Of a stretch of 64,000 nt of DNA, positions 1 through 64,000 are shown one piece after another. The notes beneath the pieces were generated by a model. The model was not told the DNA's origin, did no database searches, and worked only from the letters and a program-made list of their open reading frames with translations. Positions within the stretch are counted from its first letter, which is position 1; every line of letters begins with the position of its first letter. Source of the DNA: Candidatus Zixiibacteriota bacterium. GTDB taxonomy: Bacteria; Zixibacteria; MSB-5A5; JAABVY01. A program made the position numbers and the translations under genes. The stretch lies in contig DSEQ01000034.1 in the NCBI GenBank assembly GCA_011056555.1, positions 11 through 64,010 of the forward strand, read 5' to 3'.

Positions 1-65
1 AATACAGTGTAACAAATATTTCGTTTAAACTTGCCAAATCCATTTAAAAATCCATTTTTGAATAT

Positions 66-2168
66 ATGCAAGATAAAAATGGAAATCTTGAGACGCCATT
101 GCAGTTCCTCAAGGGCGTGGGCCCAAAAAAAGCGGAGCTTCTAAAAAAAGAGGGGATCAATACTATACCGGATCTGCTCTACTATTTTCCGCGCAAATAT
201 CTCGACCGCACCAATGTAAAAAAAATCAGCAGCCTTAAAATTGGAGACAGGGCTACAGTACTGGGCAAGGTGCTGACCTCAGGATCAATTCCCGGCCGGA
301 AAAAAGTGTTCGAGGCGATTATAACCGATGGTTCGGGAAATCTCGCGCTGGTCTGGTTTCAGGGACATAACTATCTAAAGAACATAATCAAAAAGAATGT
401 GGTGCTTTCGGTCACAGGAGAAGTTGGGGAATTCCGGGGTCTGAACATGGTTCATCCGGAGTATGAAATCCTGCAGGAAATCGGCGACACAGAAAACCTT
501 CTGCATACAGTGGGAATAGTACCGTTGTACAGCTCGAATGCCGCCTGGATGAGAGCAGGATTGAACAGCCGCGGTCTGCGCAGGATTATCAATAATGCCA
601 TGGGATTGTGTGCCGATAAACTCGATGATGTGCTGCCGGAGATGATCAGGTCAGAGCTGGATCTGCCCCCGATCGACCGGGCCCTGAAGCAGGTGCACTT
701 CCCGGAATCAGAAAAAGGTTTGAAGGATGCCCGCAACCGCTTTGCATTCGAGGAGCTTTTTTTGCTCCAGACAGCAATTGCGATTATTCATCACAGATAC
801 CAAAAGCAGAAGAAAGAACACGAGTACAAAATACCCGGGCTGTTGCTGAAGGAGTTTAAGCATAATCTGCCGTTTAAATTAACCTCTGCGCAAGCCAGAG
901 TGCTGGGTGAAATTTTCGATGATATGAAATCAACCGCGCCCATGAACCGCCTGCTGCTGGGGGATGTTGGTTCGGGCAAGACCGTAGTCGCTGTCGCCTC
1001 GATTTTATACGCGGTTGAGAATGGTTATCAGGCGGCTTTTATGGCGCCAACCGAACTGCTTGCCGAGCAGCACCTTTCCACGATTTCACGCATGCTTGAG
1101 AAAGCGGGTGTAAGAATTTGCCTGCTGCTCGGCTCCCAGAAACCGGCACAGAAAAACCGGCTGCGGAAAATGATAAAGGCCGGTGAAGTGGATATTATTA
1201 TCGGCACTCACGCCCTGATTTCGGAAAATGTTGAATATCATAAACTGTCGCTGGTGGTAATCGATGAGCAGCACAGGTTCGGTGTCGCTCAGCGGGCACG
1301 GCTGCGGGGTAAGGGCGATAATCCCGACCTGCTGGTCATGACCGCCACCCCGATCCCGAGAAGCCTGGCATTGACAGTTTACGGCGATCTGGATCTTTCA
1401 GTCATAGATACAATGCCCCCGGGCCGAAAGCCGATCAAGACCGCTGTGCGTCAGGATAATGCCAGAAATAAAGTATACGACTTCCTCAAAAATGAGCTCG
1501 ATAAAGGCAGACAGGCATATATTGTATATCCTTTGATCGAGGAATCCGAGAAGGTGCAGCTGAAGGCCGCCACTGATGAATATGAAAGGCTATCGGCAGA
1601 GATTTTTCCAGATTACAGGCTGGCTCTTATGCATGGCCGCCTGTCTCCTGAGGAGCGGGACAGGATCACACGGGATTTTCGCGCCGGAAAAATTGACATT
1701 CTGGTAGCCACCACCGTCATAGAAGTGGGTGTTGATGTTCCTGATGCGACCGTCATGGTAATCGAAAATGCCGAAAGGTTCGGACTTTCCCAGCTACATC
1801 AGCTGCGCGGTCGTGTCGGGCGGGGAGCGGATCAGTCCTACTGCATTATGATAACCGGCTCGAAATCAACGGATATCGCCGCGGAGCGACTGGCCGCCAT
1901 CGCCTCGACGCAGGATGGATTCAAGATAGCAGAATTTGATCTGCGCCTGCGCGGCCCGGGTGAATTTCTGGGCGAGAAACAACACGGGCTTCCGGATTTC
2001 AGGATGGCCGATATTATAAGGGACCTTGATTTATTGAATGTTGCCCGTAAATATGCCTTTGACATAGTGTCAAAAAAAATTAAATTATCCAGCGAGGAGC
2101 TGTCATCCTTAAAAAACGAGGTCATGAAAAGATATTCCGGCATGTTTGATAATCTCGCCGCCGGTTAA
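66..2168 (+). CDS. recG: ATP-dependent DNA helicase RecG
   Basis: 700 aa; N-terminal wedge/OB region, Walker A GDVGSGKT, DEQHRFG (DEAH-type) box, helicase C motifs, conserved TRG-like C-terminus; ATG at 66. Confidence 0.95.
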   Translation: MQDKNGNLETPLQFLKGVGPKKAELLKKEGINTIPDLLYYFPRKYLDRTNVKKISSLKIGDRATVLGKVLTSGSIPGRKKVFEAIITDGSGNLALVWFQGHNYLKNIIKKNVVLSVTGEVGEFRGLNMVHPEYEILQEIGDTENLLHTVGIVPLYSSNAAWMRAGLNSRGLRRIINNAMGLCADKLDDVLPEMIRSELDLPPIDRALKQVHFPESEKGLKDARNRFAFEELFLLQTAIAIIHHRYQKQKKEHEYKIPGLLLKEFKHNLPFKLTSAQARVLGEIFDDMKSTAPMNRLLLGDVGSGKTVVAVASILYAVENGYQAAFMAPTELLAEQHLSTISRMLEKAGVRICLLLGSQKPAQKNRLRKMIKAGEVDIIIGTHALISENVEYHKLSLVVIDEQHRFGVAQRARLRGKGDNPDLLVMTATPIPRSLALTVYGDLDLSVIDTMPPGRKPIKTAVRQDNARNKVYDFLKNELDKGRQAYIVYPLIEESEKVQLKAATDEYERLSAEIFPDYRLALMHGRLSPEERDRITRDFRAGKIDILVATTVIEVGVDVPDATVMVIENAERFGLSQLHQLRGRVGRGADQSYCIMITGSKSTDIAAERLAAIASTQDGFKIAEFDLRLRGPGEFLGEKQHGLPDFRMADIIRDLDLLNVARKYAFDIVSKKIKLSSEELSSLKNEVMKRYSGMFDNLAAG

Positions 2169-2180
2169 GATGGAGGAAAA

Positions 2181-2366
2181 ATGTCCAAGCATGAAAAGCT
2201 GACCGAGGCCGCAGAATTGGCCCAGAAGATCGGCGAATATATGAAAGAAATACAACAGGACATTAGCGACTATGATCTCAGCCGTATGCTGAAAAAAGTG
2301 GAAGCGGAAGTTATCGATCTTCAGCACAATCTCTCTATCGCGGTTAGATTGATGCGGAAAGGATAA
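2181..2366 (+). CDS. small hypothetical protein (61 aa), coiled-coil-like
   Basis: ORF directly after recG stop with an AGGAGG-like RBS (gatggagg); no recognisable domain. Confidence 0.35.
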   Translation: MSKHEKLTEAAELAQKIGEYMKEIQQDISDYDLSRMLKKVEAEVIDLQHNLSIAVRLMRKG

Positions 2367-2368
2367 CG

Positions 2369-2755
2369 ATGGCGGAAGAAGGCAAGGAACAGAATATCAG
2401 TTCTCTCTATCTCGGCCTGGTGATGTCTCTGGAGGCCTCGGCCATGCAGAGCATGGGTAAGATGATGAACCCTTTGACCGGCAAGACCGAGAAGAATCTC
2501 CAGCAGGCCCAGATGACTATCGATATGCTGGATATGATCGAGAAAAAGACTACCGGGAATCTAACCCCGGATGAGGAGAAGTTGACCAAAAGAATCCTTT
2601 ATCAGCTCAGAATGAATTATCTGGATGAAATAAATGCCGAAAAAGCTAGTAAAGCCGAACATAAACAAGAAGAAAGTACTACAGCAAAAGAAGATACAAA
2701 AAAAGATGATAAGAGCGCTGAAAAAGAAAGTCCCGATAATCCTCAAAATCAATAA
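2369..2755 (+). CDS. DUF1844-family protein
   Basis: 128 aa; motif LGLVMSLEASAMQSMGKMMNPLTGKTEKNLQQAQMTIDMLDMIEKKTTGNLTPDEE typical of DUF1844; K/E-rich tail. Confidence 0.6.
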   Translation: MAEEGKEQNISSLYLGLVMSLEASAMQSMGKMMNPLTGKTEKNLQQAQMTIDMLDMIEKKTTGNLTPDEEKLTKRILYQLRMNYLDEINAEKASKAEHKQEESTTAKEDTKKDDKSAEKESPDNPQNQ

Positions 2756-2823
2756 AATCCAGAACTTTCAAGCATTTTTTTGTATAAACTAATTGGGTAA
2801 ATGTACTTATAGTCGGGAATCCC

Positions 2824-3768
2824 ATGCAAAATTTACAGGCAGCCGAAATCAACAATATTGTCTCGATTTTCAAGAAGCGTTTCGGGGACAATTTTCGCGA
2901 AAATCACACCCTTGCGGACTACACGACGTTCAAAATCGGCGGACCCGCCAGAATGTTCATAAAGTGCGAGAGCCGTGAGGATATTATCGATTCTGTCAGT
3001 ATGGCTCATGACAACAAACTGGAATTCTTTATAGTCGGGGGCGGATCGAACCTGCTGATCTCCGATAACGGCTATCCCGGTCTGATAATTCATATCGCTA
3101 ACACAGATTTGAAGGTCACAGGTGAATATATCGAGGTCGATGCCGGATATGACTGGGAGGAGCTGGTGGATTACAGTTGCCGCAAAGGTTTGGGCGGATT
3201 GGTCGGCATGGCCGGGATCAAGGGACAGGTTGGCGGGGCGGTTTACGGCAACGCCGGAGCCTTCGGGACCTCGGTGGCCGATATACTGCTTGAAGCGGAA
3301 ATACTGAGGACGGGCCAGGGACCGCGCTGGGAAGGCAATAAATACTTTGCCTTTTCATACAGAAATAGTATATTGAAAAAAACCCATGAAATAGTGCTGA
3401 GGGCGCGTTTTAGATATGTGCCAGAGAAGCCTGCGGTTTTATTGAAAAAACAGGACGAGATTCTTGAATTGCGCAACCAGAGACATCCCCGGACGGATTG
3501 CTCGGCAGGTTGCTTTTTTAAAAATATCGAAAAAGCGGACGAGCCGTACGGAAAACTGGCGGCTGGATTTTTACTCGAAAAAGTAGGAGCAAAACGAATG
3601 CACATTGGCGGTGCCGGAGTATTCGACAAGCACGCGAATATTTTGATAAATGCTTCCGGAAAGGCCCGAGCCGAGGATGTACGCAAACTGGCGGAGGCGT
3701 TGAAGAAGAAAGTAAAAGATGAATACGGATATAATCTGGAAGAAGAAATAACTTTTTTGGGCGATTGA
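2824..3768 (+). CDS. murB: UDP-N-acetylenolpyruvoylglucosamine reductase MurB
   Basis: 314 aa; FAD-binding PCMH-type N-terminal region (FKIGGPARMF..IVGGGSNLL) and MurB C-terminal domain. Confidence 0.9.
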   Translation: MQNLQAAEINNIVSIFKKRFGDNFRENHTLADYTTFKIGGPARMFIKCESREDIIDSVSMAHDNKLEFFIVGGGSNLLISDNGYPGLIIHIANTDLKVTGEYIEVDAGYDWEELVDYSCRKGLGGLVGMAGIKGQVGGAVYGNAGAFGTSVADILLEAEILRTGQGPRWEGNKYFAFSYRNSILKKTHEIVLRARFRYVPEKPAVLLKKQDEILELRNQRHPRTDCSAGCFFKNIEKADEPYGKLAAGFLLEKVGAKRMHIGGAGVFDKHANILINASGKARAEDVRKLAEALKKKVKDEYGYNLEEEITFLGD

Positions 3769-3830
3769 TAAAAAGGAGTGTCTTATAGCGTATTAATACA
3801 GGTTAAGGAATTTAAATATAAGGTCTGTTT

Positions 3831-6800
3831 GTGAATTTAAGGAATAGATTCCATTTTATTAGCCTGATCGGCGTTCTTGTTATTCTGCTGGGTGCAAGTC
3901 CGGGACTGATTGCGCAGGATAATGGAGAATCCGAAGAAGAATCGCCCGAAGCGGGTTTCAGCCGGCTTAATATCCCACTGGACTACGAGACCCCGTATAT
4001 CACCCCCTTCCCCCAAAAACCCCTGGATCCGGGAATATCATTTGCCGGAGAAGCGCCGGGGCTCCTGAATAACAGGAGAACCCAGTATAATGTCGTTGCC
4101 GGATGGGATAAAAAGACCAGAAATTTATACTATTCGCGCACCATCAACGAGCATAAGGTCGAGACCGATCGATACGCTGATTACCTTGAGAACGCCAGGG
4201 TTTACGGAAGTGCCGAAGTAGCCAATTATTGGCGTCAAAATCTGTACCAGAGCACAAAGAAGGCCGAGAGAGACAAGGGCGCGGGGCTTTTGAATGTCAA
4301 GGTGGATCTTGGTGATCAGGTAGGCGGGGTCATCAAGGCGATCGCGGGCGAAGGAACTGCCGGACTGGATGTTACCGGATACCAGAAGATATCTTTCTCC
4401 GGACGAAGCCAATGGACTGATAAGGAATCGGATGCCTTGAACCGGATCAATAAATTTCCTTCTCTGGATATGGAGCAGGTTTCACGTTACAGCATCAAGG
4501 GCACGATCGGAACCAAAATATCGGTTGAGGTGGATCAAAACTCGGAAAGAAAAACAGACCTTGCCAATACCATCAGGATCAGATACAAAGGCTCCGAAGA
4601 CGAAATTATTCAGTCGATAGAAGCCGGGAATACGAATCTGTCGCTTGCCAATACCCAGTTTGTAGGTTATTCCCAGAGGGTACAGGGGCTGTTCGGCATA
4701 AAGGCCACGGCCAAAATCGGAGCGCTTGATCTAACGGCAATCGTCTCGCAGGAAAAGGGTTCGACCGAAAGTTCGAGCTTCGAGGCAGGAGCCGCCAAAT
4801 CAACCAACTATAAGCGCGACTACGATTATCTGGAGCGGACATTCTTCTGGCTCTTCTTCCCGGAAGACGACATTGACACAATCATTGAATCAGAAATATA
4901 TGTATATCACAATATCCAGAGCGGCGCCAACACCGAAATAAACGAGCAATGGAATTACGCCAATGTGGCCGTTGATCCGGAAAACTTCGGCCAGTATCCA
5001 CAGGAGGACCGAACCACCACGGTAAAGCGTCTCGATTACGACGATTACTATGTTTACAACAAGTCGCTGTATCTGGAAATGTTTACCTATGATCGCACGC
5101 GTATGATCGCCGGATGGTTCCGTGTCCGCATGAACAACGGGGAAATAGTCGAAATCGGCAATCGCCTTGGAGATACGCTATCGTTGAAATTAATCGCCCT
5201 GGAACAGAATGTGGCTGACAGCACTTACCAGACCTGGCGCAATGAGTGGCGCAATGTTTACAGCCTGGGCGCCCGCGATATTGACGCGGAAGGGATCGAT
5301 GTCCAGGTATATCTCGGGGCTCCCGGAACGGAGACGCAGGCGGACAAAAACCTGCCTCATCAAAATGGCACACCCTACATCCAGATCATGGGACTGGACC
5401 AGAGGGATGTAACCGGGGCGGATAATCCCGATGGAATAATCGACTCCAAAAACAGCAATATATTGCTGAGGGATCGGGGCTATCTCATTTTCCCGGAACC
5501 CAATCCCTTTGCCTCCACAGTATCTTATGCTCCCGACGGTGAGACGTTGAACGTAACTGTGCCCGAAATATATAATACCAGGCGCAGTACGATAACCGGC
5601 AATCCCTCACAATATACCGAATACTATATCCAGTTCGAGACCTCTCAACGCCAGACCGAATATTACCTGGGGCGGGTAAATATTATTGAAAACTCCGAGA
5701 GGGTGATCCTCAACGGTGAGGAGCTGAAAAAAGACAGAGATTACAAAATTTACTATGAAATCGGGAGAATAACATTTTTAACCGATGCTGTCTCCGATCC
5801 GAATGCCGATCTGCAGATTGACTTCGAATACGAGCCCTTTATCACATCGGAAAAGAAGAACCTTTTCGGAGTGCGCGGCGAATATGAGTTTAATCCCAAT
5901 TTCAAGATCGGGTCGACGGTGCTTTACAAAGGGGAGAAATCGACCGACCGCAAACCGCGTGTCGGCCAGGAGACCTCGAAATCGCTGGTCTGGGATGCCG
6001 ACTTCGCATATTCGACCGACCTGCCGTTCCTGACATCGCTTACCGATGCTCTGCCGCTGGTTGAGGCCACGGCTGATTCTCGTATCGCCATTTCGGGTGA
6101 GGTCGCGCAATCCCGGCCAAATCCGAACACCGCGGGCGAGGCTTTCGTTGATGACTTTGAAAGCGCCAAGGAGACCTTCTCGCTGGGAATTACACGTTAC
6201 CAGTGGACCAAATCATCCGCGCCGGATCTGGTTGATCGCGAGCTCAGGGGACGACTGATCTGGTTCAATCCTTACGACCCCTATTCAGTGACCGACATTT
6301 ATAATCGCGATGTGCGCGGGAATGATAGAAAGACTACAATGAGCATTCTTTTTGATCCGCTGGAATTTGTCCCCGATCCTGGTTCTGAGGATGAATGTAA
6401 TCCGGATTCGATCGCAGTCACCCCAGCCGAAAGCTGGGCCGGAATTATGCGCGCTTATTCCACCGGCAGCCAGGATCAGACACGTGCGCAATTGCTCGAA
6501 GTAAGGATGAAGATCAATAATGGGCGGATTCCGTCCGATGGGAAGATATACATCGACCTGGGCGACATTTCTGAAGATATAAATGGAAACGGGACCCTTG
6601 ATACAGAGGATAAAAACGGGAATGGCATTCTTGAGCAGTTCGAGGATGTTGGCCTTGACGGTCTGGCCGACACGGCTGAGGCCTGCTATGATTCAGTTAC
6701 AAATCCTGATCCAGCAGGCGACAACTATTCCTATGAAAACAAAAACGACTATTCACAGATAAACGGCACCGAGGGAAATAGGTTTGATGCCAGCGGCGCT

Positions 6801-9800
6801 CGTCCGGATACGGAGGATCTTGACGGCAAGGGTTCCCTGAACACGGTAGAAAAATTCTTCCGGCTTGTGATTGATCTGGCGGACAATAAATATCGCGTGG
6901 ATGGATCGAATCTCAATAACTGGATAACCTATCAGATTCCTCTGCGGGATTCATTGAACTATGAGGCCATCAATAATCCCGACTGGGGCAGGATCGCTTA
7001 CAGCCGAATCTGGCTGACCGGCTTCGATTCCACCGTCGTGGTTGAAATAGCCGATATTAATCTGGTGACCACGCGCTGGGAAGAGGACTCGATTCGTCCC
7101 CTGAACATCGATCGAACCATTGCAACGGATTTTCCGGAATTCAATGTGTCGGCTATCAATACTGAAGAGAATCTTGATTATACCCCTCCCCCGGGTGTGA
7201 GCGGATATTATGACAGAACCACGGAAACCTACGAGAAAGAGCAGTCGCTGCTGCTGCGTTTCAGCAACCTGCAATTCTACCCTGTCGACACGCAGATCAC
7301 TGTCGATTCTACGGTAATCGATACCTTTGTCATGGTGCCCGACACCGCCATAGCCGCACGCGAGCTTTTCCGTTCCGAGGATTATGCGGGCTATAAAAAG
7401 ATTAGAATGTATGTACATGGCCCGGATTCTCTTCCCGAGGGACCATCACCTATCCATTTTATCTTCCGCCTGGGCAACAATGCCGAGAATTATTATCAAT
7501 TTCAGACCAATATCTACCCCGGCTGGAGTGATTCCAATGAAGTTGTGATGGATTTCAGCGAAGCCACGCTGGTCAAGGACTCGCTTATCAGATTGCAGGC
7601 GGAGGATCCCGGTATCAGGGAATTGAAGGTCGGCAAATACGCTGTCAGGGGAAGTCCATCCTTGACTTCAGTCTTGTATTTCGGGTTGGCGGTAACCAAC
7701 ACCGATACGGTCAATTATGAGCCCATATCGGGGGAAATCTGGCTCGATGAACTGCGGGTTTCGGATGTGCGCAATGATCCGGGAACCGCCATGCGGCTCT
7801 CCGTTTCCGGCGGGCTCTCTGATTTCGTCACCTACACTTTCAATTACCGGAACCAAGATGAATATTTCCGGAATCTGACCGCCTCGAACAGCTCCAATCT
7901 CGGCTCCGGCAATTCCGAAACCAACTACAGTTATTCGGCCAAGGTCAATATCCACAAGATCCTTCCGCCCAGCTGGGGAGCCTCGCTGCCTTTTACCTAT
8001 AGCGTGAGTGAAAGGACCTCCGTTCCAAGGCTGAAGCCGGGATCGGATATTATCGTTCCCCCCGAGCAGGAGGAGGAACAGACAAGCCGATCAACCAATA
8101 CACGTTTTTCGATATCGCAGTCATTCAGGAAGCAGGGCGGCAATCTTCTCTTCGGGCTCCTGTTGAACCGGCTTAATACTTCATATTCATACAGTGAGTC
8201 TGACAGCAAGTCTCCTACTGTACCATTCTCGCACTCAGAATCGTATCAGGCCAGAGCAACTTACGATATGACTCCCAAGGCCTCCCTGAATATCCCGATC
8301 CTGTTCTGGCTCCGGCCTATACCTCTCATTCCACAGTCGCTCAAGGATACTCAGCTTGGTCTTCTACCGTCCAGACTCAACCTCTCCGGAACGGTCAAGA
8401 AGAACTATTCGAAGAGCATCAATAACCGGAATTACAAATCGGAAACATATAATCGGACGCTTGACGGCACTCTGGACCTGAGCTGGAACATCTTCAAGTC
8501 ATTGAGCGCGGATTACAATTTGCGCACGACCCGGGATATCAGGCATACGGATGACATAAATATCTCTTTCAATCCCAGCAAGTTCAAGCTTGGAATCGAA
8601 CTGGACAACACCCAATCGTTGCGTATGGAGTACGGTCCAAACCTTTTCAAGTGGCTCTCTCACAAATTCTCATACAGGGCCACATACCGCGAGAATGCGG
8701 ATCCTGCCAGAAATGAACTGGGCACACGTAATGTCAATGCCGGCAATACATTCTCGATCAGCTCGACCTTCTCGCCCCAGACATTCTTTGGACGCGGCAA
8801 TAAGGGCAGTGCTCCCGCATCGGATTCATCCAGCGGCGGAGGATTTTCGCTGCACAAGCCCTTTTTGAAGTTAATAAGGTTTTTCACCAACCGAATCGAC
8901 GACATCAACGGCACATATTCGATCGATAAGCAGTCCTCCATCTGGGGCCTCGTGAGCAGGCCACAATGGAAATATATCTTCGGCTTTACCAGCGACCCGG
9001 CTGCTGCAATTAACCCCGATGCGGTCTCACGAACCGCCCGGGATGTGAGCACTGAATCCAGAAGCTATTCCGCTCGAACCGGCGTGAAATTCATACTGGG
9101 AACGAAGATCAATACGCGCTATGCTCGCAACGAAAGAGAATCGAGCGCCAATTCCAACAAGAGCATCTCGACGACATGGCCCGATTTATCATTTACTCTC
9201 AGTAATCTGGAGAGATATGGTATTATAAGGTTCTTCTTCAATAGTCTTTCCCTGGATACGAAATACTCGAAAAAAACTGACGAGACATTCAGAACGGCCG
9301 GACGCCAGTATCTCTCTGACAGGAGCACAACCGACAGTTATACGCCGCTCTTAAAATTGAATTTCACGTGGTTCCAGAAACTGCAATGCTCTTTCCAGTA
9401 TGATAAGTCCTCGACCTTGAGAGAGCAGTTTGACAATTCCCAGGAAATCAATGGGGTCGATACATTCTTTATAGCGAAATTGAGTAACGCTGTGCGTACA
9501 TCCTCAAACAGCTGGCAATTTTCCGCCCGGGCTACACTGTCGCCGGCCCAGGGCATTAAATTCCCGATATTCGGCAAACTTCAATCGACCCTGACCTTCA
9601 ACCTGAGCATCTCCCAGAAATACACCAAATCCGAGAATAATCAGGTCCAGACAGGTGAATGGTCAACCACCTCGGAGAGAACCGATTTCACGGTCATGCC
9701 GCGGATTTCATATTCTTTCTCTTCCAATATCAATGGCGGTCTGCAGGCGCGCTGGCAGGACAGCAACGACAAGACACGGTATCAAAAATCGCATGTACGG

Positions 9801-9833
9801 GAGCTGGGCATCTGGGTCGAAATCAGATTCTAA
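3831..9833 (+). CDS. giant (2000 aa) SprA-like cell-surface / outer-membrane beta-barrel protein (T9SS translocon family)
   Basis: GTG start; N-terminal signal peptide; Asp-rich calcium-binding-like repeats (DISEDINGNGTLDTEDKNGNGILE); long Ser/Thr/Asn/Tyr-rich beta-rich C-terminal half ending in aromatic residue (..WVEIRF) typical of OM barrels; size and composition resemble SprA. Confidence 0.55.
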   Translation: MNLRNRFHFISLIGVLVILLGASPGLIAQDNGESEEESPEAGFSRLNIPLDYETPYITPFPQKPLDPGISFAGEAPGLLNNRRTQYNVVAGWDKKTRNLYYSRTINEHKVETDRYADYLENARVYGSAEVANYWRQNLYQSTKKAERDKGAGLLNVKVDLGDQVGGVIKAIAGEGTAGLDVTGYQKISFSGRSQWTDKESDALNRINKFPSLDMEQVSRYSIKGTIGTKISVEVDQNSERKTDLANTIRIRYKGSEDEIIQSIEAGNTNLSLANTQFVGYSQRVQGLFGIKATAKIGALDLTAIVSQEKGSTESSSFEAGAAKSTNYKRDYDYLERTFFWLFFPEDDIDTIIESEIYVYHNIQSGANTEINEQWNYANVAVDPENFGQYPQEDRTTTVKRLDYDDYYVYNKSLYLEMFTYDRTRMIAGWFRVRMNNGEIVEIGNRLGDTLSLKLIALEQNVADSTYQTWRNEWRNVYSLGARDIDAEGIDVQVYLGAPGTETQADKNLPHQNGTPYIQIMGLDQRDVTGADNPDGIIDSKNSNILLRDRGYLIFPEPNPFASTVSYAPDGETLNVTVPEIYNTRRSTITGNPSQYTEYYIQFETSQRQTEYYLGRVNIIENSERVILNGEELKKDRDYKIYYEIGRITFLTDAVSDPNADLQIDFEYEPFITSEKKNLFGVRGEYEFNPNFKIGSTVLYKGEKSTDRKPRVGQETSKSLVWDADFAYSTDLPFLTSLTDALPLVEATADSRIAISGEVAQSRPNPNTAGEAFVDDFESAKETFSLGITRYQWTKSSAPDLVDRELRGRLIWFNPYDPYSVTDIYNRDVRGNDRKTTMSILFDPLEFVPDPGSEDECNPDSIAVTPAESWAGIMRAYSTGSQDQTRAQLLEVRMKINNGRIPSDGKIYIDLGDISEDINGNGTLDTEDKNGNGILEQFEDVGLDGLADTAEACYDSVTNPDPAGDNYSYENKNDYSQINGTEGNRFDASGARPDTEDLDGKGSLNTVEKFFRLVIDLADNKYRVDGSNLNNWITYQIPLRDSLNYEAINNPDWGRIAYSRIWLTGFDSTVVVEIADINLVTTRWEEDSIRPLNIDRTIATDFPEFNVSAINTEENLDYTPPPGVSGYYDRTTETYEKEQSLLLRFSNLQFYPVDTQITVDSTVIDTFVMVPDTAIAARELFRSEDYAGYKKIRMYVHGPDSLPEGPSPIHFIFRLGNNAENYYQFQTNIYPGWSDSNEVVMDFSEATLVKDSLIRLQAEDPGIRELKVGKYAVRGSPSLTSVLYFGLAVTNTDTVNYEPISGEIWLDELRVSDVRNDPGTAMRLSVSGGLSDFVTYTFNYRNQDEYFRNLTASNSSNLGSGNSETNYSYSAKVNIHKILPPSWGASLPFTYSVSERTSVPRLKPGSDIIVPPEQEEEQTSRSTNTRFSISQSFRKQGGNLLFGLLLNRLNTSYSYSESDSKSPTVPFSHSESYQARATYDMTPKASLNIPILFWLRPIPLIPQSLKDTQLGLLPSRLNLSGTVKKNYSKSINNRNYKSETYNRTLDGTLDLSWNIFKSLSADYNLRTTRDIRHTDDINISFNPSKFKLGIELDNTQSLRMEYGPNLFKWLSHKFSYRATYRENADPARNELGTRNVNAGNTFSISSTFSPQTFFGRGNKGSAPASDSSSGGGFSLHKPFLKLIRFFTNRIDDINGTYSIDKQSSIWGLVSRPQWKYIFGFTSDPAAAINPDAVSRTARDVSTESRSYSARTGVKFILGTKINTRYARNERESSANSNKSISTTWPDLSFTLSNLERYGIIRFFFNSLSLDTKYSKKTDETFRTAGRQYLSDRSTTDSYTPLLKLNFTWFQKLQCSFQYDKSSTLREQFDNSQEINGVDTFFIAKLSNAVRTSSNSWQFSARATLSPAQGIKFPIFGKLQSTLTFNLSISQKYTKSENNQVQTGEWSTTSERTDFTVMPRISYSFSSNINGGLQARWQDSNDKTRYQKSHVRELGIWVEIRF

Positions 9834-9908
9834 TACGGGAAACCTGTCGCCCGGTATCCGAAAATTTTTTTGTTGCCCATCAAACCGGGCCACTATATCT
9901 TTTTTATC

Positions 9909-10313
9909 ATGACTGAAAAAAAGAACATATTTTCAAGGGGAGATATCTGGGCCATACTATTCCTGCTGGCCTGTATGTTAGTTGGTGGAGCGATAATGAT
10001 TTATCAGAAATCCAACCGCAACCATCCGCCGGAACTGATAATCGAAACTGTCGGAAAATCCGAGCTGCCCCGACAACCATCACAGGCATCGATGATCGCT
10101 TCCGATGGGCCCGATATGCTGAAAATAAACATAAATTCAGCTCCCGCAGATTCATTTGAACTTCTGTCCGGAATCGGTCCTGTTTATGCCGAAAGAATCG
10201 TAGAATATCGGCAAAATGTGGGCAATTTTCAATCTCTCGAACAATTGATGGAGGTGCAGGGCATCGGACCAGGCACTTTTGAAAATATCAAGAATTATTT
10301 AACATTGGAGTAG
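9909..10313 (+). CDS. comEA: ComEA-like helix-hairpin-helix DNA-binding protein
   Basis: N-terminal TM helix, C-terminal tandem HhH (INSAPADSFELLSGIGPVYAERIVEYRQNVGNFQSLEQLMEVQGIGPGTFENIKNYL); the track ORF begins at a TTG (9870), internal ATG at 9909 preferred. Confidence 0.7.
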   Translation: MTEKKNIFSRGDIWAILFLLACMLVGGAIMIYQKSNRNHPPELIIETVGKSELPRQPSQASMIASDGPDMLKININSAPADSFELLSGIGPVYAERIVEYRQNVGNFQSLEQLMEVQGIGPGTFENIKNYLTLE

Positions 10314-10327
10314 TTCTGCTCAAGGTA

Positions 10328-11239
10328 TTGCAGGATTTCCTGATTCTGGAACTCAAGTCTTTTAACCTCAAGTATCTTTACAGCGGTTTTGATGGCATCA
10401 GGCCGGAGGTGCTGGACTTCGGCAGTTATGATTTTGAGCGTGCTGACTGGAAAGATCTCTTCTTCTCTTTTTCAGAGAACCTGCGGGAATTAGTCAAGCA
10501 GAAGCTGCCCGCCTACAGCCAGCTGGAAACATATCTGGTCCTGCCCCACGAGATCTCTGTGGGAGCGCGGATCAGAACATTCGAAAACCTTGATGGAGAT
10601 ATAAGCGGATGGGAGTATTGGGAAGTGAGGCAGTCACTGGTTGACGATGACAGCGGCTACCAGGTCCAATTTGAATCAGAACAGAGGCCGAGCCGTACCG
10701 GGATAATAGAGAAAAACGCACTGGCTGTAAGAAACAGGCACCTGGCCAGAATCAACAGTATATTGAAGGATCGATCCCTCTTTCTCTCAGGGATGTATCT
10801 GCCGCAGACATTATGGAAGGGGATCTTTGATACGACCGAACAGGACTCCTCCCACAAGATGATAATATACAAAGAGAATAATTCTTTCCTGTGTATCTTC
10901 TGGAATGCGGATAGTCCGCTCCAGATGAAATGGTACCATGAAAGAAGGGCCAGACGAGATTCGGAAGAGGGGCCGGAAATACCTTTGATTGAGAGCATTG
11001 CTGACAATGTGGCAAATTCGATTTCATCTGCCCCCGGCTTTGTCGATATGCCCGTGCTCATTTTCGACAGCAACATGGACCAGGAAGAGATCTCTGTCCT
11101 GAAGGAAAAAATAGGAGCTAATCTGGGATTCTTTCCGCAGGAGCTGTTGCAGGAAAGTTCATATTCCCCTGGACAGATTGAGTACCTTATGGCATATTGT
11201 GCCCATAAAAAAGCAAGCGAACTGTATGTAAAATCGTAG
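10328..11239 (+). CDS. hypothetical protein (303 aa)
   Basis: long ORF with TTG start, no recognised motifs; coding-like composition; co-oriented with neighbours. Confidence 0.4.
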   Translation: MQDFLILELKSFNLKYLYSGFDGIRPEVLDFGSYDFERADWKDLFFSFSENLRELVKQKLPAYSQLETYLVLPHEISVGARIRTFENLDGDISGWEYWEVRQSLVDDDSGYQVQFESEQRPSRTGIIEKNALAVRNRHLARINSILKDRSLFLSGMYLPQTLWKGIFDTTEQDSSHKMIIYKENNSFLCIFWNADSPLQMKWYHERRARRDSEEGPEIPLIESIADNVANSISSAPGFVDMPVLIFDSNMDQEEISVLKEKIGANLGFFPQELLQESSYSPGQIEYLMAYCAHKKASELYVKS

Positions 11240-11258
11240 AAAAGAGAACAGGGATAAA

Positions 11259-11756
11259 ATGACAGACAAAAAGAGGATAGCAATTTACCCGGGCAGTTTC
11301 GATCCGGTTACAAACGGACATGTCGATATCGCGCAGCGTGCGACTAACATTTTTGACCAGGTCATCGTGGCGGTCTCCCACAATCCCAACAAAGACTATC
11401 TCTTCACTGACGAAGAAAGGTTGATGATGACCAGGGAAGCTTTCCGGGACAATGGAAAAATAAGCGTTATAAATTTTTCAGGCCTGGTGGCTAATCTGGC
11501 CCGTGAAAAAAATGCGGTTGCAATCGTGAGAGGACTGCGGGCAGTATCTGATTTCGAGGCGGAATTCCAGCTGGCTTTGATGAATAGAAAAATGAATCGC
11601 GACGTGGAAACGGTTTTCCTGATGACATCATTCAGGTATGTCTATTTATCCAGCAGCATCATCAAGGATGCCGCCCAGCATCACGGAAAATATGAGGATC
11701 TTGTTCCACCAATTGTCATTAAAATGCTGAAACAAAAGTATCAGACTCAGGATTAA
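11259..11756 (+). CDS. coaD: phosphopantetheine adenylyltransferase
   Basis: 165 aa; IAIYPGSFDPVTNGHVDI (HxGH nucleotidyltransferase motif), conserved CoaD length. Confidence 0.9.
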   Translation: MTDKKRIAIYPGSFDPVTNGHVDIAQRATNIFDQVIVAVSHNPNKDYLFTDEERLMMTREAFRDNGKISVINFSGLVANLAREKNAVAIVRGLRAVSDFEAEFQLALMNRKMNRDVETVFLMTSFRYVYLSSSIIKDAAQHHGKYEDLVPPIVIKMLKQKYQTQD

Positions 11757-11782
11757 ACAGCTAAATATGCGGAGTTTATAAT

Positions 11783-13264
11783 ATGGCTGATGAAACCAGA
11801 ACGGAAATGAACGAAGACATGTATGTACAGGCGCGGAGAACCAAGCTCGAGAAAATCCGGGAGATGGGTGTAAATCCCTTTCCATATAGATTCGAGAAGG
11901 ATACAGAAGCCCGATATGTCTTTGCGAATTTCGATCAACTTGATAATACTGATAGAGAATTATCCCTGGCGGGAAGAGTAATGACCATGCGTGTGATGGG
12001 AAAAGCCTCTTTCTGCCATATTCAGGACGAGAGCGCACAGATTCAGCTTTATGTCAGGAAGGATGATGTCGGTGAGGATCAATACAAGTTGTTTAAACTC
12101 CTGGACATAGGCGATATAATAGGCGTGACCGGCCCGGCATTCCGCACCAAGAAAGGCGAAATCAGCATCAAGGCGCATAAAATCATGTTACTCTCCAAAG
12201 CGCTGCGCCCTCTTCCCGAAAAGTGGCACGGCTTGAAGGATGTGGAGACAAGATTCCGTCAGAGATATCTGGATCTAATCGCCAATCCTGAGGTCAGGGA
12301 GCTGTTTGTCAAAAGGAGCCGTTTGATCAATGCCATGCGCTCATTTCTGGATGGCGAAGGTTTTGTAGAGATGGAGACCCCGGTCTTGCAACCGCTCTAT
12401 GGCGGGGCTTCGGCACGTCCCTTCGTAACACATCACAACGCCCTGGATGTCGATCTCTTCTTGAGGATAGCCGATGAGCTCTATCTCAAGAGGCTGATAA
12501 TCGGCGGCTATGAGAGGGTTTACGAGGTCTGTAAGGATTTTCGCAATGAAGGTATCGACCGTTATCACAATCCCGAGTTTACCATGATCGAATTCTACAT
12601 GGCTTTTGCGGATTATCATGATATCATGGAGCTTGTCAAGCGGATGCTTCTGGATATCGCCACCAGGGTCTTCGCTACCACAGAATTCGAATTCGCCGGA
12701 AATAAATTCGATCTCAATGCCGAATGGGAAATCCTGCCGATCCTCGAGTCGATCAAGCAGTATGCGGGAATTGATGCTGCCAACCTGGATGATCAGGCTT
12801 TGGCCGCCGAATGTGAGCGGCTGGGGATCGAAATAGAAAAGACCAGAGGACGTCCAAAAATTCTTGACGATATATTCACGGAGAAAGTTCAACCTAATTT
12901 GATCCAGCCGACATTTATCACCGATCATCCTCTGGAGATGTCTCCCCTGGCCAAGGTTCATCGGGAAAATCCGAAACTGACCGAAAGATTCGAGCTCTAC
13001 ATAGCCGGGTCCGAGGTCTGCAATGCTTTTTCTGAGCTCAATGATCCCGATGATCAGAGGGAAAGATTCAGGATGCAGCAGAAGTTCTCCAAGCTCGGGG
13101 ATGAAGAAGCGCAGCAGCTGGACGAGGATTTCCTCAAAGCCATGGAATACGGCATGCCGCCCACCGGGGGTTTGGGAATCGGAGTGGATCGGCTGTTTAT
13201 GATTCTCACGGGCAAAACCAATATAAGGGAAGTGATATTGTTCCCCCAATTAAAGCCGGAATAG
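11783..13264 (+). CDS. lysS: lysyl-tRNA synthetase, class II
   Basis: 493 aa; N-terminal OB anticodon-binding domain; class II motifs 1-3 (FxEVETP-like, ..RNEG.., GxGxGxDR: GGLGIGVDRLFM). Confidence 0.95.
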   Translation: MADETRTEMNEDMYVQARRTKLEKIREMGVNPFPYRFEKDTEARYVFANFDQLDNTDRELSLAGRVMTMRVMGKASFCHIQDESAQIQLYVRKDDVGEDQYKLFKLLDIGDIIGVTGPAFRTKKGEISIKAHKIMLLSKALRPLPEKWHGLKDVETRFRQRYLDLIANPEVRELFVKRSRLINAMRSFLDGEGFVEMETPVLQPLYGGASARPFVTHHNALDVDLFLRIADELYLKRLIIGGYERVYEVCKDFRNEGIDRYHNPEFTMIEFYMAFADYHDIMELVKRMLLDIATRVFATTEFEFAGNKFDLNAEWEILPILESIKQYAGIDAANLDDQALAAECERLGIEIEKTRGRPKILDDIFTEKVQPNLIQPTFITDHPLEMSPLAKVHRENPKLTERFELYIAGSEVCNAFSELNDPDDQRERFRMQQKFSKLGDEEAQQLDEDFLKAMEYGMPPTGGLGIGVDRLFMILTGKTNIREVILFPQLKPE

Positions 13265-13265
13265 G

Positions 13266-14597
13266 ATGAGCTTTGAATTTTTTATAGCGCTCCGCTACTT
13301 GAAGTCACGCAAGAGGGAGCGTTTCATATCTGTACTTACTTTTCTCTCCATTGCCGGAGTCGCTCTGGGAGTGGCTGTGGTATTTTTTGTCAACTCCATG
13401 ATGAACGGTTTCGAAACCGAGGTCAAATCCAGAATCGGCGGAACCATCTCCCACATAACAGTCTATGGCTACAGCGATACCGGGATCAAGAATTATCAGG
13501 AGTTGATGGGTGAGATTAATGCTGTAGACGGGATCTCGGGAGCCGCACCGGTGGTACTTGGCAAAGCTGTAGTCGGCTCAGAATCCGATAATGATGGTGT
13601 TCTGGTACGCGGGGTCAATCCGGACGACATTTCTAATGTATCCAATATAAAGAATCATATGTTTCGCGGCAGCTTCGGATTTGAGCCGGACAACGGGCTT
13701 CCCGGGGCTGTTTTGGGCAGAGGTCTGGCCAGGAGGCTGCAGGTCACTATCGGGGATACTGTCTATATCGCCAGTTTGAAGGGCCGGAGTTTGAGCCTGG
13801 GGATGAGTGATGTTAAAATCACTCGCTTCCGGCTAAATGGAATATTCGAAACCGGCATGTATGATTACGACGATTATTTCATGTTTATTTCGATTCCTAT
13901 GGCTCAGCAGATTTTCAAACTGCGAGACAGCCATACGAGAAGCAAAAATAAACTACTTTCAATCGGCAACCCCTTGATAGAGCCGTTCGCCATGAATTAC
14001 ATGCTGCCTGCCGAAAACTATCATCCCCAGGACCCGGTCAGTGCGATCCAGGTCAAAGTGGATGATCCTACCAATGTTCAGCCGATAACAAAGCGGTTGG
14101 ATGACCGCATAGGCATGTTCTACCTGGTCAGGAACTGGGTCGATTCGCATGCCAATCTGTTTTACTGGATGAAATGGGAAAAAATATTATTGACCCTGGC
14201 GATGCTCCTGATTGTGGCTGTTGCAACATTCAACATTATTTCGACACTTGTGATGGTCGTTCTGGAGAAACAGGCAGAGGTGGCGATTCTAAAAAGCATG
14301 GGCGCCGATCCCGGGTCGATAGTGAAGATATTCATGACGATCGGTCTTATTTCCGGGGTAATCGGCACAATCCTCGGCGCCATTCTGGGTCTGGGATTAT
14401 GCTGGCTGCAGATACAGTTTAAAATCATATCGTTACCGGGAGATATATACTTCCTCAGTTTCCTTCCAATCGAGATGAGATTGGTGGATTTTATAGTGAT
14501 CAGTGTTGTTGCCGTCATACTAACATTTTTGGCAACAATTTATCCGGCTTTCAGAGCGGGCCGTCTGTATCCCTTAGAAATTATTCGCTATCAATAG
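13266..14597 (+). CDS. lipoprotein-releasing system permease (LolC/LolE family, FtsX-like)
   Basis: 443 aa; N-terminal TM + MacB-like periplasmic domain + C-terminal FtsX 3-TM domain; characteristic N-terminus FEFFIALRYLKSRKRERFIS. Confidence 0.8.
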   Translation: MSFEFFIALRYLKSRKRERFISVLTFLSIAGVALGVAVVFFVNSMMNGFETEVKSRIGGTISHITVYGYSDTGIKNYQELMGEINAVDGISGAAPVVLGKAVVGSESDNDGVLVRGVNPDDISNVSNIKNHMFRGSFGFEPDNGLPGAVLGRGLARRLQVTIGDTVYIASLKGRSLSLGMSDVKITRFRLNGIFETGMYDYDDYFMFISIPMAQQIFKLRDSHTRSKNKLLSIGNPLIEPFAMNYMLPAENYHPQDPVSAIQVKVDDPTNVQPITKRLDDRIGMFYLVRNWVDSHANLFYWMKWEKILLTLAMLLIVAVATFNIISTLVMVVLEKQAEVAILKSMGADPGSIVKIFMTIGLISGVIGTILGAILGLGLCWLQIQFKIISLPGDIYFLSFLPIEMRLVDFIVISVVAVILTFLATIYPAFRAGRLYPLEIIRYQ

Positions 14598-14614
14598 GTT
14601 TTGCTAAAAAAAAT

Positions 14615-15364
14615 ATGGAATCTGGCGACAATAAATATAACAGGAAGGCCCTGAATAAGGGCGAACTTGCAGGCAATACCCAGGGCAATGAGGTGCTGTT
14701 AAAAGCGTCGGGAATTTCTAAAACCTTTCTAACATCTGAAGGCGAAATCAAGATTCTGAGGGGAATCGACTTGGAAATCAGAATGGGTGAAATGACTTCA
14801 ATAGTGGGGGCATCAGGCGCCGGCAAAAGTACCCTTTTATACCTTTTGAGCGGCCTGGATCACCCCACCGACGGCACTGTTTCCTATGGCCCCGAAAATC
14901 TCTCTTCCATGAGCGAAAAAAAACTGGCCCGGTTCAGGAATATTAATATTGGCTTTATTTTCCAGTTCCATTATCTTTTATCAGAGTTCAGTGCCCTGGA
15001 GAATGTCATGATGCCCTTATTAATATCAGGTAAAAGCAAGAAACAGGCCTCGGAACTTGCGTATAATATATTAGAAAAGGTAGACCTGAAGGAAAGGGTA
15101 AGTCATCGGCCGGGCAAGCTCTCGGGCGGAGAGCAGCAGAGGGTCGCGGTGGCCCGCGCGCTTGTAACCAATCCGAGGATTGTATTCGCTGACGAACCGT
15201 CAGGGAACCTGGACGAGAGAACGGCCGATAATTTACATGAACTGATGGCAGAGATAAACAAATCGACAGGAGTCACATTTTTAATCGCTACACATAATCA
15301 GAGGCTGGCAAATATGGCCGAAAAAACATATGAACTTTCCTCGGGCCAGTTGCATTTACAGTAG
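14615..15364 (+). CDS. lolD: lipoprotein-releasing system ATP-binding protein LolD
   Basis: ABC ATPase: Walker A GASGAGKST, signature LSGGEQQRVAVARAL, Walker B IVFADEPSGNLD; immediately after permease. Confidence 0.85.
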   Translation: MESGDNKYNRKALNKGELAGNTQGNEVLLKASGISKTFLTSEGEIKILRGIDLEIRMGEMTSIVGASGAGKSTLLYLLSGLDHPTDGTVSYGPENLSSMSEKKLARFRNINIGFIFQFHYLLSEFSALENVMMPLLISGKSKKQASELAYNILEKVDLKERVSHRPGKLSGGEQQRVAVARALVTNPRIVFADEPSGNLDERTADNLHELMAEINKSTGVTFLIATHNQRLANMAEKTYELSSGQLHLQ

Positions 15365-15380
15365 CGGAGGTTTCGGAGTT

Positions 15381-15881
15381 ATGCTTTGTGACAATTGCAA
15401 AAAAAATGAAGCAACCATAAATTTCACCCAGGTGGCGAACGACAAGAAAATCGAATATCACCTCTGCGAAAGCTGCGCTGCCAAGCTCGGATTCAAAAAT
15501 CCTCTCAAGGCCGTGCCCTTCCCGCTGGGTGATTTTTTGTCATCTATGGTTGATAAAGATATAAAGGAGAAGACCGGCTCACTGGTGCAGATTAACTGCC
15601 CCCGCTGCGGTCTGACCTTTGCCGAGTTTTCCAAGACAGGCAAATTCGGCTGTGGTAAATGCTATCGGGCTTTCAAGACTCAGCTTGACGACCTGCTGAG
15701 GAAGATCCACGGTTCCAACCGCCATGAGGGCAAACTTCCCCGGGGAAGCTCTGAATCCATGGAACCTTTGCGCAAAGAGCGCGAATTGCAGGAAAAACTC
15801 CGAGATGCTATCAAGAACGAAGAGTTTGAAAAGGCTGCCGAGTTGCGCGACCAACTCAGGTTTTTGATGGAGAACAAGTAG
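15381..15881 (+). CDS. mcsA: McsA-like protein-arginine kinase activator (zinc fingers + UVR domain)
   Basis: two CxxC...CxxC zinc-finger pairs (CDNCKK..CESC; CPRCG..CGKC) and C-terminal UVR motif EEFEKAAELRDQLRFL; internal ATG at 15381 with GGAGG RBS preferred over the track start 15330, which overlaps lolD. Confidence 0.7.
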   Translation: MLCDNCKKNEATINFTQVANDKKIEYHLCESCAAKLGFKNPLKAVPFPLGDFLSSMVDKDIKEKTGSLVQINCPRCGLTFAEFSKTGKFGCGKCYRAFKTQLDDLLRKIHGSNRHEGKLPRGSSESMEPLRKERELQEKLRDAIKNEEFEKAAELRDQLRFLMENK

Positions 15882-15890
15882 GAGCAGGCT

Positions 15891-16943
15891 ATGTTCGAAG
15901 ATATTATACACAAGACGGCCGCCTGGCTTAGAGGTGACGGTACTGAACCTGCGGTAGTGGTCTCAAGCAGGGTCCGCCTGGCAAGAAATATTCAGAATAT
16001 TCTTTATCCTAATAAAGGTAGCGCCCAGGAAATGGAGGATGCCCGGGAGTTTGTGCATTCCGCTTTGCGCAAGGAAAACATGCTCGCGAAAGGCATTTAT
16101 GTTCAATCGGAAGATATGACCGAATTGGATCGCAGATTCCTGATCGAGAGACATCTGATCTCCCCCGAGTTCCGGGCCACCAAGCCCTCAAGGGGGATAT
16201 ATCTGTCAAATGACGAAGATATCAGCATAATGATAAATGAAGAGGATCACATCAGAATCCAGTCGCTTACTTCCGGTTTGAATATTCACAGGGCGATGGA
16301 AATCGCCGAAGAAGTTGACGATACTCTGGGAAATACGCTGGCCTATGATTATGACACTGACTACGGATTCCTGACCTCCTGCCCCACGAATTGCGGCACC
16401 GGTATGCGCGCTTCGGTGCTGATTCATCTTCCCGGGCTGGTCCTGACCCACGAAATCGATAAAGTGATCGAGGAAATTACGAAAGTGGGGCTGGCTGTGC
16501 GCGGATTCTACGGAGAAGGAACAGAAGTGCTTGGAAATTTGTTTCAAATATCGAACCAGACGACACTGGGGCGCAGGGAGAAGGATATAACTGATTCTCT
16601 GGAACAAATTACGCGACAGTTAATAGAACATGAGGAGAATGCACGCCGTATCCTTGTTCGAGACGCCCCTGATGAGATAAAGGATAAGATATGGCGCGCT
16701 TACGGAATTTTAAAATACGCTCGGGTATTGACATCAGAGGAGACTATGAATTTATTGTCAGCTGTGCGACTTGGAATGGCGCTGGGCGTTCTGGATATGA
16801 TACCTCTGACGCTTTTGAACGAAATCCTGGTTCAGGCTCAGCCTGCGCATATACAGAAAGTGGCCGGGAAAAATGTTTCCCCATCGGAACGGGATGCGAA
16901 GCGGGCCGAGTTGATAAGGGCAAGGCTGTCCGAGCTTAAATAG
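15891..16943 (+). CDS. mcsB: protein arginine kinase McsB (ATP:guanido phosphotransferase)
   Basis: 350 aa; phosphagen-kinase active-site signature CPTNCGTGMRASV; gene order mcsA-mcsB-clpC. Confidence 0.85.
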   Translation: MFEDIIHKTAAWLRGDGTEPAVVVSSRVRLARNIQNILYPNKGSAQEMEDAREFVHSALRKENMLAKGIYVQSEDMTELDRRFLIERHLISPEFRATKPSRGIYLSNDEDISIMINEEDHIRIQSLTSGLNIHRAMEIAEEVDDTLGNTLAYDYDTDYGFLTSCPTNCGTGMRASVLIHLPGLVLTHEIDKVIEEITKVGLAVRGFYGEGTEVLGNLFQISNQTTLGRREKDITDSLEQITRQLIEHEENARRILVRDAPDEIKDKIWRAYGILKYARVLTSEETMNLLSAVRLGMALGVLDMIPLTLLNEILVQAQPAHIQKVAGKNVSPSERDAKRAELIRARLSELK

Positions 16944-16966
16944 CTTACACATGGAGGATTTTTATT

Positions 16967-19426
16967 ATGAATGAGATGTTCACCGAATTGGCCCGCAAGG
17001 CAATTGAATACGCGCGGGATGAGGCAACACGTTTGCGGCACGATTACATCGGTACGGAACATCTTCTATTGGGACTAATCCGTCTGGGTGAGGGACGATC
17101 TGTCGACATCATCACAAACATCGGATTAGAACTTCAGGATCTAAAGCAGTCCATCGAGGATGTAGTCCAGCCCTCAGGCGGAACTATGACTATGGGCCAG
17201 CTTCCTTTGACCGCCAGGGCCAAGAAGACCCTGGAAGTTGCGGGACAGGAGGCACGCGCCCTGAAGTCGAAAGACATCGATACCGAGCATATACTGCTCG
17301 CGCTCTTGAAAGATGAAGAGGGCGTGGCCGCTCAGGTCTTATCGATGTATGACATTTCCTATCAGGAAGCCTATGAAGAGTTGAAGAATATACAGGCCGG
17401 CAAGCCCTCGAATTTTGCCAAGAAGCGCAAAAAGTCGAAGACCCCGGCGCTGGATCATTTCGGACGCGACCTGACCGAACTTGCCCGCCGCGGCAAGCTC
17501 GATCCGATCATAGGCAGAGTCGATGAGATAGAGCGGGTGACACAGATTCTTTCTCGGCGCAAGAAGAACAACCCTGTGCTGATTGGTGAGCCGGGTGTCG
17601 GAAAAACGGCAATTGCCGAAGGGCTGGCGCAGAGAATCGTGGCGGGCAAGGTCCCCCAGACACTGGAAAACAAGCGTCTGGTTACTCTCGATATGGCTTC
17701 ACTTGTGGCCGGAACCAAGTATCGCGGGCAGTTTGAAGAGAGGCTCAAATCAGTCATGAATGAGATTGTCAATTCCCAGGAAGTGATAATCTTTATCGAC
17801 GAGCTGCATACGATTGTCGGAGCCGGCGGAGCCGAGGGTTCACTGGATGCCTCGAACATATTCAAGCCTGCTCTCTCCCGAGGAGAGCTGCAATGCATCG
17901 GCGCAACCACCCTTAACGAATACCGCAAGTACATAGAGAAGGACGGCGCTCTGGACCGTCGTTTCCAGACTGTCATGGTGGAGGCTCCGACGACCGACGA
18001 ATCAATTCAGATTCTGAAAGGCTTGCGCCTGAAATACGAGGAGCATCACAAGATCACCATATCGGATGATGCCATCGAACAGTCGGTCAGGCTTTCAGAT
18101 CGCTATATCACCGGAAAATTCCAGCCTGATAAGGCCCTGGATATTATCGATGAGGCCGGAAGCCGCGCTCATCTGTCCTCATACACCAAGCCGAATGAAT
18201 TCGGCGAGATTGAGGCGCAGATCGAAGAAATCGCCAAGCGCAAGGAAGACGCTGTCAAGAATCAGGAATTTGAAAAGGCGGCGCACTTGCGTGACGAGCT
18301 CAAATCGAAGCGCGAGGAACTGGCCCAGATGAAAGCCAAATGGGAAGAGGAACGCGAAAAGCAGAAGATCGTTCTTTCCGGAGAAGACGTGGCTCAGGTT
18401 GTAGCCAAGATCACCGGAATTCCGCTCTTCCGTCTGGAGGAGAAAGAATCGAAGCGCCTTCTGCGCATGGAGGATGAAGTCAAAAAGTCTATCGTTGGAC
18501 AGGACGAGGCCATCGGCGCTATCGCCAAATCTATACGGCGGGCTCGCGCCGGTCTGGGAGATCCCAGGCGTCCGATAGGATCCTTCGTATTTCTCGGCCC
18601 GACCGGTGTGGGAAAAACAGAACTTTCGCGTGCGCTGGCGGAATTCATGTTCGAGGATCCCAATTCTCTGGTCCGTATAGACATGTCCGAGTACATGGAG
18701 AAGTTTGCGGTTTCACGCTTAATCGGCGCCCCTCCGGGGTATGTCGGCTATGAAGAAGGCGGTCAATTAACCGAAAAAGTCCGCAGGCATCCATATTCGG
18801 TGGTACTTTTGGACGAAATCGAGAAGGCGCATCCGGATGTATTCAATATCCTGCTTCAGCTTTTTGATGACGGTTCGCTTACCGATGCGTTCGGCAGAAG
18901 GGTCGATTTCAGAAACACCATTATAATCATGACCTCAAATATCGGTACTCGGCGGATTGGCGAGGGCAAATCAATGGGCTTTGCCAAAGAGAAAGTCGAA
19001 AGCGATTTCGAGATCATGAAGAAGAATGTTCTGGAAGAGCTGAGAAAGATATTCAATCCGGAGCTTCTGAATAGAATAGATGAAACCATTATCTTCCATT
19101 CACTTACGAGAGAGCACATTAAAGAGATCGTGGAAATCAGGCTGCTCGAGGTTTCGCAGCGTCTGGCCGAGAAGGGCATCTCCTTCTACCTGACTGAGAA
19201 AGCCAAGGACTTTCTGGCCGATAAGGGCTATGACAAGACTTTCGGCGCCCGTCCGTTGAATCGCGCCATCCAGAAGTTCCTCGAGGATCCTCTGGCGGAA
19301 GAGATTCTGCGCGGCCAGTATGCCGGTGATTGTGAGGTCGAGGTCGATTATGAGGATGGCGATGCGCTGACCTTCAAGATCACGACCAAAATTGAATCGG
19401 AAGATAAAAAACCGGTTTCACAGTAA
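16967..19426 (+). CDS. clpC: ATP-dependent Clp protease ATP-binding subunit ClpC
   Basis: 819 aa; double Clp-N repeat, two AAA+ modules (GEPGVGKT; GPTGVGKT), UVR linker motif ([13 protein letters not shown]), ClpB/C D2-small domain. Confidence 0.9.
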
Positions 19427-19512
19427 TTTTGACTTGCCAGAGTTATGGTAATTGATTATAATCTAAGACCCAAATACATGATATTCGGGTTTTGGGTTTC
19501 AGGAGGAAAAAA

Positions 19513-19767
19513 ATGGCTCATAAAAAAGGTGTCGGTTCATCCAGAAATGGCCGCGATTCACACGGACAGAGACGTGGTGTTAAGGCTTTCGCCGGACAGA
19601 ATGTAACCGCTGGATCGATTATCGTGCGTCAGTGCGGCACCAGAATACATCCCGGTGAGAACGTCGGCATGGGCAAAGATTACACTTTGTTTTCCAAAAT
19701 TGACGGGATTGTTCATTTCGACCGCAAAGGCAAAGACAAAAAAGTCTGCAGTGTAGCGGCCAATTAA
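19513..19767 (+). CDS. rpmA: 50S ribosomal protein L27
   Basis: [16 protein letters not shown]... canonical L27 N-terminus; AGGAGG RBS at 19501; the track ORF starts 7 codons upstream at 19492. Confidence 0.9.
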
Positions 19768-19798
19768 GATAGATATTGGGAGATTATCTCCTCTTTTC

Positions 19799-19827
19799 GA
19801 CACCCCGTCTACGGGGTGTTTTTTTTG
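19799..19827 (+). terminator. rho-independent terminator downstream of rpmA
   Basis: GC hairpin CACCCCGTctacGGGGTG followed by T8 run. Confidence 0.6.
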
Positions 19828-19950
19828 GAGAGATCCTTACCACGGTCAATTCTCTAAGACGCTTCTGTAAGAGGTGCAGACTCTCAAAGCTGAAAAGATA
19901 TCAGAATAAACTGCTATAAATCAAGTCTGTCCGTTGCAGATTCCGCAGTA

Positions 19951-21120
19951 TTACAAGAAAAGATTCTCTATCCTGTCGAAAGCCTTGTTTATTTCTTCAT
20001 CGGAAACGCAGAACGATAGCCTTAGATGGCTCTCCCCTGTCGGCCCGAAGGCGATTCCGGGGGTCGTTGACACTTTCCCCCTTTCCAATAGATCCTTGCA
20101 GAAAGTCATGGAATCCCTGCCTTCCTCCAGAAGGATTTTGGGAAACATCAGATACGAACCGCCCGGCTTGTGATAAGAAAAAATCGAATCCAGCTGATCC
20201 AGACGCTGGCACATAAGATCACGTGCGGCGAGGTAATGCGCCTTGAATTCGGAAATGCAGTCCTGTGGGCCTTCCAGGGCGGCAAGAGCAGCATACTGTG
20301 ATACAACCGGGGCGCAGATCGCAAACGGAATATGTGCCTTTGTGATTTGAGGAATTAAAGACTCATCCGCATGCAAATAGCCGATACGCCATCCGGTCAT
20401 GGCATAAGTTTTGGTGAACGTATAGCAGCTTATAACATGTCTCTTCATTTCAGGTATCGAAGCCAGCGAGAAATGTTCCAGGCCATCATAGACAAAGTAC
20501 TCGTAAGCTTCGTCCGTTATTATCATGAGGTTATGCTGCAAAGCAATTTCTGCTAATTTTTGCAGATCCTCTTTGGAAAAAACAGTTCCGGTCGGGTTGT
20601 TGGGTGAGCAGCAGAAAATTGCTTTCGTTTTTGGCGTAATCGCCTTCTTTATCGCGTCAAAGTCAAGTGCGAAACCCTTTTCCTCGATAGTGGGAACTAA
20701 TACCGGTGTACCCGAGGCAATCACAACCTGGCGGATGTGGGTAGAATATGTTGGTGTGAACAGGAGCACTTCATCCCCGGGATCAATTATCGCCATGACA
20801 GCGGCGGAAAGACCCTCGATAGCGCCCACTGTCACCAGAATCTGGGAAATCTCCGCTTCGACCTGGTTGTCTCTTTTAAGCTTTTCTACGATCGCCTCAC
20901 GCAACCTGACAAGTCCAGCGTTTTCGGAATAACCGCCGACAGAACCGTCTATGATTGCCTTGATCGCCGCCTCCCCGATGTGCTTTGGAGTTCCTGCGGT
21001 CGGCCTGGCCCAGGAGAGAAATGCAACGTCTTCTACTTCTTTTGATAACCGCGTCATCTCATGGATGGCCGATTTTGGTATTTGTGACACCCTGTTAGAT
21101 ATTCTTGGTTTTGTGCTCAC
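19951..21120 (-). CDS. PLP-dependent aminotransferase, class I/II (aspartate/LL-DAP aminotransferase-like)
   Basis: 389 aa; fold-type I aminotransferase with PLP-lysine context KTYAMTGWRIGY; GTG start. Confidence 0.8.
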   Translation of the reverse strand: MSTKPRISNRVSQIPKSAIHEMTRLSKEVEDVAFLSWARPTAGTPKHIGEAAIKAIIDGSVGGYSENAGLVRLREAIVEKLKRDNQVEAEISQILVTVGAIEGLSAAVMAIIDPGDEVLLFTPTYSTHIRQVVIASGTPVLVPTIEEKGFALDFDAIKKAITPKTKAIFCCSPNNPTGTVFSKEDLQKLAEIALQHNLMIITDEAYEYFVYDGLEHFSLASIPEMKRHVISCYTFTKTYAMTGWRIGYLHADESLIPQITKAHIPFAICAPVVSQYAALAALEGPQDCISEFKAHYLAARDLMCQRLDQLDSIFSYHKPGGSYLMFPKILLEEGRDSMTFCKDLLERGKVSTTPGIAFGPTGESHLRLSFCVSDEEINKAFDRIENLFL

Positions 21121-21368
21121 TTCGCGACCTTCCTTTATTTAATTTTCAAAGTAGCTACATTAAATCCGGACAGTTTTGTCCGCTTCCAGTTTGAAACTTA
21201 AGCAAGATATCCAGCTTTTGCAAGTAGTTTGAAATGATACCGCAAATGGGTTTAATATCCGTGCCTCAATATTCATCCGTATTAAATGATAATCTTATCT
21301 TCAATCCATTGACAAATTCCGTTTTTGTAATCATATTCCAAAAAACCGAAACAGAGAGGATGGCATAA

Positions 21369-22211
21369 ATGAGAGAGCTACATGTTTCTGAGATTACCCC
21401 TGCGGTCAGGAAACTCTGCATGGAAGCCAATTATGATCTGGGAGATGATGTTTATAACAGGCTTAAAAGTGCAATCGATACAGAGAAATCGCCACTGGGG
21501 AAATCGATCTTAAACGACATCGTAAAAAATGCAGAAATAGCCAGAGAAGAGCAGGTACCGATCTGCCAGGATACCGGTTTCTCGGTGTTCTTCATCAAGA
21601 TGGGACAGGACCTGCATATAACCGGCGGAGACTTCAATGAGGCCATAAACGAGGGGGTTCGCCAGGGTTATAAAGAAGGCTATTTGCGTAAATCGATTGT
21701 GACCGATCCGCTTGAACGAAAAAACAGCGGTGACAACACCCCGGCCTCAATAATTGTGGAGATAGTCCCGGGTGACAAGCTTGAAATCATTTTCGCCCCC
21801 AAAGGCGGCGGAGCGGAAAATATGAGCGAGGTCAAGATGCTCAAACCTTCTGACGGTGTTGAGGGGCTGAAGGATTTTGTAGTCGAGCGTGTGGCCAAAT
21901 CCGGAGGCAATCCCTGTCCGCCAGTTGTCGTAGGAGTCGGTATCGGCGGCACATTCGACCTGTGCGCCCAGCTGGCCAAAAAGGCGCTGATGCGCGAAAT
22001 CGGCAGCAAACATCCCCAGGAGTTTTACGCCAAACTGGAAGAGGAGCTGCTGGAGCTGGTTAATAAAACAGGTGTTGGCCCTCAGGGCCTCGGTGGTCGT
22101 ACAACCGCGCTGGCTGTACATGTGGAGGTACATCCCTGCCACATCGCCAGTTTCCCCGTAGCCGTCAATATGCAGTGCCATGCCGCCCGTCACAAAAAAG
22201 TCGTTTTATAA
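21369..22211 (+). CDS. fumA: class I fumarate hydratase / Fe-S hydro-lyase, alpha (N-terminal-type) subunit
   Basis: 280 aa; tartrate/fumarate-family Fe-S hydro-lyase alpha subunit motifs (CQDTG.., ..PCHIASFPVAVNMQCHAARH). Confidence 0.85.
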   Translation: MRELHVSEITPAVRKLCMEANYDLGDDVYNRLKSAIDTEKSPLGKSILNDIVKNAEIAREEQVPICQDTGFSVFFIKMGQDLHITGGDFNEAINEGVRQGYKEGYLRKSIVTDPLERKNSGDNTPASIIVEIVPGDKLEIIFAPKGGGAENMSEVKMLKPSDGVEGLKDFVVERVAKSGGNPCPPVVVGVGIGGTFDLCAQLAKKALMREIGSKHPQEFYAKLEEELLELVNKTGVGPQGLGGRTTALAVHVEVHPCHIASFPVAVNMQCHAARHKKVVL

Positions 22212-22223
22212 GGAGAATTGACA

Positions 22224-22784
22224 ATGAGCAATGGAAAAAGAACTATAGAGACTCCTCTGACCGATGAGCTGGTCAGGGAACTCACGATCGGGACTGAGGT
22301 ACTGATCAGAGGCACTATATACACAGGCCGTGATTCGGCCCATAAACGTATGACCGAGTCCCTCGCCAAAGGTGAGGAGCTGCCATTCGATCCTAAGGGG
22401 CAGATTATTTATTTCGCCGGACCTACGCCGCCCAAACCGGGCAAGGTTATCGGATCGGCCGGCCCCACCACCTCCTACAGGATGAACAAGTATGCTCCCG
22501 ATATGCTGGATGCCGGTCTTAAGGGCATGATCGGGAAAGGCGAGATGTCGCCTGAGGTGGCCGGCAAGCTGAAAGAGCATACCGCCGTATATTTCCTTGC
22601 AATAGGCGGAGCAGGGGCATTGATATCAAAATCGATCCAGGCGGCTGAGGTGATAGCCTACGAGGATCTTGGCCCGGAGGCTGTCAGGAAATTGACCGTC
22701 AGTGAATTCCCGGCTATCGTTGTCATGGATTGCTTTGGCGGCAATCTCTTCAGAGAAGGCGTCGAGAAGTACAAAATAGCATAA
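22224..22784 (+). CDS. fumB: class I fumarate hydratase, beta (C-terminal-type) subunit
   Basis: 186 aa; Fe-S hydro-lyase beta subunit; ATG at 22224 with AGGAG RBS (track ORF starts at a TTG at 22218); follows the alpha subunit with an 11-nt gap. Confidence 0.85.
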   Translation: MSNGKRTIETPLTDELVRELTIGTEVLIRGTIYTGRDSAHKRMTESLAKGEELPFDPKGQIIYFAGPTPPKPGKVIGSAGPTTSYRMNKYAPDMLDAGLKGMIGKGEMSPEVAGKLKEHTAVYFLAIGGAGALISKSIQAAEVIAYEDLGPEAVRKLTVSEFPAIVVMDCFGGNLFREGVEKYKIA

Positions 22785-22874
22785 TCTGACATATTTGTCA
22801 GCCAGAGGCTTGATCTCGTCTTTGACGATATTGTGACTTTGCGAGGATTGAAGAATAATTAAATTATTGATTGA

Positions 22875-22899
22875 CCCCGCATCGAAAGCGGGGTTTTTT
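22875..22899 (+). terminator. rho-independent terminator after fumB
   Basis: CCCCGCatcgaaaGCGGGG followed by T6; sits 5 nt before the next ATG so it may act as partial terminator/attenuator. Confidence 0.55.
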
Positions 22900-22904
22900 A
22901 CAAT

Positions 22905-24656
22905 ATGCCCGGTTTATTTGGAATAGTCGAATTTGAGAAGAGACCTGATGGATCGTTGTTCAATAATCTCGCCTCAAAGATCACACCCTACAAAAACGCC
23001 TATCTCCAATCGGAAGCCGAAAACTGCCTTCTGGGTTTCAAGTCGCTGGCGATAGTCGATCCGAAAGGCCAGCCTTTTTATGATCGCCAAAACTCTCTTG
23101 CTCTCTTCTTCTGGGGAGAGGTGTTTGAGAGGGATAATAAGACGCCTCGAATACCGGAATATATATTTGAATTATATCTGGAAGATCGCTTGGAAGAGCT
23201 GAAAGAGATAAACGGCTTTTTCAGTTTGGCCCTCTGGGATGACAGGAACAGGATATTGATACTTGCGACTGACATTCATGGCAGCCGTCCCCTGTACTGC
23301 TATCCAAATAAGAACTCGATCATCTTTGCCCCCAATCCGTTTGCATTGGCCGGAACTCTGGGTTTAAGCAAAGTGAATCGTGATGCTATGCTGCAGTTTT
23401 TGACCTTTTCAAAGATGTTTTATAATCACACCTGGATTGGCGGCATAATGAAACTGAGATATGGTCAAATTCTGCGCCTGGACAAATCGGAACTTCGTAC
23501 GACCCAATATTTCTTTCCCTGTTATGACCCGGTAAAAATGAGCATCGATGATGCCGCGGACGGAATACTGGAAAGACTGGAAAAAGCGGTAATCCGGATG
23601 TCTGAAGGAAAGGCGGCCCTGTCGCTGTCAGGCGGAGGCGATTCACGGCTTCTGGCGGCGCTGCTTAAGAAAAATAAAATCCTGATACCCGCCTTCACAT
23701 TTGGAGGCAATGAAAGCGAGGACATCAGGATTGCTGAAGAAGTATGCGCTCATCTTAATATGCCCCACCATAAGCTATTGATCTCCCAGGATTTCCTCGA
23801 GCATCATCTCGAGGAAGCGGTTTACAATACCGGCGGATATACTTCAGCTTTGAATTTCCACGGTATATCGACCAGGTATGAGGTTAAAAAGATTTGCGAT
23901 GTATGTATTTCGGGATTGTATGGGAACAATTACCTCGGGTACATCTCCTGGTTTCTGTACAAACTATATCAAAACAACCGATCGGGGGGACTCAAAGATA
24001 TTCATGATAAATTCTTTGCCAAGGGGCAGGTGCTTGACAGCCTGGAACGGCTGACAGCATTTGCTATTGACCGCAGCGAGTTAATAAATGGAATCTCTAC
24101 AATTCTTGACATTTATACTTTCCAAACTATGCTGGCCACATGGATGATGTTAGATCATTTTGAAATTAATTCGCAAAGCTCGCTGGCCGGATTCTGGCTC
24201 GAAAATGACCTGCTCGAATTTCGCAGCCCTTATGGTGACCGGGACCTCCTGGAATTTAATTTCAAGATTCCGGTTGAATATAAATTGATGATGAACCTCG
24301 GCAGGCATATCTGGAGCAAATATTTCCCCGGCCTGGGTGAGATTGATCACCAGCGTACCGGCCTGCCCATAAATTCATCGTTAAAAAAACTGATTATCCA
24401 GAAGGTAGCCTCGCGTGTATTCAAGATAAGGCCTCGCGCCGGAATAATGGAATATTCTGCGGTATTTGAGCATAATTTAAAGGATTGGCTGAAGGATTTC
24501 CTATTGTCAGAAAAAGCCCGCATTCGTGAGTATCTTAATATGGACACGGTTGCCATAAGGGTCGGCACCCATACCGAATCTGACACTGAAAACGCGTCAC
24601 AAATTGGATTATTGCTGACCCTCGAGCAGGTGCTCAGGATACTTGAACCGGATTAA
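22905..24656 (+). CDS. asparagine synthetase-like amidotransferase lacking the N-terminal Cys nucleophile
   Basis: 583 aa; N-terminal Ntn-type GATase-like fold but starts MPGLFG (no Cys2); PP-loop SLSGGGDSRLLAALL of AsnB-type synthetase domain. Confidence 0.75.
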   Translation: MPGLFGIVEFEKRPDGSLFNNLASKITPYKNAYLQSEAENCLLGFKSLAIVDPKGQPFYDRQNSLALFFWGEVFERDNKTPRIPEYIFELYLEDRLEELKEINGFFSLALWDDRNRILILATDIHGSRPLYCYPNKNSIIFAPNPFALAGTLGLSKVNRDAMLQFLTFSKMFYNHTWIGGIMKLRYGQILRLDKSELRTTQYFFPCYDPVKMSIDDAADGILERLEKAVIRMSEGKAALSLSGGGDSRLLAALLKKNKILIPAFTFGGNESEDIRIAEEVCAHLNMPHHKLLISQDFLEHHLEEAVYNTGGYTSALNFHGISTRYEVKKICDVCISGLYGNNYLGYISWFLYKLYQNNRSGGLKDIHDKFFAKGQVLDSLERLTAFAIDRSELINGISTILDIYTFQTMLATWMMLDHFEINSQSSLAGFWLENDLLEFRSPYGDRDLLEFNFKIPVEYKLMMNLGRHIWSKYFPGLGEIDHQRTGLPINSSLKKLIIQKVASRVFKIRPRAGIMEYSAVFEHNLKDWLKDFLLSEKARIREYLNMDTVAIRVGTHTESDTENASQIGLLLTLEQVLRILEPD

Positions 24657-24777
24657 TATTTAGTACTCTGATAATGATAGAGCGGAAACAACCATTAAGA
24701 TAGATATTTTCATCTTTATTTTTCGATAAGTGTGTACATCTCGTGTAATTGAGCGTATAATGTAAATGGAGGTGCCG

Positions 24778-25170
24778 ATGGACACGAAGAAGATTGCAAT
24801 TGCTACAGACGATAAAGAGACCATTTCGCAACATCTGGGGCGCGCCAATTATTTCGCGATATATACGATTACCCCGGATGAGGTAATCGACCGTCAATAT
24901 ATAAAAAATGAAGCTGCCCATCATAGAAAACACCGTTCTCATGATGACCATAAGAGAGTGCATCGCGAGATGATCAGTCAGCTTTCCGGCTGCCAGGTCA
25001 TTCTGGCGGCAGGCATGGGAGATCCTATCCGCAAGGACTTTGAAGAAGCCGGTATGAAGGGTTATGTTGTGGTTGAAGGGGGGTCCATAGAGGAAGCTGT
25101 ACAACAGTATCTAGATGGTGAGCTGATGATAAATCGCGACGGCGGTTGCGAGCATAACCGTCGTGAATAG
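24778..25170 (+). CDS. dinitrogenase FeMo-cofactor biosynthesis (NifX/NifB-C-terminal-like) domain protein
   Basis: ~130 aa; KIAIATDDKETISQHLGRANYFAIY...VILAAGMGDPIRKDFEEAGMKGYVV typical of PF02579; the second ATG (24778) has the better RBS. Confidence 0.7.
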   Translation: MDTKKIAIATDDKETISQHLGRANYFAIYTITPDEVIDRQYIKNEAAHHRKHRSHDDHKRVHREMISQLSGCQVILAAGMGDPIRKDFEEAGMKGYVVVEGGSIEEAVQQYLDGELMINRDGGCEHNRRE

Positions 25171-25171
25171 A

Positions 25172-26191
25172 CTATTCCAGATCCTTCAAGCGTTTTTCGA
25201 TTTCACGAATCCTTTTTACATAATCCGGGAGGCGGTTCAGAATCGCTTCAATCCGCTTTTGATGCATCATGTCGTGGGCAGGCGATCCGAGAACCCTGGT
25301 TTTATCTTCCAGGTCATGAGCGACTCCTGATTGCGCCGCAACGATAACATCATTACCTATATTAAGATGTCCTATCAGCCCGGCCTGGCCGGCCAGGATC
25401 ACATTATCACCCAGCTTTGTCGAGCCGGAAATTCCAACCTGTGAAATTATGATGCAGTTTTCACCCATCTTAACGTTATGCGCGATCTGCACCAGGTTGT
25501 CGATCTTGGTACCTTTACCGATTCGTGTTTCACCCAGCGTTGCGCGGTCAATTGCGCAGTTGGCTCCGATTTCGACATCATCTTCTACTACCACAACACC
25601 GACCTGCGGAATTTTGTGGCTTTTACCTTCATGCTGCACATATCCGAATCCATCCGAACCGATTGTGGTGCCGCTGTGAATTATCACCCTGTCACCAATT
25701 CGAGTTCCCTCCCGTATCGTCACATTGGGATAGATGAGGCAGTCTTTGCCGATCTTGCTGTCACTGCCGATAAACGCTCCGGGCAGGATTTTTGTATTTT
25801 CGCCGATACTGACGTTATCCTCCAGAACGGCATACGCACCTATATGGACGCTGGTGTGAATGGAGCAGTTATCGCCGGTGATCGCACGGTCGTTCACTCC
25901 GTCGGAGTATTTTTTCTGCTGCGGGTAGAATAGCTTTAGCGCCTGTGAAAAAGCAAAGTAGGGCTGGGGATGGATCAGGAGCGTCTTTTTCGACTCCCTG
26001 ATCTCGGGAGGCACAATGACTGCGCTGGCTTTCGTACTTTCCAGGAACTTAAAATACTTGTGATTGGAAAGAAAGGCCAGTTCCCCCTCCTGTGCATCCT
26101 TAACAGGGGCCAGCCCATAAAGCATAAGCTGGGCATCTCCGACAAGCTCGGCGCCCAGCTTCTTCGCTAATTCAGCAGTACTGATCTGCAT
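25172..26191 (-). CDS. lpxD: UDP-3-O-(3-hydroxyacyl)glucosamine N-acyltransferase LpxD
   Basis: 339 aa; N-terminal LpxD domain plus long left-handed beta-helix hexapeptide repeats; location downstream of skp. Confidence 0.9.
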   Translation of the reverse strand: MQISTAELAKKLGAELVGDAQLMLYGLAPVKDAQEGELAFLSNHKYFKFLESTKASAVIVPPEIRESKKTLLIHPQPYFAFSQALKLFYPQQKKYSDGVNDRAITGDNCSIHTSVHIGAYAVLEDNVSIGENTKILPGAFIGSDSKIGKDCLIYPNVTIREGTRIGDRVIIHSGTTIGSDGFGYVQHEGKSHKIPQVGVVVVEDDVEIGANCAIDRATLGETRIGKGTKIDNLVQIAHNVKMGENCIIISQVGISGSTKLGDNVILAGQAGLIGHLNIGNDVIVAAQSGVAHDLEDKTRVLGSPAHDMMHQKRIEAILNRLPDYVKRIREIEKRLKDLE

Positions 26192-26196
26192 GCCGG

Positions 26197-26736
26197 TTAT
26201 TGCATCTTCTGGAGTTCTTCCAGGACCTTATCGGTGATATCGAGGCTTTTCTTGGCATAGGCGATATTGCCGTTCACCGCATCGAATACATAATCGTAAT
26301 TCTGCTCCTGGGCAATTCTTTCCAGCACAGCGGTTATTTTATCGAGAAGCGGTCTGGTGAGTTCCCGATTGCGCTGTTCCGCCTTTCCGCTCTGCCCGAA
26401 AACATCGACCATGTATTTCTGCAATGCCGCTTCCTTGGCATCGATCACTTCCTGCCTTTTGGCACGGGCTTCTTCCGAGAGCAGAAGCGCCTTCTCGCTG
26501 AGATCCTTCTTGAGGCTGTCCACTTCCTTCTCCATCTCCATAGCTTCCTGCTGCCAATCATCAAGTTCCTTATCGAATTGCTCCTGGGCCTCCAGGAATT
26601 CGCTGTATTCGCTTCGGATGCGGTAGGAATCGACATATACAATCTTGCCGCTTTGTGCCAAACCCGGATTTGTGAAAACCAGGCTCACAAGAAAAGCCGT
26701 AATCACTGTCCATAAGAGGTTTTTCATAATATTCAT
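26197..26736 (-). CDS. skp: OmpH/Skp periplasmic chaperone
   Basis: ~179 aa; signal peptide then long coiled-coil K/E/Q-rich body; classic bamA-skp-lpxD synteny. Confidence 0.75.
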   Translation of the reverse strand: MNIMKNLLWTVITAFLVSLVFTNPGLAQSGKIVYVDSYRIRSEYSEFLEAQEQFDKELDDWQQEAMEMEKEVDSLKKDLSEKALLLSEEARAKRQEVIDAKEAALQKYMVDVFGQSGKAEQRNRELTRPLLDKITAVLERIAQEQNYDYVFDAVNGNIAYAKKSLDITDKVLEELQKMQ

Positions 26737-26765
26737 CACTTCCCCTATCTTAAATTAACTATCAT

Positions 26766-29075
26766 CTAAAAAGTTGTGCCAACCTGGAAGTGGGGCTTCC
26801 AGCCTGGATCATCTGCATTAATACCATAACCAAAATCAAAACCGATCACACCTACGCCGGGCACCACAATTCTGAATCCGGCGCCATATGACTTATACAA
26901 TTCATCTTTATTAAAAGGCGAAATTTGATATCCCGCCAGCCAGGAATTTCCGGCATCGGCGAAAAGTAAAGCATAAATCTGCTGCTCCACGATCGGCACC
27001 TGAAGCTCAGCATTGTAAACCAGCATCGCCCGTCCACGAATGCTCTGCCCCAGGGAATTCTTGGGAGTCACTCGACCATCATCATACCCCCGGATAGTAC
27101 CGTCGGGATCGGTTCCGCCGGGAGAAAATCTCTCTGTAAACGGCACACCATCTTCGCCGTCCGGGGAGTCAACCACGCCGACCTTCATCTTGCCCGCCAG
27201 CACAAACTTCCAGAATAACGGAATAAATTTGGAGGCCTCAAAAGTGTGTCTATGAAATTCGTAATAGCCGCCCAATGGCCCGCCCGCGTATTCGGTGGTA
27301 AATCTATATACCGAGCCCCTGGTCGGAAAGAGCGGCAGATCCCTGGAATCACGCACAATCGACATATTGACCGATGATGTGCGCAGCCAGTCTTCATTCA
27401 ATGCCTGCAAATCGGGATAGCTGGTTGTATCTTCGAAGTCATAATAGCGGACATCCTCGAGCCTGTAACCGCCGTAAAGACGGAAATAATCATCAGGCCA
27501 ACTCAGCCGCCTTCCGAATCTAATCGATCCGCCCCGCCGGCCTTCCCAGAAATCATCGTACCACCGACGATTCAAATTGTAAATATTGCTGGAAAATGAA
27601 GTCGGCGTCCCGAACAGCCACGGCTCGGAAAAACTGATCGAAACGGAATTTCTGTTGGCCCCGAATTCAACCGCCAGGGAAAGATTCTGCCCGTTACCGC
27701 GGAAATTGGGCATACCCAGGGAAACAGTACCCACCAAGCCGTCCTGCCCGGAATAACCGGCACCCGCATTAAACTGGCCGGTCGGCTTCTCCTTCATCTC
27801 CATAACCAGGTCCACATCACCGTTTGGCAGAACCCTGAAATCCGGTATAGCGCTCTCAAAATAATTCAGGAGCATGACATTACGTACCGAACGTTCCAGA
27901 AGCGAACGGCGGAAAATCTGTCCGGGACGCGAAAACATCTCCCGCCGAATTACCTTCTCTTTGGTCCTGGTATTGCCGACAATTTCAATCTTGTTAATTT
28001 TGGCCGGGACACCTTCGCTGATCTCGAATTCAACATTTATCATCGAATCGACAGTCGTGAGATTTTCGAAGATGCGGGCATGTATGTAGCCCTGTTCTTG
28101 ATAAAGGGAATATAGCTGACCAATGGACTCTTCAAACTTTTCGGGATTATAAACATCATATTCCTCATAAGTCAACTGATCGTAAAGCGCATTTTCTCCG
28201 TAAACCTTGTGACCATAGAAGCTGGTTTCGCCGAAGTAATAGCGGGGGCCCTCATAGACTTCGATTTGAACCGTCATCCATCGTGGATCATTTTCGTCAA
28301 TTATGACAGAGTCCGATAAAACTGCCGCGTCTATATAGCCCTCCTCGCGATAGAACCGGACTATCTTTTCCTTATCTTCCTCGTGTTTTTCAGGATCAAA
28401 ATTTCCTGAGCGCAGAAATCCCTTGGGCTTGTTACCCATTTTACCGCGCAATTTATCGTCAGTGAAAATCTCGTTTCCGACAAATTCGATCTCCCGGATT
28501 CTGATTTTTGGCCCTTCATCGATTTCAAAAACCAGCACATGCTCATTGGTAAGCGGATCATCGGTAACTTCCTTCAGCTCCGATTCAATCTTTACCCTGT
28601 AGTAGCCCTTTTCCTGATATTTCGCCTTGATCTGTTTAACAGAGGAGAGGACCTGGTTGGGCGATATCATCTGCCCTATCCTGATGGAGTCTATTTCCCT
28701 CAGATCTTTATCGCTTATCTCATCATTGCCCTTGTATTGAACCTCAGTTACGACAGGGTATTCCTCCACCTTAATGATCAGGTCGATATACTTGCCGTCC
28801 TGGATTTCCCCCAGCAACTGGACATCGGAAAAGAGCCCCAGTTCATAGATCTGCCTGACCGCATCCTGGGTGGCAGTAGAGGTCAAAACCGACCCTATGG
28901 TAAAATCGGAAACGGACAGGATCAGGCTCTTGTCAGCCAGCTTATTTCCTTCGACCTCAATCGATGAGATCGTCAGGTTCTGGGCCGACAGGCCTGCCGC
29001 AAAAAGAACTGTTAAGAGAAGAGTGAGTGAAAATAAAAGCCTGCTGAATTTCATCCTTCTTGAACCCTGAATCAC
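26766..29075 (-). CDS. bamA: outer membrane protein assembly factor BamA
   Basis: 769 aa; signal peptide, five POTRA-like repeats, C-terminal Omp85 beta-barrel ending ..HFQVGTTF. Confidence 0.9.
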   Translation of the reverse strand: MIQGSRRMKFSRLLFSLTLLLTVLFAAGLSAQNLTISSIEVEGNKLADKSLILSVSDFTIGSVLTSTATQDAVRQIYELGLFSDVQLLGEIQDGKYIDLIIKVEEYPVVTEVQYKGNDEISDKDLREIDSIRIGQMISPNQVLSSVKQIKAKYQEKGYYRVKIESELKEVTDDPLTNEHVLVFEIDEGPKIRIREIEFVGNEIFTDDKLRGKMGNKPKGFLRSGNFDPEKHEEDKEKIVRFYREEGYIDAAVLSDSVIIDENDPRWMTVQIEVYEGPRYYFGETSFYGHKVYGENALYDQLTYEEYDVYNPEKFEESIGQLYSLYQEQGYIHARIFENLTTVDSMINVEFEISEGVPAKINKIEIVGNTRTKEKVIRREMFSRPGQIFRRSLLERSVRNVMLLNYFESAIPDFRVLPNGDVDLVMEMKEKPTGQFNAGAGYSGQDGLVGTVSLGMPNFRGNGQNLSLAVEFGANRNSVSISFSEPWLFGTPTSFSSNIYNLNRRWYDDFWEGRRGGSIRFGRRLSWPDDYFRLYGGYRLEDVRYYDFEDTTSYPDLQALNEDWLRTSSVNMSIVRDSRDLPLFPTRGSVYRFTTEYAGGPLGGYYEFHRHTFEASKFIPLFWKFVLAGKMKVGVVDSPDGEDGVPFTERFSPGGTDPDGTIRGYDDGRVTPKNSLGQSIRGRAMLVYNAELQVPIVEQQIYALLFADAGNSWLAGYQISPFNKDELYKSYGAGFRIVVPGVGVIGFDFGYGINADDPGWKPHFQVGTTF

Positions 29076-29386
29076 GGTACGGATATTTTGTTTATTTTGA
29101 TTTCCGTATAGGGTTGACGATGGCCGGCTTTGCGGCGATATTTAGTGCGTCTCTTGTAAGTCGAAACTATTATTTTTTCAGCTTTACCTTGATTAACGAC
29201 CTCGGCTTCCACCGCCGCATTTTCAATGTATGGTTTTCCAACCAACGGGTCGCTGTCGCCTTTGATAAGGAGAATCCTGTCAAATTTGACCGTATCTCCC
29301 GGGGATATGGGAAGCCTGGGAATATTGAGGCTGTCACCCTCGGCCACTTCAAACTGCAACCCACCAGTTTCAAAAACTGCGTACAT
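29072..29386 (-). CDS. rplU: 50S ribosomal protein L21
   Basis: MYAVFETGGLQFEV... canonical L21; start codon at 29386 (track start 29389 is a TTG one codon upstream); 4-nt overlap with the bamA start. Confidence 0.9.
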   Translation of the reverse strand: MYAVFETGGLQFEVAEGDSLNIPRLPISPGDTVKFDRILLIKGDSDPLVGKPYIENAAVEAEVVNQGKAEKIIVSTYKRRTKYRRKAGHRQPYTEIKINKISVP

Positions 29387-29543
29387 CAAGTCTCCTTTCG
29401 AGATTCCAAAAAACTAAGCCGGAATTATACGAAAATCAAACCTTATGTCAAGGCCATTTTGCATTCTCAATGTTTTAAACATCAGTGCCTATAAATGTTC
29501 CAGATATATGAAACTGACAGGCTTGCCAAGCGTTTAAATCATC

Positions 29544-29572
29544 TTGACCGGGTGCAATAATTTCAGCATAAT
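29544..29572 (+). promoter_or_regulatory. candidate sigma70-like promoter of uvrB (TTGACC-17 nt-CATAAT), would give a near-leaderless transcript
   Basis: TTGACC at 29544-29549 and CATAAT at 29567-29572 with 17-nt spacer; ATG of uvrB at 29581. Confidence 0.3.
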
Positions 29573-29580
29573 AGAGTATC

Positions 29581-31584
29581 ATGGCAGAATTCAAACTGGT
29601 GTCGACATACAAGCCCACAGGCGATCAGCCCCGGGCAATCGAGGAACTGGCAGACGGGCTGAAGAGAAATCGGCGTTTCCAGACACTCCTGGGTGTAACC
29701 GGTTCCGGGAAGACTTTCACGATGGCCAACGTGATCCAGAAGTACGGGCGGCCCACTCTCATTATCTCCCATAACAAAACTCTGGCGGCCCAGCTTTACG
29801 GCGAATTCAAAGCATACTTTCCCAACAATGCGGTGGAATTCTTTATCTCCTACTACGATTACTATCAACCCGAAGCCTATATCCCTGTGACGGATACATA
29901 TATTGAAAAAGACACCTCCATAAACGATGATATCGATCGGCTCAGGCTTCGGGCTACAGCGTCCTTGTTGCAGCGTGAGGATGTCATCATTATCGCATCG
30001 GTTTCCTGCATTTACGGAATAGGATCGCCCCAAAACTACAAAGAGCAGATGGCTTTCGTAAAAAAGGGAGAGACCCGTGATCGCGATGAACTCCTGCGCG
30101 ATCTGATCAGCATCCATTATTCACGCAATGATATCGATTTCAGCCGCGGGACCTTCCGCGTACGCGGTGACAGCGTGGAAATCTTCCCCGCCTATGAGGT
30201 CTTTCCATACCGGGTTGAGTTTTTTGGAGATGAGGTCGAGAGGATTGTCGAAATCGACCATGTCAGCGGTAAAATACGCGGGGAACAGCCCGGCCTGGCA
30301 GTCTATCCCGCCAAGCATTTCATAACCAGCCCCCGGCAGCTGGAGGCTGCAATAGAAAATATCGAAAAAGAGCTGGACGAGAGACTGTACGAGCTGCGCA
30401 GCCAGAACAAACTGCTGGAGGCCCAGCGCCTGGAATCACGAACCAATTTTGATATCGAAATGATGCGGGAGATAGGCTATTGCAGCGGGATCGAAAATTA
30501 TTCCCGGCATCTGAGCGGCAGAGCCGCCGGAGAACCGCCCTACACATTGATCGACTTCTTTCCTGATGATTTCCTGCTGATAATCGACGAATCGCACCAG
30601 ACAATTCCCCAGATTCGGGGTATGTATGCAGGCGACAGGTCGCGCAAGACAGTTCTGGTCGAGTATGGTTTCAGGCTTCCCTCAGCGCTGGACAATCGCC
30701 CCCTGGTTTTCGATGAATTCGAAGGGCATATCAACAAATGCATATTCATTTCGGCGACTCCCGACGAGTATGAGCTAGAGAGGTCAGAAGGGGTCGTGAC
30801 GGAGCAAATTATTCGTCCAACAGGACTGGTCGATCCGGAAATTGTCGTCAAACCGCTGGCCACTCAGGTGGACGATCTGATTGAGGAAATCCGCAAGCGG
30901 GTGACAAAAAAGGAACGCATTCTGGTCACCACTCTGACCAAACGGATGGCCGAGGACCTGACCGATTATCTGAAGAGCTTGAATATAAAGGTCAGATATC
31001 TGCATTCGGAGATAGATGCGATTGACAGGGTCGAGATAATCCGCGACTTACGGCTGGCGGAATTCGATGTCCTGGTCGGAATCAACCTCCTCCGTGAGGG
31101 CCTGGATCTGCCGGAGGTGTCACTGGTGGCCATTCTGGATGCCGACAAAGAAGGCTTCCTGCGGTCTGAGAAGTCTTTAATTCAAACCGCGGGACGCGCG
31201 GCCAGAAATGTCTCCGGACAGGTTATCCTGTATGCGGACAAGATCACGGGATCGATGCAGCGCGCCATTGACGAAACCAATCGAAGAAGGGCTAAGCAAT
31301 TGGAATACAATGAGAAACATGACATCACCCCGGCCACGATTTTTAAATCGAGGGACGACATAATGAGGACCACCCTGTTTGCAGACTCCCGCACCAAAGA
31401 GGAAGAGCAAATTCTTCTGCCGGAATTCTTCAAGCATCTCGAACATTCGGCTAAAATCAATTTCCTCAAGCAGTCCATGAAGAAGGCGGCCGACAATCTA
31501 AATTTTGAGGAGGCCACATTCTATCGTGACAAATTGCGGGAACTGGAAAAGGACCATCGAACTAAATCCGGTCAAAGACGTTAA
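29581..31584 (+). CDS. uvrB: excinuclease ABC subunit B
   Basis: 667 aa; Walker [11 protein letters not shown], beta-hairpin region, helicase motifs, C-terminal UVR domain ([12 protein letters not shown]). Confidence 0.95.
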
Positions 31585-31600
31585 ATATACAGGAGTTAGC

Positions 31601-32476
31601 ATGAAGAGCTTTATATTCCCGATAGCATTAATCGCACTGGCATTTCTGATCGCATTTGGATGTGATCGTTCTGTGGACCCGCCCTACACTAATCCGGCCG
31701 CGATTATAGATTTGCTAAAAGTGGATGACATCGCCCAGGAAGTCGAGGATTTCGATTTTATTGATACGGGGTCATATACTACTCTGGCCGATGCTCAATC
31801 CGGAGATTTCGGGACAGTTCAATACAAACTTGAAATTGATTCGGCTCTATTGACATATCGCGTCGATATGGGAGATACTGTGATTATAGATGCGATCAGG
31901 GCACAGGAAGCAAATGCTTACTCCCAGTATCAAATATTCTACAGGTTGACACTTAAAAATGAAACCGGGGACTCTGTTGTAAAACATCTGGTCACAGATT
32001 CGACCAGGGCAAGAAAAAGACATTACACCCTCAAACTCGGAGAATCCACACAGCCCTTTAGGGGATGGGTTTACTGGGGTACGAATATGATCTTCAACCT
32101 GTCCCAGACACAGCCGAATATTAAATGGTTCTCAGCAGAACAGGGGGAATTGCCCAATTCAAGTGAAATTATCAGGAAAAACGAGATTCCGGCGCTCAAG
32201 CCCGGCGACCGTATCACAGTGCAGTACCAGGGACTGCCGAGCGATATAGGTTACCTTCACATCAATGAAACCGGAACCCCCAGGAGGATTAAGTTCAACA
32301 GGATCAATGACGTAATCAAGGAAGCCGAATGGACGGTTTCCAGCAATTATCAGGGCAGGGATTACTTTTATTATGCCGGGATCGAGATCTACCGCAGGAA
32401 TACCCTGGCGTCTGCGGATACCTCTGAGACGGACTTTTTGTTCATGGGCTTGATGTATCCTATCAGCGATCAATAA
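31601..32476 (+). CDS. hypothetical lipoprotein/secreted protein
   Basis: MKSFIFPIALIALAFLIAFGCDRS lipoprotein-type signal with Cys; AGGAG RBS; the track ORF (31505) overlaps the uvrB 3' end, internal start preferred. Confidence 0.5.
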   Translation: MKSFIFPIALIALAFLIAFGCDRSVDPPYTNPAAIIDLLKVDDIAQEVEDFDFIDTGSYTTLADAQSGDFGTVQYKLEIDSALLTYRVDMGDTVIIDAIRAQEANAYSQYQIFYRLTLKNETGDSVVKHLVTDSTRARKRHYTLKLGESTQPFRGWVYWGTNMIFNLSQTQPNIKWFSAEQGELPNSSEIIRKNEIPALKPGDRITVQYQGLPSDIGYLHINETGTPRRIKFNRINDVIKEAEWTVSSNYQGRDYFYYAGIEIYRRNTLASADTSETDFLFMGLMYPISDQ

Positions 32477-32569
32477 AATTGTGGGAACTTTCCGGATTAT
32501 TTCGTATATTATAAGGCTTGACATAACCGTGAAATTGATTATATAAATATCTTATTACGGAGGAATAGT

Positions 32570-32764
32570 ATGGCCAAGAAACAGACTTTTGCAGATAAGT
32601 TAAAAAAGAAACAGGCTACAGGTAAGACCTGCCCGGTATGCAATGAGCCGATCGAATACGTTCTTATGGTTAAATCGGTGGAGCGTGAAGATGGCAATGG
32701 TTATAAATTTAATCAGGAACATATCGGCATTTGCAAATGCAACGAGAAAGAAGTTTTTGCTTAA
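32570..32764 (+). CDS. small zinc-ribbon protein (64 aa)
   Basis: GGAGG RBS; CPVC...CKC four-Cys pattern; K-rich N-terminus. Confidence 0.4.
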   Translation: MAKKQTFADKLKKKQATGKTCPVCNEPIEYVLMVKSVEREDGNGYKFNQEHIGICKCNEKEVFA

Positions 32765-32833
32765 TAGCCTCGGATTTATCTGAAATTTCAAACCAAGGGC
32801 TTAATCTCTCTTGGTTTTCTTTTTTGCAGAAAA

Positions 32834-35401
32834 TTGAATAATATAAGAGAATCGATCATAAAGGAACTGCTCCCCTTCGTCACCAAGCCGGGGCGCTTTA
32901 TTGGAAATGAAATCGGGTCTGTCAGGAGATCGTGGGAGGGGCGGGTGCGTGTCGCCCTTGCATTTCCGGATCTTTATGACCTCGGCATGTCCAATCTGGG
33001 GCTTTCCATTTTGTATCACATAATCAATACTTCGGAAATTGGTCATGCTGAAAGGGTCTTCGCTGTCTCCGACGATACCGCAGACAGGATGCGCGAGAAG
33101 CAAATTCCGCTTTTCTCACTGGAGTCCAAGGAACCGCTTAAGGAGTTCGATATTGTGGGCTTCAACTCGGCCACTGAATTGAATTATACCAATATACTCT
33201 CGATGATCGATCTGGCCGGTATTCCCCTGCTGGCGAAGGACCGCGCCGATAGTGATCCCCTGGTGGCGATAGGCGGAGGATGCGCCTTTAATCCCGAACC
33301 ATTGGCCCAGTTTGCCGATTTCTTCTTCCTCGGTGACGCAGAAGAGGGGATTCTGAAAATACTGGAGGTTTTAAAGTCCGGAAGCGATAAGCCGCGCGAG
33401 GAAAAACTCAGAGCTCTGGCGCAGATACAGGGTGTCTATGTGCCCTCATTTTATAGAGATCAATATGCGGAGGATGGAAAGTTCAGGTCGTTGACTCCGA
33501 CAGAGGAGTCCATACCTCACAAAATAAAAGCTCGCGTTGTCCGCGAGCTGAAGAATTCATATTACCCTGCAACTCCCATGCTTCCTGCAGTCGAAACTGT
33601 ACACGATCGCCTGGCGGTGGAAATTATGCGTGGCTGCGGGCATGCCTGCCGTTTCTGCCAGGCAACCGTAATCTACAAGCCTGCCCGCAAGCGTTCGGTT
33701 GATGACATAGTATCCCAGGTTACCACCAGCCTGGAGAAAAGCGGTTATGACGAGGTGACCCTGCTGTCGTTATCCTCCGGCGATTATCCTGAAATTGAAT
33801 TGCTGGTCAGAAGACTGGTTGACAAATTAAAAGACAGGCATGTGGCAGTCTCTCTGCCGTCGCTGCGTATTTCGGGATTGTCCCTCGAACTGGCGAAGCT
33901 GATAACTGAGAACAAACGGACCGGCCTGACTTTCGCCCCGGAGGCCGGAACAGAACGTCTGCGGCAGGTGATGAATAAGCCGGTCGATGAGGATACTCTG
34001 GTGGAGGTTCTGACAGAGGCGTTCAAGCAGGGCTGGCAGACTATCAAACTCTACTTTATGGTCGGACTGCCCACAGAAACAGAGGAAGATCTACGGGGGA
34101 TAGCGGATTTGATAACCAGACTCAACCGGATTTCCGAAAAGTACAGGGGACGTAGAAGCTTCAATATCACCATCTCCCCTTTCTCACCCAAGGCGCATAC
34201 TCCCTGGCAATGGGAAAAACAGATCGGTATCGAGGAGACCTACCAAAAAATAGATTTCCTGAAGAGAACAATCAGGAAGCGCAATGTGCATCTGAAATTT
34301 CACGATCCCAGGACCACCTGGCTGGAAGGTCTGCTGGGACGCGGCGATCGCAGAATTGGTGATGTTATTCTCAGGGCCTATCGGATGGGTGCGCATATGG
34401 ACGGCTGGAGCGAAAATTTTGATTTCGAAACCTGGCAGGAGGCTTGCCGGGAGGAGCGAATCGATCCCGACAGATATCTGGCTGAAAGGTCCACCGGAAG
34501 TCCTCTCCCCTGGGATCATATTGAAAAAGGTTTGTCAAAAGAGTCTCTGTTGAAAGAACTGGCAAAATCGCGGGGTCTTACTGACTTGGTCAAATCGCTG
34601 GATAAAGAAGAGAAGCCTGAAAAAGAACCGCCTGAGAGGAAAAGAAAAGACGATAATGAGAGGATTATGTATGGGCGCGCGCCAAAAGTCCAAAAAGCGC
34701 AGGCTGCAGGTATAGTACCCCAGAGCCGCCTGCGGATTAAATGGGGACGGAGCGGACTGTCGCGATTCCTCTCGCATCTGGATAATATGAAGGCAATGGA
34801 ACGTGCTCTCCGAAGGGCCAATCTGCCAATCAGCTTCAGCCACGGCTTCAGGCCCAAACCAAAAATCAGCTATGGCCCGCCCCTGTCGCTGGGATTCACT
34901 TCAGAAGCCGAGTACTTTGACATACAGCTGGATGTCCCGGTTCATGACTACATGCTCGGCCGCTTGAGCAGGGAGTTCCCCCCTGATTTCAGTCTGCTCG
35001 GTACGAAACCACTCCTGGGTAAGACACAATCGCTTGCCTCACAATTGAACCTGGCGGTGTATGAGGTTTATTTGCCCATGGATATAGAAAAGGCTCGACA
35101 GAAATGCGCGGAGATACTTGAAGCCGAGGAACTTCATTTCCAGCGTGAAACTAAATCAGGCCCCGTTGAGGTTGAGGGACGCAAAGCGATAATCGATCTG
35201 GCTTGCGAGAAATCGGATGATGGCAAGACCAGGTTGACCATGAAGACCGGTATGGCGGATCTGGGCTTTATAAAGCCCCTGGAGCTCCTCGAGCATGGAT
35301 TTGAGATTTCATCCGAGGTCCTGCCCGCTTTGGAAATTCACCGAAAAGCCCTGTATCGTCTGGAGAATGGCAATCTGATAGACCCCTTCGACTTAATCTG
35401 A
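32834..35401 (+). CDS. B12-binding radical SAM protein fused to a C-terminal DUF2344-like domain
   Basis: 855 aa; radical SAM CxxxCxxC (MRGCGHACRFC), upstream B12-binding-like region, C-terminal ~230-aa domain of the radical-SAM-linked family; TTG start. Confidence 0.8.
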   Translation: MNNIRESIIKELLPFVTKPGRFIGNEIGSVRRSWEGRVRVALAFPDLYDLGMSNLGLSILYHIINTSEIGHAERVFAVSDDTADRMREKQIPLFSLESKEPLKEFDIVGFNSATELNYTNILSMIDLAGIPLLAKDRADSDPLVAIGGGCAFNPEPLAQFADFFFLGDAEEGILKILEVLKSGSDKPREEKLRALAQIQGVYVPSFYRDQYAEDGKFRSLTPTEESIPHKIKARVVRELKNSYYPATPMLPAVETVHDRLAVEIMRGCGHACRFCQATVIYKPARKRSVDDIVSQVTTSLEKSGYDEVTLLSLSSGDYPEIELLVRRLVDKLKDRHVAVSLPSLRISGLSLELAKLITENKRTGLTFAPEAGTERLRQVMNKPVDEDTLVEVLTEAFKQGWQTIKLYFMVGLPTETEEDLRGIADLITRLNRISEKYRGRRSFNITISPFSPKAHTPWQWEKQIGIEETYQKIDFLKRTIRKRNVHLKFHDPRTTWLEGLLGRGDRRIGDVILRAYRMGAHMDGWSENFDFETWQEACREERIDPDRYLAERSTGSPLPWDHIEKGLSKESLLKELAKSRGLTDLVKSLDKEEKPEKEPPERKRKDDNERIMYGRAPKVQKAQAAGIVPQSRLRIKWGRSGLSRFLSHLDNMKAMERALRRANLPISFSHGFRPKPKISYGPPLSLGFTSEAEYFDIQLDVPVHDYMLGRLSREFPPDFSLLGTKPLLGKTQSLASQLNLAVYEVYLPMDIEKARQKCAEILEAEELHFQRETKSGPVEVEGRKAIIDLACEKSDDGKTRLTMKTGMADLGFIKPLELLEHGFEISSEVLPALEIHRKALYRLENGNLIDPFDLI

Positions 35402-35489
35402 TGCCGATTAATTTTTCCGCAAAAATTAAAATAGTTGAAATATTTTTGTCTCAGGGGTATAATGGTTAGAATTATGCAACTGGATTTAT

Positions 35490-36266
35490 ATGCCATCGGA
35501 TAAGATAAAAATACCGGATTTTAAGAGACTGATAAAGCCATCCGTGAAGGTTCTGAAATATCTCGGGCTGGTATTGGCTGTGCTAATTGTTCTTTTCCTG
35601 CTTTTCGATATCGTCATAATGCCTGCCTACACGCGTCACGGGACAGAGTACCCCCTTCCCAGCATCGTCAACAAGTCCTTTGACGAGGCTGAAAAAATAG
35701 CCGAACGTTATGATTTTGAGATAGTTATACAGGGCCGGCAGGCTTCTCCGAGTATACCGGAAGGGACAGTTCTGTCCCAGGTTCCGGCTCCCGGGACGCA
35801 GATCAAGGAAAACCGCACTGTCAAAGTCATTATTTCTGCCGGGGAGCAAATGGTTGAGGTTCCTGAGCTTGTCAGGTATTCTGTCAGGCAGGCAGAGCTG
35901 CAACTGCCCGAATCCGGGCTGAAAGTAGGAAACTACTACTGGACCGAAACAGATACGCTGGCCAGCGATGTAATTGCCTACACAGTACCGCCTTCAGGTT
36001 CTCTGGTGCCCCGCGGCTCAGGCATCGATCTTTACATAAATCGCGGGCTGGAATCGGACGAGGGCTATATGCCCAAGGTACTGGGAAAACCTCTGGCTGA
36101 AGCCCTGGCCCTTCTGGATTCTCTGGGATTCCCGGAACCTCGGGTGGAATATGTAACCAACCCCTTACTTCTGCCCCAGATAGTTACCTATCAGCATCCA
36201 TCGGCAGGAACAAAGTCCATAATCGATTCGACCAAAATACTTCTGGTTGTACCGGTGGGAGAATGA
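35490..36266 (+). CDS. membrane-anchored PASTA-domain protein (3 PASTA repeats, no kinase domain)
   Basis: 258 aa; short cytoplasmic N-terminus, one TM (LGLVLAVLIVLFLLFDIVIM), three ~65-aa PASTA repeats (VP.L.G....A...L...GL...). Confidence 0.75.
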   Translation: MPSDKIKIPDFKRLIKPSVKVLKYLGLVLAVLIVLFLLFDIVIMPAYTRHGTEYPLPSIVNKSFDEAEKIAERYDFEIVIQGRQASPSIPEGTVLSQVPAPGTQIKENRTVKVIISAGEQMVEVPELVRYSVRQAELQLPESGLKVGNYYWTETDTLASDVIAYTVPPSGSLVPRGSGIDLYINRGLESDEGYMPKVLGKPLAEALALLDSLGFPEPRVEYVTNPLLLPQIVTYQHPSAGTKSIIDSTKILLVVPVGE

Positions 36267-36925
36267 TGATTAAGCTTGCACCCTCGATATTGGGAGCCGA
36301 TTTCGGCCATTTGGAAGAGGAGATTATTAAAACAAATGAGTCCGGATGCGACTGGATTCATCTGGATATTATGGATGGCCATCTGGTGCCGAATATCAGT
36401 TTCGGCCCGGCTATAGTGAAATATGTGAAATCCCGGTCGGATCTTTTCCTGGACTCGCATCTGATGATTTCAAATCCGGAGAAATATCTGGAAGTCTATG
36501 CCGAGGCCGGGAGCGACCTGATAGTTATTCATTACGAGATTGAACATGATAAGATTCCGCTCCTGGAAAAGATCAGAAAACTGGGAAAGAAAGCGGGTAT
36601 CAGCATAAATCCGCATACTCCTCTCGAGGCCGTCACGGAAATTTTGGAACATTGCGACCTGATCCTGATCATGACGGTACATCCGGGTTTCTCAGGACAG
36701 AAATTCATGAACCAGGTACTGCCAAAAATCCGTCAGGCCCGAGAATATATAGATTCTAATAACCTGAATATTGAAATCGAGGTGGACGGCGGTGTAGGCC
36801 TGGAAACGGCAAAAAAAGTGATAGATGCCGGGGCCGATATCCTGGTGGCCGGATCGGCTTTCTATAAATCAGGCGATTATCGTGAATTTAACCGAAAAAT
36901 AAAGGATTTGGCCGAAAAATCCTGA
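36263..36925 (+). CDS. rpe: ribulose-phosphate 3-epimerase
   Basis: 220 aa; KLAPSILGADFGHL...HLDIMDGHLVPN...HPGFSGQKF motifs; 4-nt overlap with upstream PASTA gene. Confidence 0.9.
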   Translation: MMIKLAPSILGADFGHLEEEIIKTNESGCDWIHLDIMDGHLVPNISFGPAIVKYVKSRSDLFLDSHLMISNPEKYLEVYAEAGSDLIVIHYEIEHDKIPLLEKIRKLGKKAGISINPHTPLEAVTEILEHCDLILIMTVHPGFSGQKFMNQVLPKIRQAREYIDSNNLNIEIEVDGGVGLETAKKVIDAGADILVAGSAFYKSGDYREFNRKIKDLAEKS

Positions 36926-37011
36926 ATTCCAACTTTTTATCTCCCCTTTAAAAATCGCTTGCAATATCAGGATTATATAATATATTTCCGGTTTGTCTAA
37001 GAAGGATTTTT

Positions 37012-38328
37012 ATGTTTGATGAACTTACAGATAAATTAGAAGGCGTATTTAAGAAGCTGCGCGGACATGGCAAGCTGACCGAAACCAACATCAGGGACGC
37101 CATGAAAGAGGTGCGCCTGGCGCTTTTAGAGGCCGACGTAAACTACCGTGTAGTCAAGCGCTTTATCAAGGATGTTACTGAAAAATCGCTCGGTACCGAA
37201 GTCCTGCAGTCAATTTCTCCCGGCCAGCAGATAGTCAAAATTGTACATGATCAGCTGGTTGAGGTGTTGGGAGGTGAAGCTGAGGAGATGACTGTGGCCC
37301 CCTCCCCGCCCACCAAAATCGTTCTGGTCGGCCTTCAGGGTTCCGGTAAAACCACCATGTGCGGTAAGCTGGCAAAATTTTACCGTAAGAAAAACAAATC
37401 GCCTCTGCTGGTTGCAGCCGATATATATCGTCCGGCAGCAGTGGATCAGTTGAAGACACTCGGCAAAAATACCGATATTCCTGTGTTTCATATCGACAAG
37501 GATCCGCCCAAAATAAGCAAGAAGGCGCTAGATTATGCTTACGATAACAACAATGATGTGGTCATCATCGATACGGCAGGGCGTTTACATATTGACAACA
37601 CTTTGATGGAAGAGCTGGAAAAGATCAGGCAGAATGTCGAGCCTCATGAGATACTCTTGATCGCAGATGCTATGACCGGGCAGGACGCTGTCAATATCGC
37701 GCAGGAATTTAATAAACGTCTGGATTTAACCGGAGTGATATTGACCAAGATGGACGGTGATGCGCGCGGCGGCGCGGCGCTGTCTATAAAGAGCGTAACC
37801 GGCAAACCGATTAAGCTTGTGGGTACCGGTGAGAAGCTGGATGATATCGAGGTCTTCCATCCCGACCGGATGGCCTCGCGCATACTCGGCATGGGAGATG
37901 TCGTTTCGCTGGTCGAGAGAGCCCAGGAGACAATCGATACCAAAGAGGCTGAAAAGCTGGAGAAGAAGCTGCGCAAGGAGGCATTCACTCTGGAGGACTT
38001 TTACGGCCAGATGCAGCAGCTCAAGAAGATGGGGCCGCTGGAATCACTGGTTTCGATGCTTCCGGGAGTCGGAGGAGCATTGAAGGGGCTCAAAATCGAT
38101 GATTCCGCCATGGGCAAGGTGGAGGCCATAATTCAGTCCATGACGCCGGAAGAGAGAACGAAGCCCAATATCATCGACGGTTCCCGCCGCAGGAGAATTG
38201 CGGCAGGCTCCGGCAATTCAGTCGCTGACGTAAACAGATTACTAAAACAATTCAATATGATGCAGAAAATGATAAAGAAGATTTCCCGCGGGCAGATGAA
38301 GGATTTTGCCAAAGGTTTATTTTCATGA
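37012..38328 (+). CDS. ffh: signal recognition particle protein Ffh
   Basis: 438 aa; N domain, SRP GTPase (GLQGSGKTT, DTAGR, TKMDG) and Met-rich M domain. Confidence 0.95.
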   Translation: MFDELTDKLEGVFKKLRGHGKLTETNIRDAMKEVRLALLEADVNYRVVKRFIKDVTEKSLGTEVLQSISPGQQIVKIVHDQLVEVLGGEAEEMTVAPSPPTKIVLVGLQGSGKTTMCGKLAKFYRKKNKSPLLVAADIYRPAAVDQLKTLGKNTDIPVFHIDKDPPKISKKALDYAYDNNNDVVIIDTAGRLHIDNTLMEELEKIRQNVEPHEILLIADAMTGQDAVNIAQEFNKRLDLTGVILTKMDGDARGGAALSIKSVTGKPIKLVGTGEKLDDIEVFHPDRMASRILGMGDVVSLVERAQETIDTKEAEKLEKKLRKEAFTLEDFYGQMQQLKKMGPLESLVSMLPGVGGALKGLKIDDSAMGKVEAIIQSMTPEERTKPNIIDGSRRRRIAAGSGNSVADVNRLLKQFNMMQKMIKKISRGQMKDFAKGLFS

Positions 38329-38345
38329 TGAAGGAGGTTTGATTT

Positions 38346-38771
38346 TTGGCAGTACGCATACGCTTAAGGAGAATGGGTGCCAAGAAGAAGGCATTTTACA
38401 GGTTTGTTGCCGCTGACAGCAGGTCGCCCAGAGATGGAAGATTCATCGAGGTATTAGGATACTACAATCCTATTGAGAAACCTGCTAAAGTGGTCGTCCA
38501 CCAGGATAAGGTATTCAAGTGGCTCAAAAACGGTGCTGAGATGTCGGAGACTGTGGAATCACTGTTCAGGCAAATCTCCATCCTGGAGAAATGGGAGAAG
38601 ATGAAAGCCGGCGAAACCGGAGAGGATATCACCATAAAGGACACTATCAGCGAGCGGAAAAAGAAAACCAAACGCACTAAGAAAGCACAGGCAACTGAGG
38701 AAGCAGAAACGACAACCGGAAAAGAAGAGGAAAAACCCAAAGAGGAAGAGGCTAAAACTGAGGAAAGCTAA
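38346..38771 (+). CDS. rpsP: 30S ribosomal protein S16 with K/E-rich C-terminal extension
   Basis: [42 protein letters not shown] canonical S16; TTG start supported by homology and a GAAGGAGG RBS. Confidence 0.85.
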
Positions 38772-38801
38772 TCTGGAGATTCTATTTCAAAGGAGTGTAA
38801 C

Positions 38802-39032
38802 GTGAAAGAGTTCATCGAAACCATTGTACAGCATCTCGTCGATCAGCCGGATTTGGTCCGCTTAACCGAAGTTCAGGGCGCCAAGACAACTGTTTATGAA
38901 TTGAGAGTAGGTCCCGGAGATCTCGGAAAGGTAATCGGTAAAAAAGGTCAAACTGCCAAGTCGATTAGAACACTTATTGCGGCGATAAGCGCTAAAAAAG
39001 GCAAACGCGCGGTCCTGGAGATTCTGGAATAG
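38802..39032 (+). CDS. KH-domain RNA-binding protein (UPF0109/YlqC family)
   Basis: 76 aa; GxxG KH loop (VIGKKGQTAKSIRTL); conserved rpsP-KH-rimM-trmD-rplS context; GTG start with AGGAG RBS. Confidence 0.7.
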   Translation: MKEFIETIVQHLVDQPDLVRLTEVQGAKTTVYELRVGPGDLGKVIGKKGQTAKSIRTLIAAISAKKGKRAVLEILE

Positions 39033-39035
39033 CAA

Positions 39036-39554
39036 GTGTCTGATGACAGGGTTGCCATCGCTTATATAAATAAGGCCTGGGGGGTCAAAGGTGAGGTCAT
39101 AGCCGAACCTCTTACGGAATTTCCCCAGCGCTTCAAGCAGCTTAAAAACGTGACAGTATCAACTGCGCGGCTGGATCTTGAGCTGAAAGTTGAATGGACA
39201 AAAAAGCATAGCGGCAAAATAGTTTTCAAGTTTGAGGAGATAAATGACAGAGACGAAGCCCAGAGGCTTCGCAACTCATATATAGAAGTTGAAAAATCAG
39301 AAGTATTCAAGCTCCCCGAGGGAAATTATTATCAGTTCGAGCTGATCGGCCTGGAGGTGGAAGACTCAGTGCAGGGTTATCTCGGCAGGATAGATGATGT
39401 GTGGGAATATCCAACCAATGACATATTGGTAATACGTTCCGACCGGGGAAGGCTTCTGATTCCGGCAATAAAAGAGATAGTCAGGAAAGTAGATCTTAAA
39501 AACAACAAACTGGAGGTAACGCTTCTACCCGGGATGGAATTTGAGGCTGAATGA
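39036..39554 (+). CDS. rimM: 16S rRNA processing protein RimM
   Basis: 172 aa; RimM N-terminal beta-barrel and PRC-barrel C-terminal domain; synteny. Confidence 0.85.
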   Translation: MSDDRVAIAYINKAWGVKGEVIAEPLTEFPQRFKQLKNVTVSTARLDLELKVEWTKKHSGKIVFKFEEINDRDEAQRLRNSYIEVEKSEVFKLPEGNYYQFELIGLEVEDSVQGYLGRIDDVWEYPTNDILVIRSDRGRLLIPAIKEIVRKVDLKNNKLEVTLLPGMEFEAE

Positions 39555-40276
39555 GAATCGAGGTCTTGACCATTTTTCCGGAAATCTTCGACAGTCCGAT
39601 TAAATCAAGTCTGCTGGGAAAGGCCCGGGATGCCGGTCTTCTGGAAATCAATGTGAGCGACATTCGGGATTTTTCCACAGACAAACACAGGACAGTCGAT
39701 GATACTCCCTTCGGCGGGGGAGCGGGAATGGTCATGAAGGCCGAACCGATCGACAGAGCGCTGCAACAGATCAGGGAAAATCTCACGGACCCGCGGCTGC
39801 TTTTGACCTCGGCCTCAGGAAAAAAATTTGATCAGAAAATGGCCAATGAATTGTCCCGGGAAGAGAGTATTATAATAATCTGCGGAAGATATAAAGGCGT
39901 GGATGAGCGCATTCTCGAGCTGCACCCGATTGAAGAGGTCTCCATCGGCGACTATGTCCTTTCCGGCGGGGAGGCCGCTGCGCTGGTCATGATCGAGGCG
40001 GTCGCGAGGCTGGTACCGGGATATATGGGCAAGATAGAAGCGGGCGAGGATGATGCCTTCGCCTGGGGAATTCTGGGTTTTCCAAATTATACTCATCCGC
40101 AGGAATACAAGGGCTTGAAAGTTCCGGATGTCCTGGTCTCGGGGCATCATGCGAAAATCGAGAGATACAGGAGATACAGCGCCCTTAAAAAGACTTTGCA
40201 AAATCGGCCGGAACTTTTGGAAACAATCGAACTTAGTGATATAGATAAAAAGCTTTTGGATGAAATAAAAAAATGA
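39551..40276 (+). CDS. trmD: tRNA (guanine37-N1)-methyltransferase
   Basis: 241 aa; SPOUT fold motifs (RIEVLTIFPE..; ..IICGRYKGVDERI; YVLSGGE). Confidence 0.9.
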   Translation: MRIEVLTIFPEIFDSPIKSSLLGKARDAGLLEINVSDIRDFSTDKHRTVDDTPFGGGAGMVMKAEPIDRALQQIRENLTDPRLLLTSASGKKFDQKMANELSREESIIIICGRYKGVDERILELHPIEEVSIGDYVLSGGEAAALVMIEAVARLVPGYMGKIEAGEDDAFAWGILGFPNYTHPQEYKGLKVPDVLVSGHHAKIERYRRYSALKKTLQNRPELLETIELSDIDKKLLDEIKK

Positions 40277-40315
40277 GGAAAAATAACTCTGCAAATAGAT
40301 TTCTGGAGGTCTGAA

Positions 40316-40696
40316 ATGGACTTGATGTCGAAACTCGAAGGTGAGTACAGGAAGAAAGATGTGCCGAAATTCTCCCCCGGAGATACTGTTAAGGTCCACG
40401 TCCGCATTAAGGAAGGCGATAAGGAGAGAATTCAGGTGTTTCAGGGCACGGTAATCAAGAAACGCGGTTCCGGCCTGGGAGCATCATTTACGGTCAGAAA
40501 AGTTTCGTCCGGTATTCCGGTGGAACGAGTATTCCCCATTCATTCGCCGAATGTTACCAGGATTGAGAGGCTTCGGATGGGTAAGGTTAGACGTGCAAAA
40601 CTCTATTACCTTCGCAACCTTTCCGGAAAACAATCCCGGATAGTCGAGAAGAAGGAAGACAAAAAGACAAACAATAAAAGAGCGAACGAGAAGTAA
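40316..40696 (+). CDS. rplS: 50S ribosomal protein L19
   Basis: 126 aa; [29 protein letters not shown] canonical L19. Confidence 0.9.
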
Positions 40697-40723
40697 TTAC
40701 CGCCGTTCGCAAAATAGTCAAAT

Positions 40724-40748
40724 AAAAAGCCCGCTCGCGGGCTTTTTT
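40724..40748. terminator. bidirectional rho-independent terminator shared by the convergent rplS operon and the CIS/kinase operon
   Basis: AAAAAGCCCGCtcGCGGGCTTTTTT: A-run/GC stem-loop/T-run symmetric on both strands; the TAA stop of the minus-strand PP2C gene lies inside the T-run. Confidence 0.65.
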
Positions 40749-42105
40749 ATTCCTGTTTGAAATTATCGAGGTCGAGCAGGAGATTGCCGACCCGGAAAGT
40801 CTGGTTCATCCTGGCATACACCAGCCCCTCATCATCGCGCAATTCCAGTATATGATAACCCGGTTCCAGTCCCAGCTGGTCTTTCATAAACTGCGAGACA
40901 GTACCCTGCGGTATCATATCCACATATAAGGTGTGATCGAAGATGGAATCGGGAAAATTATGAAATTTAATGAATACCGTGCCCACAGCCTCGGCTTGAG
41001 CACCGACATTTTCATTATTAGAACCGGTCACCCGGCTCATAAATTCATCCACCGGCGGCCTGACCCCGCCGATATTATAGGCATATGCGAGGTAAGCCAG
41101 GATTGCAATCAATACAATAAATGAAAGCACATACCAGGCAAAGGCGCCCTTGCTTTCGGGTTTGTCCCGATAAACGGGAACCGGTCCTGTTATCTGCTCA
41201 CCGGGAGATTTGCTGTCTTCGGTTTCCTGCCTGGAGGCGAATGCCTTTCGCAGGATATCGTCTTCAATCTTTAGCTCCTGGCTCGTTTCCTCGTCCACAG
41301 TCTGCTGTACCAGATCCTTGGAAAAATCGTCCGGGCTCTTGATATCCAGAACCTTAACTACAGCAACAGTAATATTGTCTTCGCCCCCGCTGGCATTGGC
41401 GCGTTCTATCAGCTCTTTGCAGATTTTGTCGAGGCTGGCATTTTCCCTGGATAGCGTCTGGAGAATATTCGCATCGGAAACAAATCCGCTCAGGCCGTCC
41501 GAGCACAGCAGGTACAGATCGCCATCTGCAATCCGATCCTTGCGGATATCCACTTTGACATTCTCCCTTGTTCCCAGAGCCCGGGTAATCACATTTTTAT
41601 TTACAAAGTTTTCGGACTCTTCCTCTGTAAGCTGATTGCTGCTGATAAGCTCATTGACCCAGGAGTGATCGACAGTCAGCTGCTCCAGATTGCCGTTTCG
41701 CAAACGGTATACCCTGCTGTCGCCGACATGGCAGATAATCACATGATCACCGGCCATCTGCACCGTAACGACAGTGGTACCCATGCCGCGCATCTCTTTA
41801 TTGCGTACCGATTGATTGAAAATCCTGCGGCTGGCCAGCCGAATAGCATGTACAAGTATTCTGCTTTCTTCCCCGAAGCCTTTCTCGAGCTGGAGAGTTT
41901 CCGGTATAGGACCGAAATCAGCGGGGGATGCTACCGCGGCCGCAATGGTTTCAGCCGCGAGCTCAGAGGCCACCTCGCCGGCGGCATGACCGCCCATGCC
42001 GTCGCAAACCACCGCCAGATTTTTTTCCTTGAGGAGTTTATAATTATCCTCATTCAGCTCTCGGACCAATCCCACATCAGTGCGGGCTGCAATTTCTAAT
42101 TTCAC
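40747..42105 (-). CDS. membrane-anchored PP2C-family Ser/Thr phosphatase with C-terminal extracytoplasmic domain
   Basis: 452 aa; PP2C motifs (TDVGLVRELNEDNY; VCDGMGGHAAGEVAS; VGDSRVYRL; CSDGLSGFV; GGEDNITVAVV), then TM (AFAWYVLSFIVLIAILAYLAYAY), then ~110-aa C-terminal domain; GTG start. Confidence 0.85.
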   Translation of the reverse strand: MKLEIAARTDVGLVRELNEDNYKLLKEKNLAVVCDGMGGHAAGEVASELAAETIAAAVASPADFGPIPETLQLEKGFGEESRILVHAIRLASRRIFNQSVRNKEMRGMGTTVVTVQMAGDHVIICHVGDSRVYRLRNGNLEQLTVDHSWVNELISSNQLTEEESENFVNKNVITRALGTRENVKVDIRKDRIADGDLYLLCSDGLSGFVSDANILQTLSRENASLDKICKELIERANASGGEDNITVAVVKVLDIKSPDDFSKDLVQQTVDEETSQELKIEDDILRKAFASRQETEDSKSPGEQITGPVPVYRDKPESKGAFAWYVLSFIVLIAILAYLAYAYNIGGVRPPVDEFMSRVTGSNNENVGAQAEAVGTVFIKFHNFPDSIFDHTLYVDMIPQGTVSQFMKDQLGLEPGYHILELRDDEGLVYARMNQTFRVGNLLLDLDNFKQE

Positions 42106-42111
42106 AAATTC

Positions 42112-43422
42112 CTACTTAAAAATGATAATTAGTACAATAATAATCAGCAATATTCCAATAGCGCCCAGAAGATAAGGCAAATACAAATTTTTTCCAATGC
42201 TTGTAACGGCACCTTTACCGGCATCCGGCGGTGAAAAATCGAAATGGCCTTCCTCGGCCACACGAAAAATCGTGCTCTCCTTAACCGACGATATTTCCAC
42301 GACATCGCCGATATTCACAGGCAGCACTTCATCGGTCGAAATAGTCCGGCCATTGAGCCTGGTACGCATCTGGCTGGCCCTGTCAGATAAATAAAACCGG
42401 CCATCCTTAAACTCTATTTCTGCGTGTTTTCGGGATATACTCTTATCAATCTCGCCTTTACTGTCGCTCCTGATGACTATATCGTTTTGCTTGCGATCCC
42501 GGCCGATGCGGTTTATATCTTTTTTCAGCCTGAATTTTTCCCCTTTCAAGGGCCCGCTGATCGACAGAAGATAAATATCGAGTTCACGTTGGGGTGATAT
42601 CTGCTCGGGCTCTGAGGGCTGTTCCCGGGTAGATGGCAGAATTTTTGTCTTATGCACATCATCACTTTTTCTCTGGCTCTGAGGAGGTTCAGGCGTATCT
42701 GCCGGTTTCGGCACTTCCTTTCGAGGAGGAGGCGCGGGCGGTTCCGGCTCGGTTTTTCTATCTGGCGGTCCTGGTGATTCGGGCTCTGGTTTTGCCTCCG
42801 CGCCTTTCTGCGGAGGTGCAGGCTCGGGCGCAGGTGCGGGAGGTTCCGGTTCCTTTTCGACTTTTTCAGGGGCGGAATCCTCCAGATCAGGATCTATCGT
42901 AATCTCTTCTGTCTTCATATGATGAATATCTTCTCCGGACGACTCTTCAGTAAGCTTTGCAGGCTCGGGAGATTCGGGCTCCGGCGGCTTTGCCGGAACC
43001 TCCGGCGGCTTTTCATCCGGCAGCTCAGGCTTTTTCTCAGCCGGCAGATCTTCCTCTGTCTTGGCCGGGGGCCCCGATTTTTCTTCCGGCTTGAAGTCAG
43101 GTGCTTTTCCTTTCGCCGGCATTTCATCAGGCAGAACATTCAGGATCAGGTAATAGTCCTCGATCCTTATAGTATCGCCGTCCTCGAGCTTCACATCACC
43201 CTCCACCCTTTCTTCTGTAACAAACACAGGAGGCAGGTGAGTCATGAGCTGCAGGTGGAAACCGTCGTCTCTCAAGACCAGCCTGGCCAGTTCGGGGGCA
43301 ATGGAGGGGTCCTCTATCGGCACATCGCATCCAGTTGAACAGCCGATGGTAATTTCATCCTTGTAAGGCAGATTATAGGTCTTGATAATCTCAGGGCCCT
43401 TCTGTACAATTATTTTAGGCAT
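42112..43422 (-). CDS. FHA-domain protein with Pro/Glu-rich repeat linker and C-terminal tail anchor
   Basis: 436 aa; degenerate FHA-like N-terminus (ITIGCSTGCDVPIED..), long PEP/PAP-rich low-complexity region, canonical FHA (RIGRDRKQNDIVIRSD..ISRKHAEIEFKDGRFYLSD..S.NGT), terminal TM (LLGAIGILLIIIVLIIIF). Confidence 0.75.
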   Translation of the reverse strand: MPKIIVQKGPEIIKTYNLPYKDEITIGCSTGCDVPIEDPSIAPELARLVLRDDGFHLQLMTHLPPVFVTEERVEGDVKLEDGDTIRIEDYYLILNVLPDEMPAKGKAPDFKPEEKSGPPAKTEEDLPAEKKPELPDEKPPEVPAKPPEPESPEPAKLTEESSGEDIHHMKTEEITIDPDLEDSAPEKVEKEPEPPAPAPEPAPPQKGAEAKPEPESPGPPDRKTEPEPPAPPPRKEVPKPADTPEPPQSQRKSDDVHKTKILPSTREQPSEPEQISPQRELDIYLLSISGPLKGEKFRLKKDINRIGRDRKQNDIVIRSDSKGEIDKSISRKHAEIEFKDGRFYLSDRASQMRTRLNGRTISTDEVLPVNIGDVVEISSVKESTIFRVAEEGHFDFSPPDAGKGAVTSIGKNLYLPYLLGAIGILLIIIVLIIIFK

Positions 43423-46056
43423 CTACTCCCTCTTCAGCTCTTCCTCAATTTTATATTCATTATTTTCCTTAATGCTCTTGCCGTCATCCCAGCCCTTATA
43501 ACCGTCCTTGTCGGCAATTAGCTTATATTTTCCGGCCTCGAGCTGAACTGCAAGCTGGCCGAATTCATTCGTCGTGCCCAGGTATATTCTCTTTCTATCA
43601 TCTTTTCTTTCGGCAAGAATGTTGACACCCTCCAGCGGCTCATCGCTATCATCATCCTTGAAAACGAAAATGAGCATGGCCTTTTCCATAACCTCCTCGG
43701 GCTCTTCGACCGGCTCTCCCTCATCCTCCTCCTCTCCGACCTTACGCATAACAGCCTTCAACTCCGTCTGATTTACACCGATCACAAAACTGGTATCAAT
43801 ATAATCCCGCTTACTGAGATATATTCTGTGCTCCACACCTGTCAAAAGCAAATTTATCGGCGTCTTGTCGGCCGATTCGGAAAGACGTCCCTCACTTTCA
43901 ATTTTGGTGATTCGCGCTCCAATATCTCCGCCTTTCGGATTGGAGGCTGCAACCGCGGTGACAGCGACCTCGCGATACAATTCATAAAATAGCGAACCCT
44001 GGAAATTCTCGTCGATATCAACCAACCTGACCTTGTCTTCAAATCCGGACTTTACCAGCCTGATTCTGGCTTGACCAAAAGGTATCATGACATTATCGGG
44101 CGTCTGGCCCACAGGTTCATCCTGGTCCTCCAGATAAATATCGGCTCCCTGGGGTTTACTGGAAATTTTTATATTCTTCCGAAATCTCCCGGTGATCTCC
44201 GGAAGTTCATTCTCTTTATTGTAACTATAATCCCAGAGGCCTTCATTATCAGTCTTGAAATCTCCCGAGGAGACATTGAAGCCGGCAAGTCTCAGGGCGC
44301 CTGAAGCCTTTTCATGCTCGAGCCGAATATCAACGCTATCAGTTAAAGGTATCGGAACCAGAGCAGGGGTAACCGCGGGGTAAAGATTGTTATCCACAAA
44401 TATTGATGCTCCCTGCGGGATGGAATTGATACGTGCCTCTCGCTTCAAAACGAAATTAGGAAAGGTAATTTGATCGCCCTCTTTCAGGACGAACTGGGTA
44501 TCAATCGGGCTGGCCTTGTCCATTTCGATACGGAGATTGTACTGTCCTGCGTCGAGCTGATTGATCTGCAACGGAGTTTTTCCCGACTTTTCTCCATTAA
44601 GAAAAACAACCGCACCTTCCGGAACAGAATTTATCCATACCGCATATTCCCCGGAAGGGCCGCTGCTTCCACCTGCGCCCCCGATCAAAGTGCCGATTAT
44701 AAGAAGCAGAATTAAAATTATTATTGCACCGCCGCCATACACCCAGATTCTTTTGTCGGCGCGCTTGAGGGCGGCCAGGGATGACTGAAAGTCGAAAGCG
44801 GGCTTCTTCCTCTTGAATGACGGAACTTCCCTGACTACCGTTTTAGCATCGGCGCTCTCGCTTGAATATATTGATGTTCTGGCTTCGTCTCCTGAGGTGT
44901 CATGGATAACAGTCCGGGCCTCTTCCGACGTACTATCATAGATTACCGTTTTGGCTTCTTCCGGTTCAGCTGCCGGTTCTCTTTTCGGCTTCTGCTCCCC
45001 TGTCTTCCGTTCTTCAGGCGGCCCGGGTTTCGGCCCCACAGGTTCAGGTTCCGGCGGAGTACTCAGGATTTGTGTTTTGATTTTCTGCTGGCTGTTCTGC
45101 CGGGTTGCTTTTTCCTCAGCTTCCACAGGCTCCTTAACATACATGGAATGCACCAATCGTGACAGATCCGAGGTGGGCTCACCCGGAAAATATTTTCGCG
45201 AGAGATGGTACAGGTCGACATACATTTCATTGGCTGACTTATACCTCTCAGACCTGTCTTTCTTCAGGGCCTGACGGATCACATCAGAACAACCCTCGGG
45301 CAGATCGACAGTTTCCAGGGGTGCAAAATCAATTTGCCCCGAGGTAATCTTTTTCATAACCGTGAAATCCGAATCGCCCGAAAAGAGTTCTTCACCGGTG
45401 CACATCTCGTAAAAAACCGAACCAAGCGAGAAAATATCGCTCTGGCGTGTAGCTTCTTTACCCTCCAGCTGCTCGGGAGACATGTAGGCCACCTTACCTT
45501 TGACGAAACCGGTTTGGGTCTTCTGCACTATACGGTTGCGGGCCTTGGCAATGCCGAAATCAATCAGCTTGACCGAGCCCTCCACGGTGAGCATGATATT
45601 CGAGGGCGAGATATCCCTGTGCACGATATTCAATGGCTGCCCGGATTTTCTATCCTTGAGGTTATGCGCATATTCGAGCGCTTTGCAGATTTCGCTAATA
45701 ATGTGCATGGCCATGTTTTTCGGCATGGTCTCGTTGCGATCGTTATAGTAATCGATCACCTCGCGCAGATCGACGCCTTCGATAAACTGCATGATTATAA
45801 AGACGCGATCATCGGGAGTTTTCCTGAGACTGTAAACCTGTACTATATTGGGATGGTTAAGGCGGGCTGTATTGACGGCCTCGTCGATGAACATATCGAC
45901 ATACTGCTTCTCACCCAGCAGAGATTTAACAACTTCCTTTATCGCAACGGGACGATCGAGAGTCAAATCCCAACCGTAATATATAGTGCCGAAACCTCCC
46001 GCTTTGATCTCGCGGATGATTTCATACTGCTCATCTATAATCCTGCGCGCGCTCAT
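43423..46056 (-). CDS. Hanks-type Ser/Thr protein kinase with TM segment and extracytoplasmic PEGA repeats
   Basis: 877 aa; kinase subdomains (GGFGTIY..VAIK; HRDISPSNIML; DFGIAK; SPE), Pro-rich linker, TM (IWVYGGGAIIILILLLIIGTLIGG), then at least 3 PEGA-like repeats (INSVPEGAVVFLNGEKSGKTP; INSIPQGASIFVDN; SSKPQGADIYLEDQ). Confidence 0.9.
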   Translation of the reverse strand: MSARRIIDEQYEIIREIKAGGFGTIYYGWDLTLDRPVAIKEVVKSLLGEKQYVDMFIDEAVNTARLNHPNIVQVYSLRKTPDDRVFIIMQFIEGVDLREVIDYYNDRNETMPKNMAMHIISEICKALEYAHNLKDRKSGQPLNIVHRDISPSNIMLTVEGSVKLIDFGIAKARNRIVQKTQTGFVKGKVAYMSPEQLEGKEATRQSDIFSLGSVFYEMCTGEELFSGDSDFTVMKKITSGQIDFAPLETVDLPEGCSDVIRQALKKDRSERYKSANEMYVDLYHLSRKYFPGEPTSDLSRLVHSMYVKEPVEAEEKATRQNSQQKIKTQILSTPPEPEPVGPKPGPPEERKTGEQKPKREPAAEPEEAKTVIYDSTSEEARTVIHDTSGDEARTSIYSSESADAKTVVREVPSFKRKKPAFDFQSSLAALKRADKRIWVYGGGAIIILILLLIIGTLIGGAGGSSGPSGEYAVWINSVPEGAVVFLNGEKSGKTPLQINQLDAGQYNLRIEMDKASPIDTQFVLKEGDQITFPNFVLKREARINSIPQGASIFVDNNLYPAVTPALVPIPLTDSVDIRLEHEKASGALRLAGFNVSSGDFKTDNEGLWDYSYNKENELPEITGRFRKNIKISSKPQGADIYLEDQDEPVGQTPDNVMIPFGQARIRLVKSGFEDKVRLVDIDENFQGSLFYELYREVAVTAVAASNPKGGDIGARITKIESEGRLSESADKTPINLLLTGVEHRIYLSKRDYIDTSFVIGVNQTELKAVMRKVGEEEDEGEPVEEPEEVMEKAMLIFVFKDDDSDEPLEGVNILAERKDDRKRIYLGTTNEFGQLAVQLEAGKYKLIADKDGYKGWDDGKSIKENNEYKIEEELKRE

Positions 46057-47480
46057 TTTTTCTCCGGCGCCTCCGAAAATCCAAATTTAACCGGATCGGT
46101 GGCAATAATCATCGCCGCCATTATCTTGGGAACATACTCCACCGTCTCATTGTGCAACATGTCATTTTTCACAAGATACCAGAATCTATTTTGCTCGATC
46201 ACATCCATCCTCATCAGGGCATTCCTGATTCTCCCCAGGCCTGTGTTGTAGGATGCCATAGCCAGCATATAAGAGTTATACAAATTATATAATTGTTTAA
46301 TATATTTACAAGCAGCTTCGGTGGATTTTTTCGCATTAACTCGTTCATCCATATCATTATTCACGGTCAGGCCGAAATCTCGTGCGGTTGCCGGCATAAA
46401 CTGCCAGAGCCCGCGGGCGCCGGCGGGGGATGTGGCTGTGCTGTCGTAGCCGGATTCCACGAATGCCAGATAAGCGAACTCTTCGGGCAAACCCGCACCC
46501 CTCAACATGCGCCGCACCATGCCCATATGCATCTCCGACCTTTCCAGCGAGCGTTCAAACCAGCCGCGCAAATTGCCTGTGAACTTATCCACATATTTTA
46601 CGGTATTCTCGACGAATATCAAGGGTATTTCATTCTGCGGATCGCCCAGATCCTTCGAAAGCCTTATCAAGCGGTAGCTGACATATTCCTGCAGGGTCTG
46701 CCGCGCGAGGCTTCTTTTCTCTTCCCATGGTTGATAGACATAACGGTATCCGGCCCCTGCCAAAAGAACGACAAATATGATCGGCAGCAGTACCTTCAGC
46801 AGCCTGGTGAATAGAGGACGGCGGAATTTGGCCCCCTCACCGATTCCAATTTGCGGCCCCTTTTCTCCGATCATGATGCTGTCGCCGAATTTCAAAGCGG
46901 CGGTGGTAATTCTCTCGCCATTTACATAAGTGCCATTGGTAGAATCCAGATCCTTTATGGATATTGTCGGCGGAATATAATTTATTTCGGCATGTATCCG
47001 CGAGACCATGGGCATATCCAGAGTTAGATCGCAGGCTGAATCCCGCCCGATCTCTATTCTACCGGGCAGAAACTCATAAGATTCCCCGCCGTCAACCTTC
47101 AGAAGCAGTTTTTTGGAAACTGCCTGAACCATCTGCGTCCTGTCAGCAGAACTTCTTTTTCGCGGTTTCTCGGATCGCCCGCTTTCACTGAATGTGACTT
47201 CAATCTCCGGACCGCCCTGGCCGAAGCTTACATGATCGCCAGATGATACAAATCCGGAATTATGATGATTGCCGTTTACAAAAGTGCCGTTGGAAGAACC
47301 CAGGTCGGAAAGATAGAGGCCCTCCGCCTTGACAGTGAACCTGCAGTGCTCGTAAGATACTATATCAGAATTAATGGACAGGTCGGCATCCTCCGACCTG
47401 CCAACTAATACACTGGATTGATTAAATTTAAGTCGTTTTCCTGTATTTTCACCGGATATAAATTCAAATGCTATCTCCAA
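46053..47480 (-). CDS. tandem-FHA protein fused through a TM segment to a periplasmic SLT lytic transglycosylase domain
   Basis: 475 aa; two FHA domains (VLVGRSEDADLSI..SYEHCRF..LSDLGSSNGTFVNG; IEIGRDSACDLTL..VSRIHAEI..IKDLDSTNGTYVNG), TM (LLKVLLPIIFVVLLAGAGY), SLT motifs (AFVESGYD...GARGLWQFMPATARDFGL); ATGA overlap with the kinase gene; TTG start. Confidence 0.85.
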   Translation of the reverse strand: MEIAFEFISGENTGKRLKFNQSSVLVGRSEDADLSINSDIVSYEHCRFTVKAEGLYLSDLGSSNGTFVNGNHHNSGFVSSGDHVSFGQGGPEIEVTFSESGRSEKPRKRSSADRTQMVQAVSKKLLLKVDGGESYEFLPGRIEIGRDSACDLTLDMPMVSRIHAEINYIPPTISIKDLDSTNGTYVNGERITTAALKFGDSIMIGEKGPQIGIGEGAKFRRPLFTRLLKVLLPIIFVVLLAGAGYRYVYQPWEEKRSLARQTLQEYVSYRLIRLSKDLGDPQNEIPLIFVENTVKYVDKFTGNLRGWFERSLERSEMHMGMVRRMLRGAGLPEEFAYLAFVESGYDSTATSPAGARGLWQFMPATARDFGLTVNNDMDERVNAKKSTEAACKYIKQLYNLYNSYMLAMASYNTGLGRIRNALMRMDVIEQNRFWYLVKNDMLHNETVEYVPKIMAAMIIATDPVKFGFSEAPEKK

Positions 47481-47490
47481 CTCAATTCAC

Positions 47491-49707
47491 CTATCCAGTC
47501 TTAAAAATTAAGTCGATTTGACCTATAGAAATCACATCGTTATTGATCAGAACCCTTCGAGTTATCCTGTTCTTGTTAACCATCGTGCCATTGGTGGAAC
47601 CCTGGTCGATCAGCTCGTACTTGCCTCCAGAGTATTCGATGGTTGCATGATTGCGCGATACCCCCTCGGAAGGCAGGTGAATGTCATTTGCTTTGTCGGC
47701 TCCGATTTTATTGGTTCCTTTCATAAGGTGAAATTCATGCTGGGGAGCATCGCCGGATTTGACCTCCAGCATGGCTTCCCCTATCTGAGCCTTCTTGCCC
47801 TTCTTCGACGCGGCCACAATTATTATAATGATAATCAGCAGAATAACCACGATAAGGACTATCAGCAGGATCAGGCCGTACTTCTCAAGGAAGCTCTCAC
47901 CTTTTATAGCCACTTCCTCACCGCTGGGTTCGCTGTACTCGTGGCTGCTGGTAATGAGATTGCCGTCCATATCAACATCGACGCTGACACTAATTTCACC
48001 CTCTACAGGAAGGCCGGATACCGCCAGCGCATACTGGCCGCGGATAAGGGCTATCGATCTCCTGAAGAGAAAATAGATCATATCGTCTTTATCAGCAGAG
48101 TAGAAGAAACCGCCGCTGAGATCGGCAATCTTCCTTATCTCCTCCAAAAATTCGGGCGATTTTTCATTGTCATACCCCAGCGTATATATCTGCGGGAGAT
48201 CATGCGACCGCTTATAATCTTCAAGGGTCTTAAAATTGTTGCGGCTCGACTCACCTTTGCTATTAGTGACCACCACAAAGATCGGGTATTTTTCCGCGCC
48301 GGAGGTGTCATAATAATTCAAAGCCTCTAAAACCGCATCATAAAGCGGGGCCTTCTGACCGTTAAACTGGAGATTATTTATTGCCGTCTTCTGCGTCGAA
48401 AAAGATTTTTCCAGAGGCATGGCAAGTTCGATATTATCGGCAAATTTGAAAAAGGCAACCCGATGGCGGGATTCGTCCAGCTTGGCCAGAAATTCTGTGG
48501 TCAGCTTTTCCTTTATTAGATTGATCTCATTCTCTTTCAACCCCACAGTGCCGAGCAGGAAGATAAAGTCAATTTCATCCTCCCGAAACTGTGGATGCGC
48601 CTTCTGGATTTCCAACTCCTGTTCCCCGACCTTGATCCCGGGGAAATTTTCAGCTATCAGCCCGCTGACAATATTTCGGTTATCCTCGAAGACAGACAGC
48701 ACAACCAGATTTTGACTGGGAATCACCCGGTTAATGGTTATATTTTCAGTGGAATCAACATTGGACGATATAACCGCCTTTTTGATGATTGTCTCTTTTA
48801 CTGTTTTTTCGGCCACCAGAGAGGGAAGCTCGGTCAGGGCAAATTTCCAGATTGTCTCATTCTTATTATCGAGAACATAACAGACATCCCGCCCGGCAAC
48901 ATCAACAGATATCGGTTCATCAAGCATACCGCCGCTGAACGGCGCCTCCCATTGACCTGACTCGAAATCTGCGGTGAAAAAGACCACCTTTTCCTTCTTA
49001 TCCAGAACAAAGAGCTCACCGTGCTGGTTGACGCACAGGTCAACCGGCTCCCCGATTTCCTTGCCTCCGAATTGCACCGGAATTTCTATAATCAGCGAGC
49101 CTTCACTATTGAAAACCTGCACTGTCTTTTTCTTCTCATCAAGAACGAAGACCCGTCCCTGATGATCGACATCGACAGCAATTGGATCCTCGAAGCCGGC
49201 CCCCTGCAAAGTACCAAGATCCTGTCCGTCTTCATCGAAAATACGGACATTATCTTTGTCCTTATCGGCAACGTAAACGCGGCCGTCACGGGCAACCGTA
49301 ACCGACATGGGCCGACCGAACGTCTTTTCGCCGCCTATCGTGCCCTGCCGCATACCCTCCTGGGTAAAGCGCGAGAGCTCATCACGGTCGCGATCCACCA
49401 CGTACACCAACCCATCGATGCCGATATCGATATCCTGGGGAACCTCGATGTCGTCATCACCAATTGGAATAGACCTCAAATACTGGCCGTTACCTGAAAA
49501 TACCTGCACAAGATTATTGCGGGCCGAGCCGATATATATTTCACCTCCCGGGCCGACATAGATAGCCTTGACATTGGAGACCTCGCTATCACCTGTCCCG
49601 CCGGGCAGTTTTATACGCGGCAGGCTTTCTACTTTAATTGCAAAGGCATTGGAAACAAGAAACAGTGCGGCAACTATGCCCCATAAAATCAAATTCCTTT
49701 TCGACAT
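47491..49707 (-). CDS. signal-peptide NHL-repeat beta-propeller + vWA-like domain, TM, C-terminal cytoplasmic FHA domain
   Basis: 738 aa; signal peptide; at least 5 NHL-like blades (YVVDRDRD..; RVYVADKDKD..; RVFVLDEKKK..; ELFVLDKKEK..; VCYVLDNKNE..); vWA-like segment (FLLGTVGL..VVVTNSKGESS..IYTLGYD); TM (LILLIVLIVVILLIIIIIIV); FHA (KIGADKANDIHL..VSRNHATIEY..LIDQGSTNGTMVN). Confidence 0.75.
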   Translation of the reverse strand: MSKRNLILWGIVAALFLVSNAFAIKVESLPRIKLPGGTGDSEVSNVKAIYVGPGGEIYIGSARNNLVQVFSGNGQYLRSIPIGDDDIEVPQDIDIGIDGLVYVVDRDRDELSRFTQEGMRQGTIGGEKTFGRPMSVTVARDGRVYVADKDKDNVRIFDEDGQDLGTLQGAGFEDPIAVDVDHQGRVFVLDEKKKTVQVFNSEGSLIIEIPVQFGGKEIGEPVDLCVNQHGELFVLDKKEKVVFFTADFESGQWEAPFSGGMLDEPISVDVAGRDVCYVLDNKNETIWKFALTELPSLVAEKTVKETIIKKAVISSNVDSTENITINRVIPSQNLVVLSVFEDNRNIVSGLIAENFPGIKVGEQELEIQKAHPQFREDEIDFIFLLGTVGLKENEINLIKEKLTTEFLAKLDESRHRVAFFKFADNIELAMPLEKSFSTQKTAINNLQFNGQKAPLYDAVLEALNYYDTSGAEKYPIFVVVTNSKGESSRNNFKTLEDYKRSHDLPQIYTLGYDNEKSPEFLEEIRKIADLSGGFFYSADKDDMIYFLFRRSIALIRGQYALAVSGLPVEGEISVSVDVDMDGNLITSSHEYSEPSGEEVAIKGESFLEKYGLILLIVLIVVILLIIIIIIVAASKKGKKAQIGEAMLEVKSGDAPQHEFHLMKGTNKIGADKANDIHLPSEGVSRNHATIEYSGGKYELIDQGSTNGTMVNKNRITRRVLINNDVISIGQIDLIFKTG

Positions 49708-49719
49708 ATCCCCTCCAGC

Positions 49720-50178
49720 TTAGAGGCACTTGAACATCATCTCGGTCTGTCCGATTTTGATGTGATCGTTATCAATCAACTCCCACTCAGTCTGCGGCTC
49801 GCCGTTAACAAAGGTCTTGTTCTTGGAGCCGAGATCATTGATATAAAACGAACCGCCCTCATAGCGGATGGCGCAATGAGGTGAGGAAAGATAATCATCG
49901 TGTACGACTATATCCTCGTTCTGGGTGGGGCCGATCGTATATTTGCGATCATCCAAACGGTAATCCTGTCCTTTGTAGGTACCGTTGATTATAACCAGCC
50001 AGGCCACGACCGGAAGATCCTGCTGGGTTTGTCCGACTCCGACAACCCTGGTCTTTCCTCTTCCGCCTCGAGCATCCACAACCCGGGTTGCCTGAGATTT
50101 CTTCTTATCTCTCTTAGGCATCTTGGGCACATCCTTTCGTGATAATCTAAAAAATCTTCCGAAGATATTGAATCTCAT
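49720..50178 (-). CDS. small FHA-domain protein
   Basis: 152 aa; basic N-terminus then FHA (YTIGPTQNEDIVVHDDYLSSPHCAIRYEGGSFYINDLGSKNKTFVNG). Confidence 0.8.
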   Translation of the reverse strand: MRFNIFGRFFRLSRKDVPKMPKRDKKKSQATRVVDARGGRGKTRVVGVGQTQQDLPVVAWLVIINGTYKGQDYRLDDRKYTIGPTQNEDIVVHDDYLSSPHCAIRYEGGSFYINDLGSKNKTFVNGEPQTEWELIDNDHIKIGQTEMMFKCL

Positions 50179-50205
50179 CAGATCATCCTATTTGAAATTT
50201 TTGGT

Positions 50206-51747
50206 TTACACGACTGTCTGGTAGAACCAGTATCCAAACATATTTACGTCTCTCTCGGCCGAGATTGCAATCTGTTTGACATTCACCTCTTCCTTCTTGA
50301 TAAACTTGCCATTGATGATGTAAGGCATATTCCGCCAGCGATACTTGCGGTCATTGCCGGTAATCTCCCAAACCCCCACTTTTTCGCCATCGACCTCAAT
50401 CTCAGTCTTAAGCCCGCCATAGGCATAATCGATTCTCCGTATCACCAAGACATCCAGCTCCGGCTTCAGATTCTTGATCTTGAACTGCGCGAAGCCCTCC
50501 CAGTGCAGACGGCCGCGGTCGGAAATCCGGGTGCCGTCAGGGAAGAAGAAATTCTGCTTCTGCCTCAGCTCTTCCTTCACTCCTCCCAGCTTGAACTCAT
50601 GTTCCTTCTCGGAAGCATCATCCAGTATATCTATCTTATCAACTAATTTATAGCGCACATTGTCAACCATAATTTCTTCCGGAAATTCCTTGGGCCAGAT
50701 TTTGATCTCATCCATCGACAGGCGTTCGCCTTTAAATTCCTCCAGCTCGCCCTCGACCTCAGCCCTGATTTCTGCCACCCTGGGCGCCAGGAGCTTTTTC
50801 AATGCTCCGGAGGCCTTGGCCTGGTAGATTATCAGGTTATTCAAATCCTCCGAGGTTATATCGGTTGCCGAGGTCAGATTCAGAAGCGCCTGAAGATTAT
50901 CTTTGTATTCGCCGACCTCTTTGCGCTGTGAGAGGTTGGGGGTATTCTCGAGCTCATTGGAAATCTCTTTCTCCAGATCGACGATTATTTTCAGCAGTTT
51001 AAAGGCGTTACGGTAATCGAGCTTCCCGGCAATACTGACCATCTCGGCAGTAATTGCCGACTGGTAGGCCTCCAGAGAGTACTTTAGATCATAAAGTTTG
51101 TTGAGCTGCATAAAGACCAGCTTCATATCATTGTAGACCGCAAAGATGCGGGAGACCACCTCGGGCGAGAGAATCCATCCGAAGGTACCGGCTATGGGCA
51201 CAAAGCGGGCATCGATTTCACCGGTTTCGGGATGTGACGGATCTGCCGGATTTTTGACATCCTTAAGTTCCTCCTCCAGCCGAACTCTGGCGAGTTCGAT
51301 TCCCTCATCAAGCTCGGGCGGATTGGGAAGAATTTCGACCTTGGCTCTTTCGGCAATGCGCTTATGCCCCTTGTATTGCGGATTAGCCTTGTTGGTGATA
51401 AAATCTACCGGTTCATCATAGTATTTCAGGACAACATAGACAACCATGGGAAGCTTATATTTGGACACATCAATAGCAAGGACCTTCGTTTCCCAGAGCA
51501 TGATATCGTTCCCCTGTCCATCGGTAGCATACCCCGGCGCAACTTCAATCGAAAAATCGCCCTTCTCCCTTGCGGTTACTTTCAGCTCGCCCGAAAAGTT
51601 GAGCACAACTCCCGGCGAATGAAAGAGCTGATTGTGCAGCTTATCCTTCTCCCGGGAATAATCGACAAGCAGGTTAAAATCCTCCTCCGAGGCAAAGAAG
51701 CCGCGGAAAAATGATACCCTTTTATATTCCTTACTCTCCTCGGTCAT
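50206..51747 (-). CDS. uncharacterized CIS-associated protein (513 aa) in the tail-fibre/baseplate-wedge position
   Basis: follows the gpI-like gene with a 17-nt overlap; no recognisable motifs; P2-like order V-W-J-I-(H) suggests a fibre or distal baseplate role. Confidence 0.4.
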   Translation of the reverse strand: MTEESKEYKRVSFFRGFFASEEDFNLLVDYSREKDKLHNQLFHSPGVVLNFSGELKVTAREKGDFSIEVAPGYATDGQGNDIMLWETKVLAIDVSKYKLPMVVYVVLKYYDEPVDFITNKANPQYKGHKRIAERAKVEILPNPPELDEGIELARVRLEEELKDVKNPADPSHPETGEIDARFVPIAGTFGWILSPEVVSRIFAVYNDMKLVFMQLNKLYDLKYSLEAYQSAITAEMVSIAGKLDYRNAFKLLKIIVDLEKEISNELENTPNLSQRKEVGEYKDNLQALLNLTSATDITSEDLNNLIIYQAKASGALKKLLAPRVAEIRAEVEGELEEFKGERLSMDEIKIWPKEFPEEIMVDNVRYKLVDKIDILDDASEKEHEFKLGGVKEELRQKQNFFFPDGTRISDRGRLHWEGFAQFKIKNLKPELDVLVIRRIDYAYGGLKTEIEVDGEKVGVWEITGNDRKYRWRNMPYIINGKFIKKEEVNVKQIAISAERDVNMFGYWFYQTVV

Positions 51748-52627
51748 CTTGTTTCCCTTCCTCTATTTCTTCATGAACATTATCCGTTTCACCAACCCAT
51801 GATTCCACGCCGATCATGGAGGCCACACCGACCTGCATGAAGTCGGCCTCCTCGAGCTCGGGCTCGGCGAAGATCATGTAGTAATTTGTATGCGCGGGTT
51901 TTTCCGCCTGTACAATCGCATGAATTTTGCGAATCATCTCAACCGGCGTATCATCGATTGTCTGCGGAATCCTGACTGTAAAGCAATGCGAACGATCTAT
52001 ATAGCCGATTATAATTGAATCTACTCCAATGGTCGAGGACACCCCCACCTGAAAACCGTTAAAGGGCCAGTAATTCTCAATAATCTCCGGGGTGCTTTCA
52101 GTATAAATTTTCAGATATAATGCCAAGCCCCGCGAGGTTCCCCGCAGCTTATATATCTTTACGATATTGGCAATCAATTCGCGTTTCTTGGCCTCATCCC
52201 AGTTTTCATCGAGAACCAGCGCCAGAACCGATGCCAGATAGGGCAGGAATTTATCCGGGGTATTAAACGGCTCGAAATATGTGTGTATATCCCTGATTGT
52301 ACGGTCGATCGGGATTTGCGGATGTTTCAATAACCACAGGAACCGCTTCAGGAACGAGCCCTCGCGCATATCGTATTGACGGTATATATTCGGCAGGAAG
52401 TTGAGATAGCTTTTGCCCGATATCACCAGTCTGATACCCTCCGCCGGCACAGGCTGATCGGCCTGTGGATTCTGGATAATTATCCGGCCCTCGGGCTCCA
52501 GCGATTCCTCAAACTCGATTGTGCGGATTTTTATGCCATCCAGGCGGCACATCTTCTCCGCTTTTTCAATATCGAGCCCGATAAAATTCGGAACTGTCTT
52601 TTCAGCTACTGCGGCTTCAGTAACCAT
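51731..52627 (-). CDS. phage tail protein I (P2 gpI-like) baseplate component with N-terminal PASTA-like domain
   Basis: 298 aa; N-terminal PASTA-like fold (VPNFIGLDIEKAEKMCRLDGIKI..GRIIIQNPQADQPVPAEGIRLVISG); gpI-family core (FLPYLASVLALVLDENWDEAKKRELIANIVKIYKLRGTSRGLALYL). Confidence 0.7.
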   Translation of the reverse strand: MVTEAAVAEKTVPNFIGLDIEKAEKMCRLDGIKIRTIEFEESLEPEGRIIIQNPQADQPVPAEGIRLVISGKSYLNFLPNIYRQYDMREGSFLKRFLWLLKHPQIPIDRTIRDIHTYFEPFNTPDKFLPYLASVLALVLDENWDEAKKRELIANIVKIYKLRGTSRGLALYLKIYTESTPEIIENYWPFNGFQVGVSSTIGVDSIIIGYIDRSHCFTVRIPQTIDDTPVEMIRKIHAIVQAEKPAHTNYYMIFAEPELEEADFMQVGVASMIGVESWVGETDNVHEEIEEGKQDDRGE

Positions 52628-55600
52628 TTAGTAATCTCTTCTCACCTGATAGCTGTTAACGTCAACAACATAAAACAGCTGGTCCGCTTTGGCCGGCACC
52701 TTATCGACAAACAGCTTGCGCTGTTCATCAAAAATTTCCAGACGGTCTATGTATTCAACTCCGTCAGTATCCTCGACTACACGATACAAATCCGTTTTAA
52801 TAAGCGCCTTTCCGAAAGGCCAGCCTCTGCCGTCGCTCCCTCCCCTGAGGGGATGCAGGTAATTTCTGATATTATTCTCAAGATCGCGTTTAACGCGTTC
52901 CGGGTCGGCGCCGGTGGCCTTGGTCTGGTAGCTGACCTCGAACGAAACCTCCAGATAGGTGGGCCGATTGACGTGCAATTTTGTGGTCAGCAGGCGCCGC
53001 GGCTCCAGATAATCGGTCACCATATTCAAAAGCTGAGTGGTGGGCATAATTTTGGAGCCTTCTTTTTCCTGCGAGGCGGATTCATTGGGAACTATCACCA
53101 AGGTTACTTCGCCCTCGGTGGGGCAGTTGGAGATACAATGCACCCGGGCGATATTCGATGAGGCCCTCTGGGCCAGCCATTCATAATCCTCGGAGGTTAC
53201 TGCACGGAACCTGTTTCTGAATATTTGCGGAGCCCGCAGTTTGGCGTCGGAAACTGATTCCAGATCAGAACCGCCTACAGCCGGGAAATAATTAACCACC
53301 GACTGCACCGAAGGATTGGATCGCCTCAATATTGTTAAAGACTTTGCGCCGACATTGCCCTCGCTCCCTCCACCAGTACGGTAATTGCGGGCAACGATTG
53401 AATTCGAGCCTGACGGCGGACGCATCCCCTTGCGGCCGTCCCCGAATTTGATCCGGCCGGTTATGTGGTCAAGCACATAATGTCTCGAGGTACCATTCGA
53501 ATTGTAGAAATTATCGACTTCATGCCAGCGCACCCATATCTTTGAGGGATTTCCCGTGCTGTCGGCTTCGATTTCAACGGCATCCTCGCCTTCCTCGGCT
53601 TTTATGGTCTCTATCTCTTCCTTATTTGGAGGGGTCAATTCGCGGACATATATCATCTGCCCCTCAAGGACAGGCGGATTTGAGAATTTGAAAACCTGGT
53701 CAGGAGTACCGTCGGATGATCCCAGTACCTCATTTATTATAGTAGAATGATTGCGCGCCATAACGCTGTTGGTCAGAACAGCACGCATCTCCGGCGGCGC
53801 GGCATATCCGCCGTCTCTGAAACGGCAGCGTATCCAGTAGAGCTCATGTCCGAATTTTTCGGTCTTTGAAAATCCCCGGGGGAACTCAAAGCGCACTATT
53901 CCGCTATTCTTGAAGTTATTGGTATTATCATAAGGCAGAAGATCGGCCCAATCCTTGCCGTTAAAATATTCCCACCAGATTTTCTGCTCCACGCGGGTAT
54001 CGCGGAATATTTCCTCTCCGAAATATTTGGTCGTAACCTCATCCATTGGCAGCCTCTGATCCTCTTTCATATTGAAGCAAAGCGCATAGGTCTCCTTGGG
54101 CAGCACCGCTTCAAATCCAAGATAGAGTGAGGGCGAGCGGTCGCGTTCCTCCTCGAAAAGCTGGAAGGGCTTGTATTCCTCGCTCACATTGCTCGAAAAA
54201 TCGCGGTACGTGAAATCGGCATAAGATTTCAGGCTGGACAGGAAAACCGCCTTCTGGTTATACCTGAGGGTCAGAGAACGGATACATGGCGGCCGCAGCG
54301 GATTGTCATCTTTCCAGACCCAGTTTTTACCCACCTGCTCATAATGACCCGCCTGGCCATAATTACCCTTCGTCAAACGGCAGCGAATCCAGAATCCGTC
54401 CAGGCCGTTGACCTGAGTCGGCTTCATGTCCTCGGGACGATCGAATTTTATCTCCCCTGAGTGAGTGAATGCAAGGGTCGAATCAATAAAGTTAAATTTA
54501 CCCGCGGGCCTTGAGACTCCCGACGGCAAAGTTGTCCCGAGCTCGATCCATTTCTTACCGTTGAAGTATTCCCAGATTAGTTCCAGATCGGAGGACGGCA
54601 CCGGATTTTCGACCACAGATGGGTCGGCCAGCCCGACATCGATTATAATCTCCGAATCTTCTTTGCTGAAAATATCGGGAGATGAGAGGTATAACGTGTA
54701 ATCATATTTCGGCTCTTCCGAAAATGGATAAACGCTCTTGGAAAAATCAAGCGGCAGAAAGATTGATCCGGCAATGTTTGAGAATCCAGCGTCGGGATGG
54801 GGCCCGTCCTCAACAATTTTCGCCTCGAGCGAAATAGTGTCCATTTCAGTAACCTCAGGCGAGGCCGGTATTGCAGCCAGGATCGCCTTGAACCAATATG
54901 TCTCCACGCCGTCTATTTCGGTTTTCTCCAGATCTGAAAGCGGGCCGGAAATTTCCAGCAGAGTTTCATTTTCACCCAATGCTTCAGTATAGACCATGCG
55001 GGTCTTCAATTCTTTGAATCGCTTGCCGTTGAAATATTCCATTCGCAGCATGGTCATCAACGCCTTGCCCTCCTCCGAGGCGGCCTTGAACCTCAGGAAA
55101 AGGCTGGCAGATTCCGTGAGCGCGGATAATTTTTCATCCCCCATGAAAATGGCGCGTTCTATCTGCGATACTCCCCCGAATACCGGAAAGCCCTCATCGG
55201 AGGGATTATTTATATATCCGCTGTTGTCCGATATAGCATCCCCTGCAGTCGAGAAAACTCTGGCCAGCTTTACAGGTGAAAGATTTAAATCTTCGGCTGT
55301 TTCAAAAACTACGCTCTCAACCGCCTCTGTCTGGCTGGTGGCAACCTGGGTACCCTTCGGCACTGTGGTGGTCTTCTCCAGACCCTTATTTGGTTTGAAT
55401 GTCAGGTATGTCTCCGCCGGCTGCGGCAGCAGTAATGACATGCCGATAAGATCAAGTAGAGCGACATAGGTTTTATCCGAGACTTTGTTTAGCTTATAGA
55501 TCGTCATCTCGGTGAGCCAGGAAAACAACTCCAGAAGGGTAATTCCCGGGTCTGAGGGATTATGATCTGTCCACTCCGGGCAGTACTTTGGAATCAGCCT

Positions 55601-55663
55601 CCGGAGTTCATCCATTATATCCCTGTGCGTCCGATCATCAAGATTTGGGGGATTTATTGGCAT
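52628..55663 (-). CDS. baseplate J-like protein (gp6/Afp11-like putative baseplate assembly protein)
   Basis: 1011 aa; N-terminus PNLDDRTHRDIMDELRRLIPKYCPEWTDHNPSDPGITLLELFSWLTEMTIYKLNKV matches the conserved start of CIS/phage baseplate-J proteins. Confidence 0.85.
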   Translation of the reverse strand: MPINPPNLDDRTHRDIMDELRRLIPKYCPEWTDHNPSDPGITLLELFSWLTEMTIYKLNKVSDKTYVALLDLIGMSLLLPQPAETYLTFKPNKGLEKTTTVPKGTQVATSQTEAVESVVFETAEDLNLSPVKLARVFSTAGDAISDNSGYINNPSDEGFPVFGGVSQIERAIFMGDEKLSALTESASLFLRFKAASEEGKALMTMLRMEYFNGKRFKELKTRMVYTEALGENETLLEISGPLSDLEKTEIDGVETYWFKAILAAIPASPEVTEMDTISLEAKIVEDGPHPDAGFSNIAGSIFLPLDFSKSVYPFSEEPKYDYTLYLSSPDIFSKEDSEIIIDVGLADPSVVENPVPSSDLELIWEYFNGKKWIELGTTLPSGVSRPAGKFNFIDSTLAFTHSGEIKFDRPEDMKPTQVNGLDGFWIRCRLTKGNYGQAGHYEQVGKNWVWKDDNPLRPPCIRSLTLRYNQKAVFLSSLKSYADFTYRDFSSNVSEEYKPFQLFEEERDRSPSLYLGFEAVLPKETYALCFNMKEDQRLPMDEVTTKYFGEEIFRDTRVEQKIWWEYFNGKDWADLLPYDNTNNFKNSGIVRFEFPRGFSKTEKFGHELYWIRCRFRDGGYAAPPEMRAVLTNSVMARNHSTIINEVLGSSDGTPDQVFKFSNPPVLEGQMIYVRELTPPNKEEIETIKAEEGEDAVEIEADSTGNPSKIWVRWHEVDNFYNSNGTSRHYVLDHITGRIKFGDGRKGMRPPSGSNSIVARNYRTGGGSEGNVGAKSLTILRRSNPSVQSVVNYFPAVGGSDLESVSDAKLRAPQIFRNRFRAVTSEDYEWLAQRASSNIARVHCISNCPTEGEVTLVIVPNESASQEKEGSKIMPTTQLLNMVTDYLEPRRLLTTKLHVNRPTYLEVSFEVSYQTKATGADPERVKRDLENNIRNYLHPLRGGSDGRGWPFGKALIKTDLYRVVEDTDGVEYIDRLEIFDEQRKLFVDKVPAKADQLFYVVDVNSYQVRRDY

Positions 55664-56064
55664 CAGGCCTCACTTTTTTGCAGATAAAATGGATATACCA
55701 AATTAAAAACATTATTCGTGGTTCTAACTTTATAATCAATTGAAATATTTACTATATGCGGTTGTGCCGGATCGGTCAGTGCTTTAACCTCGATATCGAC
55801 AATTCTCGGCTCCCATTTGACCAGCGCCTCCTCCACATGGTAAACCGCCAGGCTTCTTGTATTGGCATTGTTGGGCGCGAAAACCAGGTCATGAATTCCG
55901 CAGCCGAAGTCGGGACGCATTTGCCTCTCGCCAAATGCGGTACCAACAATCAGGATTATCGCTTCCTCGATATCCTCCTCGTAGCGGGACATCGCCACTC
56001 CGCCGCGCTGATTTACAGAAACTGGAAATTTGTATCCTACTCCCAGAAAATTGCGCCGGGGCAT
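55663..56064 (-). CDS. gp25/GPW-like baseplate wedge protein (lysozyme-like fold)
   Basis: 133 aa; FLGVGYKFPV...AIILIVGTAFGERQMRPDFGCGIHDLVFAPNN...EALVKWEPRI, the GPW_gp25 signature. Confidence 0.85.
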   Translation of the reverse strand: MPRRNFLGVGYKFPVSVNQRGGVAMSRYEEDIEEAIILIVGTAFGERQMRPDFGCGIHDLVFAPNNANTRSLAVYHVEEALVKWEPRIVDIEVKALTDPAQPHIVNISIDYKVRTTNNVFNLVYPFYLQKSEA

Positions 56065-56460
56065 TTATCCTCCAATCATCACAGTTCCGACCGCGACCAC
56101 AGTTCCGACCGGCAGGTCCGCCGGATCGTTACAGGTCATCGCAGTATCACCCATCCTGGCTGCAGGCTTGCCGTTAATCATTACAGTTGCCGATCCGCGT
56201 ATAATCTTGCCTTTATTTGTCGGGGGCTTTTGGAAAGGTCCGCCCTGGGGGATATGCGGAGGCGTATTCGTGGCTTCGCTCCCCATAACCGCAGCTCCCA
56301 TGTTCATGATGTTCACATCCGTGGAACATCCGCTGTTTATTAGGCCATTGAATGGATGCGGCAAAGGAGTGGGCACTGGCCCTCCCGGGGTAGATATCAA
56401 GATAATATGAATATCCACCGCAACAATCTGATCTCCCATTTTTGCCGCAGGCATTCCCAT
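56065..56460 (-). CDS. PAAR-repeat spike-tip protein
   Basis: 131 aa; PAAR-like motifs (AAKMGD.., GKPAARMGDTAMTCN), Gly/Pro-rich beta-rich small protein immediately downstream of the spike gene. Confidence 0.8.
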   Translation of the reverse strand: MGMPAAKMGDQIVAVDIHIILISTPGGPVPTPLPHPFNGLINSGCSTDVNIMNMGAAVMGSEATNTPPHIPQGGPFQKPPTNKGKIIRGSATVMINGKPAARMGDTAMTCNDPADLPVGTVVAVGTVMIGG

Positions 56461-56479
56461 ATCATATCTCCATTCTTAC

Positions 56480-57148
56480 TCAGTTAATATTAACTAATGA
56501 GCCCTTGAGATTCAGGATTCCACTGGCCTTAACATCAATACTGGCACCTTCTATTTTGACTGAGGTTGAACCTTTTAGATTCAAAGTACCGGCATCAACC
56601 GTTACTGATGGGGCTTCCAGTATGATTTCCTGGTTTCCTTTTATATGCACTTTATTTCCCTCAATTGAGACCAGTCCCTCACCGTTCAGGTAGATAGTCG
56701 TCTCGACATCCTCGTTGACCTTGGCCATTATAAAATTAGTCTGAACCGTGTCGTTCTTGTCCACCATCACTATGTATGACCTGTTTTTAGATTTTATCAT
56801 CTTATAAGTATTCTTTTCCATTTCACTCTTCGGCTCGGGCGGATCATCCTGGCCATTCCAGAGCTGACCCAGGACATACGGAAATCGCACATCACCATGT
56901 TCAAAAGCTACCAGCACCTCGGTTCCAACCTCAGGCATAAACCAGGTACCATAGTCCTTACCGGTCTGCAATGTGGCAACTCGCGCCCAATAGCTTTCCT
57001 GGTCATCACCCATCCACGGAAAACTGACTTTTATCCGGCCAAGATCATTGGGATCATCTATATTGGTAACAATTCCAACCACCACCCCGTAAAATTTCGT
57101 ATCCCTTTCTTCTTCCCTGTCTCCTCGCATTTTCGACATCAAAGTCAT
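56480..57148 (-). CDS. gpV/VgrG-like baseplate spike protein (Afp8-like)
   Basis: 222 aa; phage_base_V signature YGVVVGIVTNIDDPNDLGRIKVSFPWM...WARVATLQTGKDYGTWFMPEVGTEVLVAFEHGDVRFPYVLGQLWN. Confidence 0.85.
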   Translation of the reverse strand: MTLMSKMRGDREEERDTKFYGVVVGIVTNIDDPNDLGRIKVSFPWMGDDQESYWARVATLQTGKDYGTWFMPEVGTEVLVAFEHGDVRFPYVLGQLWNGQDDPPEPKSEMEKNTYKMIKSKNRSYIVMVDKNDTVQTNFIMAKVNEDVETTIYLNGEGLVSIEGNKVHIKGNQEIILEAPSVTVDAGTLNLKGSTSVKIEGASIDVKASGILNLKGSLVNIN

Positions 57149-57160
57149 ATCGTTAACTCC

Positions 57161-57781
57161 TTATGTAATGGGTGGTATAACAAGTTCGGTACCCGGCTCG
57201 AGCTTTAGGGGATCCTCGATCCGGTTGTAATCGGCGATCCTGCGCCATTGGCTGGCGTCATTGTATTCCCTGTGAGCAATCAGGCTGAGCGTATCACCCT
57301 TGCGCACAATCCTACGCTTGGCACGGTCGGCCGACTGACGCGGCTGACGCTGCAATTGCTCAAAGGTAGTGGTATATTCCTTGAAGGTAACATCCAGTTT
57401 TGCGCGCACAGGAGTGCCGTCCTCAAGGAACATAATATAGCGTTGGTCAAGTTTTTCAAGCACACCCTTGAACTGGAACTGACCCCACGTGAATAAGCAC
57501 AGGGGCGGGCGATGCTTATCAGGATCGACCATCAATAATGTTTCCACTTTTTGCGTATGTGTTCGCACATCCTCTTTTTGCTCAAACGTATCGAAGAAGA
57601 GTTCCATCGACAGTTCCATCCGCTGACCGGTTGTGAAAGATGCCGCCGGGGCATCAAGGCCCAGTACTCGCTGTTCAGCCCAGGGTGTCCTCTTTTTCAA
57701 TGTGTACTCAGTCGGATTGAAGAGAACATTGAAGGTCTCATTCTTATCGACATTTGTGATTGTAGCCTTCTCAAGAGGCAT
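57161..57781 (-). CDS. LysM-containing tube-initiator/baseplate hub protein (Afp7 / P2 gpX-D-like)
   Basis: 206 aa; N-terminal tube-like domain, C-terminal LysM (RKGDTLSLIAHREYNDASQWRRIADYNRIEDPLKLEPGTELVIP). Confidence 0.8.
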   Translation of the reverse strand: MPLEKATITNVDKNETFNVLFNPTEYTLKKRTPWAEQRVLGLDAPAASFTTGQRMELSMELFFDTFEQKEDVRTHTQKVETLLMVDPDKHRPPLCLFTWGQFQFKGVLEKLDQRYIMFLEDGTPVRAKLDVTFKEYTTTFEQLQRQPRQSADRAKRRIVRKGDTLSLIAHREYNDASQWRRIADYNRIEDPLKLEPGTELVIPPIT

Positions 57782-60324
57782 TAAGCTTCACCTCCCATAC
57801 GCTCCCCTTCGGTTTCCAGAATTCTCTTCAGACGGAAATATATCGATTCTATCGTATCCTCATCCAGCTCCACTTCTTCTTCATCCTGTACCGCTTCCAA
57901 TGGCGAACGCACCTGCTCCGATCTTTCATCATCCAGATCAATCAATGAAAGGCCGTAATCCTGAAGCCTGGAGGAAGTTCTTTGAGTCGTGCTTCCGACC
58001 TGATCCGGAAGCCCTTCGCCGGCATGACGCTGTATTGCGTCACCAACCTCAAATGGCGGACGATCCCATCCCCTCGGCATACGGCGCTGCAGTTGGGGAA
58101 GGTTGAACGGCAGGCTGCCGCTGCCCAGAGCAGGGGAAATATCCTGCATCGAACCGCCCGGAGCAGCGCCTCCTGAAGCTTCCTCTTGTACTCCACCTCC
58201 TCGTCCTATAAGATCTCCGATATCTCCCATCAGTCCTTCTGCTCCTTGAGCCAACCGCCCCAGGCGGCCGCCGACAAGTGAGCCGATGCGGCCGGCAGCG
58301 CCGGAAGTTGCTCTTTGCAAAAAGCCGCCCGCGATTGAACTTAGCCCCCCCGCGAAGCTGGAAGCTCTTTCCACGAGCCCCCGGGACAAATCTGCCGCGC
58401 GAGAAGCCGCGGAACCCGGGCCTCCTGCCGCACCGGGGACGCTCGATATAAACGAGCTGGCACGGGAGAGTCCTCTGCTCAATAGATCGCCGACACTTCC
58501 CGCCGCCCTTCCAGGGCCCGCGCCAGAATCTGACCTCGGAGATCCTTCAGGAGTAGCTGACAGTGCTGATTCTTCGCCAGTTCCGATTCCCAATGCGCTC
58601 GCTATGCCGGAAAGACCGCCTGCGAGTCCTCTTGCTCCGGAAACGAGAGCTGAAACCGAGGGCAGTGCGGTTGTCCCGGAAGTACCTCGCGCCAGTTGAC
58701 CTGGAAGCCGGGAGTCGGCCTGGCCGGTTCCCCCCGATCCTGACGGCCGGAGCAGCTGCCCTAGCCTCTCCCCAATTTGACCGGCAAAGCCGCGTGTGAG
58801 TCTGCCGATGACATCCCCTGCAAGTAAGGACTGTCCGGACGCGGCTGGTCCTGGAATCGCTTCGTGACTTTCAGAGGCCGAGGACAATCTCTCAGAAGAT
58901 ACATGGCTCATCCTGCCGAGAATAACTGCGGACGGCGTTTCACGCCCGATGGTTTCAGCTCGATACCTGGCAATAACGCCCAGTGGATCCTGGGTCGGCG
59001 ATTCAAGCACACGTTCGATCCTGCCCTCACGCAGGACAGGCGAAATTCGGGAAGGCGCTGTCGATCCTGCGGCAATCTTGAACGGCTTGATGTGCCTCTC
59101 GACCATCGAGTCGAAATCCCGTTCAATAGCCAGGATCGCCTCCTCGACGGCTCCCTGCTCCCGGGACTTTGTGATAATCTCTTCCATTTTTGGAAGCAGG
59201 GATTCCACAGCCTTCCGTGCAGGTTCCGACCTGGGAAGCTGCATCCGGCTCCTGAGAGCTCTCGCGAAAGATCTGGCCCGGTCGATTTTTTTGCCGGCAG
59301 CAAAAATGTATGCCGGGCTTATTTCCTCAATCGGATGCCCGCTGCTCTCCGCCTTAAGACAGACATCTTCAGCAAATTCCCGGCTGCCCATAACAGGAAG
59401 AGCGGGCAAATCTTCTGCGGCCCCTTTTGTTTTTCCCACTCGTCGGCCGGGCAGGAAATAACCGAGGCCGAGGTCGGATTGTGCTGATCCTACCGGTTGG
59501 GCCATCTCATCGCTAATCAGATCGGCAGCCTCTGTCATCTCGATCTCCCGGAACGGTTCAATAAGCGTAAACCGTCTCCTGGATATGGCCGCTGACACCG
59601 GGGCTTCCATGAAATAATCTTTTTGGGCCAGGACTGTTGTCCTGAGTGTTGCCCATTTGCCCCTGCGAGAGAGATAAACAAAATCCCCCTCATAAATATA
59701 AAAACCCTCAAATTCAGGACCCGCAGGAGGCTCCGGCATATATTTGCCGACGATTTCATCAATATATTTATCAACCACGGATACTTTTGCGATGAAGTGA
59801 TCAATCCGGCTTTCCGCAATAAACGGATGAATAGTCATTATTCTCTTTTCATCCAGGATAGAAAATATAGGCCGATCATATTTCTGGCCGATCTCATCCG
59901 AGAATCCCACCGATCCCGGCTGAAAATCAGCCCCGGGTCCGGCCCCCGTGACAGATGCTTGCTGAGCCGCTTCCTCCCTCTTCTCTTCACCGCCAAGGAG
60001 AATGCGCGTATTGAAGTTGACATATGGATGCTCCTCGATCAGCGCGGGCGGTCCAAAGATCAGTTTGCCGTCGGCGGCTGTCTCATAAGGAGATTGTATA
60101 TCCAGGCTGAAATCGAATCTGTCAGCCGGCAGGCCGGTGGCAAATTCAGCCAGCTGGGCAAAATGGTTGCAGATCTGCTCCCCGTTACGTTTGAGCCTCT
60201 GGCCCTCCCGCAATGCGGCGAGGCTGGTACGTTCCGGGAGCGATTCAAAAATCCGCTTTTCGGCAAGATGCTCTTCCATCCTGCGCTTGAGCTCACGTAA
60301 TTTGTTTATCCAGAGCTTATCCAT
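57781..60324 (-). CDS. large protein in tape-measure position with Gly/Ser/Ala-rich degenerate repeats (candidate tail tape measure protein)
   Basis: 847 aa; C-terminal half is low-complexity with recurring S-R-G-L..A-S-S-F / G-G-L-S-x-I-A-x-G units; sits between tube and hub genes as TMP does in P2-like tails; 1-nt TAATG overlaps on both sides. Confidence 0.45.
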   Translation of the reverse strand: MDKLWINKLRELKRRMEEHLAEKRIFESLPERTSLAALREGQRLKRNGEQICNHFAQLAEFATGLPADRFDFSLDIQSPYETAADGKLIFGPPALIEEHPYVNFNTRILLGGEEKREEAAQQASVTGAGPGADFQPGSVGFSDEIGQKYDRPIFSILDEKRIMTIHPFIAESRIDHFIAKVSVVDKYIDEIVGKYMPEPPAGPEFEGFYIYEGDFVYLSRRGKWATLRTTVLAQKDYFMEAPVSAAISRRRFTLIEPFREIEMTEAADLISDEMAQPVGSAQSDLGLGYFLPGRRVGKTKGAAEDLPALPVMGSREFAEDVCLKAESSGHPIEEISPAYIFAAGKKIDRARSFARALRSRMQLPRSEPARKAVESLLPKMEEIITKSREQGAVEEAILAIERDFDSMVERHIKPFKIAAGSTAPSRISPVLREGRIERVLESPTQDPLGVIARYRAETIGRETPSAVILGRMSHVSSERLSSASESHEAIPGPAASGQSLLAGDVIGRLTRGFAGQIGERLGQLLRPSGSGGTGQADSRLPGQLARGTSGTTALPSVSALVSGARGLAGGLSGIASALGIGTGEESALSATPEGSPRSDSGAGPGRAAGSVGDLLSRGLSRASSFISSVPGAAGGPGSAASRAADLSRGLVERASSFAGGLSSIAGGFLQRATSGAAGRIGSLVGGRLGRLAQGAEGLMGDIGDLIGRGGGVQEEASGGAAPGGSMQDISPALGSGSLPFNLPQLQRRMPRGWDRPPFEVGDAIQRHAGEGLPDQVGSTTQRTSSRLQDYGLSLIDLDDERSEQVRSPLEAVQDEEEVELDEDTIESIYFRLKRILETEGERMGGEA

Positions 60325-60767
60325 TATGCTGTCGCAAGTTCCAGTCCTTCGTGCGCCAAAGTCAAGGATTCTATTAATGTTGTCGTCTTATCCGACCGCA
60401 GCTCCGGAATATTCCAGCTGATCGGAAAAGCGCGCTGGAAATTCCATCTTTTGATTTCGGTTCCATCGGTCGCCAGAAGAATTATTGAGCCCGACTTCCG
60501 TTCCAGGGGCTCGTTCTTCTCGATCGAATCCGCCAGCCATTTAAAAAGGGAATCGCTGTCGACATAGCCTCGCTTGAGTGTAATATTGGTCTGTATGGAA
60601 TGCCCCGGAAATTTCAAGGTGCGCGTGTTCTCTCCACCTTCATGATACTCGAAGACATCCCTTTTCTGTTCGAGTCCCTGTACGCTGGTGAAATGAGCCT
60701 CGGCGATACCGTCAATCTCGATCTTGAAATTCAGGTTTACCCTGTGATCTTTCCTCTCAATCGGCAT
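60324..60767 (-). CDS. contractile tail tube protein (T4 gp19 / Afp1/5-like)
   Basis: 147 aa; FKIEIDGIAEAHFTSVQGLEQKRDVFEYHEGGENTRTLKFPGHSIQTNITLKRGY, the gp19-family signature. Confidence 0.85.
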   Translation of the reverse strand: MPIERKDHRVNLNFKIEIDGIAEAHFTSVQGLEQKRDVFEYHEGGENTRTLKFPGHSIQTNITLKRGYVDSDSLFKWLADSIEKNEPLERKSGSIILLATDGTEIKRWNFQRAFPISWNIPELRSDKTTTLIESLTLAHEGLELATA

Positions 60768-60770
60768 ATG

Positions 60771-62519
60771 CTATTCTTCCTGGGTCTCCATCGTCTTTTG
60801 CGATACCCTGACAATGATGAATTCAGCCGGGCGCACGATGGCCACTCCGACTTCGATTATCAGTTCTCCCCTGTCACGCACCTCCGGTGGATTGGTCTCC
60901 TCATCAACCTTGATATAGAATGCTTCTTCGACATTTTCTCCCTGAAGGTACCCTTTCTTCCAGAGGCTCTTCAGAAAGAAAAAGACCAGGCGTTTGACGC
61001 TTTCCCACAGCTCGGGCCGATTCGGCTCAAAGGTCACCCATTGAGTGCCCTGTTCGATTGACTCCGAGATCATATTGAACGTGCGCCGTACATTTATATA
61101 CCTGAATGCGGCGTCGGAAGAAAGCGTACGCGCCCCCCAGACGCGAATTCCGCGTCCCGGAAACGCCAGCACCGTGTTGATACCGTCGGGATTCAGAATC
61201 TCCGTATCAGATTGCATCAGGGGGTATTCGGTGTCGACAATGCCCTCTATTTCACGGTTTGCAAATGAGTGATGCGTGCCTGAGGCGAGGTCCAGAGCAG
61301 CCATCATTCCCGCCACATACCCGGAAGGAGGCACCAGCTTCATCGGCAGCATCTGCTCTACTTGAGAAACTTTGGCCTTAAGCCAGGGATAGGCCACTGC
61401 CGCACAGGAAGAATCGAACTCCTCGCGCCAGATCTGCACATTCTTTATGTCCTGCAGGGGAGGAGAATCAATCAGCAGAAAGCGGTATTTGGAATTTTCG
61501 ACATAGTCGATGGCCGCCCGCAAGACCGCGCTCACACCTTTTTTCCCGCCGAATGCGGTGCTTTCCTGATGAGTATACAGGTCGGGCAACGCAATGATGC
61601 GCCCCTCCTCCAGCTCAACCAGAAGGCGCAGGCCGAATCTATTTCCGGATTTTTCCGACAGGCCGATATAATCGTCCGGAATAATGGTCGAAATGCCGTC
61701 CCTTCCTCCCTTCAAGATCAGCTTGCCGGGTTTTGGAAAGGCCCTTATCCTGTCTCCGACAAATTGCATCCTTACAAAACGGGATCCCTTATTCACAGAA
61801 TCCACAATGAACCTTTTCGAGTTGGTACCTGGAGAAAGATTGCCAAGACTTTCCTTCTGGCCGCCATAGCGGATTTGCAGGTCAAACCTTATCGGGCTGA
61901 TTTCAGTTCGTTCGCCTGAGGGATAGCGCCTTCGCAAGCCGGCCTCGGCCAGCTCGATTGTCTGTCCTCTAACCTGCGCAATCTCCACGTGTTCGACATT
62001 TCCACCTGATTTAATCCGAACTATATCCCCTCTGACGAAATGCCTGGCATTGGCCAGCCGGATGCTTTTGCTGGAACGGTCCAGATTCTGCTCAGGATAG
62101 GTTTTAATTTTCTGGCGTGAAGGCTGAATTTCCAGCGTGACCTTATTGCCCCAGGTACCGCCGGATGAGGCCCGCACCTTATAAAGCGGCGTTTGTTCAA
62201 GCGACTTAAAACTTCCCGAGGCGGTCTCGACCACTTCTTCGTTGCGGCGGCGGACCACATGCGCAATCCTGATAATGTAGCACTCCCTGCCTCCATTCAA
62301 AAAGAAGCCGTAAACCGCGTAGGGCAGGTAGCTGCCCGGCAGAAAACTGCCGAAATAATTCTTGAAATCATTGAAGGAACTTATGCGCAATGCTTTCCCC
62401 ACCGGCCCGCGTTCTGCGAGGCCCAGGAAAACCGCACAATCGGTCTTGACTACTTCGAGGTAGCGTTCCCCGCGACTCTCTTTTTCAATATGTACGCCGG
62501 GTGCATAGTATTCAGGCAT
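60771..62519 (-). CDS. contractile tail sheath protein (gp18 / Afp2-4-like)
   Basis: 582 aa; N-terminal YAPGVHIEKES and C-terminal ..AFPGRGIRVWGARTLSSD, the sheath signatures. Confidence 0.9.
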   Translation of the reverse strand: MPEYYAPGVHIEKESRGERYLEVVKTDCAVFLGLAERGPVGKALRISSFNDFKNYFGSFLPGSYLPYAVYGFFLNGGRECYIIRIAHVVRRRNEEVVETASGSFKSLEQTPLYKVRASSGGTWGNKVTLEIQPSRQKIKTYPEQNLDRSSKSIRLANARHFVRGDIVRIKSGGNVEHVEIAQVRGQTIELAEAGLRRRYPSGERTEISPIRFDLQIRYGGQKESLGNLSPGTNSKRFIVDSVNKGSRFVRMQFVGDRIRAFPKPGKLILKGGRDGISTIIPDDYIGLSEKSGNRFGLRLLVELEEGRIIALPDLYTHQESTAFGGKKGVSAVLRAAIDYVENSKYRFLLIDSPPLQDIKNVQIWREEFDSSCAAVAYPWLKAKVSQVEQMLPMKLVPPSGYVAGMMAALDLASGTHHSFANREIEGIVDTEYPLMQSDTEILNPDGINTVLAFPGRGIRVWGARTLSSDAAFRYINVRRTFNMISESIEQGTQWVTFEPNRPELWESVKRLVFFFLKSLWKKGYLQGENVEEAFYIKVDEETNPPEVRDRGELIIEVGVAIVRPAEFIIVRVSQKTMETQEE

Positions 62520-62575
62520 TAATGTTCTTCCATGAACTTCGATGCGGCCGAACCTTCACACAAAAGAACGGCCGT

Positions 62576-63481
62576 CTATTTCATTAAATTTAACAAGTCA
62601 ACTGTCTCTGTTTCAAATCCATCCGGTGCCTCAAACACAGACTCTGAAATCTTGTCGAAAGTCATGTCGACCAGTACGGAATTGAATCTGATATTGAACG
62701 CCATCGAGGGCACATCCATATTCTCAGACCACAATTCAACTGTCACATTGAAGGCCATTTCTACATAAAGATATTGCCAGAGATCAAGATAGCTGTCCAT
62801 ATATGAACCGCTGATCCCAAACCTGCCGACAATCCTCTTAAATAGGTTCCACACTTCCGGAGTCAGATAAATTTCCATCATACTCGTAATCGCATTCCGG
62901 TATTCATCATAATTGGGAAAATCGTCTGTCATCCATGAGGTGCCGTTCACACTGAATCTTATCTCGCCCGGGAGCTGCGGTAGGGGAGGATTGGCGCTCC
63001 CCTCCAGAGTGAAAACGACCTCATTGCAATCATAACCTGAGATCTTCCGGCTGTTCCCGGTCTCATTCATCTCGGCCTTATCAATACTGACATATTGCGT
63101 GGCTATCTCAAGGAAGTGATCCAATGTGTCCATGAGCATTGTGAAAGTGTCCGATGAGAAAAACCGATCCAGGCCCGACAGGTTTATCAGCTTGCAGGTT
63201 GAATCGGTCCAGTTGCAGAAACGAATCAGCTCGTTCACAGTATTCATATAGGTGCTTGACCTGAACGAGATGGCAGTATCCCCAACATCCATCTGCCCTT
63301 CGGTCGCAGTGATAACATCATTTCCGCGAATGCCTGTTATCTGGTTAATCTCGAATACTCTCAGAAACGGGATTCCGGACACAGAGGATTTCATCTCTAC
63401 CGTGATGTCGGCGTTCGCGCCGGGGCATGCAAAAATACTGAGCGCCAGAGTAATACATACCGCATTTAATATCTTTTTCAT
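62576..63481 (-). CDS. secreted hypothetical protein (paralog A), signal peptide
   Basis: 301 aa; MKKILNAVCITLALSIFACPGANA signal; paralogous to the next upstream ORF (GTSWMTDDFPNYDEY vs NEWISTDFPVADTY; SMAFNIRFNSVLVDMTFDKISESVFEAPDGFE vs AMSWTMKFETSCLNISFDKVLDEEFEIPRGFR). Confidence 0.5.
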   Translation of the reverse strand: MKKILNAVCITLALSIFACPGANADITVEMKSSVSGIPFLRVFEINQITGIRGNDVITATEGQMDVGDTAISFRSSTYMNTVNELIRFCNWTDSTCKLINLSGLDRFFSSDTFTMLMDTLDHFLEIATQYVSIDKAEMNETGNSRKISGYDCNEVVFTLEGSANPPLPQLPGEIRFSVNGTSWMTDDFPNYDEYRNAITSMMEIYLTPEVWNLFKRIVGRFGISGSYMDSYLDLWQYLYVEMAFNVTVELWSENMDVPSMAFNIRFNSVLVDMTFDKISESVFEAPDGFETETVDLLNLMK

Positions 63482-63505
63482 CTCTCGTCCTGTTGTTTAT
63501 TTTTA

Positions 63506-64000
63506 TTATACATCTTTATCCAGGGCAAACCATTTCTCAAGTCCGGGTATAACAAAAGTCCCGATTTTGCTAAAGGCATTGTGGACCTTTCGAAATCCTC
63601 TGGGGATCTCGAATTCCTCATCCAGTACTTTATCAAACGAGATATTGAGGCAGCTTGTTTCAAACTTCATGGTCCAGGACATCGCGGGCACAGGCTCGCC
63701 CTTGAGGTCACTCTGACCGGACGCTCCCATCTCTATTGTCAGATACAAGCTGCCTTCCAGCACAAGATAAGTGAAAATATCAAACACATGGTCAATTACG
63801 CTGTCCGAAGCATCCATACTGCGAAGAATTTCAGAATAATCACCGAAGAGATTTCTTGTCATAGAGGAGGGCATCCCGCTGAGAAATCGCCGGGAGTGAG
63901 AATATGTATCGGCCACAGGAAAATCGGTCGAAATCCATTCATTCCCCCTGATGACAATTCGAAGCGGCATGATGCTCTCATCAAGAAGCGGGGCTTTGGC
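63506..64000 (-). CDS. secreted hypothetical protein (paralog B), 5' end outside the window
   Basis: reading frame stays open to the window edge (..AKAPLLDESIMPLRIVIRGNEW..); aligns to the C-terminal ~130 residues of paralog A, so about 170 N-terminal residues lie beyond position 64000. Confidence 0.45.
   Translation of the reverse strand, partial: AKAPLLDESIMPLRIVIRGNEWISTDFPVADTYSHSRRFLSGMPSSMTRNLFGDYSEILRSMDASDSVIDHVFDIFTYLVLEGSLYLTIEMGASGQSDLKGEPVPAMSWTMKFETSCLNISFDKVLDEEFEIPRGFRKVHNAFSKIGTFVIPGLEKWFALDKDV

Follow-up and report, generated by a model that had tools for sequence, protein, structure and literature searches.

The cytoplasmic contractile injection system (CIS) of Streptomyces coelicolor (type IId) carries, directly after its baseplate genes, a gene for the bitopic membrane protein CisA, and firing of the system depends on this protein (PMC10066040, PMC12237407). 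The T6SS-like CIS of the haloarchaeon Halogeometricum borinquense (clade IIa) kills neighbouring cells (PMC11566945). In the threonine phosphorylation pathway of the canonical T6SS, represented by PpkA, PppA and Fha1 in Pseudomonas aeruginosa and by PpkA, TssL and Fha in Agrobacterium, phosphothreonine that is read by FHA domains gates assembly or firing at the membrane (PMC3953482). Here we describe a chromosomal locus of a Candidatus Zixiibacteriota genome at which a complete set of tail and baseplate genes shares an operon with FHA, Hanks-kinase and PP2C genes. This pairing of a CIS with a phosphothreonine module is apparently an undescribed variant of phage-tail-like injection machines.

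The operon spans about 30.8 kb and 27 genes, from position 40747 of the window (the whole 64,000-nt stretch of DNA that was analysed) to about position 71535, as read on the source contig. Its in-window part (40747-64000, minus strand) is one densely packed gene string in which the tail and baseplate genes are followed by six FHA, Hanks-kinase and PP2C genes and then by a bidirectional terminator. A sequence-only reading of the window had named genes along this strand, and all of them are present as ORFs with Pfam and NCBIfam support. The tight spacing it described was likewise borne out: every junction from the sheath to the PP2C gene lies between -17 and +56 nt, with overlaps at 55663, 57781, 60324 and 46053-46056 and a 56-nt gap at 62520-62575. 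The gene for a 513-aa adaptor (g513) is separated from the first FHA gene by 27 nt, and all later junctions up to the terminator measure 12 nt or less. The transcript had been proposed to end on a bidirectional terminator and, in agreement, positions 40724..40747 hold an intrinsic-terminator-like hairpin, AAAAAGCCCGCTCGCGGGCTTTTT, with 10 pairs, an A-run and a T-run. This hairpin is common to the CIS operon and the convergent rplS operon, which belongs to the ffh-rpsP-rimM-trmD-rplS housekeeping cluster on the left flank. An operon of at least 23 kb had been predicted; the in-window string fits this length, but the operon does not end at 64000. On the source contig, the 8.5 kb past the window end encode only further tail-type and exported proteins and then a divergent gene. 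This part adds a Pvc16_N cap protein, a second sheath/tube pair and a chaperone-like pair, and its genes up to about 71535 comprise four LolA/RseB-like paralogues, Pvc16_N, a 405-aa sheath, a 144-aa tube, DUF6760 and a 134-aa protein. We identified no effector in the operon, nor a TssJLM-like envelope complex or a recycling ATPase; the Afp15-like AAA+ ATPase that the sequence-only reading had considered for the region beyond 64000 is absent from the operon, including that region. There are no tRNA genes within the window.

The locus is a contractile injection system and not a prophage. Matches above the curated Pfam and NCBIfam cutoffs were obtained for the sheath, tube, CIS_tube/LysM, spike, PAAR, gp25, TIGR02243 and TIGR02242 families, in line with the initial CIS assignment. 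The absence of phage head genes, first noted within the window, extends upstream, with no capsid, portal, terminase or integrase in the 8.5 kb past its end. Nor is this a canonical T6SS, as had been proposed, given that TssB/C, Hcp, TssJLM and ClpV are all absent. An eCIS, T6SS-iv or tailocin-like machine had been preferred to a prophage; the non-prophage part of that view stands, but released eCISs and tailocins are not the nearest characterised kin, since CISs that act inside the cell or at the membrane are closer. By sequence similarity, the locus falls into the branch that includes the cytoplasmic CIS of Streptomyces and the membrane-anchored 'T6SS' of haloarchaea.

This placement draws on the sheath and Cis11 proteins, and for both sheaths, Cis11 and Cis12 the best matches came from Streptomyces coelicolor. 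The long sheath protein (582 aa, 60771..62519, minus strand, as are all genes below; Pfam Phage_sheath_1 and Phage_sheath_1C) is the product of the second sheath gene; the first, outside the window at about 65961-67178, encodes the 405-aa protein. In the PDB the long sheath matched best the sheaths of the Streptomyces CIS (8bky/9gtp, 4.7e-93) and of the haloarchaeal T6SS (9ezm, 3e-80), and for the 405-aa sheath these values were 2.3e-138 and 2.8e-129, the Halogeometricum borinquense protein thus being the second-best match for both. Sheaths of Afp, PVC, tCIS and AlgoCIS are more distant, reaching at best about 1e-41 with the long and 5e-54 with the short sheath, whereas the Streptomyces CIS gives 1e-93 to 1e-138. 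The inner tube protein (147 aa, 60324..60767) is of gp19 type (Phage_T4_gp19 1.8e-37; TIGR02241 115 bits). It scores higher with CIS5_fam than with CIS1_fam, both under their cutoffs, and is probably a Cis5-like tube adaptor; the second tube gene, of 144 aa, lies outside the window. The in-window sheath and tube are probably the baseplate-proximal copies. The gp18-like and gp19-like families named by the sequence-only reading were correct, with the amendment that there are two sheath and two tube genes.

Between tube and hub lies a protein of 847 aa (57781..60324) without a sequence match in Pfam, NCBIfam or the PDB. It had been called tape-measure-like, for which gene position speaks but sequence comparison does not. 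Conservation within Zixibacteria covers its first 457 and last 335 aa; Gly, Ser and Ala are abundant among residues 500-750. Proteins at the tape-measure position of other loci measure 1165, 1465, 1786 and >1800 aa, and those of Myxococcota have no BLAST similarity to it. The genes that follow encode a tube initiator or baseplate hub with a C-terminal LysM domain, similar to Afp7/Cis7 (57161..57781; CIS_tube 3.1e-36, LysM 1.1e-6), a short VgrG/gpV-like spike of 222 aa (56480..57148; Phage_base_V 2.9e-29, and VgrG_rel 3e-34, under its cutoff), a PAAR spike tip of 131 aa without a toxin extension (56065..56460; PAAR_motif 9.2e-17) and a gp25/TssE-like sheath initiator (55663..56064; GPW_gp25 2.1e-24). 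Two wedge proteins come next. The larger one (1011 aa, 52628..55663) is Cis11/gp6/TssF-like, with matches to Baseplate_J (2.7e-24), TIGR02243 (349 bits, cutoff 156), the N-terminus of T6SS_TssF (31 bits) and Cis11 of PDB 9gtp (1.5e-90). The other (51731..52627) is Cis12/P2-gpI/TssG-like and combines an N-terminal PASTA domain with Tail_P2_I (TIGR02242 83 bits; PDB 9gtp_E 5.6e-6), an architecture also found in relatives.

Directly after these TssF- and TssG-like genes lies g513 (50206..51747), which is the signature gene of this CIS lineage. The sequence-only reading left its 513-aa product as a protein of unknown type, and it indeed has no family match; its predicted fold, however, has the architecture of TssK and of phage receptor-binding proteins. 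The model places a beta-sandwich shoulder at about 45-190, a helical neck at 195-336 and a CBM6/35-like head at 340-513, and this shoulder, neck and head layout is shared with TssK and with siphophage receptor-binding proteins. TssK structures made up the seven best Foldseek matches and IglD was also matched, with a model pTM of 0.40 and low TM-scores of 0.25-0.40. The likeness to TssK is at the level of fold, with no similarity between the sequences, and the jelly-roll head of g513 differs from the TssK head. We therefore describe g513 as a putative TssK/receptor-binding-protein-like adaptor. Its head is 39% conserved across three phyla, as would be expected for a conserved binding partner more than for a fast-varying receptor. 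Members of the wider g513 family are modular, with heads swapped or missing.

The six genes after g513 form the phosphorylation module. A small soluble protein (152 aa, 49720..50178; FHA 4e-17) joins a Thr-containing N-terminal tail to a C-terminal FHA domain, and in Myxococcota and Planctomycetota the same position is taken by proteins of 170-285 aa that likewise end in an FHA domain. It is followed by a bitopic membrane protein (47491..49707; NHL, FHA 3.7e-19) whose sequence predicts a signal peptide, a periplasmic NHL beta-propeller and a further domain, a transmembrane (TM) segment at about 612-640 and a cytoplasmic FHA domain. These two proteins are the first and second members of a conserved FHA pair, and the bitopic one is a candidate membrane anchor or sensor. 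The corresponding Myxococcota proteins, of SP-VWA-TM-FHA type and 480-520 aa long, align with it in the FHA domain only. The third protein (46053..47480; FHA 1.2e-36 over two domains, SLT 1.1e-24) has one TM segment, with two FHA domains on the cytoplasmic side and, on the periplasmic side, a lytic transglycosylase domain whose ES, GLWQF and SYNTG motifs are intact, and is kept in a divergent Zixibacteria relative. Next come a Hanks-type Ser/Thr kinase with a TM segment and periplasmic PEGA and CarboxypepD_reg domains (43423..46056; Pkinase 2.7e-45, PEGA 1.6e-30; VAIK, HRD, DFG and SPE motifs) and a 436-aa protein with two FHA stretches, a Pro/Glu-rich linker and a C-terminal TM anchor (42112..about 43423; FHA 3.3e-23). 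The last gene of the operon encodes a PP2C phosphatase with a TM segment and a periplasmic domain of about 100 aa (40747..42105; PP2C_2 7.3e-15, PP2C 1.6e-11; DGMGGH and GGEDN motifs). The kinase, phosphatase and transglycosylase look active, their catalytic motifs being intact. Five of the six genes encode predicted membrane proteins, with topology assigned from hydropathy and by eye.

To place the association in a wider context we used the 63 related loci of Myxococcota, Planctomycetota and Zixibacteria with at least 3 kb downstream of the g513 homologue. A same-strand FHA domain follows within 1.5 kb in 54 of them and FHA genes are missing in the other nine. FHA density falls from 6.4 per 10 kb within the first 4.5 kb downstream to 0.27 per 10 kb further on, and upstream it is 0.08 per 10 kb. 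FHA genes are thus enriched 23-fold next to the g513 homologue relative to the more distant downstream part of these loci. The usual architecture after the adaptor is a soluble X-FHA protein plus a protein with a signal peptide, a periplasmic domain, a TM segment and an FHA domain; in Planctomycetota loci the order is FHA, PP2C-TM and STK-TM-FHA. Between Zixibacteria and Myxococcota module proteins the FHA domains are conserved but the periplasmic domains are not. A kinase was found nearby in 14/49 loci and a phosphatase in 6/49, and phospho-control in cis is thus not universal. The conserved core of the module is the FHA pair, with a kinase or phosphatase nearby in a minority of relatives. 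A relative with 66-68% protein identity keeps the entire operon arrangement at the same rplS site. Hence the joining of a CIS to a threonine phosphorylation module, seen in one window by the sequence-only reading, is conserved across three phyla; consistent with its view that the combination was undescribed, we found no description in eCIS surveys or full-text literature searches. FHA/kinase associations are not mentioned in the eCIS surveys (PMC6899500, PMC8213781), and the CisA paper mentions neither FHA nor kinase.

The described systems each share part of this arrangement. A TM Hanks kinase with a periplasmic domain, a PP2C, FHA proteins and a contractile machine are common to the canonical T6SS pathway and the Zixibacteria operon, but the machine here is not built of TssBC, Hcp and TssJLM, there are no TagQRST or TagF homologues, and the window alone encodes eight FHA domains in five proteins, of which four are membrane-anchored and one is fused to an SLT domain. 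Like the Streptomyces CIS, the operon has no conventional tail fibre; it differs in its FCB-group diderm host, its two sheath genes and the lack of an operon ATPase gene. At the position of cisA the operon encodes the TssK/receptor-binding-protein-like adaptor, then FHA proteins, kinase, phosphatase and lytic transglycosylase. The Halogeometricum borinquense system is archaeal, with an S-layer envelope, an ATPase gene, a different anchor protein and no reported phosphorylation module. With the Afp, PVC and MAC eCISs (dbeCIS classes I and II) the operon shares sheath, gp19 tube, LysM hub, VgrG, PAAR, gp25, baseplate J, P2-I and a Pvc16-type cap, but it lacks the Afp15 ATPase, the Afp13 fibre and 3' toxin genes.

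With an adaptor-FHA link in most related loci of three phyla, these data point to an undescribed, probably membrane-docked and phosphorylation-gated CIS variant. We somewhat favour a cytoplasmic CIS whose docking to the inner membrane, and firing at it, are controlled by phosphothreonine; both docking and gating are inferred from gene order, domain topology and analogy. [quoted passage not shown] The transmembrane kinase, with its periplasmic PEGA domains, would write phosphothreonine marks and the PP2C would erase them, and FHA domains would read these marks, so that a signal from the envelope or periplasm could determine docking or firing. Peptidoglycan at the docking site may be opened locally by the lytic transglycosylase with its FHA tether. 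Such a checkpoint would parallel in function those of PpkA/PppA/Fha in the canonical T6SS and CisA in Streptomyces.

That the locus is a defective myovirus-type prophage retaining tail genes only has a negligible chance of being correct. All core proteins do have phage tail homologues, but the 31 kb and its flanks hold no capsid, portal, terminase, integrase, att-type tRNA or lysis cassette, and the divergent relative occupies the same chromosomal site. Moreover, 304 loci in other genomes have a non-phage layout like this one, 2.9 million viral contigs contain no member of the g513 family, and the baseplate J proteins of phages align with that of the operon at 25-28% identity over one third of the protein only. 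PAAR, TIGR02241/2/3 and Pvc16_N are CIS markers. For practical purposes the missing head genes, the shared rplS site and the lack of viral relatives refute a prophage. It is also very improbable that the module and the CIS genes are neighbours without any functional tie. In many bacteria, wall synthesis is under the control of clusters that combine FHA, Hanks-kinase and PP2C genes with PASTA, PEGA or SLT partners, and the module might be an independent regulator of envelope growth akin to the actinobacterial FhaA/FhaB/PstP/PknB cluster; most Myxococcota relatives, moreover, have no adjacent kinase or phosphatase. Chance adjacency is nevertheless disfavoured by the co-occurrence statistics (54/63 loci, three phyla, 23-fold local enrichment), and the gaps within the module are as short as those between CIS genes, one terminator serves both, and the whole arrangement is kept in the 66-68% identical relative.

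There are two further readings. The one we find unlikely, although a serious contender, is a released extracellular CIS or tailocin, freed by lysis, with g513 as receptor-binding tail fibre, the membrane-tethered SLT protein as release enzyme and the kinase/phosphatase/FHA relay timing production and lysis. It would account for the eCIS-type gene set (gp19 tube, single-chain sheath, Pvc16_N cap, LysM hub), for an SLT muramidase within the operon and for g513, which sits in the tail-fibre position, has the shoulder, neck and head of phage receptor-binding proteins with a CBM-like head that would suit an extracellular glycan receptor, and belongs to a family with exchangeable heads. However, the operon has no holin/endolysin cassette and no Afp15-type AAA+ ATPase, though the 2019 eCIS survey lists one for both classes I and II (PMC6899500), and the closest solved relatives are not released particles. 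The conservation of the g513 head between the three phyla is unlike that of host-range determinants, and the place of the SLT domain, after two FHA domains and one TM segment, is better suited to opening peptidoglycan locally and under control than to bulk lysis. Decidedly unlikely, in our view, is a Streptomyces-like suicide device that remains in the cytoplasm and, upon envelope stress, attacks the membrane of its own producer, with the FHA/kinase module as the CisA-equivalent checkpoint. The best sequence matches are indeed to the Streptomyces coelicolor CIS, whose bitopic CisA is encoded at the same post-baseplate position and is required for firing and cell death; the operon has periplasmic domains of sensor type (PEGA, NHL) and exported proteins that resemble LolA/RseB, and no effector/immunity pair was recognised in it. 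On the other hand, the benefit of regulated death is less obvious for a unicellular diderm than for a multicellular actinomycete, outward delivery is in keeping with a PAAR-tipped spike and an enzyme that cuts peptidoglycan, and the haloarchaeal relative in the same branch kills neighbours. Docking and gating are shared with the membrane-docked CIS that we favour, and the target alone differs.

The exported LolA/RseB-like paralogues number six in the operon, two of them in the window (62576..64000): g301 (62576-63481) and g309 (63506-64435), of which only the 3' part lies in the window, each on the minus strand with a weak DUF4412 match. The 154-aa ORF at 63506-63970 is the end of this 309-aa gene, cut by the window edge.

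An unbroken string of genes runs along the minus strand of the window from 62519 to 40747, as seen in the ORF listing and Pfam scans. It opens with a 582-aa sheath protein (60771-62519; Phage_sheath_1/1C in Pfam), which is succeeded by a gp19-type tube protein (60324-60767; Phage_T4_gp19, 1.8e-37, and TIGR02241), an 847-aa protein of no family in the tape-measure position (57781-60324), a CIS_tube and LysM hub (57161-57781; Pfam), a VgrG-type spike (56480-57148; Phage_base_V), a PAAR protein (56065-56460; PAAR_motif), gp25 (55663-56064; GPW_gp25), a 1011-aa baseplate J protein with a TssF-like N-terminal stretch (52628-55663; Baseplate_J and TIGR02243) and a wedge protein carrying PASTA and Tail_P2_I domains (51731-52627; Pfam and TIGR02242). 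TIGR02241, TIGR02242 and TIGR02243, which are markers of non-phage "tail regions", all pass the curated NCBIfam cutoffs. A sequence-only reading of this DNA had placed a tail and baseplate gene set in one minus-strand string and proposed an HMM check of sheath, tube, gp25 and the other calls; the expected families were matched in both Pfam and NCBIfam.

The string continues with a 513-aa protein of no family (50206-51747), a 152-aa FHA protein (FHA152; 49720-50178), a 738-aa protein with NHL and FHA domains (NHL-FHA738; 47491-49707), a 475-aa FHA-FHA-SLT protein (46053-47480), an 877-aa Hanks kinase with PEGA domains (43423-46056), a 436-aa protein with two FHA domains (FHA436; 42112-43422) and a 452-aa PP2C phosphatase (40747-42105), the domains of the last six being identified with Pfam. 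All junctions from sheath to PP2C measure -17 to +56 nt, and the 1-4-nt overlaps and single 56-nt gap described previously are correct. The bidirectional terminator claimed for the operon end is likewise present as a symmetric, terminator-like hairpin (40724-40747), which is common to the convergent rplS operon.

The operon was put at 23 kb or more, and this stands, but it continues past 64000. The sheath product, looked up by exact match, led to the source contig, a JGI metagenome contig of 927 kb; a 21.7-kb piece of it (L001), identical to the window at 13229/13230 overlapping bases, carries the operon a further 7.5 kb to ~71535, giving a total of 27 genes and 30.8 kb. Upstream of the long sheath gene are three minus-strand genes for exported proteins of ~300 aa, the first wholly in the window (62576-63481) and the second cut by its end; a 154-aa ORF at this edge, for whose product an exact look-up gave nothing, is really the cut-off piece of a 309-aa gene. 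Beyond the window, and successively 5′ of this trio, lie a second gp19 tube gene (144 aa), a second sheath gene (405 aa), a cap gene (L001 4707-5297, window ~67223-67813; Pvc16_N, 3.2e-23), three more genes for exported proteins of ~290 aa, and a chaperone-like pair in which the gene for a 55-aa DUF6760 protein overlaps that for a 134-aa protein (L001 985-1556, window ~70964-71535). Past the 5′ end there is a 400-nt gap and then a divergent gene. The sheath had been described as a single gp18-like protein; it is of the single-chain type, but the source contig holds a second sheath gene.

Genes for capsid, portal, terminase, integrase and AAA+ ATPase are all missing from the 30.8-kb operon. The proposed search beyond 64000 yielded the cap gene and none of the phage genes, and the Afp15-like ATPase that was also sought there did not appear. 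The left flank of the operon is ffh-rpsP-rimM-trmD-rplS, and the remaining window is ordinary diderm chromosome (BamA, OmpH, LpxD, UvrB, RecG); tRNA and Rfam scans of the whole window returned no match. Loci at 98% identity are labelled Candidatus Zixiibacteriota, of the FCB group. A relative at 66-68% protein identity has an identical gene order with the operon end again adjoining rplS, and differs visibly only in its number of exported paralogues (five) and in the length of its protein at the tape-measure position (1165 aa). The locus is a stable chromosomal site and not a mobile prophage. Moreover, a profile of the 513-aa protein found no relative among 2.9 million viral contigs, and tblastn of the baseplate J protein against phage genomes gave remote matches only (25-28%). 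The preference for a contractile injection system (CIS) over a prophage is therefore upheld by the lack of head genes and integrase, the conserved rplS-linked site and the negative viral contigs. There is no evidence of a known defence system at the locus, the PADLOC matches being limited to generic ones for Hanks kinases (PD-T4-6, mad6 and others) and a single weak one for PP2C.

With a sheath and gp19/Hcp-type tube, a full baseplate set, a Pvc16-type cap and no phage head genes, the operon has the hallmarks of a CIS. The best match of both sheaths is the cytoplasmic CIS of Streptomyces coelicolor (8bky/9gtp; 4.7e-93 and 2.3e-138), followed by the haloarchaeal "archaeal T6SS" (9ezm; 3e-80 and 2.8e-129), whilst matches to PVC, Afp, tCIS and AlgoCIS sheaths do not get beyond 1e-41 (long sheath) or 5e-54 (short sheath). 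Of the wedge proteins, baseplate J is matched to Streptomyces Cis11 (1.5e-90) and the P2-I-like protein to Cis12 (5.6e-6). On these match scores the operon would group approximately near the Streptomyces-type cytoplasmic CIS (type IId). Both the Streptomyces CIS and the haloarchaeal T6SS act from inside the cell at the cytoplasmic membrane (PMC10066040, PMC12237407, PMC11566945). Firing in Streptomyces requires CisA, a bitopic membrane protein encoded just 3′ of the baseplate genes (PMC10066040, PMC12237407), and the T6SS-like mode of haloarchaea is correlated with the presence of a conserved gene for a membrane anchor (PMC11566945); FHA domains and kinases are absent from both accounts (PMC12237407, PMC11566945). 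The CisA position of the Zixibacteria operon is occupied by TssK-like and FHA proteins whose domains are unlike those of CisA, and homology to CisA would therefore seem unlikely.

The operon also differs from canonical T6SS (i-iii) in its single-chain gp18/Afp-type sheath, its gp19-type tube and the lack of ClpV. No operon protein has a Pfam match to TssJ, TssL or TssM, and the earlier view that this is not a canonical T6SS is borne out, TssB/TssC, Hcp, ClpV and TssJLM all being missing from the operon. The sole AAA+ gene in the window is a housekeeping ClpC beside mcsB (16967-19426).

The 405-aa sheath and 144-aa tube encoded outside the window are the better matches to main sheath and tube, and the in-window tube obtains a higher NCBIfam score with the Cis5 adaptor model than with that of Cis1. 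From these scores we infer that the in-window pair probably forms a baseplate-proximal layer. The chaperone-like pair, whose members overlap by one base, is reminiscent of the two frameshift-linked tail-assembly chaperones of phages; DUF6760 gives a faint match to P2 GpE and the 134-aa protein has no usable match in Pfam, NCBIfam or PDB sequences. In Myxococcota the equivalent pair is flanked by the first tube gene and the second sheath gene, and its members overlap by 60 nt in the Myxococcota locus L088.

The phosphorylation module joined to this operon holds the parts of T6SS-type Thr-phosphorylation, namely a kinase with a TM segment and PEGA domains, a PP2C with a TM segment and, within the operon, five FHA proteins. 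In the kinase, VAIK, HRD, DFG and SPE motifs precede the TM segment and PEGA domains; in the PP2C, DGMGGH and GGEDN motifs precede the TM segment and a short outer domain. Two FHA domains of the SLT protein are succeeded by a TM segment, with basic residues ahead of it, and a lytic transglycosylase in which the motifs ES, GLWQF and SYNTG are present; FHA436 is tail-anchored, and in FHA152 the FHA domain comes after an N-terminal tail that contains Thr, all as read from the sequences. By hydropathy and the positive-inside rule, five of the six module proteins are predicted to cross the inner membrane, their FHA or catalytic domains facing inwards and their sensor or enzymatic domains outwards. 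A VWA-like stretch picked by eye in NHL-FHA738, after the Myxococcota SP-VWA-TM-FHA proteins, had no Pfam or BLAST support and was dropped.

The signature gene of the lineage encodes the 513-aa protein, which has no usable match in Pfam, NCBIfam or PDB sequences. It has ~30 close clusters in an index of 5.8 billion proteins, and a pattern scan with one genome per species found homologues in at least 304 GTDB species genomes. The best 80 of these 304 loci are mostly from Myxococcota (Polyangia, Bradymonadia, Kofleriaceae, Haliangium, Nannocystaceae), plus Planctomycetota and some Zixibacteria, with 35-40% identity for Myxococcota and Planctomycetota. A profile search of 1.84 billion representatives gave 5351 matches and showed the family to be large and modular; among the best 150 of these, none of which is annotated, many comprise the N-terminal two-thirds alone or have other C-termini.

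We then asked how the FHA genes are distributed among related loci, using small HMMs made from the window's FHA, kinase, PP2C and SLT domains to scan six-frame ORFs of all fetched loci. For 63 loci, 3 kb or more of sequence follows the 513-aa homologue; in 54 of them a same-strand FHA domain lies within 1.5 kb downstream. FHA density per 10 kb is 6.4 in the first 4.5 kb downstream, 0.27 farther away and 0.08 upstream. These counts and the short junctions within the window support the earlier claim that a Thr-phosphorylation module is directly joined to the CIS operon. A recurring pair consists of a small soluble protein with a terminal FHA domain and then a protein with a signal peptide, periplasmic domain, TM segment and FHA domain, the periplasmic domain being VWA in Myxococcota and an NHL propeller in Zixibacteria. 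Planctomycetota loci have the order FHA, PP2C-TM, STK-TM-FHA, and a Bradymonadia-type group has FHA, FHA, a PEGA protein, a large TSP_3 protein and a kinase. A same-strand kinase within 10 kb occurs in just 14/49 loci and PP2C in 6/49; therefore the FHA pair is the conserved core and the kinase and phosphatase are cis-encoded extras, which may act in trans where they are not encoded nearby. When module proteins of Zixibacteria and Myxococcota were compared for orthology, the FHA domains alone aligned, so conservation is one of architecture and position and not of periplasmic domains.

Several loci depart from this pattern. Nine of the 63 have no FHA gene after the 513-aa homologue (L003, L029, L031, L036, L039, L064, L073, L080, L086), as does L079, which is outside this count; in L003 a 326-aa protein and ComEC take the place of the FHA genes. 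In one Myxococcales subgroup (L047 3034-5169; also L062, L069 and L084) a Hanks kinase gene sits directly upstream of baseplate J, which is followed by wedge genes, the TssK-like gene and FHA genes, a second, independent way to put a kinase in the locus. In the Myxococcota loci L088 (1-5586) and L089 (1891-5840), large CHAT-domain (caspase-like) proteins are encoded divergently from the CIS operon, in L088 beside an ECF sigma-factor-like (Sigma70_r4_2) gene; these neighbours could provide a regulatory or cell-death link.

Taken together, the locus combines a complete CIS gene set, devoid of head genes, with operon fusion to a membrane-embedded phosphothreonine module, and the link between adaptor and FHA proteins is conserved across phyla. 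We tentatively propose, as a possible though somewhat doubtful reading, a widespread and unrecognised class of membrane-anchored T6SS-like machines built of eCIS parts, in which a TssK-like adaptor and FHA membrane proteins replace TssJLM and docking or firing is gated by Ser/Thr phosphorylation. For the mechanism at this locus, the reading favoured with moderate confidence is that a cytoplasmic particle would be brought to the inner membrane via the TssK-like and FHA proteins; kinase and phosphatase would set a phosphothreonine mark read by FHA domains, this mark would gate docking or firing, and the tethered SLT would open peptidoglycan locally. Such gating parallels the T6SS PpkA/PppA/Fha checkpoint (PMC3953482) and also CisA of Streptomyces.

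A less likely reading, and its chief competitor, is a released eCIS in which the 513-aa protein would serve as receptor-binding fibre and the SLT as release enzyme. TssK joins the T6SS wedge to the membrane complex and has a fold in common with siphophage receptor-binding proteins. The AlphaFold model of the 513-aa protein (pLDDT 82.5, pTM 0.40) predicts a beta-sandwich, then a long bundle of helices and, at the C-terminus, a jelly roll, and since TssK and siphophage receptor-binding proteins share one fold, the modelled structure would suit a membrane adaptor or a receptor-binding fibre alike. Between phyla, identity is 39% in the head, 47% in the shoulder and 23% in the neck, which we read as favouring a conserved partner. 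As for eCIS features, an Afp15-type AAA+ ATPase is missing from the 31-kb operon and from the Myxococcota versions, the position of an Afp13-like fibre holds the TssK/RBP-like 513-aa protein, and no toxin domain was found downstream as 3′ cargo, just FHA, kinase and PP2C genes. The earlier suggestion of an eCIS, T6SS-iv or tailocin-like machine holds as regards a CIS, but the ATPase, fibre and toxin expected of an eCIS are missing and the best matches are to cytoplasmic CIS.

CIS as such, CIS that act at membranes and the phospho-gating of T6SS have all been described before. To our knowledge, membrane attachment of a CIS that is neither T6SS nor released has only three solutions: the cyanobacterial tCIS baseplate extension, Streptomyces CisA and a putative haloarchaeal anchor. 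The lineage would offer a fourth, a TssK-like adaptor with two conserved FHA proteins, to which some members add a kinase/phosphatase pair and a tethered lytic transglycosylase. If the proposed anchoring is true, diderm bacteria would have arrived at an anchored contractile weapon by an evolutionary route of their own. The lineage also points to more than one origin or recruitment of phosphothreonine checkpoints for contractile weapons. Predatory Myxococcota (Bradymonadia, Haliangium, Nannocystaceae, Kofleriaceae) commonly carry the lineage, and in them it might act as a device for contact-dependent killing, so far unstudied. Surveys of eCIS (including PMC6899500 and PMC8213781) make no mention of FHA domains or Ser/Thr kinases, the kinases in them being histidine kinases only, upstream of transcriptional regulators. 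Literature searches on CIS with FHA, kinase, DUF4412, TssK-like or Myxococcota returned canonical-T6SS papers only. Within the literature searched, the combination of an eCIS-type machine, TssK-like adaptor and FHA/kinase module thus appears undescribed, in agreement with the sequence-only reading as regards the injection machine and its Thr-phosphorylation module. ATPase-dependent eCIS screens might miss the lineage because it has no Afp15-type ATPase.

Lastly, the six exported paralogues (~290-310 aa; window 62576-64000, L001 1583-4409 and 7119-9944), of which three precede the cap gene and three lie between tube and sheath, each carry a signal peptide or lipobox. They form two divergent groups, linked at E 5e-9, with a predicted LolA/RseB-like open-barrel fold. 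Homologues were found in Zixibacteria only and none in the Myxococcota operons examined; they are lineage-specific accessories that may serve in envelope sensing, as a periplasmic scaffold or in immunity. The 847-aa protein, without a usable match in Pfam, NCBIfam or PDB sequences, may serve as tape measure, as cargo or as both. Proteins in this position range from 847 to >1800 aa among relatives, with no detectable similarity between Zixibacteria and Myxococcota, and the richness of the 847-aa protein in Gly, Ser and Ala accounts for a 57% GC bump at 58-60 kb.

In every relative examined, the Cis12-like wedge protein carries an N-terminal PASTA domain, usually an extracellular muropeptide sensor, and a separate 258-aa protein with three PASTA domains is encoded 15 kb away beside rpe (35490-36266). 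An operon at 15330-19426 encodes a McsA-like UVR protein, McsB arginine kinase and ClpC, a set typical of Firmicutes protein quality control, despite the genome being clearly diderm (BamA, OmpH and LpxD at 25172-29075). Finally, a 2000-aa protein with a SprA_N domain (3831-9833) points to a translocon for type IX secretion in the present genome.

Follow-up and report, generated by a model that had tools for sequence, protein, structure and literature searches.

A Ser/Thr kinase, PP2C phosphatase and FHA-protein block at the distal end of a Zixibacteria CIS operon: a candidate threonine-phosphorylation module

Gene content and layout of the locus

The window analyzed here is a 64,000-nt stretch of contig DSEQ01000034.1 from a Candidatus Zixiibacteriota bacterium (assembly GCA_011056555.1). 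Six minus-strand ORFs at 40747-50178, all at the positions given in the initial annotation, lie directly after the last CIS gene and encode four FHA proteins, a Hanks-type kinase with PEGA repeats and a PP2C phosphatase (Table 1). The successive intergenic gaps are 27, 12, 10, -4 (an ATGA shared by the kinase start and the preceding stop codon), 0 and 6 nt, and no terminator was predicted in the 27-nt gap. The hairpin at the PP2C stop codon is a candidate bidirectional terminator and operon end. It was the sole intergenic 10-pair match in the hairpin scan, the other such match (47402-47377) being located within the 475-aa gene, and the tight one-strand spacing described initially is uninterrupted by a terminator before this point.

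Table 1 Positions of the block, the adjoining CIS genes and associated features in the window
Feature	Position	Strand	Basis or remark
Hairpin AAAAAGCCCGCTCGCGGGCTTTTT	40724..40747	.	At PP2C stop codon, between convergent PP2C and rplS
PP2C Ser/Thr phosphatase, 452 aa	40747..42105	-	Pfam PP2C/PP2C_2
Tail-anchored FHA protein, 436 aa	42112..43422	-	Pfam FHA x2, hydropathy
Hanks-type Ser/Thr kinase, 877 aa	43423..46056	-	Pfam Pkinase, PEGA x2, CarboxypepD_reg
Kinase juxtamembrane linker, residues ~325-410	44827..45084	-	Five [K/R]-T-x-[I/V] motifs
FHA-FHA-TM-SLT protein, 475 aa	46053..47480	-	Pfam FHA x2 and SLT
Signal peptide/NHL propeller/vWA-like/TM/FHA protein, 738 aa	47491..49707	-	Pfam, hydropathy
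Small soluble FHA protein, 152 aa	49720..50178	-	Pfam FHA
Gap between 513-aa gene and first FHA gene	50179..50205	-	27 nt, AGGA ribosome-binding-like sequence
513-aa protein	50206..51747	-	Afp13/Cis13 position, last "structural" CIS gene
gpI/TssG-like baseplate protein, N-terminal PASTA domain	51731..52627	-	Pfam Tail_P2_I and PASTA
Upstream CIS genes	52628..63481	-	Pfam

The upstream CIS genes encode gpJ (1011 aa), gp25, PAAR, a VgrG-like spike, a CIS_tube protein with LysM, an 847-aa unknown, tube, sheath and a 301-aa unknown. The operon runs ~9 kb past the window end, where the contig carries a second sheath/tube pair and the eCIS markers Pvc16_N and DUF6760. Neither an AAA+ ATPase nor TssJLM was found on this extension, and the original statement that the system lacks TssJLM holds for the window plus 10 kb past its end. 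The fusion of Tail_P2_I with PASTA, a domain that is typically extracytoplasmic, was found in distant loci too. The 513-aa protein has a shoulder/neck/head fold resembling TssK and phage receptor-binding proteins. Its head is CBM6/35-like, with phage receptor-binding-protein matches also found, and its N-terminal domain recurs among relatives with many different C-terminal heads. Together, the PASTA-bearing gpI/TssG-like protein and the Cis13/eBAP3-like TssK/receptor-binding-protein fold mark this CIS lineage. The 513-aa protein also resembles the TssK-like "eBAP3" encoded after Tail_P2_I genes, which was published in 2026 as an eCIS tail fibre (PMC12923769); by this analogy an extracellular mode would fit equally well.

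Four proteins of the block carry FHA domains by Pfam, not five as first annotated, while the count of at least six FHA domains stands, with six found, and all proteins but the first (5/6) are indeed membrane proteins by hydropathy. The 152-aa protein, in which hydropathy revealed no TM segment, has a basic N-terminus with the Thr motifs ATRVV (T31) and KTRVV (T43), kept in orthologues of 72-88% identity, and its FHA domain is Arg-less, reading GPSH in place of canonical GRSH. In the 738-aa protein Pfam identifies NHL repeats and a C-terminal FHA domain, and hydropathy shows that it begins with a Sec-type signal peptide and that a single TM (~603-640) precedes the FHA domain, which is cytoplasmic and likewise Arg-less (key residues GASH). 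The vWA domain ascribed to this protein gave no match by Pfam or BLAST, but is supported by profile-profile alignment (hhalign) with the VWA-TM-FHA proteins of the distant clade (probability 100, E 1.5e-40, 403 columns). Pfam scores VWA in the matching region of the L117 homologue, and the MIDAS is degenerate, LGTVGL standing where the homologue reads DASGSM.

One TM (~221-250) of the 475-aa protein separates a pair of canonical FHA domains (both GRSH..SNGT), with a conserved RTQMV motif between them, from a periplasmic lytic transglycosylase, whose catalytic pair Glu342-Ser343 is invariant in 14 homologues. The 436-aa protein consists of a degenerate N-terminal FHA domain (GCAL), a P/E-rich linker with conserved KTEEI and KTKIL, a C-terminal FHA domain with intact Arg and Ser (GRSH..SMRT) and a C-terminal tail anchor. 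None of the FHA proteins of the block reaches the NCBIfam threshold of the TagH family.

The kinase is composed of a kinase domain, a linker, a TM at ~435-466, periplasmic PEGA repeats and a CarboxypepD_reg-like domain. Its catalytic motifs are complete (GGFGT, VAIK, HRD, DFG, SPE), and it is apparently active, judging from its sequence. The linker motifs (IKTQIL, AKTVIY, ARTVIH, ARTSIY, AKTVVR) are kept in orthologues with 58-59% identity although the linker around them varies, and are candidate sites of autophosphorylation and FHA docking. The PP2C, also with complete metal-binding motifs (NED, DGMGGH, GDSR, DG, DN), scores 262 bits against NCBIfam Stp1/IreP (cut-off 230) and has one TM (~318-348) followed by a periplasmic domain of ~110 aa for which no family match was found.

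Conservation of the block and of its threonine motifs

Relatives within Zixibacteria have an identical arrangement, with block proteins 46-88% identical to those of the window, and in every case the cassette was found with the CIS. This synteny alone is uninformative because it extends to housekeeping (ribosomal) neighbours. With the 513-aa gene as marker, the lineage was traced to a distant set of 82 loci, largely from Myxococcota, that carry homologues of 35-40% identity. A same-strand FHA domain occurs within 3 kb downstream in 54 of the 62 informative loci and within 5.5 kb in two more, with an FHA gene absent in six, but the distant loci are mutually related and such counts therefore overstate the independent events; per cluster, FHA presence was 32/36 (90% identity), 13/17 (70%) and 7/7 (50%). 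At least two FHA domains were seen in 30 of 33 loci having at least 6 kb of downstream sequence. In 15 loci AAA+ ATPase genes come after the FHA genes, which are therefore placed between baseplate and ATPase genes, inside the CIS cluster.

In 54-56 of the 62 loci the fibre gene is followed by two FHA genes, and to these the first two genes of the block correspond, the 152-aa protein being equivalent to the "rank-1" FHA protein of the clade; the lineage carries small FHA and vWA-TM-FHA proteins directly after the Cis13-like gene. A kinase was found in 12 and a PP2C in 6 of the 82 distant loci, lower bounds obtained with single-sequence phmmer over at most 10 kb, and the phosphorylation genes are therefore not universally linked. 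The SLT fusion was seen only in Zixibacteria and in stand-alone or T6SS-linked cassettes. The co-occurrence with CIS loci that had been proposed is borne out for the FHA genes, across varied chromosomal contexts, whereas the suggestion that the block merely abuts the CIS is not: since dozens of distant relatives have FHA genes trailing the same baseplate genes, the block is no chance neighbour, and its belonging with the CIS is supported.

The FHA domains of the clade fall into two kinds, a split that the window repeats. Arg is absent from the first (60/60), second (46/46) and third (19/20) FHA protein after the fibre gene, and canonical GRSH is found in the fourth and in the FHA protein beside the kinase. 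The Arg-less FHA domains of the small FHA and vWA-TM-FHA proteins are preceded, ~20 residues upstream, by a conserved [K/R/G]-T-x-x-hydrophobic motif. In the 45-residue stretch leading up to the first FHA domain, 54 of the 57 distinct sequences contain it as the pattern [KRG]T..[FILMV] (shuffled sequences: mean 4.5, maximum 10), and it was present before the second in 22 of 41 (shuffles 3.2). The juxtamembrane linkers of the cognate kinases repeat the motif three to five times, and its flavour co-varies with the kinase linker by lineage, being KT-x-I/V in Zixibacteria, while loci of the L117 type combine a kinase that has GGT[QA][LMI]L with a small FHA protein that has QGTAML. Classical FHA domains prefer ligands with a hydrophobic residue at pT+3. 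These features fit a phospho-Thr network.

Homologous cassettes also occur in other settings. At locus L003 a cassette encoding a small FHA protein, FHA-FHA-TM-SLT, vWA-like-TM-FHA, PP2C-TM and STK-TM-PEGA proteins lies 4 kb from TssJ/TssK, and at L006 and L007 a homologous FHA-FHA-SLT gene adjoins TssK/L/M. A five-gene cassette in Ca. Sulfotelmatobacter (Acidobacteriota; L172) and partial cassettes at L004 and L005 have neither CIS nor T6SS genes within 10 kb. The cassette is therefore separable from the CIS, and the module can function, or can at any rate be present, where no CIS or T6SS is adjacent. Occurrence away from CIS genes, which the initial annotation would have counted against the link, was thus seen outside Zixibacteria and not within.

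Proposed role and alternative explanations

We give somewhat better than an even chance to the explanation that the six genes make up an accessory module at the distal end of a chromosomal CIS operon and co-transcribed with it, acting from a membrane platform as a T6SS-like Thr-phosphorylation switch without TssJLM. The membrane kinase, responding via its periplasmic PEGA repeats, would phosphorylate its own Thr motifs and those of the Arg-less FHA proteins, and the PP2C would reverse this. Canonical FHA domains (here both domains of the FHA-FHA-TM-SLT protein plus the C-terminal domain of the tail-anchored protein; in Myxococcota, those of an FHA/coiled-coil protein) would read the phospho-Thr motifs, with a complex being assembled or activated. 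The least certain steps are that the Arg-less FHA domains might be phospho-independent cytoplasmic docks for the baseplate periphery, that the periplasmic SLT might open peptidoglycan locally and that the NHL and vWA domains might bind envelope or target ligands. The module may in this manner dock the CIS or anchor it to the membrane.

It is possible, though in our view unlikely, that the CIS is extracellular and that the module gates particle assembly or release on envelope or prey signals with no baseplate anchoring, the 513-aa protein being a true receptor-binding fibre and the FHA-coupled lytic transglycosylase opening the sacculus for release. The CBM-like and varied heads, the published fibre reading and the PASTA domain on gpI point towards extracellular action, and the fibre-like fold with its phage matches, the LysM on the tube-initiator protein, Pvc16_N and DUF6760 in the operon, the fusion of SLT to FHA readers and the lack of TssJLM genes in window and extension are all consistent with it. 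However, the part conserved across the clade is the FHA proteins and not the lytic enzyme, no holin/endolysin cassette was seen in the operon (window plus extension), and the homologous cassette also adjoins genes of canonical, cell-anchored T6SS. No released eCIS is known to have among its parts conserved bitopic proteins of this kind, whose FHA domains are cytoplasmic and whose genes lie between those for fibre and ATPase.

SLT, vWA and PEGA are generic envelope domains, the best NCBIfam matches in the block are to a Stk1/PknB-type kinase, Stp1 PP2C and FhaB/FipA, cassettes stand alone in L172 and (partially) L004/L005, and the entire Zixibacteria neighbourhood is syntenic down to ribosomal genes, all of which would suit an independent PknB/PstP/FhaA/FhaB-type envelope or peptidoglycan cassette, abutting or newly captured and with no CIS role. 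We regard this as improbable, given the correspondence of the first two genes to the FHA genes after the fibre gene, the 15 loci with FHA genes between baseplate and ATPase genes, the short gaps with a sole terminator at the PP2C stop, and the cassette beside T6SS genes in two independent lineages. Moreover, the kinase carries PEGA but lacks PASTA and scores under the PknB family cut-off, the FhaB/FipA match is also below cut-off, and no rodA, pbpA or ftsW was seen adjoining the block. More doubtful still, and very improbable, is a cell-death CIS as in Streptomyces, whose cytoplasmic particles would fire into the producer's own membrane on envelope stress, the kinase relaying the stress signal and the FHA membrane proteins being functional analogues of CisA, a membrane protein reported to be required for firing of a cytoplasmic CIS (PMC12237407). 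Besides this precedent, such a role would agree with the envelope-sensing kinase and phosphatase and with the absence of obvious toxin cargo or ATPase in the Zixibacteria operon. Yet an external target is suggested by the PAAR/VgrG spike and by the lectin-like head of the fibre-like protein, predatory Myxococcota and Bradymonadales feature prominently in the clade, and the likeness to CisA is by analogy only, with no homology.

Relation to known systems

The literature searched holds no link between FHA proteins or kinases and non-T6SS CIS, and the module proposed here would be a control or docking part integral to a CIS, of a kind not reported before. Docking through Arg-less FHA domains could be likened to YscD/PrgH in T3SS. 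The sequence features fit phospho-Thr signalling, and the parallel with the PpkA/PppA/Fha pathway of T6SS, invoked in the initial annotation, is more than an analogy, because a homologous cassette or gene lies near T6SS genes.

Gene content of the block and of the CIS operon

The initial annotation had placed six open reading frames directly after the last structural CIS gene, which encodes a 513-aa protein, and all six were recovered at exactly those coordinates, head to tail on the minus strand. Domain annotation reduces the number of FHA proteins from the five originally counted to four, and alignment to a common FHA model gives six FHA domains in total, one of them degenerate, in agreement with the earlier estimate of at least six. 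Hydropathy also bears out the description of all but the first product as single-pass membrane proteins: the 152-aa protein is soluble and the other five carry a TM segment or tail anchor. The vWA domain suggested for the 738-aa protein, to which Pfam and BLAST are blind, is supported by profile-profile alignment, in which residues 315-737 match homologues over 403 columns (probability 100, E 1.5e-40) and the middle domain is aligned to a region of these homologues that Pfam scores as VWA. A BLASTP comparison of the 738-aa middle region with a VWA-FHA homologue matched the FHA part alone, and the MIDAS motif of the vWA-like domain is degenerate in Zixibacteria.

Judged by their sequence motifs, the kinase, the phosphatase and the SLT lytic transglycosylase look active. 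The kinase domain (Pfam Pkinase, 2.7e-45), in a protein with one TM segment, has all of GGFGT, VAIK, HRD, DFG and SPE, the PP2C has all metal-binding motifs and scores 262 bits against the NCBIfam family Stp1/IreP (Stp1_PP2C), above the cut-off of 230, and the catalytic Glu342-Ser343 pair of the 475-aa protein is invariant in 14 homologues. The 475-aa protein also has a match of 100% identity in a candidate division Zixibacteria MAG. The host is diderm, encoding BamA, OmpH and LpxD, and the SprA_N protein listed in the table is consistent with a host of the FCB group. The pairing of McsB and ClpC genes is best known from Firmicutes; in this diderm genome the ClpC-type gene lies directly downstream of the gene for the McsB-type protein arginine kinase.

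The intergenic gaps before and within the block are 27, 12, 10, -4, 0 and 6 nt. A scan of the 27-nt gap between the 513-aa gene and the first FHA gene found no terminator-like site, and a perfect 10-bp, GC-rich hairpin with A5/T5 flanks is located at the PP2C stop, between the convergent PP2C and rplS genes, where it could terminate transcription in both directions. Beyond it lie the convergent genes rplS-trmD-rimM-rpsP-ffh. Because the gaps are short, the 27-nt gap shows no terminator-like site and a hairpin stands at the PP2C stop, co-transcription of the block with the CIS genes is likely.

Features of the window and of related loci (L-numbers denote loci outside the window); domains of the six block products are by Pfam and hydropathy
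Feature	Coordinates	Strand	Domains or remarks	FHA key residues
2000-aa protein	3831-9833	+	SprA_N (type IX secretion translocon-like)	
McsB-type and ClpC-type genes	15891-19426	+	Protein arginine kinase, then AAA+	
258-aa protein	35490-36266	+	Three PASTA domains, no kinase or PBP domain	
Hairpin	40724-40747		At PP2C stop	
452-aa protein	40747-42105	-	PP2C, TM, about 110 further residues	
436-aa protein	42112-43422	-	Weak FHA, P/E-rich linker, FHA, C-terminal tail anchor	N-terminal degenerate; C-terminal GRSH..SMRT
877-aa protein	43423-46056	-	Protein kinase, linker, TM, two PEGA, CarboxypepD_reg-like domain	
475-aa protein	46053-47480	-	FHA-FHA-TM-SLT lytic transglycosylase	GRSH..SNGT (both)
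738-aa protein	47491-49707	-	Sec-type signal peptide, NHL repeats, middle domain, one TM, C-terminal FHA	GASH
152-aa protein	49720-50178	-	Soluble, basic N-terminus, FHA	GPSH
513-aa protein	50206-51747	-	Last structural CIS gene	
gpI/TssG-like baseplate protein	51731-52627	-	N-terminal PASTA; fusion kept in distant clade loci	
847-aa protein	57781-60324	-	No Pfam/NCBIfam family	
301-aa protein	62576-63481	-	No Pfam/NCBIfam family	
Second sheath (405 aa), tube, 300- and 309-aa genes, Pvc16_N, DUF6760	L009 1947-9976		Beyond window end	
Arg-less FHA proteins	L098 11602-14330		CxxC...CxxC zinc-ribbon just before/after TM	
Arg-less FHA proteins	L117 11331-13546		CxxC...CxxC zinc-ribbon just before/after TM	
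Stand-alone cassette	L172 9733-16254		Small FHA, FHA-FHA-SLT, x-TM-FHA, PP2C, STK-PEGA	

Upstream of the block and on the same strand, Pfam places the 513-aa gene, gpI (Tail_P2_I), a 1011-aa Baseplate_J protein, gp25, PAAR, a VgrG-like spike, CIS_tube with LysM, the 847-aa protein, tube and sheath, and the contig beyond the window end carries a second sheath and tube pair together with Pvc16_N and DUF6760. By Pfam the eCIS core set (sheath, tube, CIS_tube, VgrG-like spike, PAAR, gp25, Baseplate_J, Tail_P2_I and the Pvc16_N cap) is thus complete. None of TssJ, TssL, TssM, TssB, TssC and ClpV occurs in the window and 10 kb beyond it, where the CIS genes are all phage-like, and gpJ shows a weak TssF-type match. 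An Afp15-like AAA+ ATPase is absent from the window operon and the 10 kb upstream; related loci carry one or two AAA+ ATPases. PASTA domains are normally extracytoplasmic and bind peptidoglycan or muropeptides, and the fusion of one to gpI is relevant to the question of contact between baseplate and peptidoglycan. The free-standing triple-PASTA gene of the window adjoins rpe and ffh and occupies the same place in Zixibacteria relatives.

The 513-aa protein, at the position of Afp13/Cis13, has no Pfam (including PF05936, T6SS_VasE) or NCBIfam match, and a PDB sequence search with it returned nothing meaningful. Its AF2 model (17-sequence alignment, pLDDT 77) has a beta "shoulder", a helical "neck" and a beta-sandwich "head". 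The best PDB match by Foldseek is TssK (5y0e, E 1.6e-5), together with the TssK chains in the TssKFG complex; TM-scores are low, since the domains are oriented differently. In a viral fold library the matches are siphophage receptor-binding proteins. Alignment of the family to two TssK sequences with hhalign gave a probability of 1.5% or less, that is, no profile-level homology, so that any likeness to TssK is one of predicted fold only. Relatives combine the N-terminal domain with other C-terminal heads; Pfam searches of ten divergent ones gave no informative family for it, and the N-terminus of one homologue weakly matches NCBIfam CIS13_fam (48.5 bits, cut-off 370). The protein could be a fibre that faces outward or an adaptor of the TssK kind. 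TssK-like "eBAP3" proteins encoded after Tail_P2_I genes in eCIS loci have been read as receptor-binding fibres (PMC12923769, Nat Commun 2026).

Occurrence of the block genes in other genomes

Zixibacteria relatives have the same block arrangement, with proteins 46-88% identical to those of the window. This synteny was rejected as proof of linkage, and alone proves little, because the housekeeping flank is equally syntenic. The decisive comparison started from the CIS side, with the 513-aa family, which is small and specific, as the marker: a metagenome scan yielded 80 loci with homologues 35-40% identical, whose six-frame ORFs were searched with the domains of the window. Judging by the names attached to the homologues, this distant clade is largely Myxococcota (Bradymonadales, Myxococcales). 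The initial annotation had proposed co-occurrence of the kinase/FHA block with CIS loci as a check, and for the FHA genes the association proved strong: 54 of the 62 informative loci encode an FHA domain no more than 3 kb downstream of the marker and on its strand, two further loci have one after an inserted PAAR gene, and at least two FHA domains are found in 30 of 33 loci having at least 6 kb of downstream sequence. When loci are clustered by marker-gene identity, FHA genes are present in 32/36 clusters at 90%, 13/17 at 70% and 7/7 at 50%, and the genes flanking the loci differ from one to the next. In 15 loci AAA+ ATPase genes come after a set of four FHA genes, which are therefore situated within the CIS cluster; one of these ATPase genes encodes a double-AAA protein with a winged-helix domain. 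In L133, L147, L149 and L153 an opposite-strand PAAR-domain gene separates the fibre-like gene from the FHA genes.

Kinase and PP2C genes were found in at least 12 and at least 6 of 82 loci, respectively, both lower bounds. One sub-lineage has the kinase, together with a gene for a canonical FHA domain and coiled coil, just upstream of gp25. Two loci, among them a Bradymonadales MAG, have an STK-PEGA kinase at a distance of about 3 to 8 kb from the FHA genes. Taken together, the block is very probably linked to the CIS in function.

Full-length FHA-FHA-TM-SLT homologues from distant genomes occur in a five-gene cassette with a small Arg-less FHA protein (one without the phosphate-binding Arg), a vWA-like-TM-FHA protein, PP2C-TM and STK-TM-PEGA. 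The cassette is located 4 kb from TssJ/TssK in L003, and in L006/L007 the homologous FHA-FHA-SLT gene adjoins TssK/TssL/TssM. The initial annotation had regarded occurrence of the block away from CIS genes in related genomes as evidence against a link. Such cases exist outside Zixibacteria, as a Ca. Sulfotelmatobacter contig (L172) carries a homologous cassette with neither CIS nor T6SS genes closer than 10 kb and L004/L005 have a partial cassette likewise standing alone; the Zixibacteria relatives, on the other hand, keep the CIS arrangement. The 738-aa family can be aligned with the x-TM-FHA proteins of L003 and L172 at a probability of 99.8. A contig scan with the FHA-FHA-SLT alignment returned mostly generic SLT-only or FHA-only proteins, with no Zixibacteria genome among the matches listed; the loci of use were L010, L011, L013, L032, L033 and L039. 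The cassette is thus a portable unit: it accompanies two different kinds of contractile machine and occurs by itself as well.

FHA domain types and threonine motifs

All FHA domains were aligned to the common model and read at the canonical positions (GRSH). In the window the domains of the 152-aa and 738-aa proteins have no phosphate-binding Arg, whereas both domains of the 475-aa protein and the C-terminal one of the 436-aa protein are canonical, and this division recurs elsewhere. In the distant clade, with FHA proteins numbered by gene order after the marker, the phosphate-binding Arg is absent from 60/60 first, 46/46 second and 19/20 third proteins, and the domain is canonical in the fourth protein, where it is combined with a long coiled coil, and in the kinase-adjacent FHA protein. 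Loss of this Arg abolishes canonical pThr binding. The Arg-less proteins of Myxococcota-type loci such as L098 and L117 carry a zinc-ribbon that the Zixibacteria versions do not have.

About 20 residues ahead of the domain, the Arg-less FHA proteins have a conserved [K/R/G]-T-x-x-[FILMV] motif. Of 57 distinct sequences, 54 have it ahead of the first FHA domain (shuffled sequences: mean 4.5, maximum 10), and 22 of 41 have it ahead of the second (shuffled: 3.2). In the window, the 152-aa protein carries ATRVV and KTRVV, the 475-aa protein RTQMV between its two FHA domains, the 436-aa protein KTEEI and KTKIL, and the juxtamembrane linker of the kinase five such motifs (IKTQIL, AKTVIY, ARTVIH, ARTSIY and AKTVVR). 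These are kept among orthologues, and the linker around them drifts. Within a lineage, the variant of the motif goes with that of the kinase: kinases of the L117 type have three to five copies of GGT[QA][LMI]L and their small FHA protein has QGTAML. FHA domains classically prefer ligands with a hydrophobic residue at pT+3.

Possible roles and comparison with known systems

From these features a phospho-Thr switch is probable: the kinase would phosphorylate the Thr motifs of its own linker and of the FHA proteins, and the canonical FHA domains would read the phosphorylated motifs. The Arg-less FHA domains may dock the baseplate, and the periplasmic SLT, vWA, NHL and PEGA parts may open or sense the envelope; docking of the CIS to the membrane can be put forward only tentatively. 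A further extension, which we regard as doubtful, is that the lineage represents another, independently evolved cell-anchored "type VI-like" machine, in which TssJLM would give way to a membrane complex of bitopic FHA proteins (vWA-TM-FHA, TM-Zn-ribbon-FHA and, in Zixibacteria, FHA-FHA-TM-SLT), the TssK-like Cis13 would dock on Arg-less FHA domains, and the kinase and PP2C would gate firing through Thr motifs read by the canonical FHA domains.

The main rival reading is that the module controls production or release of an extracellular CIS, a reading well matched by the PASTA-bearing gpI and by the fibre-like head of the 513-aa protein. Mere adjacency of the block and the CIS genes retains some weight from the stand-alone L172 cassette; nevertheless it is unlikely, because FHA genes are linked to the CIS across distant loci, throughout the lineage. 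Functional linkage, with a phospho-Thr switch as its probable content, is the reading that we retain.

The positioning, regulation and triggering of CIS other than the classical T6SS is a largely open field, and the solved cases (thylakoid-anchored CIS, Streptomyces CisA and the haloarchaeal anchor) each have a different, lineage-specific membrane partner. The present comparison defines a sizeable lineage (215 representatives of the marker family in 50%-identity clusters at E <= 1e-30), in Zixibacteria, predatory Myxococcota and Bradymonadales, whose conserved FHA partners are coupled to a Hanks kinase and a PP2C, and it offers mutable targets in the K/R/G-T-x-x-hydrophobic motifs, the Arg-less versus canonical FHA domains and the kinase. 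That one FHA/kinase/PP2C/SLT cassette is common to T6SS and phage-like CIS loci suggests a portable unit of post-translational control for contractile weapons. If docking proves true, one would have to redraw the line between "extracellular CIS" and "T6SS" and to reconsider how TssK-like "fibres" are read. A full-text literature search for CIS with FHA, Thr kinase, Zixibacteria or Myxococc* gave only T6SS or unrelated papers, subscription papers being incompletely covered so that absence is no proof, and recent CIS surveys mention no FHA proteins or kinases.

The actinobacterial FhaA/FhaB(FipA)-PstP-PknA/PknB and GarA/OdhI systems likewise combine a Stp1/PstP-type PP2C, a PknB-like kinase domain and small FHA proteins with an N-terminal Thr motif; in FipA and GarA/OdhI the phospho-acceptor Thr motif is N-terminal to the FHA domain. 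The kinase of the block scores 265.5 bits against PknB with PASTA (NF033483, cut-off 450), and its ectodomain has PEGA and CarboxypepD_reg and no PASTA. Against FhaB/FipA (NF049868, cut-off 125) the best single domain reaches 68.9 bits (152-aa protein) and the two domains of the 475-aa protein sum to 103.2, both below the cut-off. The block has no rodA or pbpA neighbours, lying between the CIS genes and rplS, trmD and rimM. A GarA/OdhI-type self-inhibition switch, considered for the small FHA proteins, was set aside because their domains lack the phosphate-binding Arg, which GarA needs for self-binding.

T3SS YscD/PrgH and Myxococcus GltG/GltJ are bitopic inner-membrane proteins of the same architecture (FHA, TM, periplasmic domain). 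All FHA domains of the block also match Pfam Yop-YscD_cpl, and GltG is among the NCBIfam matches, but these matches cover the FHA domain only and are far below the family cut-offs. The FHA fold of YscD lacks pThr-binding residues and serves as a scaffold, and by analogy we propose a similar role for the Arg-less FHA domains.

To our knowledge, TssJLM (T6SS-i), the T6SS-iv anchor, Streptomyces CisA and haloarchaeal Hbor_38620 are conserved CIS-encoded membrane proteins that are absent from released eCIS. For the haloarchaeal anchor, conserved gene linkage prompted the proposal and GFP tagging showed localisation to the cell envelope (PMC11566945). None of these shows a sequence relationship to the proteins described here, which differ in being bitopic FHA proteins coupled to a putative reversible phosphorylation.

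With eCIS of the Tail_P2_I/eBAP3 subtype the present CIS shares the gene order gp25, Baseplate_J, Tail_P2_I and then a protein whose N-terminal domain is shoulder-like and whose predicted fold resembles TssK; by position and fold the 513-aa protein would suit an eBAP3 fibre, and in its relatives the N-terminal domain carries variable heads. Here, however, the fibre gene is almost always accompanied by FHA genes, whereas the paper on eCIS fibres mentions neither FHA proteins nor kinases (no occurrence of either word; PMC12923769). The published spread of eBAP3 stresses Bacillota and Actinobacteriota (PMC12923769), and the present clade is from Zixibacteria and Myxococcota.

A close parallel is Thr phosphorylation in the T6SS (PpkA/TagE, PppA/TagG and Fha1/TagH of P. 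aeruginosa; PpkA, TssL-pThr and Fha of Agrobacterium), where a membrane Hanks kinase, a PP2C and FHA readers are likewise encoded with a contractile machine. The PpkA/PppA/Fha1 parallel drawn initially holds for these three components and for the T6SS-linked homologous cassettes of other phyla; it does not extend to the TagH family or to linkage with a T6SS core. Against TagH (TIGR03354, cut-off 120.25) the best score is 63.2 bits (436-aa protein), the other FHA proteins reach 35-58, and the homologues of distant loci are below the cut-off too. The vWA domain, periplasmic and on PpkA in the T6SS, is here on a separate FHA protein; the kinase ectodomain is instead PEGA, a lytic transglycosylase is fused to FHA readers, and the PP2C is membrane-anchored, unlike PppA. 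Six FHA domains are spread over four proteins, half without the phosphate-binding Arg, and the machine is a phage-like CIS, as shown by gpJ, gpI, a Cis13-like fibre and Pvc16_N. That a kinase, a PP2C and FHA proteins control a contractile weapon is already known from the T6SS; what appears new is the machine, the protein set and the arrangement of Arg-less FHA domains with Thr motifs.

Follow-up and report, generated by a model that had tools for sequence, protein, structure and literature searches.

A membrane-anchored FHA-transglycosylase fusion encoded beside a contractile injection system is probably a signal-directed wall opener

[quoted passage not shown] TagX is a T6SS peptidoglycan hydrolase with an inner-membrane anchor, and a threonine-phosphorylation pathway consisting of TagE, TagG and TagH, of which TagH binds phospho-TssL, controls T6SS assembly (PMC13584744). 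The cytoplasmic contractile injection system (CIS) of Streptomyces, CIS-Sc, mediates stress-induced death of the producer cell and not secretion. Its docking and firing require the bitopic membrane adaptor CisA, for which two roles have been proposed in S. coelicolor: bringing the baseplate to the membrane and serving as a stress checkpoint (PMC12237407). No paper describing a fusion of FHA domains to an SLT-type transglycosylase was found in the literature searched; to that extent the fusion reported here is undescribed.

The fusion is encoded in a window of 64,000 nucleotides of contig DSEQ01000034.1 from a Candidatus Zixiibacteriota bacterium, as an open reading frame (ORF) of 475 aa that is present exactly as a sequence-only reading had given it. 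A Zixibacteria MAG annotates a protein that is 100% identical (P0001) and the architecture is common to more than 100 homologue clusters. Therefore, the ORF is a real gene and did not arise by chance. The gene and its parts are the following.

46053–47480, minus: whole FHA-FHA-TM-SLT gene, 475 aa, TTG start (ORF list, Pfam, identical database protein)
47487–47492, minus: Shine-Dalgarno AGGTGA, 6 nt 5' of the TTG start (sequence read)
47187–47480, minus: FHA1, residues 1–98, cytoplasmic (Pfam, AF2, Foldseek)
47121–47186, minus: disordered inter-FHA linker, residues 99–120 (AF2 pLDDT below 50 at residues 102–119)
46827–47120, minus: FHA2, residues 121–218, cytoplasmic (Pfam, AF2)
46737–46811, minus: single TM helix, residues ~224–248, N-in/C-out (hydropathy and positive-inside analysis; continuous AF2 helix 224–260)
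46569–46736, minus: periplasmic helical stalk, residues 249–304 (AF2 helices 224–260, 263–277 and 287–301)
46065–46568, minus: MltD-type (family 1D) lytic transglycosylase domain, residues 305–472, without LysM (phmmer, Foldseek, Pfam SLT)
46452–46457, minus: codons of the catalytic Glu342-Ser343 (aligned to the MltD ES motif)
46053–46056, minus: ATGA stop/start overlap with the kinase gene (sequence read)

The order of two FHA domains, a TM helix and an SLT domain was borne out by Pfam, hydropathy, AF2 and Foldseek. Pfam matched FHA twice, at residues 6–88 and 143–205 (1.2e-36), and SLT at residues 330–422 (1.1e-24), all above the gathering cut-offs. In the AF2 model (mean pLDDT 92.8) both FHA domains are beta-sandwiches, the single TM helix is long (224–260) and the C-terminal domain is helical. 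FHA1 contains the canonical pThr-binding residues G27, R28, S42, H45 and N64, the last four of which are retained in 112–113 of the 113 homologues, and its Foldseek matches included GarA, OdhI and FhaA. The equivalent residues of FHA2, a domain found in 52 of the 113 family members, are G145, R146, S160, H163 and N182; the structures nearest to the FHA domains were GarA, FhaA and Rv1747 (Foldseek). Between the two domains T115, within DRTQMV, is a candidate phospho-acceptor in a motif of only partial conservation.

Only one hydrophobic segment was present (residues ~226–248), it is K/R-rich on its N-terminal flank, and topology analysis of the 475-aa protein revealed no signal peptide. This implies an N-in/C-out topology, which places the SLT domain in the periplasm and not in the cytoplasm. 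The C-terminal domain superimposed on Pseudomonas aeruginosa MltD (8rhi_B) with an rmsd of 2.2 Å over 181 columns and 34% identity; the catalytic domain matched 8rhe in phmmer (E 1.8e-24) and 8rhe, 8rhi and 8rhf in Foldseek. Both motifs on which the sequence-only reading had relied were found in this MltD-like fold, AFVESGYD at residues 338–345 (E342-S343) and GLWQFMP at 357–363, and all 113 homologues retain E342/S343, GLWQ and YN-G unchanged. The NCBIfam models were matched in part: the protein scored 88 bits with MltD against a cut-off of 508 and 57.6 with TagH (TIGR03354) against 120.25, FhaB/FipA being the best of the partial matches, among which GltG was also found. The protein is thus predicted to be a bitopic inner-membrane protein in which a cytoplasmic, pThr-reading pair of FHA domains is tethered to a periplasmic transglycosylase; its lytic activity is presumed from the sequence.

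The gene belongs to a cassette of six tightly packed genes for one kinase, one PP2C phosphatase and four FHA proteins, which follows the baseplate genes of a CIS. Five of the encoded proteins are membrane-anchored. The neighbours and the 3' boundary are as follows.

50206–57781, minus: CIS baseplate and spike module, directly upstream of the cassette in the same orientation (Pfam, local seed search)
49720–50178, minus: small soluble FHA protein, 152 aa (Pfam)
47491–49707, minus: signal peptide, periplasmic NHL propeller, TM and cytoplasmic FHA, 738 aa (Pfam, TM segments)
43423–46056, minus: Ser/Thr kinase, TM and periplasmic PEGA/CarboxypepD_reg, 877 aa (Pfam, TM analysis)
42112–43422, minus: FHA, Pro/Glu-rich linker, FHA and C-terminal TM anchor, 436 aa (Pfam; TM at 417–435)
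40747–42105, minus: PP2C phosphatase (Stp1/IreP family) with TM, 452 aa (Pfam, NCBIfam; TM at 321–339)
40724–40747, no strand: palindromic terminator hairpin closing the operon, at the convergent junction with trmD (terminator scan)

From the preceding CIS gene, which encodes a 513-aa protein, through the six cassette genes the gaps are 27, 12, 10, -4, 0 and 6 nt. The terminator scan revealed none between the baseplate genes and the cassette, which have the same orientation and a gap of 27 nt, and a sole convincing terminator 3' of the PP2C gene. Gaps, Pfam and terminator scan place the fusion, the membrane Ser/Thr kinase and PP2C in a single tight operon directly 3' of the CIS baseplate genes, in keeping with the baseplate-adjacent position given in the sequence-only reading. 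The fusion and kinase genes do overlap at an ATGA, and the 4-nt overlap is the same at two orthologous loci, L001 and L002. It suggests translational coupling at most, so that the strict stoichiometric coupling read into it does not follow. The juxtamembrane region of the kinase contains five K/R-T-x-I/V motifs, which are conserved in the kinases of L001 and L002, and the N-terminal tail of the 152-aa FHA protein two K/A-T-R-V-V motifs. The PP2C product scored 262 bits against an NCBIfam cut-off of 230. The gene for the 738-aa protein, next upstream, ends 10 nt before the FHA-SLT gene, and a homologue of this protein is paired with FHA-SLT in L006.

The CIS module encodes tube-LysM, spike, PAAR, gp25, baseplate-J and P2_I-PASTA proteins and the 513-aa protein, which has no assigned role. 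Baseplate-J matched 9gtp (1.5e-90), and the closest solved relative is CIS-Sc. The gene set of the window CIS is Afp/PVC-like, with a Pvc16_N terminator protein and without TssJLM.

The cassette conserved among the relatives combines several FHA proteins with a PP2C phosphatase and a membrane Ser/Thr kinase that carries periplasmic PEGA domains. In the Zixibacteria orthologues L001, L002 and L093 (55–88% identity) the genes are ordered with the CIS baseplate as they are in the window, a synteny that may reflect common descent alone. In other lineages five of nine sampled contexts are canonical T6SS loci. In L005, L008 and L091 the FHA-SLT gene adjoins TssJ/K/L/M, in L089 the cassette is set between TssG/ClpV/VgrG and TssJ/K/L/M, and L094 reads TssJKLM, FHA, FHA-FHA-SLT, STK-PEGA and, further on, VgrG. 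In a CIS locus of a Myxococcales MAG (L072) the gene lies, in a different order again, between a CIS AAA+ ATPase and gp25/baseplate-J. At least six family members on separate branches thus show the linkage, with differing gene orders. Of 16 fused lineages, 7 had contractile markers within 10 kb, as did 1 of the 48 unfused MltD-like loci that served as control (p = 1.3e-4, a 36-fold enrichment as odds ratio); a kinase lay within that distance in 13/16 and 5/48, respectively (p = 2.7e-7). This recurrence and enrichment largely support the idea of the sequence-only reading that the enzyme serves a contractile machine. Different lineages have attached the conserved cassette to such machines, either a T6SS or, in Zixibacteria and the one Myxococcales MAG, a Streptomyces-type CIS. 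About half of the sampled contexts contain no contractile system within 10 kb: L003/4, L006, L007, L090 and, in Fibrobacterota and Bryobacteraceae, L009, L011, L013, L021 and L050. Among these the cassette or a kinase-FHA-SLT pair occurs in L003/4, L006 and L021, and a solo FHA-SLT gene in L007 and L090. This indicates that the cassette is not exclusively a CIS part and that the protein can work without a contractile machine.

Because its relatives sit with a kinase, often in contractile clusters, FHA-SLT is probably a signal-directed wall opener, and we lean towards the reading that the cassette's transglycosylase is recruited to cut the sacculus locally for the contractile machine. An envelope cue would activate the kinase, which would phosphorylate Thr sites, most plausibly those in its own five juxtamembrane motifs. 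The transglycosylase and the other bitopic FHA proteins would dock onto these sites through their FHA domains, and docking would concentrate, and possibly activate, the peptidoglycan-cutting domain exactly where the baseplate meets the inner membrane. The sacculus would then be opened locally for the machine and the phosphatase would reset the system. We infer the phospho-dependence, the FHA docking sites and the purpose of the wall cut. Transglycosylase activity may be phosphorylation-gated, as was first put forward; allosteric gating across the single TM helix is no more likely than pThr-dependent recruitment.

As the window CIS is of the Streptomyces cytoplasmic type, the role of which is regulated cell death, local opening for passage is only one of two live readings. 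The kinase-controlled transglycosylase could instead be the lytic arm of regulated autolysis that degrades the sacculus broadly on signal, either releasing CIS particles in the manner of an eCIS or completing a death triggered by a cytoplasmic CIS, as in Streptomyces. The Afp/PVC-like character of the window CIS, with Pvc16_N and no TssJLM, is consistent with this, as is the death mediated through a membrane adaptor under stress by its closest solved relative (PMC12237407), and an elaborate kinase/phosphatase checkpoint would suit a dangerous, self-lethal activity. We nevertheless consider autolysis unlikely: homologous cassettes lie inside canonical T6SS loci by membrane-complex genes, where lysis is no part of how the machine works, no holin, spanin or endolysin-type partner was seen among the neighbours scanned, and a membrane-tethered MltD-type enzyme reaches nearby peptidoglycan only.

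The loci without contractile genes within 10 kb, the kinase (13/16) and not an injection machine as near-universal neighbour, and FhaB/FipA among the best partial matches would fit a general cassette for envelope or peptidoglycan homeostasis, analogous to PknB/PstP/FhaA/FipA of actinobacteria and functionally unconnected with the CIS, its adjacency to the CIS in Zixibacteria being inherited synteny. This appears quite unlikely in view of the recurrent T6SS/CIS linkage in differing gene orders, the 36-fold enrichment, and a window cassette co-oriented with the baseplate genes across a 27-nt gap. FHA domains also serve as scaffold modules, as in YscD/PrgH of T3SS and EssC of T7SS. Proteins with an FHA-TM-periplasmic-domain layout are frequent structural components of trans-envelope machines, Pfam matched FHA-SLT to the cytoplasmic FHA-like family of T3SS YscD as well, and GltG and TagH are among the NCBIfam partial matches. 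A static, unregulated anchor of which the SLT domain merely grips peptidoglycan, independently of phosphorylation, is nevertheless highly improbable; a kinase and a phosphatase are co-encoded, and a purely structural role is not expected because 113 homologues show essentially no variation at the pThr-binding R, S, H and N or at the catalytic Glu-Ser.

Compared with known systems, the wall opener that we favour shares its catalytic domain, with the ES, GLWQF and AYN-G motifs, with MltD (8RHE, 8RHF, 8RHI). MltD is a lipoprotein. FHA-SLT has no lipobox and is anchored by an N-terminal TM helix that follows two cytoplasmic FHA domains, and it lacks the LysM domains that are C-terminal to the catalytic domain in the solved P. 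aeruginosa enzyme. In the mycobacterial PknB/PstP/FhaA/FipA(FhaB) system, too, peptidoglycan metabolism is controlled by a membrane Ser/Thr kinase together with a PP2C phosphatase and FHA adaptors. Those adaptors, however, carry no fused hydrolase, and the system serves growth and division, not an injection machine. CisA, which is encoded in the cluster of the closest characterized CIS relative, resembles FHA-SLT in being bitopic and N-in/C-out; its cytoplasmic region is unstructured and its ectodomain solute-binding-like, and it has no FHA, hydrolase or kinase.

MltE likewise is a transglycosylase brought to the assembly site of a contractile machine for local peptidoglycan remodelling, and FHA-SLT homologues are encoded by TssJ/K/L/M. 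In the account cited above MltE is a housekeeping enzyme whose gene lies apart from the T6SS locus; TssM recruits it in the periplasm, and as described there it has no cytoplasmic domain and no phospho-reader. TagX of Acinetobacter and Burkholderia, which aids assembly of the T6SS membrane complex, is a precedent for a machine-locus gene product with an inner-membrane anchor and a periplasmic C-terminal catalytic domain, but it is a VanY-like L,D-endopeptidase and not a transglycosylase, without FHA domains or kinase coupling. TagE/PpkA, TagG/PppA and TagH/Fha1 provide a membrane Hanks-type kinase, a PP2C phosphatase and FHA readers encoded with a contractile machine, and TagH is the counterpart reader, whose binding of phosphorylated partners licenses assembly. 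The ectodomain of PpkA is vWA-like whereas that of the window kinase is PEGA, the window machine is a non-T6SS CIS, and FHA-SLT unites the reader with a peptidoglycan hydrolase in one protein.

The bounds that the sequence-only reading had given for the FHA-FHA-TM-SLT gene were exact, and the two FHA domains and the SLT domain that it had named were all found by Pfam far above the gathering thresholds. The gene (FHA-SLT for this gene and its homologues) and the surrounding features are as follows.

Features of the window
46053..47480, minus strand: FHA-FHA-TM-SLT gene, ORF confirmed, TTG start
47491-49707, minus strand: 738-aa protein with signal peptide, NHL propeller, transmembrane (TM) segment and FHA domain
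50206-51747, minus strand: 513-aa protein, encoded 3' of the baseplate genes and 5' of the FHA cassette
57781-60324, minus strand: 847-aa protein in the tape-measure position
50206-62519, minus strand, extended by the matching contig L092: contractile injection system (CIS) cluster, two sheath genes and two gp19 tube genes with three paralogous genes of ~300 aa between
~44829-45075, minus strand: kinase juxtamembrane repeats EEAKTVIYDS / EEARTVIHDT / DEARTSIYSS / ADAKTVVREV (kinase residues 328-410)
40724-40747: perfect palindromic hairpin AAAAAGCCCGCTCGCGGGCTTTTT with A-run and T-run flanks, between the PP2C gene and trmD
26766-29075: BamA
25172-26191: LpxD

A Shine-Dalgarno sequence (AGGTGA) lies 6 nt 5' of the TTG start, and 10 nt separate the gene from the end of the preceding one. 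The FHA domains (PF00498, 125.4 bits over two stretches) occupy residues 6-88 and 143-205, and the SLT domain (PF01464, 86.7 bits against a cut-off of 21.3) residues 330-422. By hydropathy analysis the protein lacks a signal peptide, and residues ~226-248 form its only TM segment, the N-terminal flank of which is rich in K/R; this predicts cytoplasmic FHA domains and a periplasmic SLT domain. An AlphaFold2 model built on an alignment of 113 homologues (mean pLDDT 92.8, above 90 in the SLT domain) consisted of FHA1 (1-98), a disordered linker (102-119), FHA2 (121-218), a long helix (224-260) and an all-helical C-terminal domain. Foldseek placed the latter on Pseudomonas aeruginosa MltD (8rhe/8rhi/8rhf; 8rhi_B with an rmsd of 2.2 A over 181 columns at 34% identity), and superposition on 8rhi_B showed the goose-lysozyme-like helical fold. 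The N-terminal domains matched the phosphothreonine (pThr)-binding FHA domains of GarA, OdhI, FhaA and Rv1747; their beta-sandwich folds fitted those of GarA, OdhI and FhaA at 1.0-1.4 A. Sequence searching concurred with these assignments.

The catalytic pair E342-S343 was invariant in 113/113 homologues, as were G357, W359, Q360, Y411 and G414, and the SLT motifs to which these belong (E342-S343, G357-L-W-Q360 and A409-S-Y-N-T-G414 in the window protein) are invariant or nearly so. The absence of an SLT fold or of the catalytic Glu, or a cytoplasmic SLT domain, had been named as grounds for abandoning the proposed peptidoglycan cutter; fold and E342 are both present, and the N-in/C-out topology puts the SLT domain outside the cytoplasm. 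In FHA1 the pThr-contacting residues G27, R28, S42, H45, N64, G65 and T66 were retained in 112-113 of the 113 sequences. Two FHA copies occur in 52 homologues and one in 61; the window protein has G145, R146, S160, H163 and N182 in FHA2, as do most members with two copies. Judged by these residues, the transglycosylase active site outside the membrane is intact, and so are the pThr-binding pockets inside. In the inter-FHA linker, T115 lies in a DRTQMV motif that is partly conserved (its loose pattern was found in 40/113 homologues). That it might be a GarA-like self-binding pThr site is a weak idea. A protein identical at 100% is annotated in a candidate division Zixibacteria MAG. The FHA...SLT architecture is common to more than 100 database clusters, labelled generically as 'FHA domain-containing protein' or 'transglycosylase SLT domain-containing protein'.

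The CIS cluster is transcribed from the same strand in the order sheath, gp19 tube, 847-aa protein, tube-LysM, spike, PAAR, gp25, baseplate-J, P2_I with PASTA and 513-aa protein. It is followed by a 152-aa FHA protein, the 738-aa protein, FHA-FHA-TM-SLT, an 877-aa kinase-TM-PEGA protein, a 436-aa FHA-linker-FHA-TM protein and a 452-aa TM-bearing PP2C phosphatase. Kinase, phosphatase and four FHA proteins share one operon with CIS baseplate genes; the operon encodes six FHA domains on the four proteins, three of which are membrane anchored. Between the 513-aa gene and the phosphatase gene, successive genes are spaced by 27, 12, 10, -4, 0 and 6 nt. Such packing of FHA-SLT with a membrane kinase and phosphatase is compatible with co-transcription. 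The single convincing terminator is the hairpin directly 3' of the PP2C stop, where the operon converges with trmD/rimM/ffh, and it is likely to be bidirectional. The TGA stop of FHA-SLT and the ATG of the Ser/Thr kinase share an ATGA, and the 4-nt overlap is also present in the orthologous loci. The overlap had been read as strict stoichiometric coupling; it is real, but implies translational coupling at most. Similarly, the gene had been described as baseplate adjacent: it belongs to the same-strand run as the baseplate genes, but three ORFs separate it from those that are recognizable.

The juxtamembrane region of the kinase contains five K/R-T-x-I/V motifs, four of them as tandem repeats of ~12 residues, which are conserved in the kinases of the Zixibacteria orthologue loci L001 and L002. 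The motifs are candidates for multi-site docking platforms at which the six FHA domains encoded in the operon would bind pThr. The NHL region of the 738-aa protein showed a weak match (34 bits against a cut-off of 860) to the NCBIfam 'CIS12 family contractile injection system protein'.

The sheath and baseplate-J proteins of the window are nearest to those of the cytoplasmic CIS of Streptomyces coelicolor, CIS-Sc (8bky, 4.7e-93, and 9gtp, 1.5e-90, respectively), which is far closer than PVC, Afp, AlgoCIS or Anabaena tCIS. Upstream DNA on L092 adds Pvc16_N, the second sheath/tube pair and the three paralogues. BamA and LpxD are encoded in the window, and the host is therefore a diderm. No homologue of TssJ, TssK, TssL or TssM was detectable in the 64 kb. 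The 513-aa and 847-aa proteins had no Pfam or NCBIfam match, and the former no significant match to PDB sequences. A PASTA domain (Pfam 1.9e-8) was seen at the N-terminus of the baseplate P2_I-like protein (51731-52627, minus strand), and likewise in its L002 and L092 orthologues. It is unusual for the baseplate wedge of a CIS to carry a module that binds peptidoglycan or muropeptides, and the domain may have to do with sensing or targeting the wall. Elsewhere in the window, and unrelated, are a 2000-aa SprA-like protein of the T9SS translocon family (3831-9833, plus strand) and a McsA/McsB/ClpC-like arginine-kinase operon (15330-19426, plus strand).

The synteny of CIS and cassette was identical in the Zixibacteria orthologue loci L001, L002 and L093 (55-88% identity), the last being one additional close relative and the sole gain from a metagenome scan with the single protein. 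[quoted passage not shown] The order is TssG-ClpV-VgrG-...-FHA/FHA-FHA-SLT/FHA/PP2C/STK-PEGA-...-TssJ-K-L-M in L089 and TssJ-K-L-M/FHA/FHA-FHA-SLT/STK-PEGA/.../VgrG in L094; the kinase/PP2C/FHA set is also present within L089 and L005. In a distance tree the T6SS-linked members branch apart from each other and from the Zixibacteria clade, and the GC content of their loci ranges from 0.40 to 0.70, which indicates that they are diverse. In the remaining four contexts a contractile system was absent within 10 kb: L003/4 carries the five-gene cassette as a stand-alone unit, L007 and L090 have a solo FHA-SLT gene, and L006 has FHA-SLT with an NHL-FHA protein alone. This sole partner in L006 is a homologue of the 738-aa protein. 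The sequence-only reading had tied the gene to the CIS; the cassette is not confined to CISs.

Further arrangements were encountered. In L072, a Myxococcales MAG locus, FHA-SLT lies between a CIS AAA+ ATPase gene and gp25/baseplate-J genes that are close relatives of those of the window; a kinase and another FHA protein are encoded between these two genes and FHA-SLT, and the gene order differs. The FHA-SLT ORF of this locus (6568-8110) starts mid-FHA domain, Pfam covering profile positions 36-67 only; the copy may be decaying, frameshifted or misassembled. In Fibrobacterota and Chitinivibrionales a CHASE2-sensor kinase precedes the FHA-SLT gene, with no injection machine nearby. For example, in the Chitinispirillaceae locus L021 (6504-11626) a FecR/LysM protein and a CHASE2-sensor Ser/Thr kinase are followed by FHA-SLT; the transglycosylase therefore pairs with different sensor kinases across phyla. 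Three Sorangium loci (L061, L064 and L066) have an unfused MltD-like SLT gene and a divergently transcribed gene for a 430-aa FHA protein at a distance of ~4 kb from TssJ-K-L-M. The arrangement resembles the fusion split into two genes; as these myxobacteria are cultivable, it might offer a way into experiments.

A genome-wide scan with a family alignment keyed on the GLWQF motif retrieved 80 loci, of which eight were true fusions and the remainder mostly plain MltD-like; the non-fusion loci served as internal control set. One seed-based detection was applied to all loci of at least 15 kb with a radius of 10 kb. Contractile core genes were found in 7/16 fused lineages against 1/48 unfused MltD-like loci (Fisher p = 1.3e-4; small samples), and a Ser/Thr kinase in 13/16 against 5/48 (p = 2.7e-7; small samples). 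The detection seeds were partly taken from positive loci; the Sorangium T6SS was still detected at 1e-22 to 1e-75. The embedding of FHA-SLT genes in injection-machine loci is recurrent.

That the cassette is a general wall-homeostasis module whose synteny with the CIS is coincidental would fit the stand-alone cassettes, but the tight spacing of the operon, the enrichment of contractile genes and the gene orders that arose independently weaken this explanation. A second one, regulated autolysis or cell death, owes its appeal to the lethality of CIS-Sc for its producer and to the eCIS-like look of the CIS gene set of the window. The homologues embedded in T6SS loci weaken it, as does the lack of holin-type partners: no holin or spanin family was found among the larger neighbouring ORFs scanned with Pfam or in the precomputed annotations of L092. 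If FHA-SLT were a phospho-independent structural anchor, the near-invariance of its catalytic and pThr-binding residues would be hard to reconcile with that role, which is likewise weakened.

The reading preferred here is that FHA-SLT is a wall-cutting enzyme recruited by phosphorylation. The PEGA ectodomain of the kinase would sense a signal, upon which the kinase would phosphorylate Thr sites and the FHA-SLT protein dock on pThr. Through docking, cleavage of peptidoglycan would be focused, and perhaps switched on, at the contact between baseplate and membrane, and the PP2C phosphatase would reverse the process. The sequence-only reading had called the enzyme phosphorylation gated; recruitment seems likelier than gating that would have to act allosterically across one helix. 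A wider proposal is, in our estimate, rather doubtful: in a candidate phylum of diderms, a cytoplasmic CIS of the Streptomyces type may have acquired a T6SS-style Thr-phosphorylation checkpoint, the bitopic FHA proteins, lytic transglycosylase included, being a phospho-assembled membrane adaptor and wall-opening complex that replaces TssJLM. If true, a phage-tail-like machine would have evolved independently to fire outward across a Gram-negative envelope, and FHA-TM-SLT would be a general, previously unrecognized accessory class shared by T6SS and CIS.

The question addressed is how contractile machines pass through the cell wall of their producer, and what limits firing to particular places and times. 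That envelope machines have specialized peptidoglycan hydrolases and that T6SS is controlled by Thr phosphorylation is already known; new are the physical FHA+SLT fusion and its association, in a candidate phylum of diderms, with a CIS of the Streptomyces type. Full-text searches of the literature gave no description of such a fusion or of kinase/FHA cassettes in CIS loci, and a 2026 review of T6SS accessory factors includes no FHA+SLT-type protein among those listed (PMC13584744). A pThr reader of T6SS-type signalling joined to a peptidoglycan cutter offers a mechanism, open to direct testing, by which a signal could have the wall opened locally. That one cassette accompanies both canonical T6SSs and, in an uncultured phylum of diderms, a Streptomyces-type CIS suggests that the module is portable between machine types; it also provides a starting point for learning how CISs of candidate phyla act.

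MltD, a lipoprotein, carries LysM repeats at its C-terminus, whereas FHA-SLT has neither LysM domains nor a lipobox and is anchored by a TM segment instead. Assignment as an orthologue of MltD (NF008050, 88.3 bits against 508) or of the T6SS-associated TagH/Fha1 (TIGR03354, 57.6 against 120.25 bits, the match being confined to the FHA region) was rejected because the curated NCBIfam cut-offs were not reached; FHA-SLT reached no curated NCBIfam cut-off at all, FhaB giving 103 against 125 bits. The best-studied T6SS borrows the housekeeping enzyme MltE, which is recruited by TssM and needed for assembly of the membrane complex, and a few T6SS loci encode their own hydrolase, such as the inner membrane-anchored TagX (PMC13584744). 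TagE, TagG and TagH form the threonine-phosphorylation pathway, in which TagH binds phospho-TssL (PMC13584744). As in that pathway, a Hanks kinase, a PP2C phosphatase and an FHA reader are co-encoded with the machine in the window, but the machine there is a T6SS (TssJLM/TssBC etc.) and here a CIS with Pvc16_N and gp19 tubes. Haloarchaeal CISs have a T6SS-like mode that correlates with a membrane protein encoded in the cluster (PMC11566945). The closest characterized CIS requires the bitopic adaptor CisA for membrane docking and firing (PMC12237407), and FHA-SLT is, like CisA, a bitopic N-in/C-out protein encoded in a CIS-Sc-type cluster. The precedents of MltE, TagX, TagE/TagG/TagH, CisA and the haloarchaeal CISs support the reading that FHA-SLT may be recruited to cut the wall.
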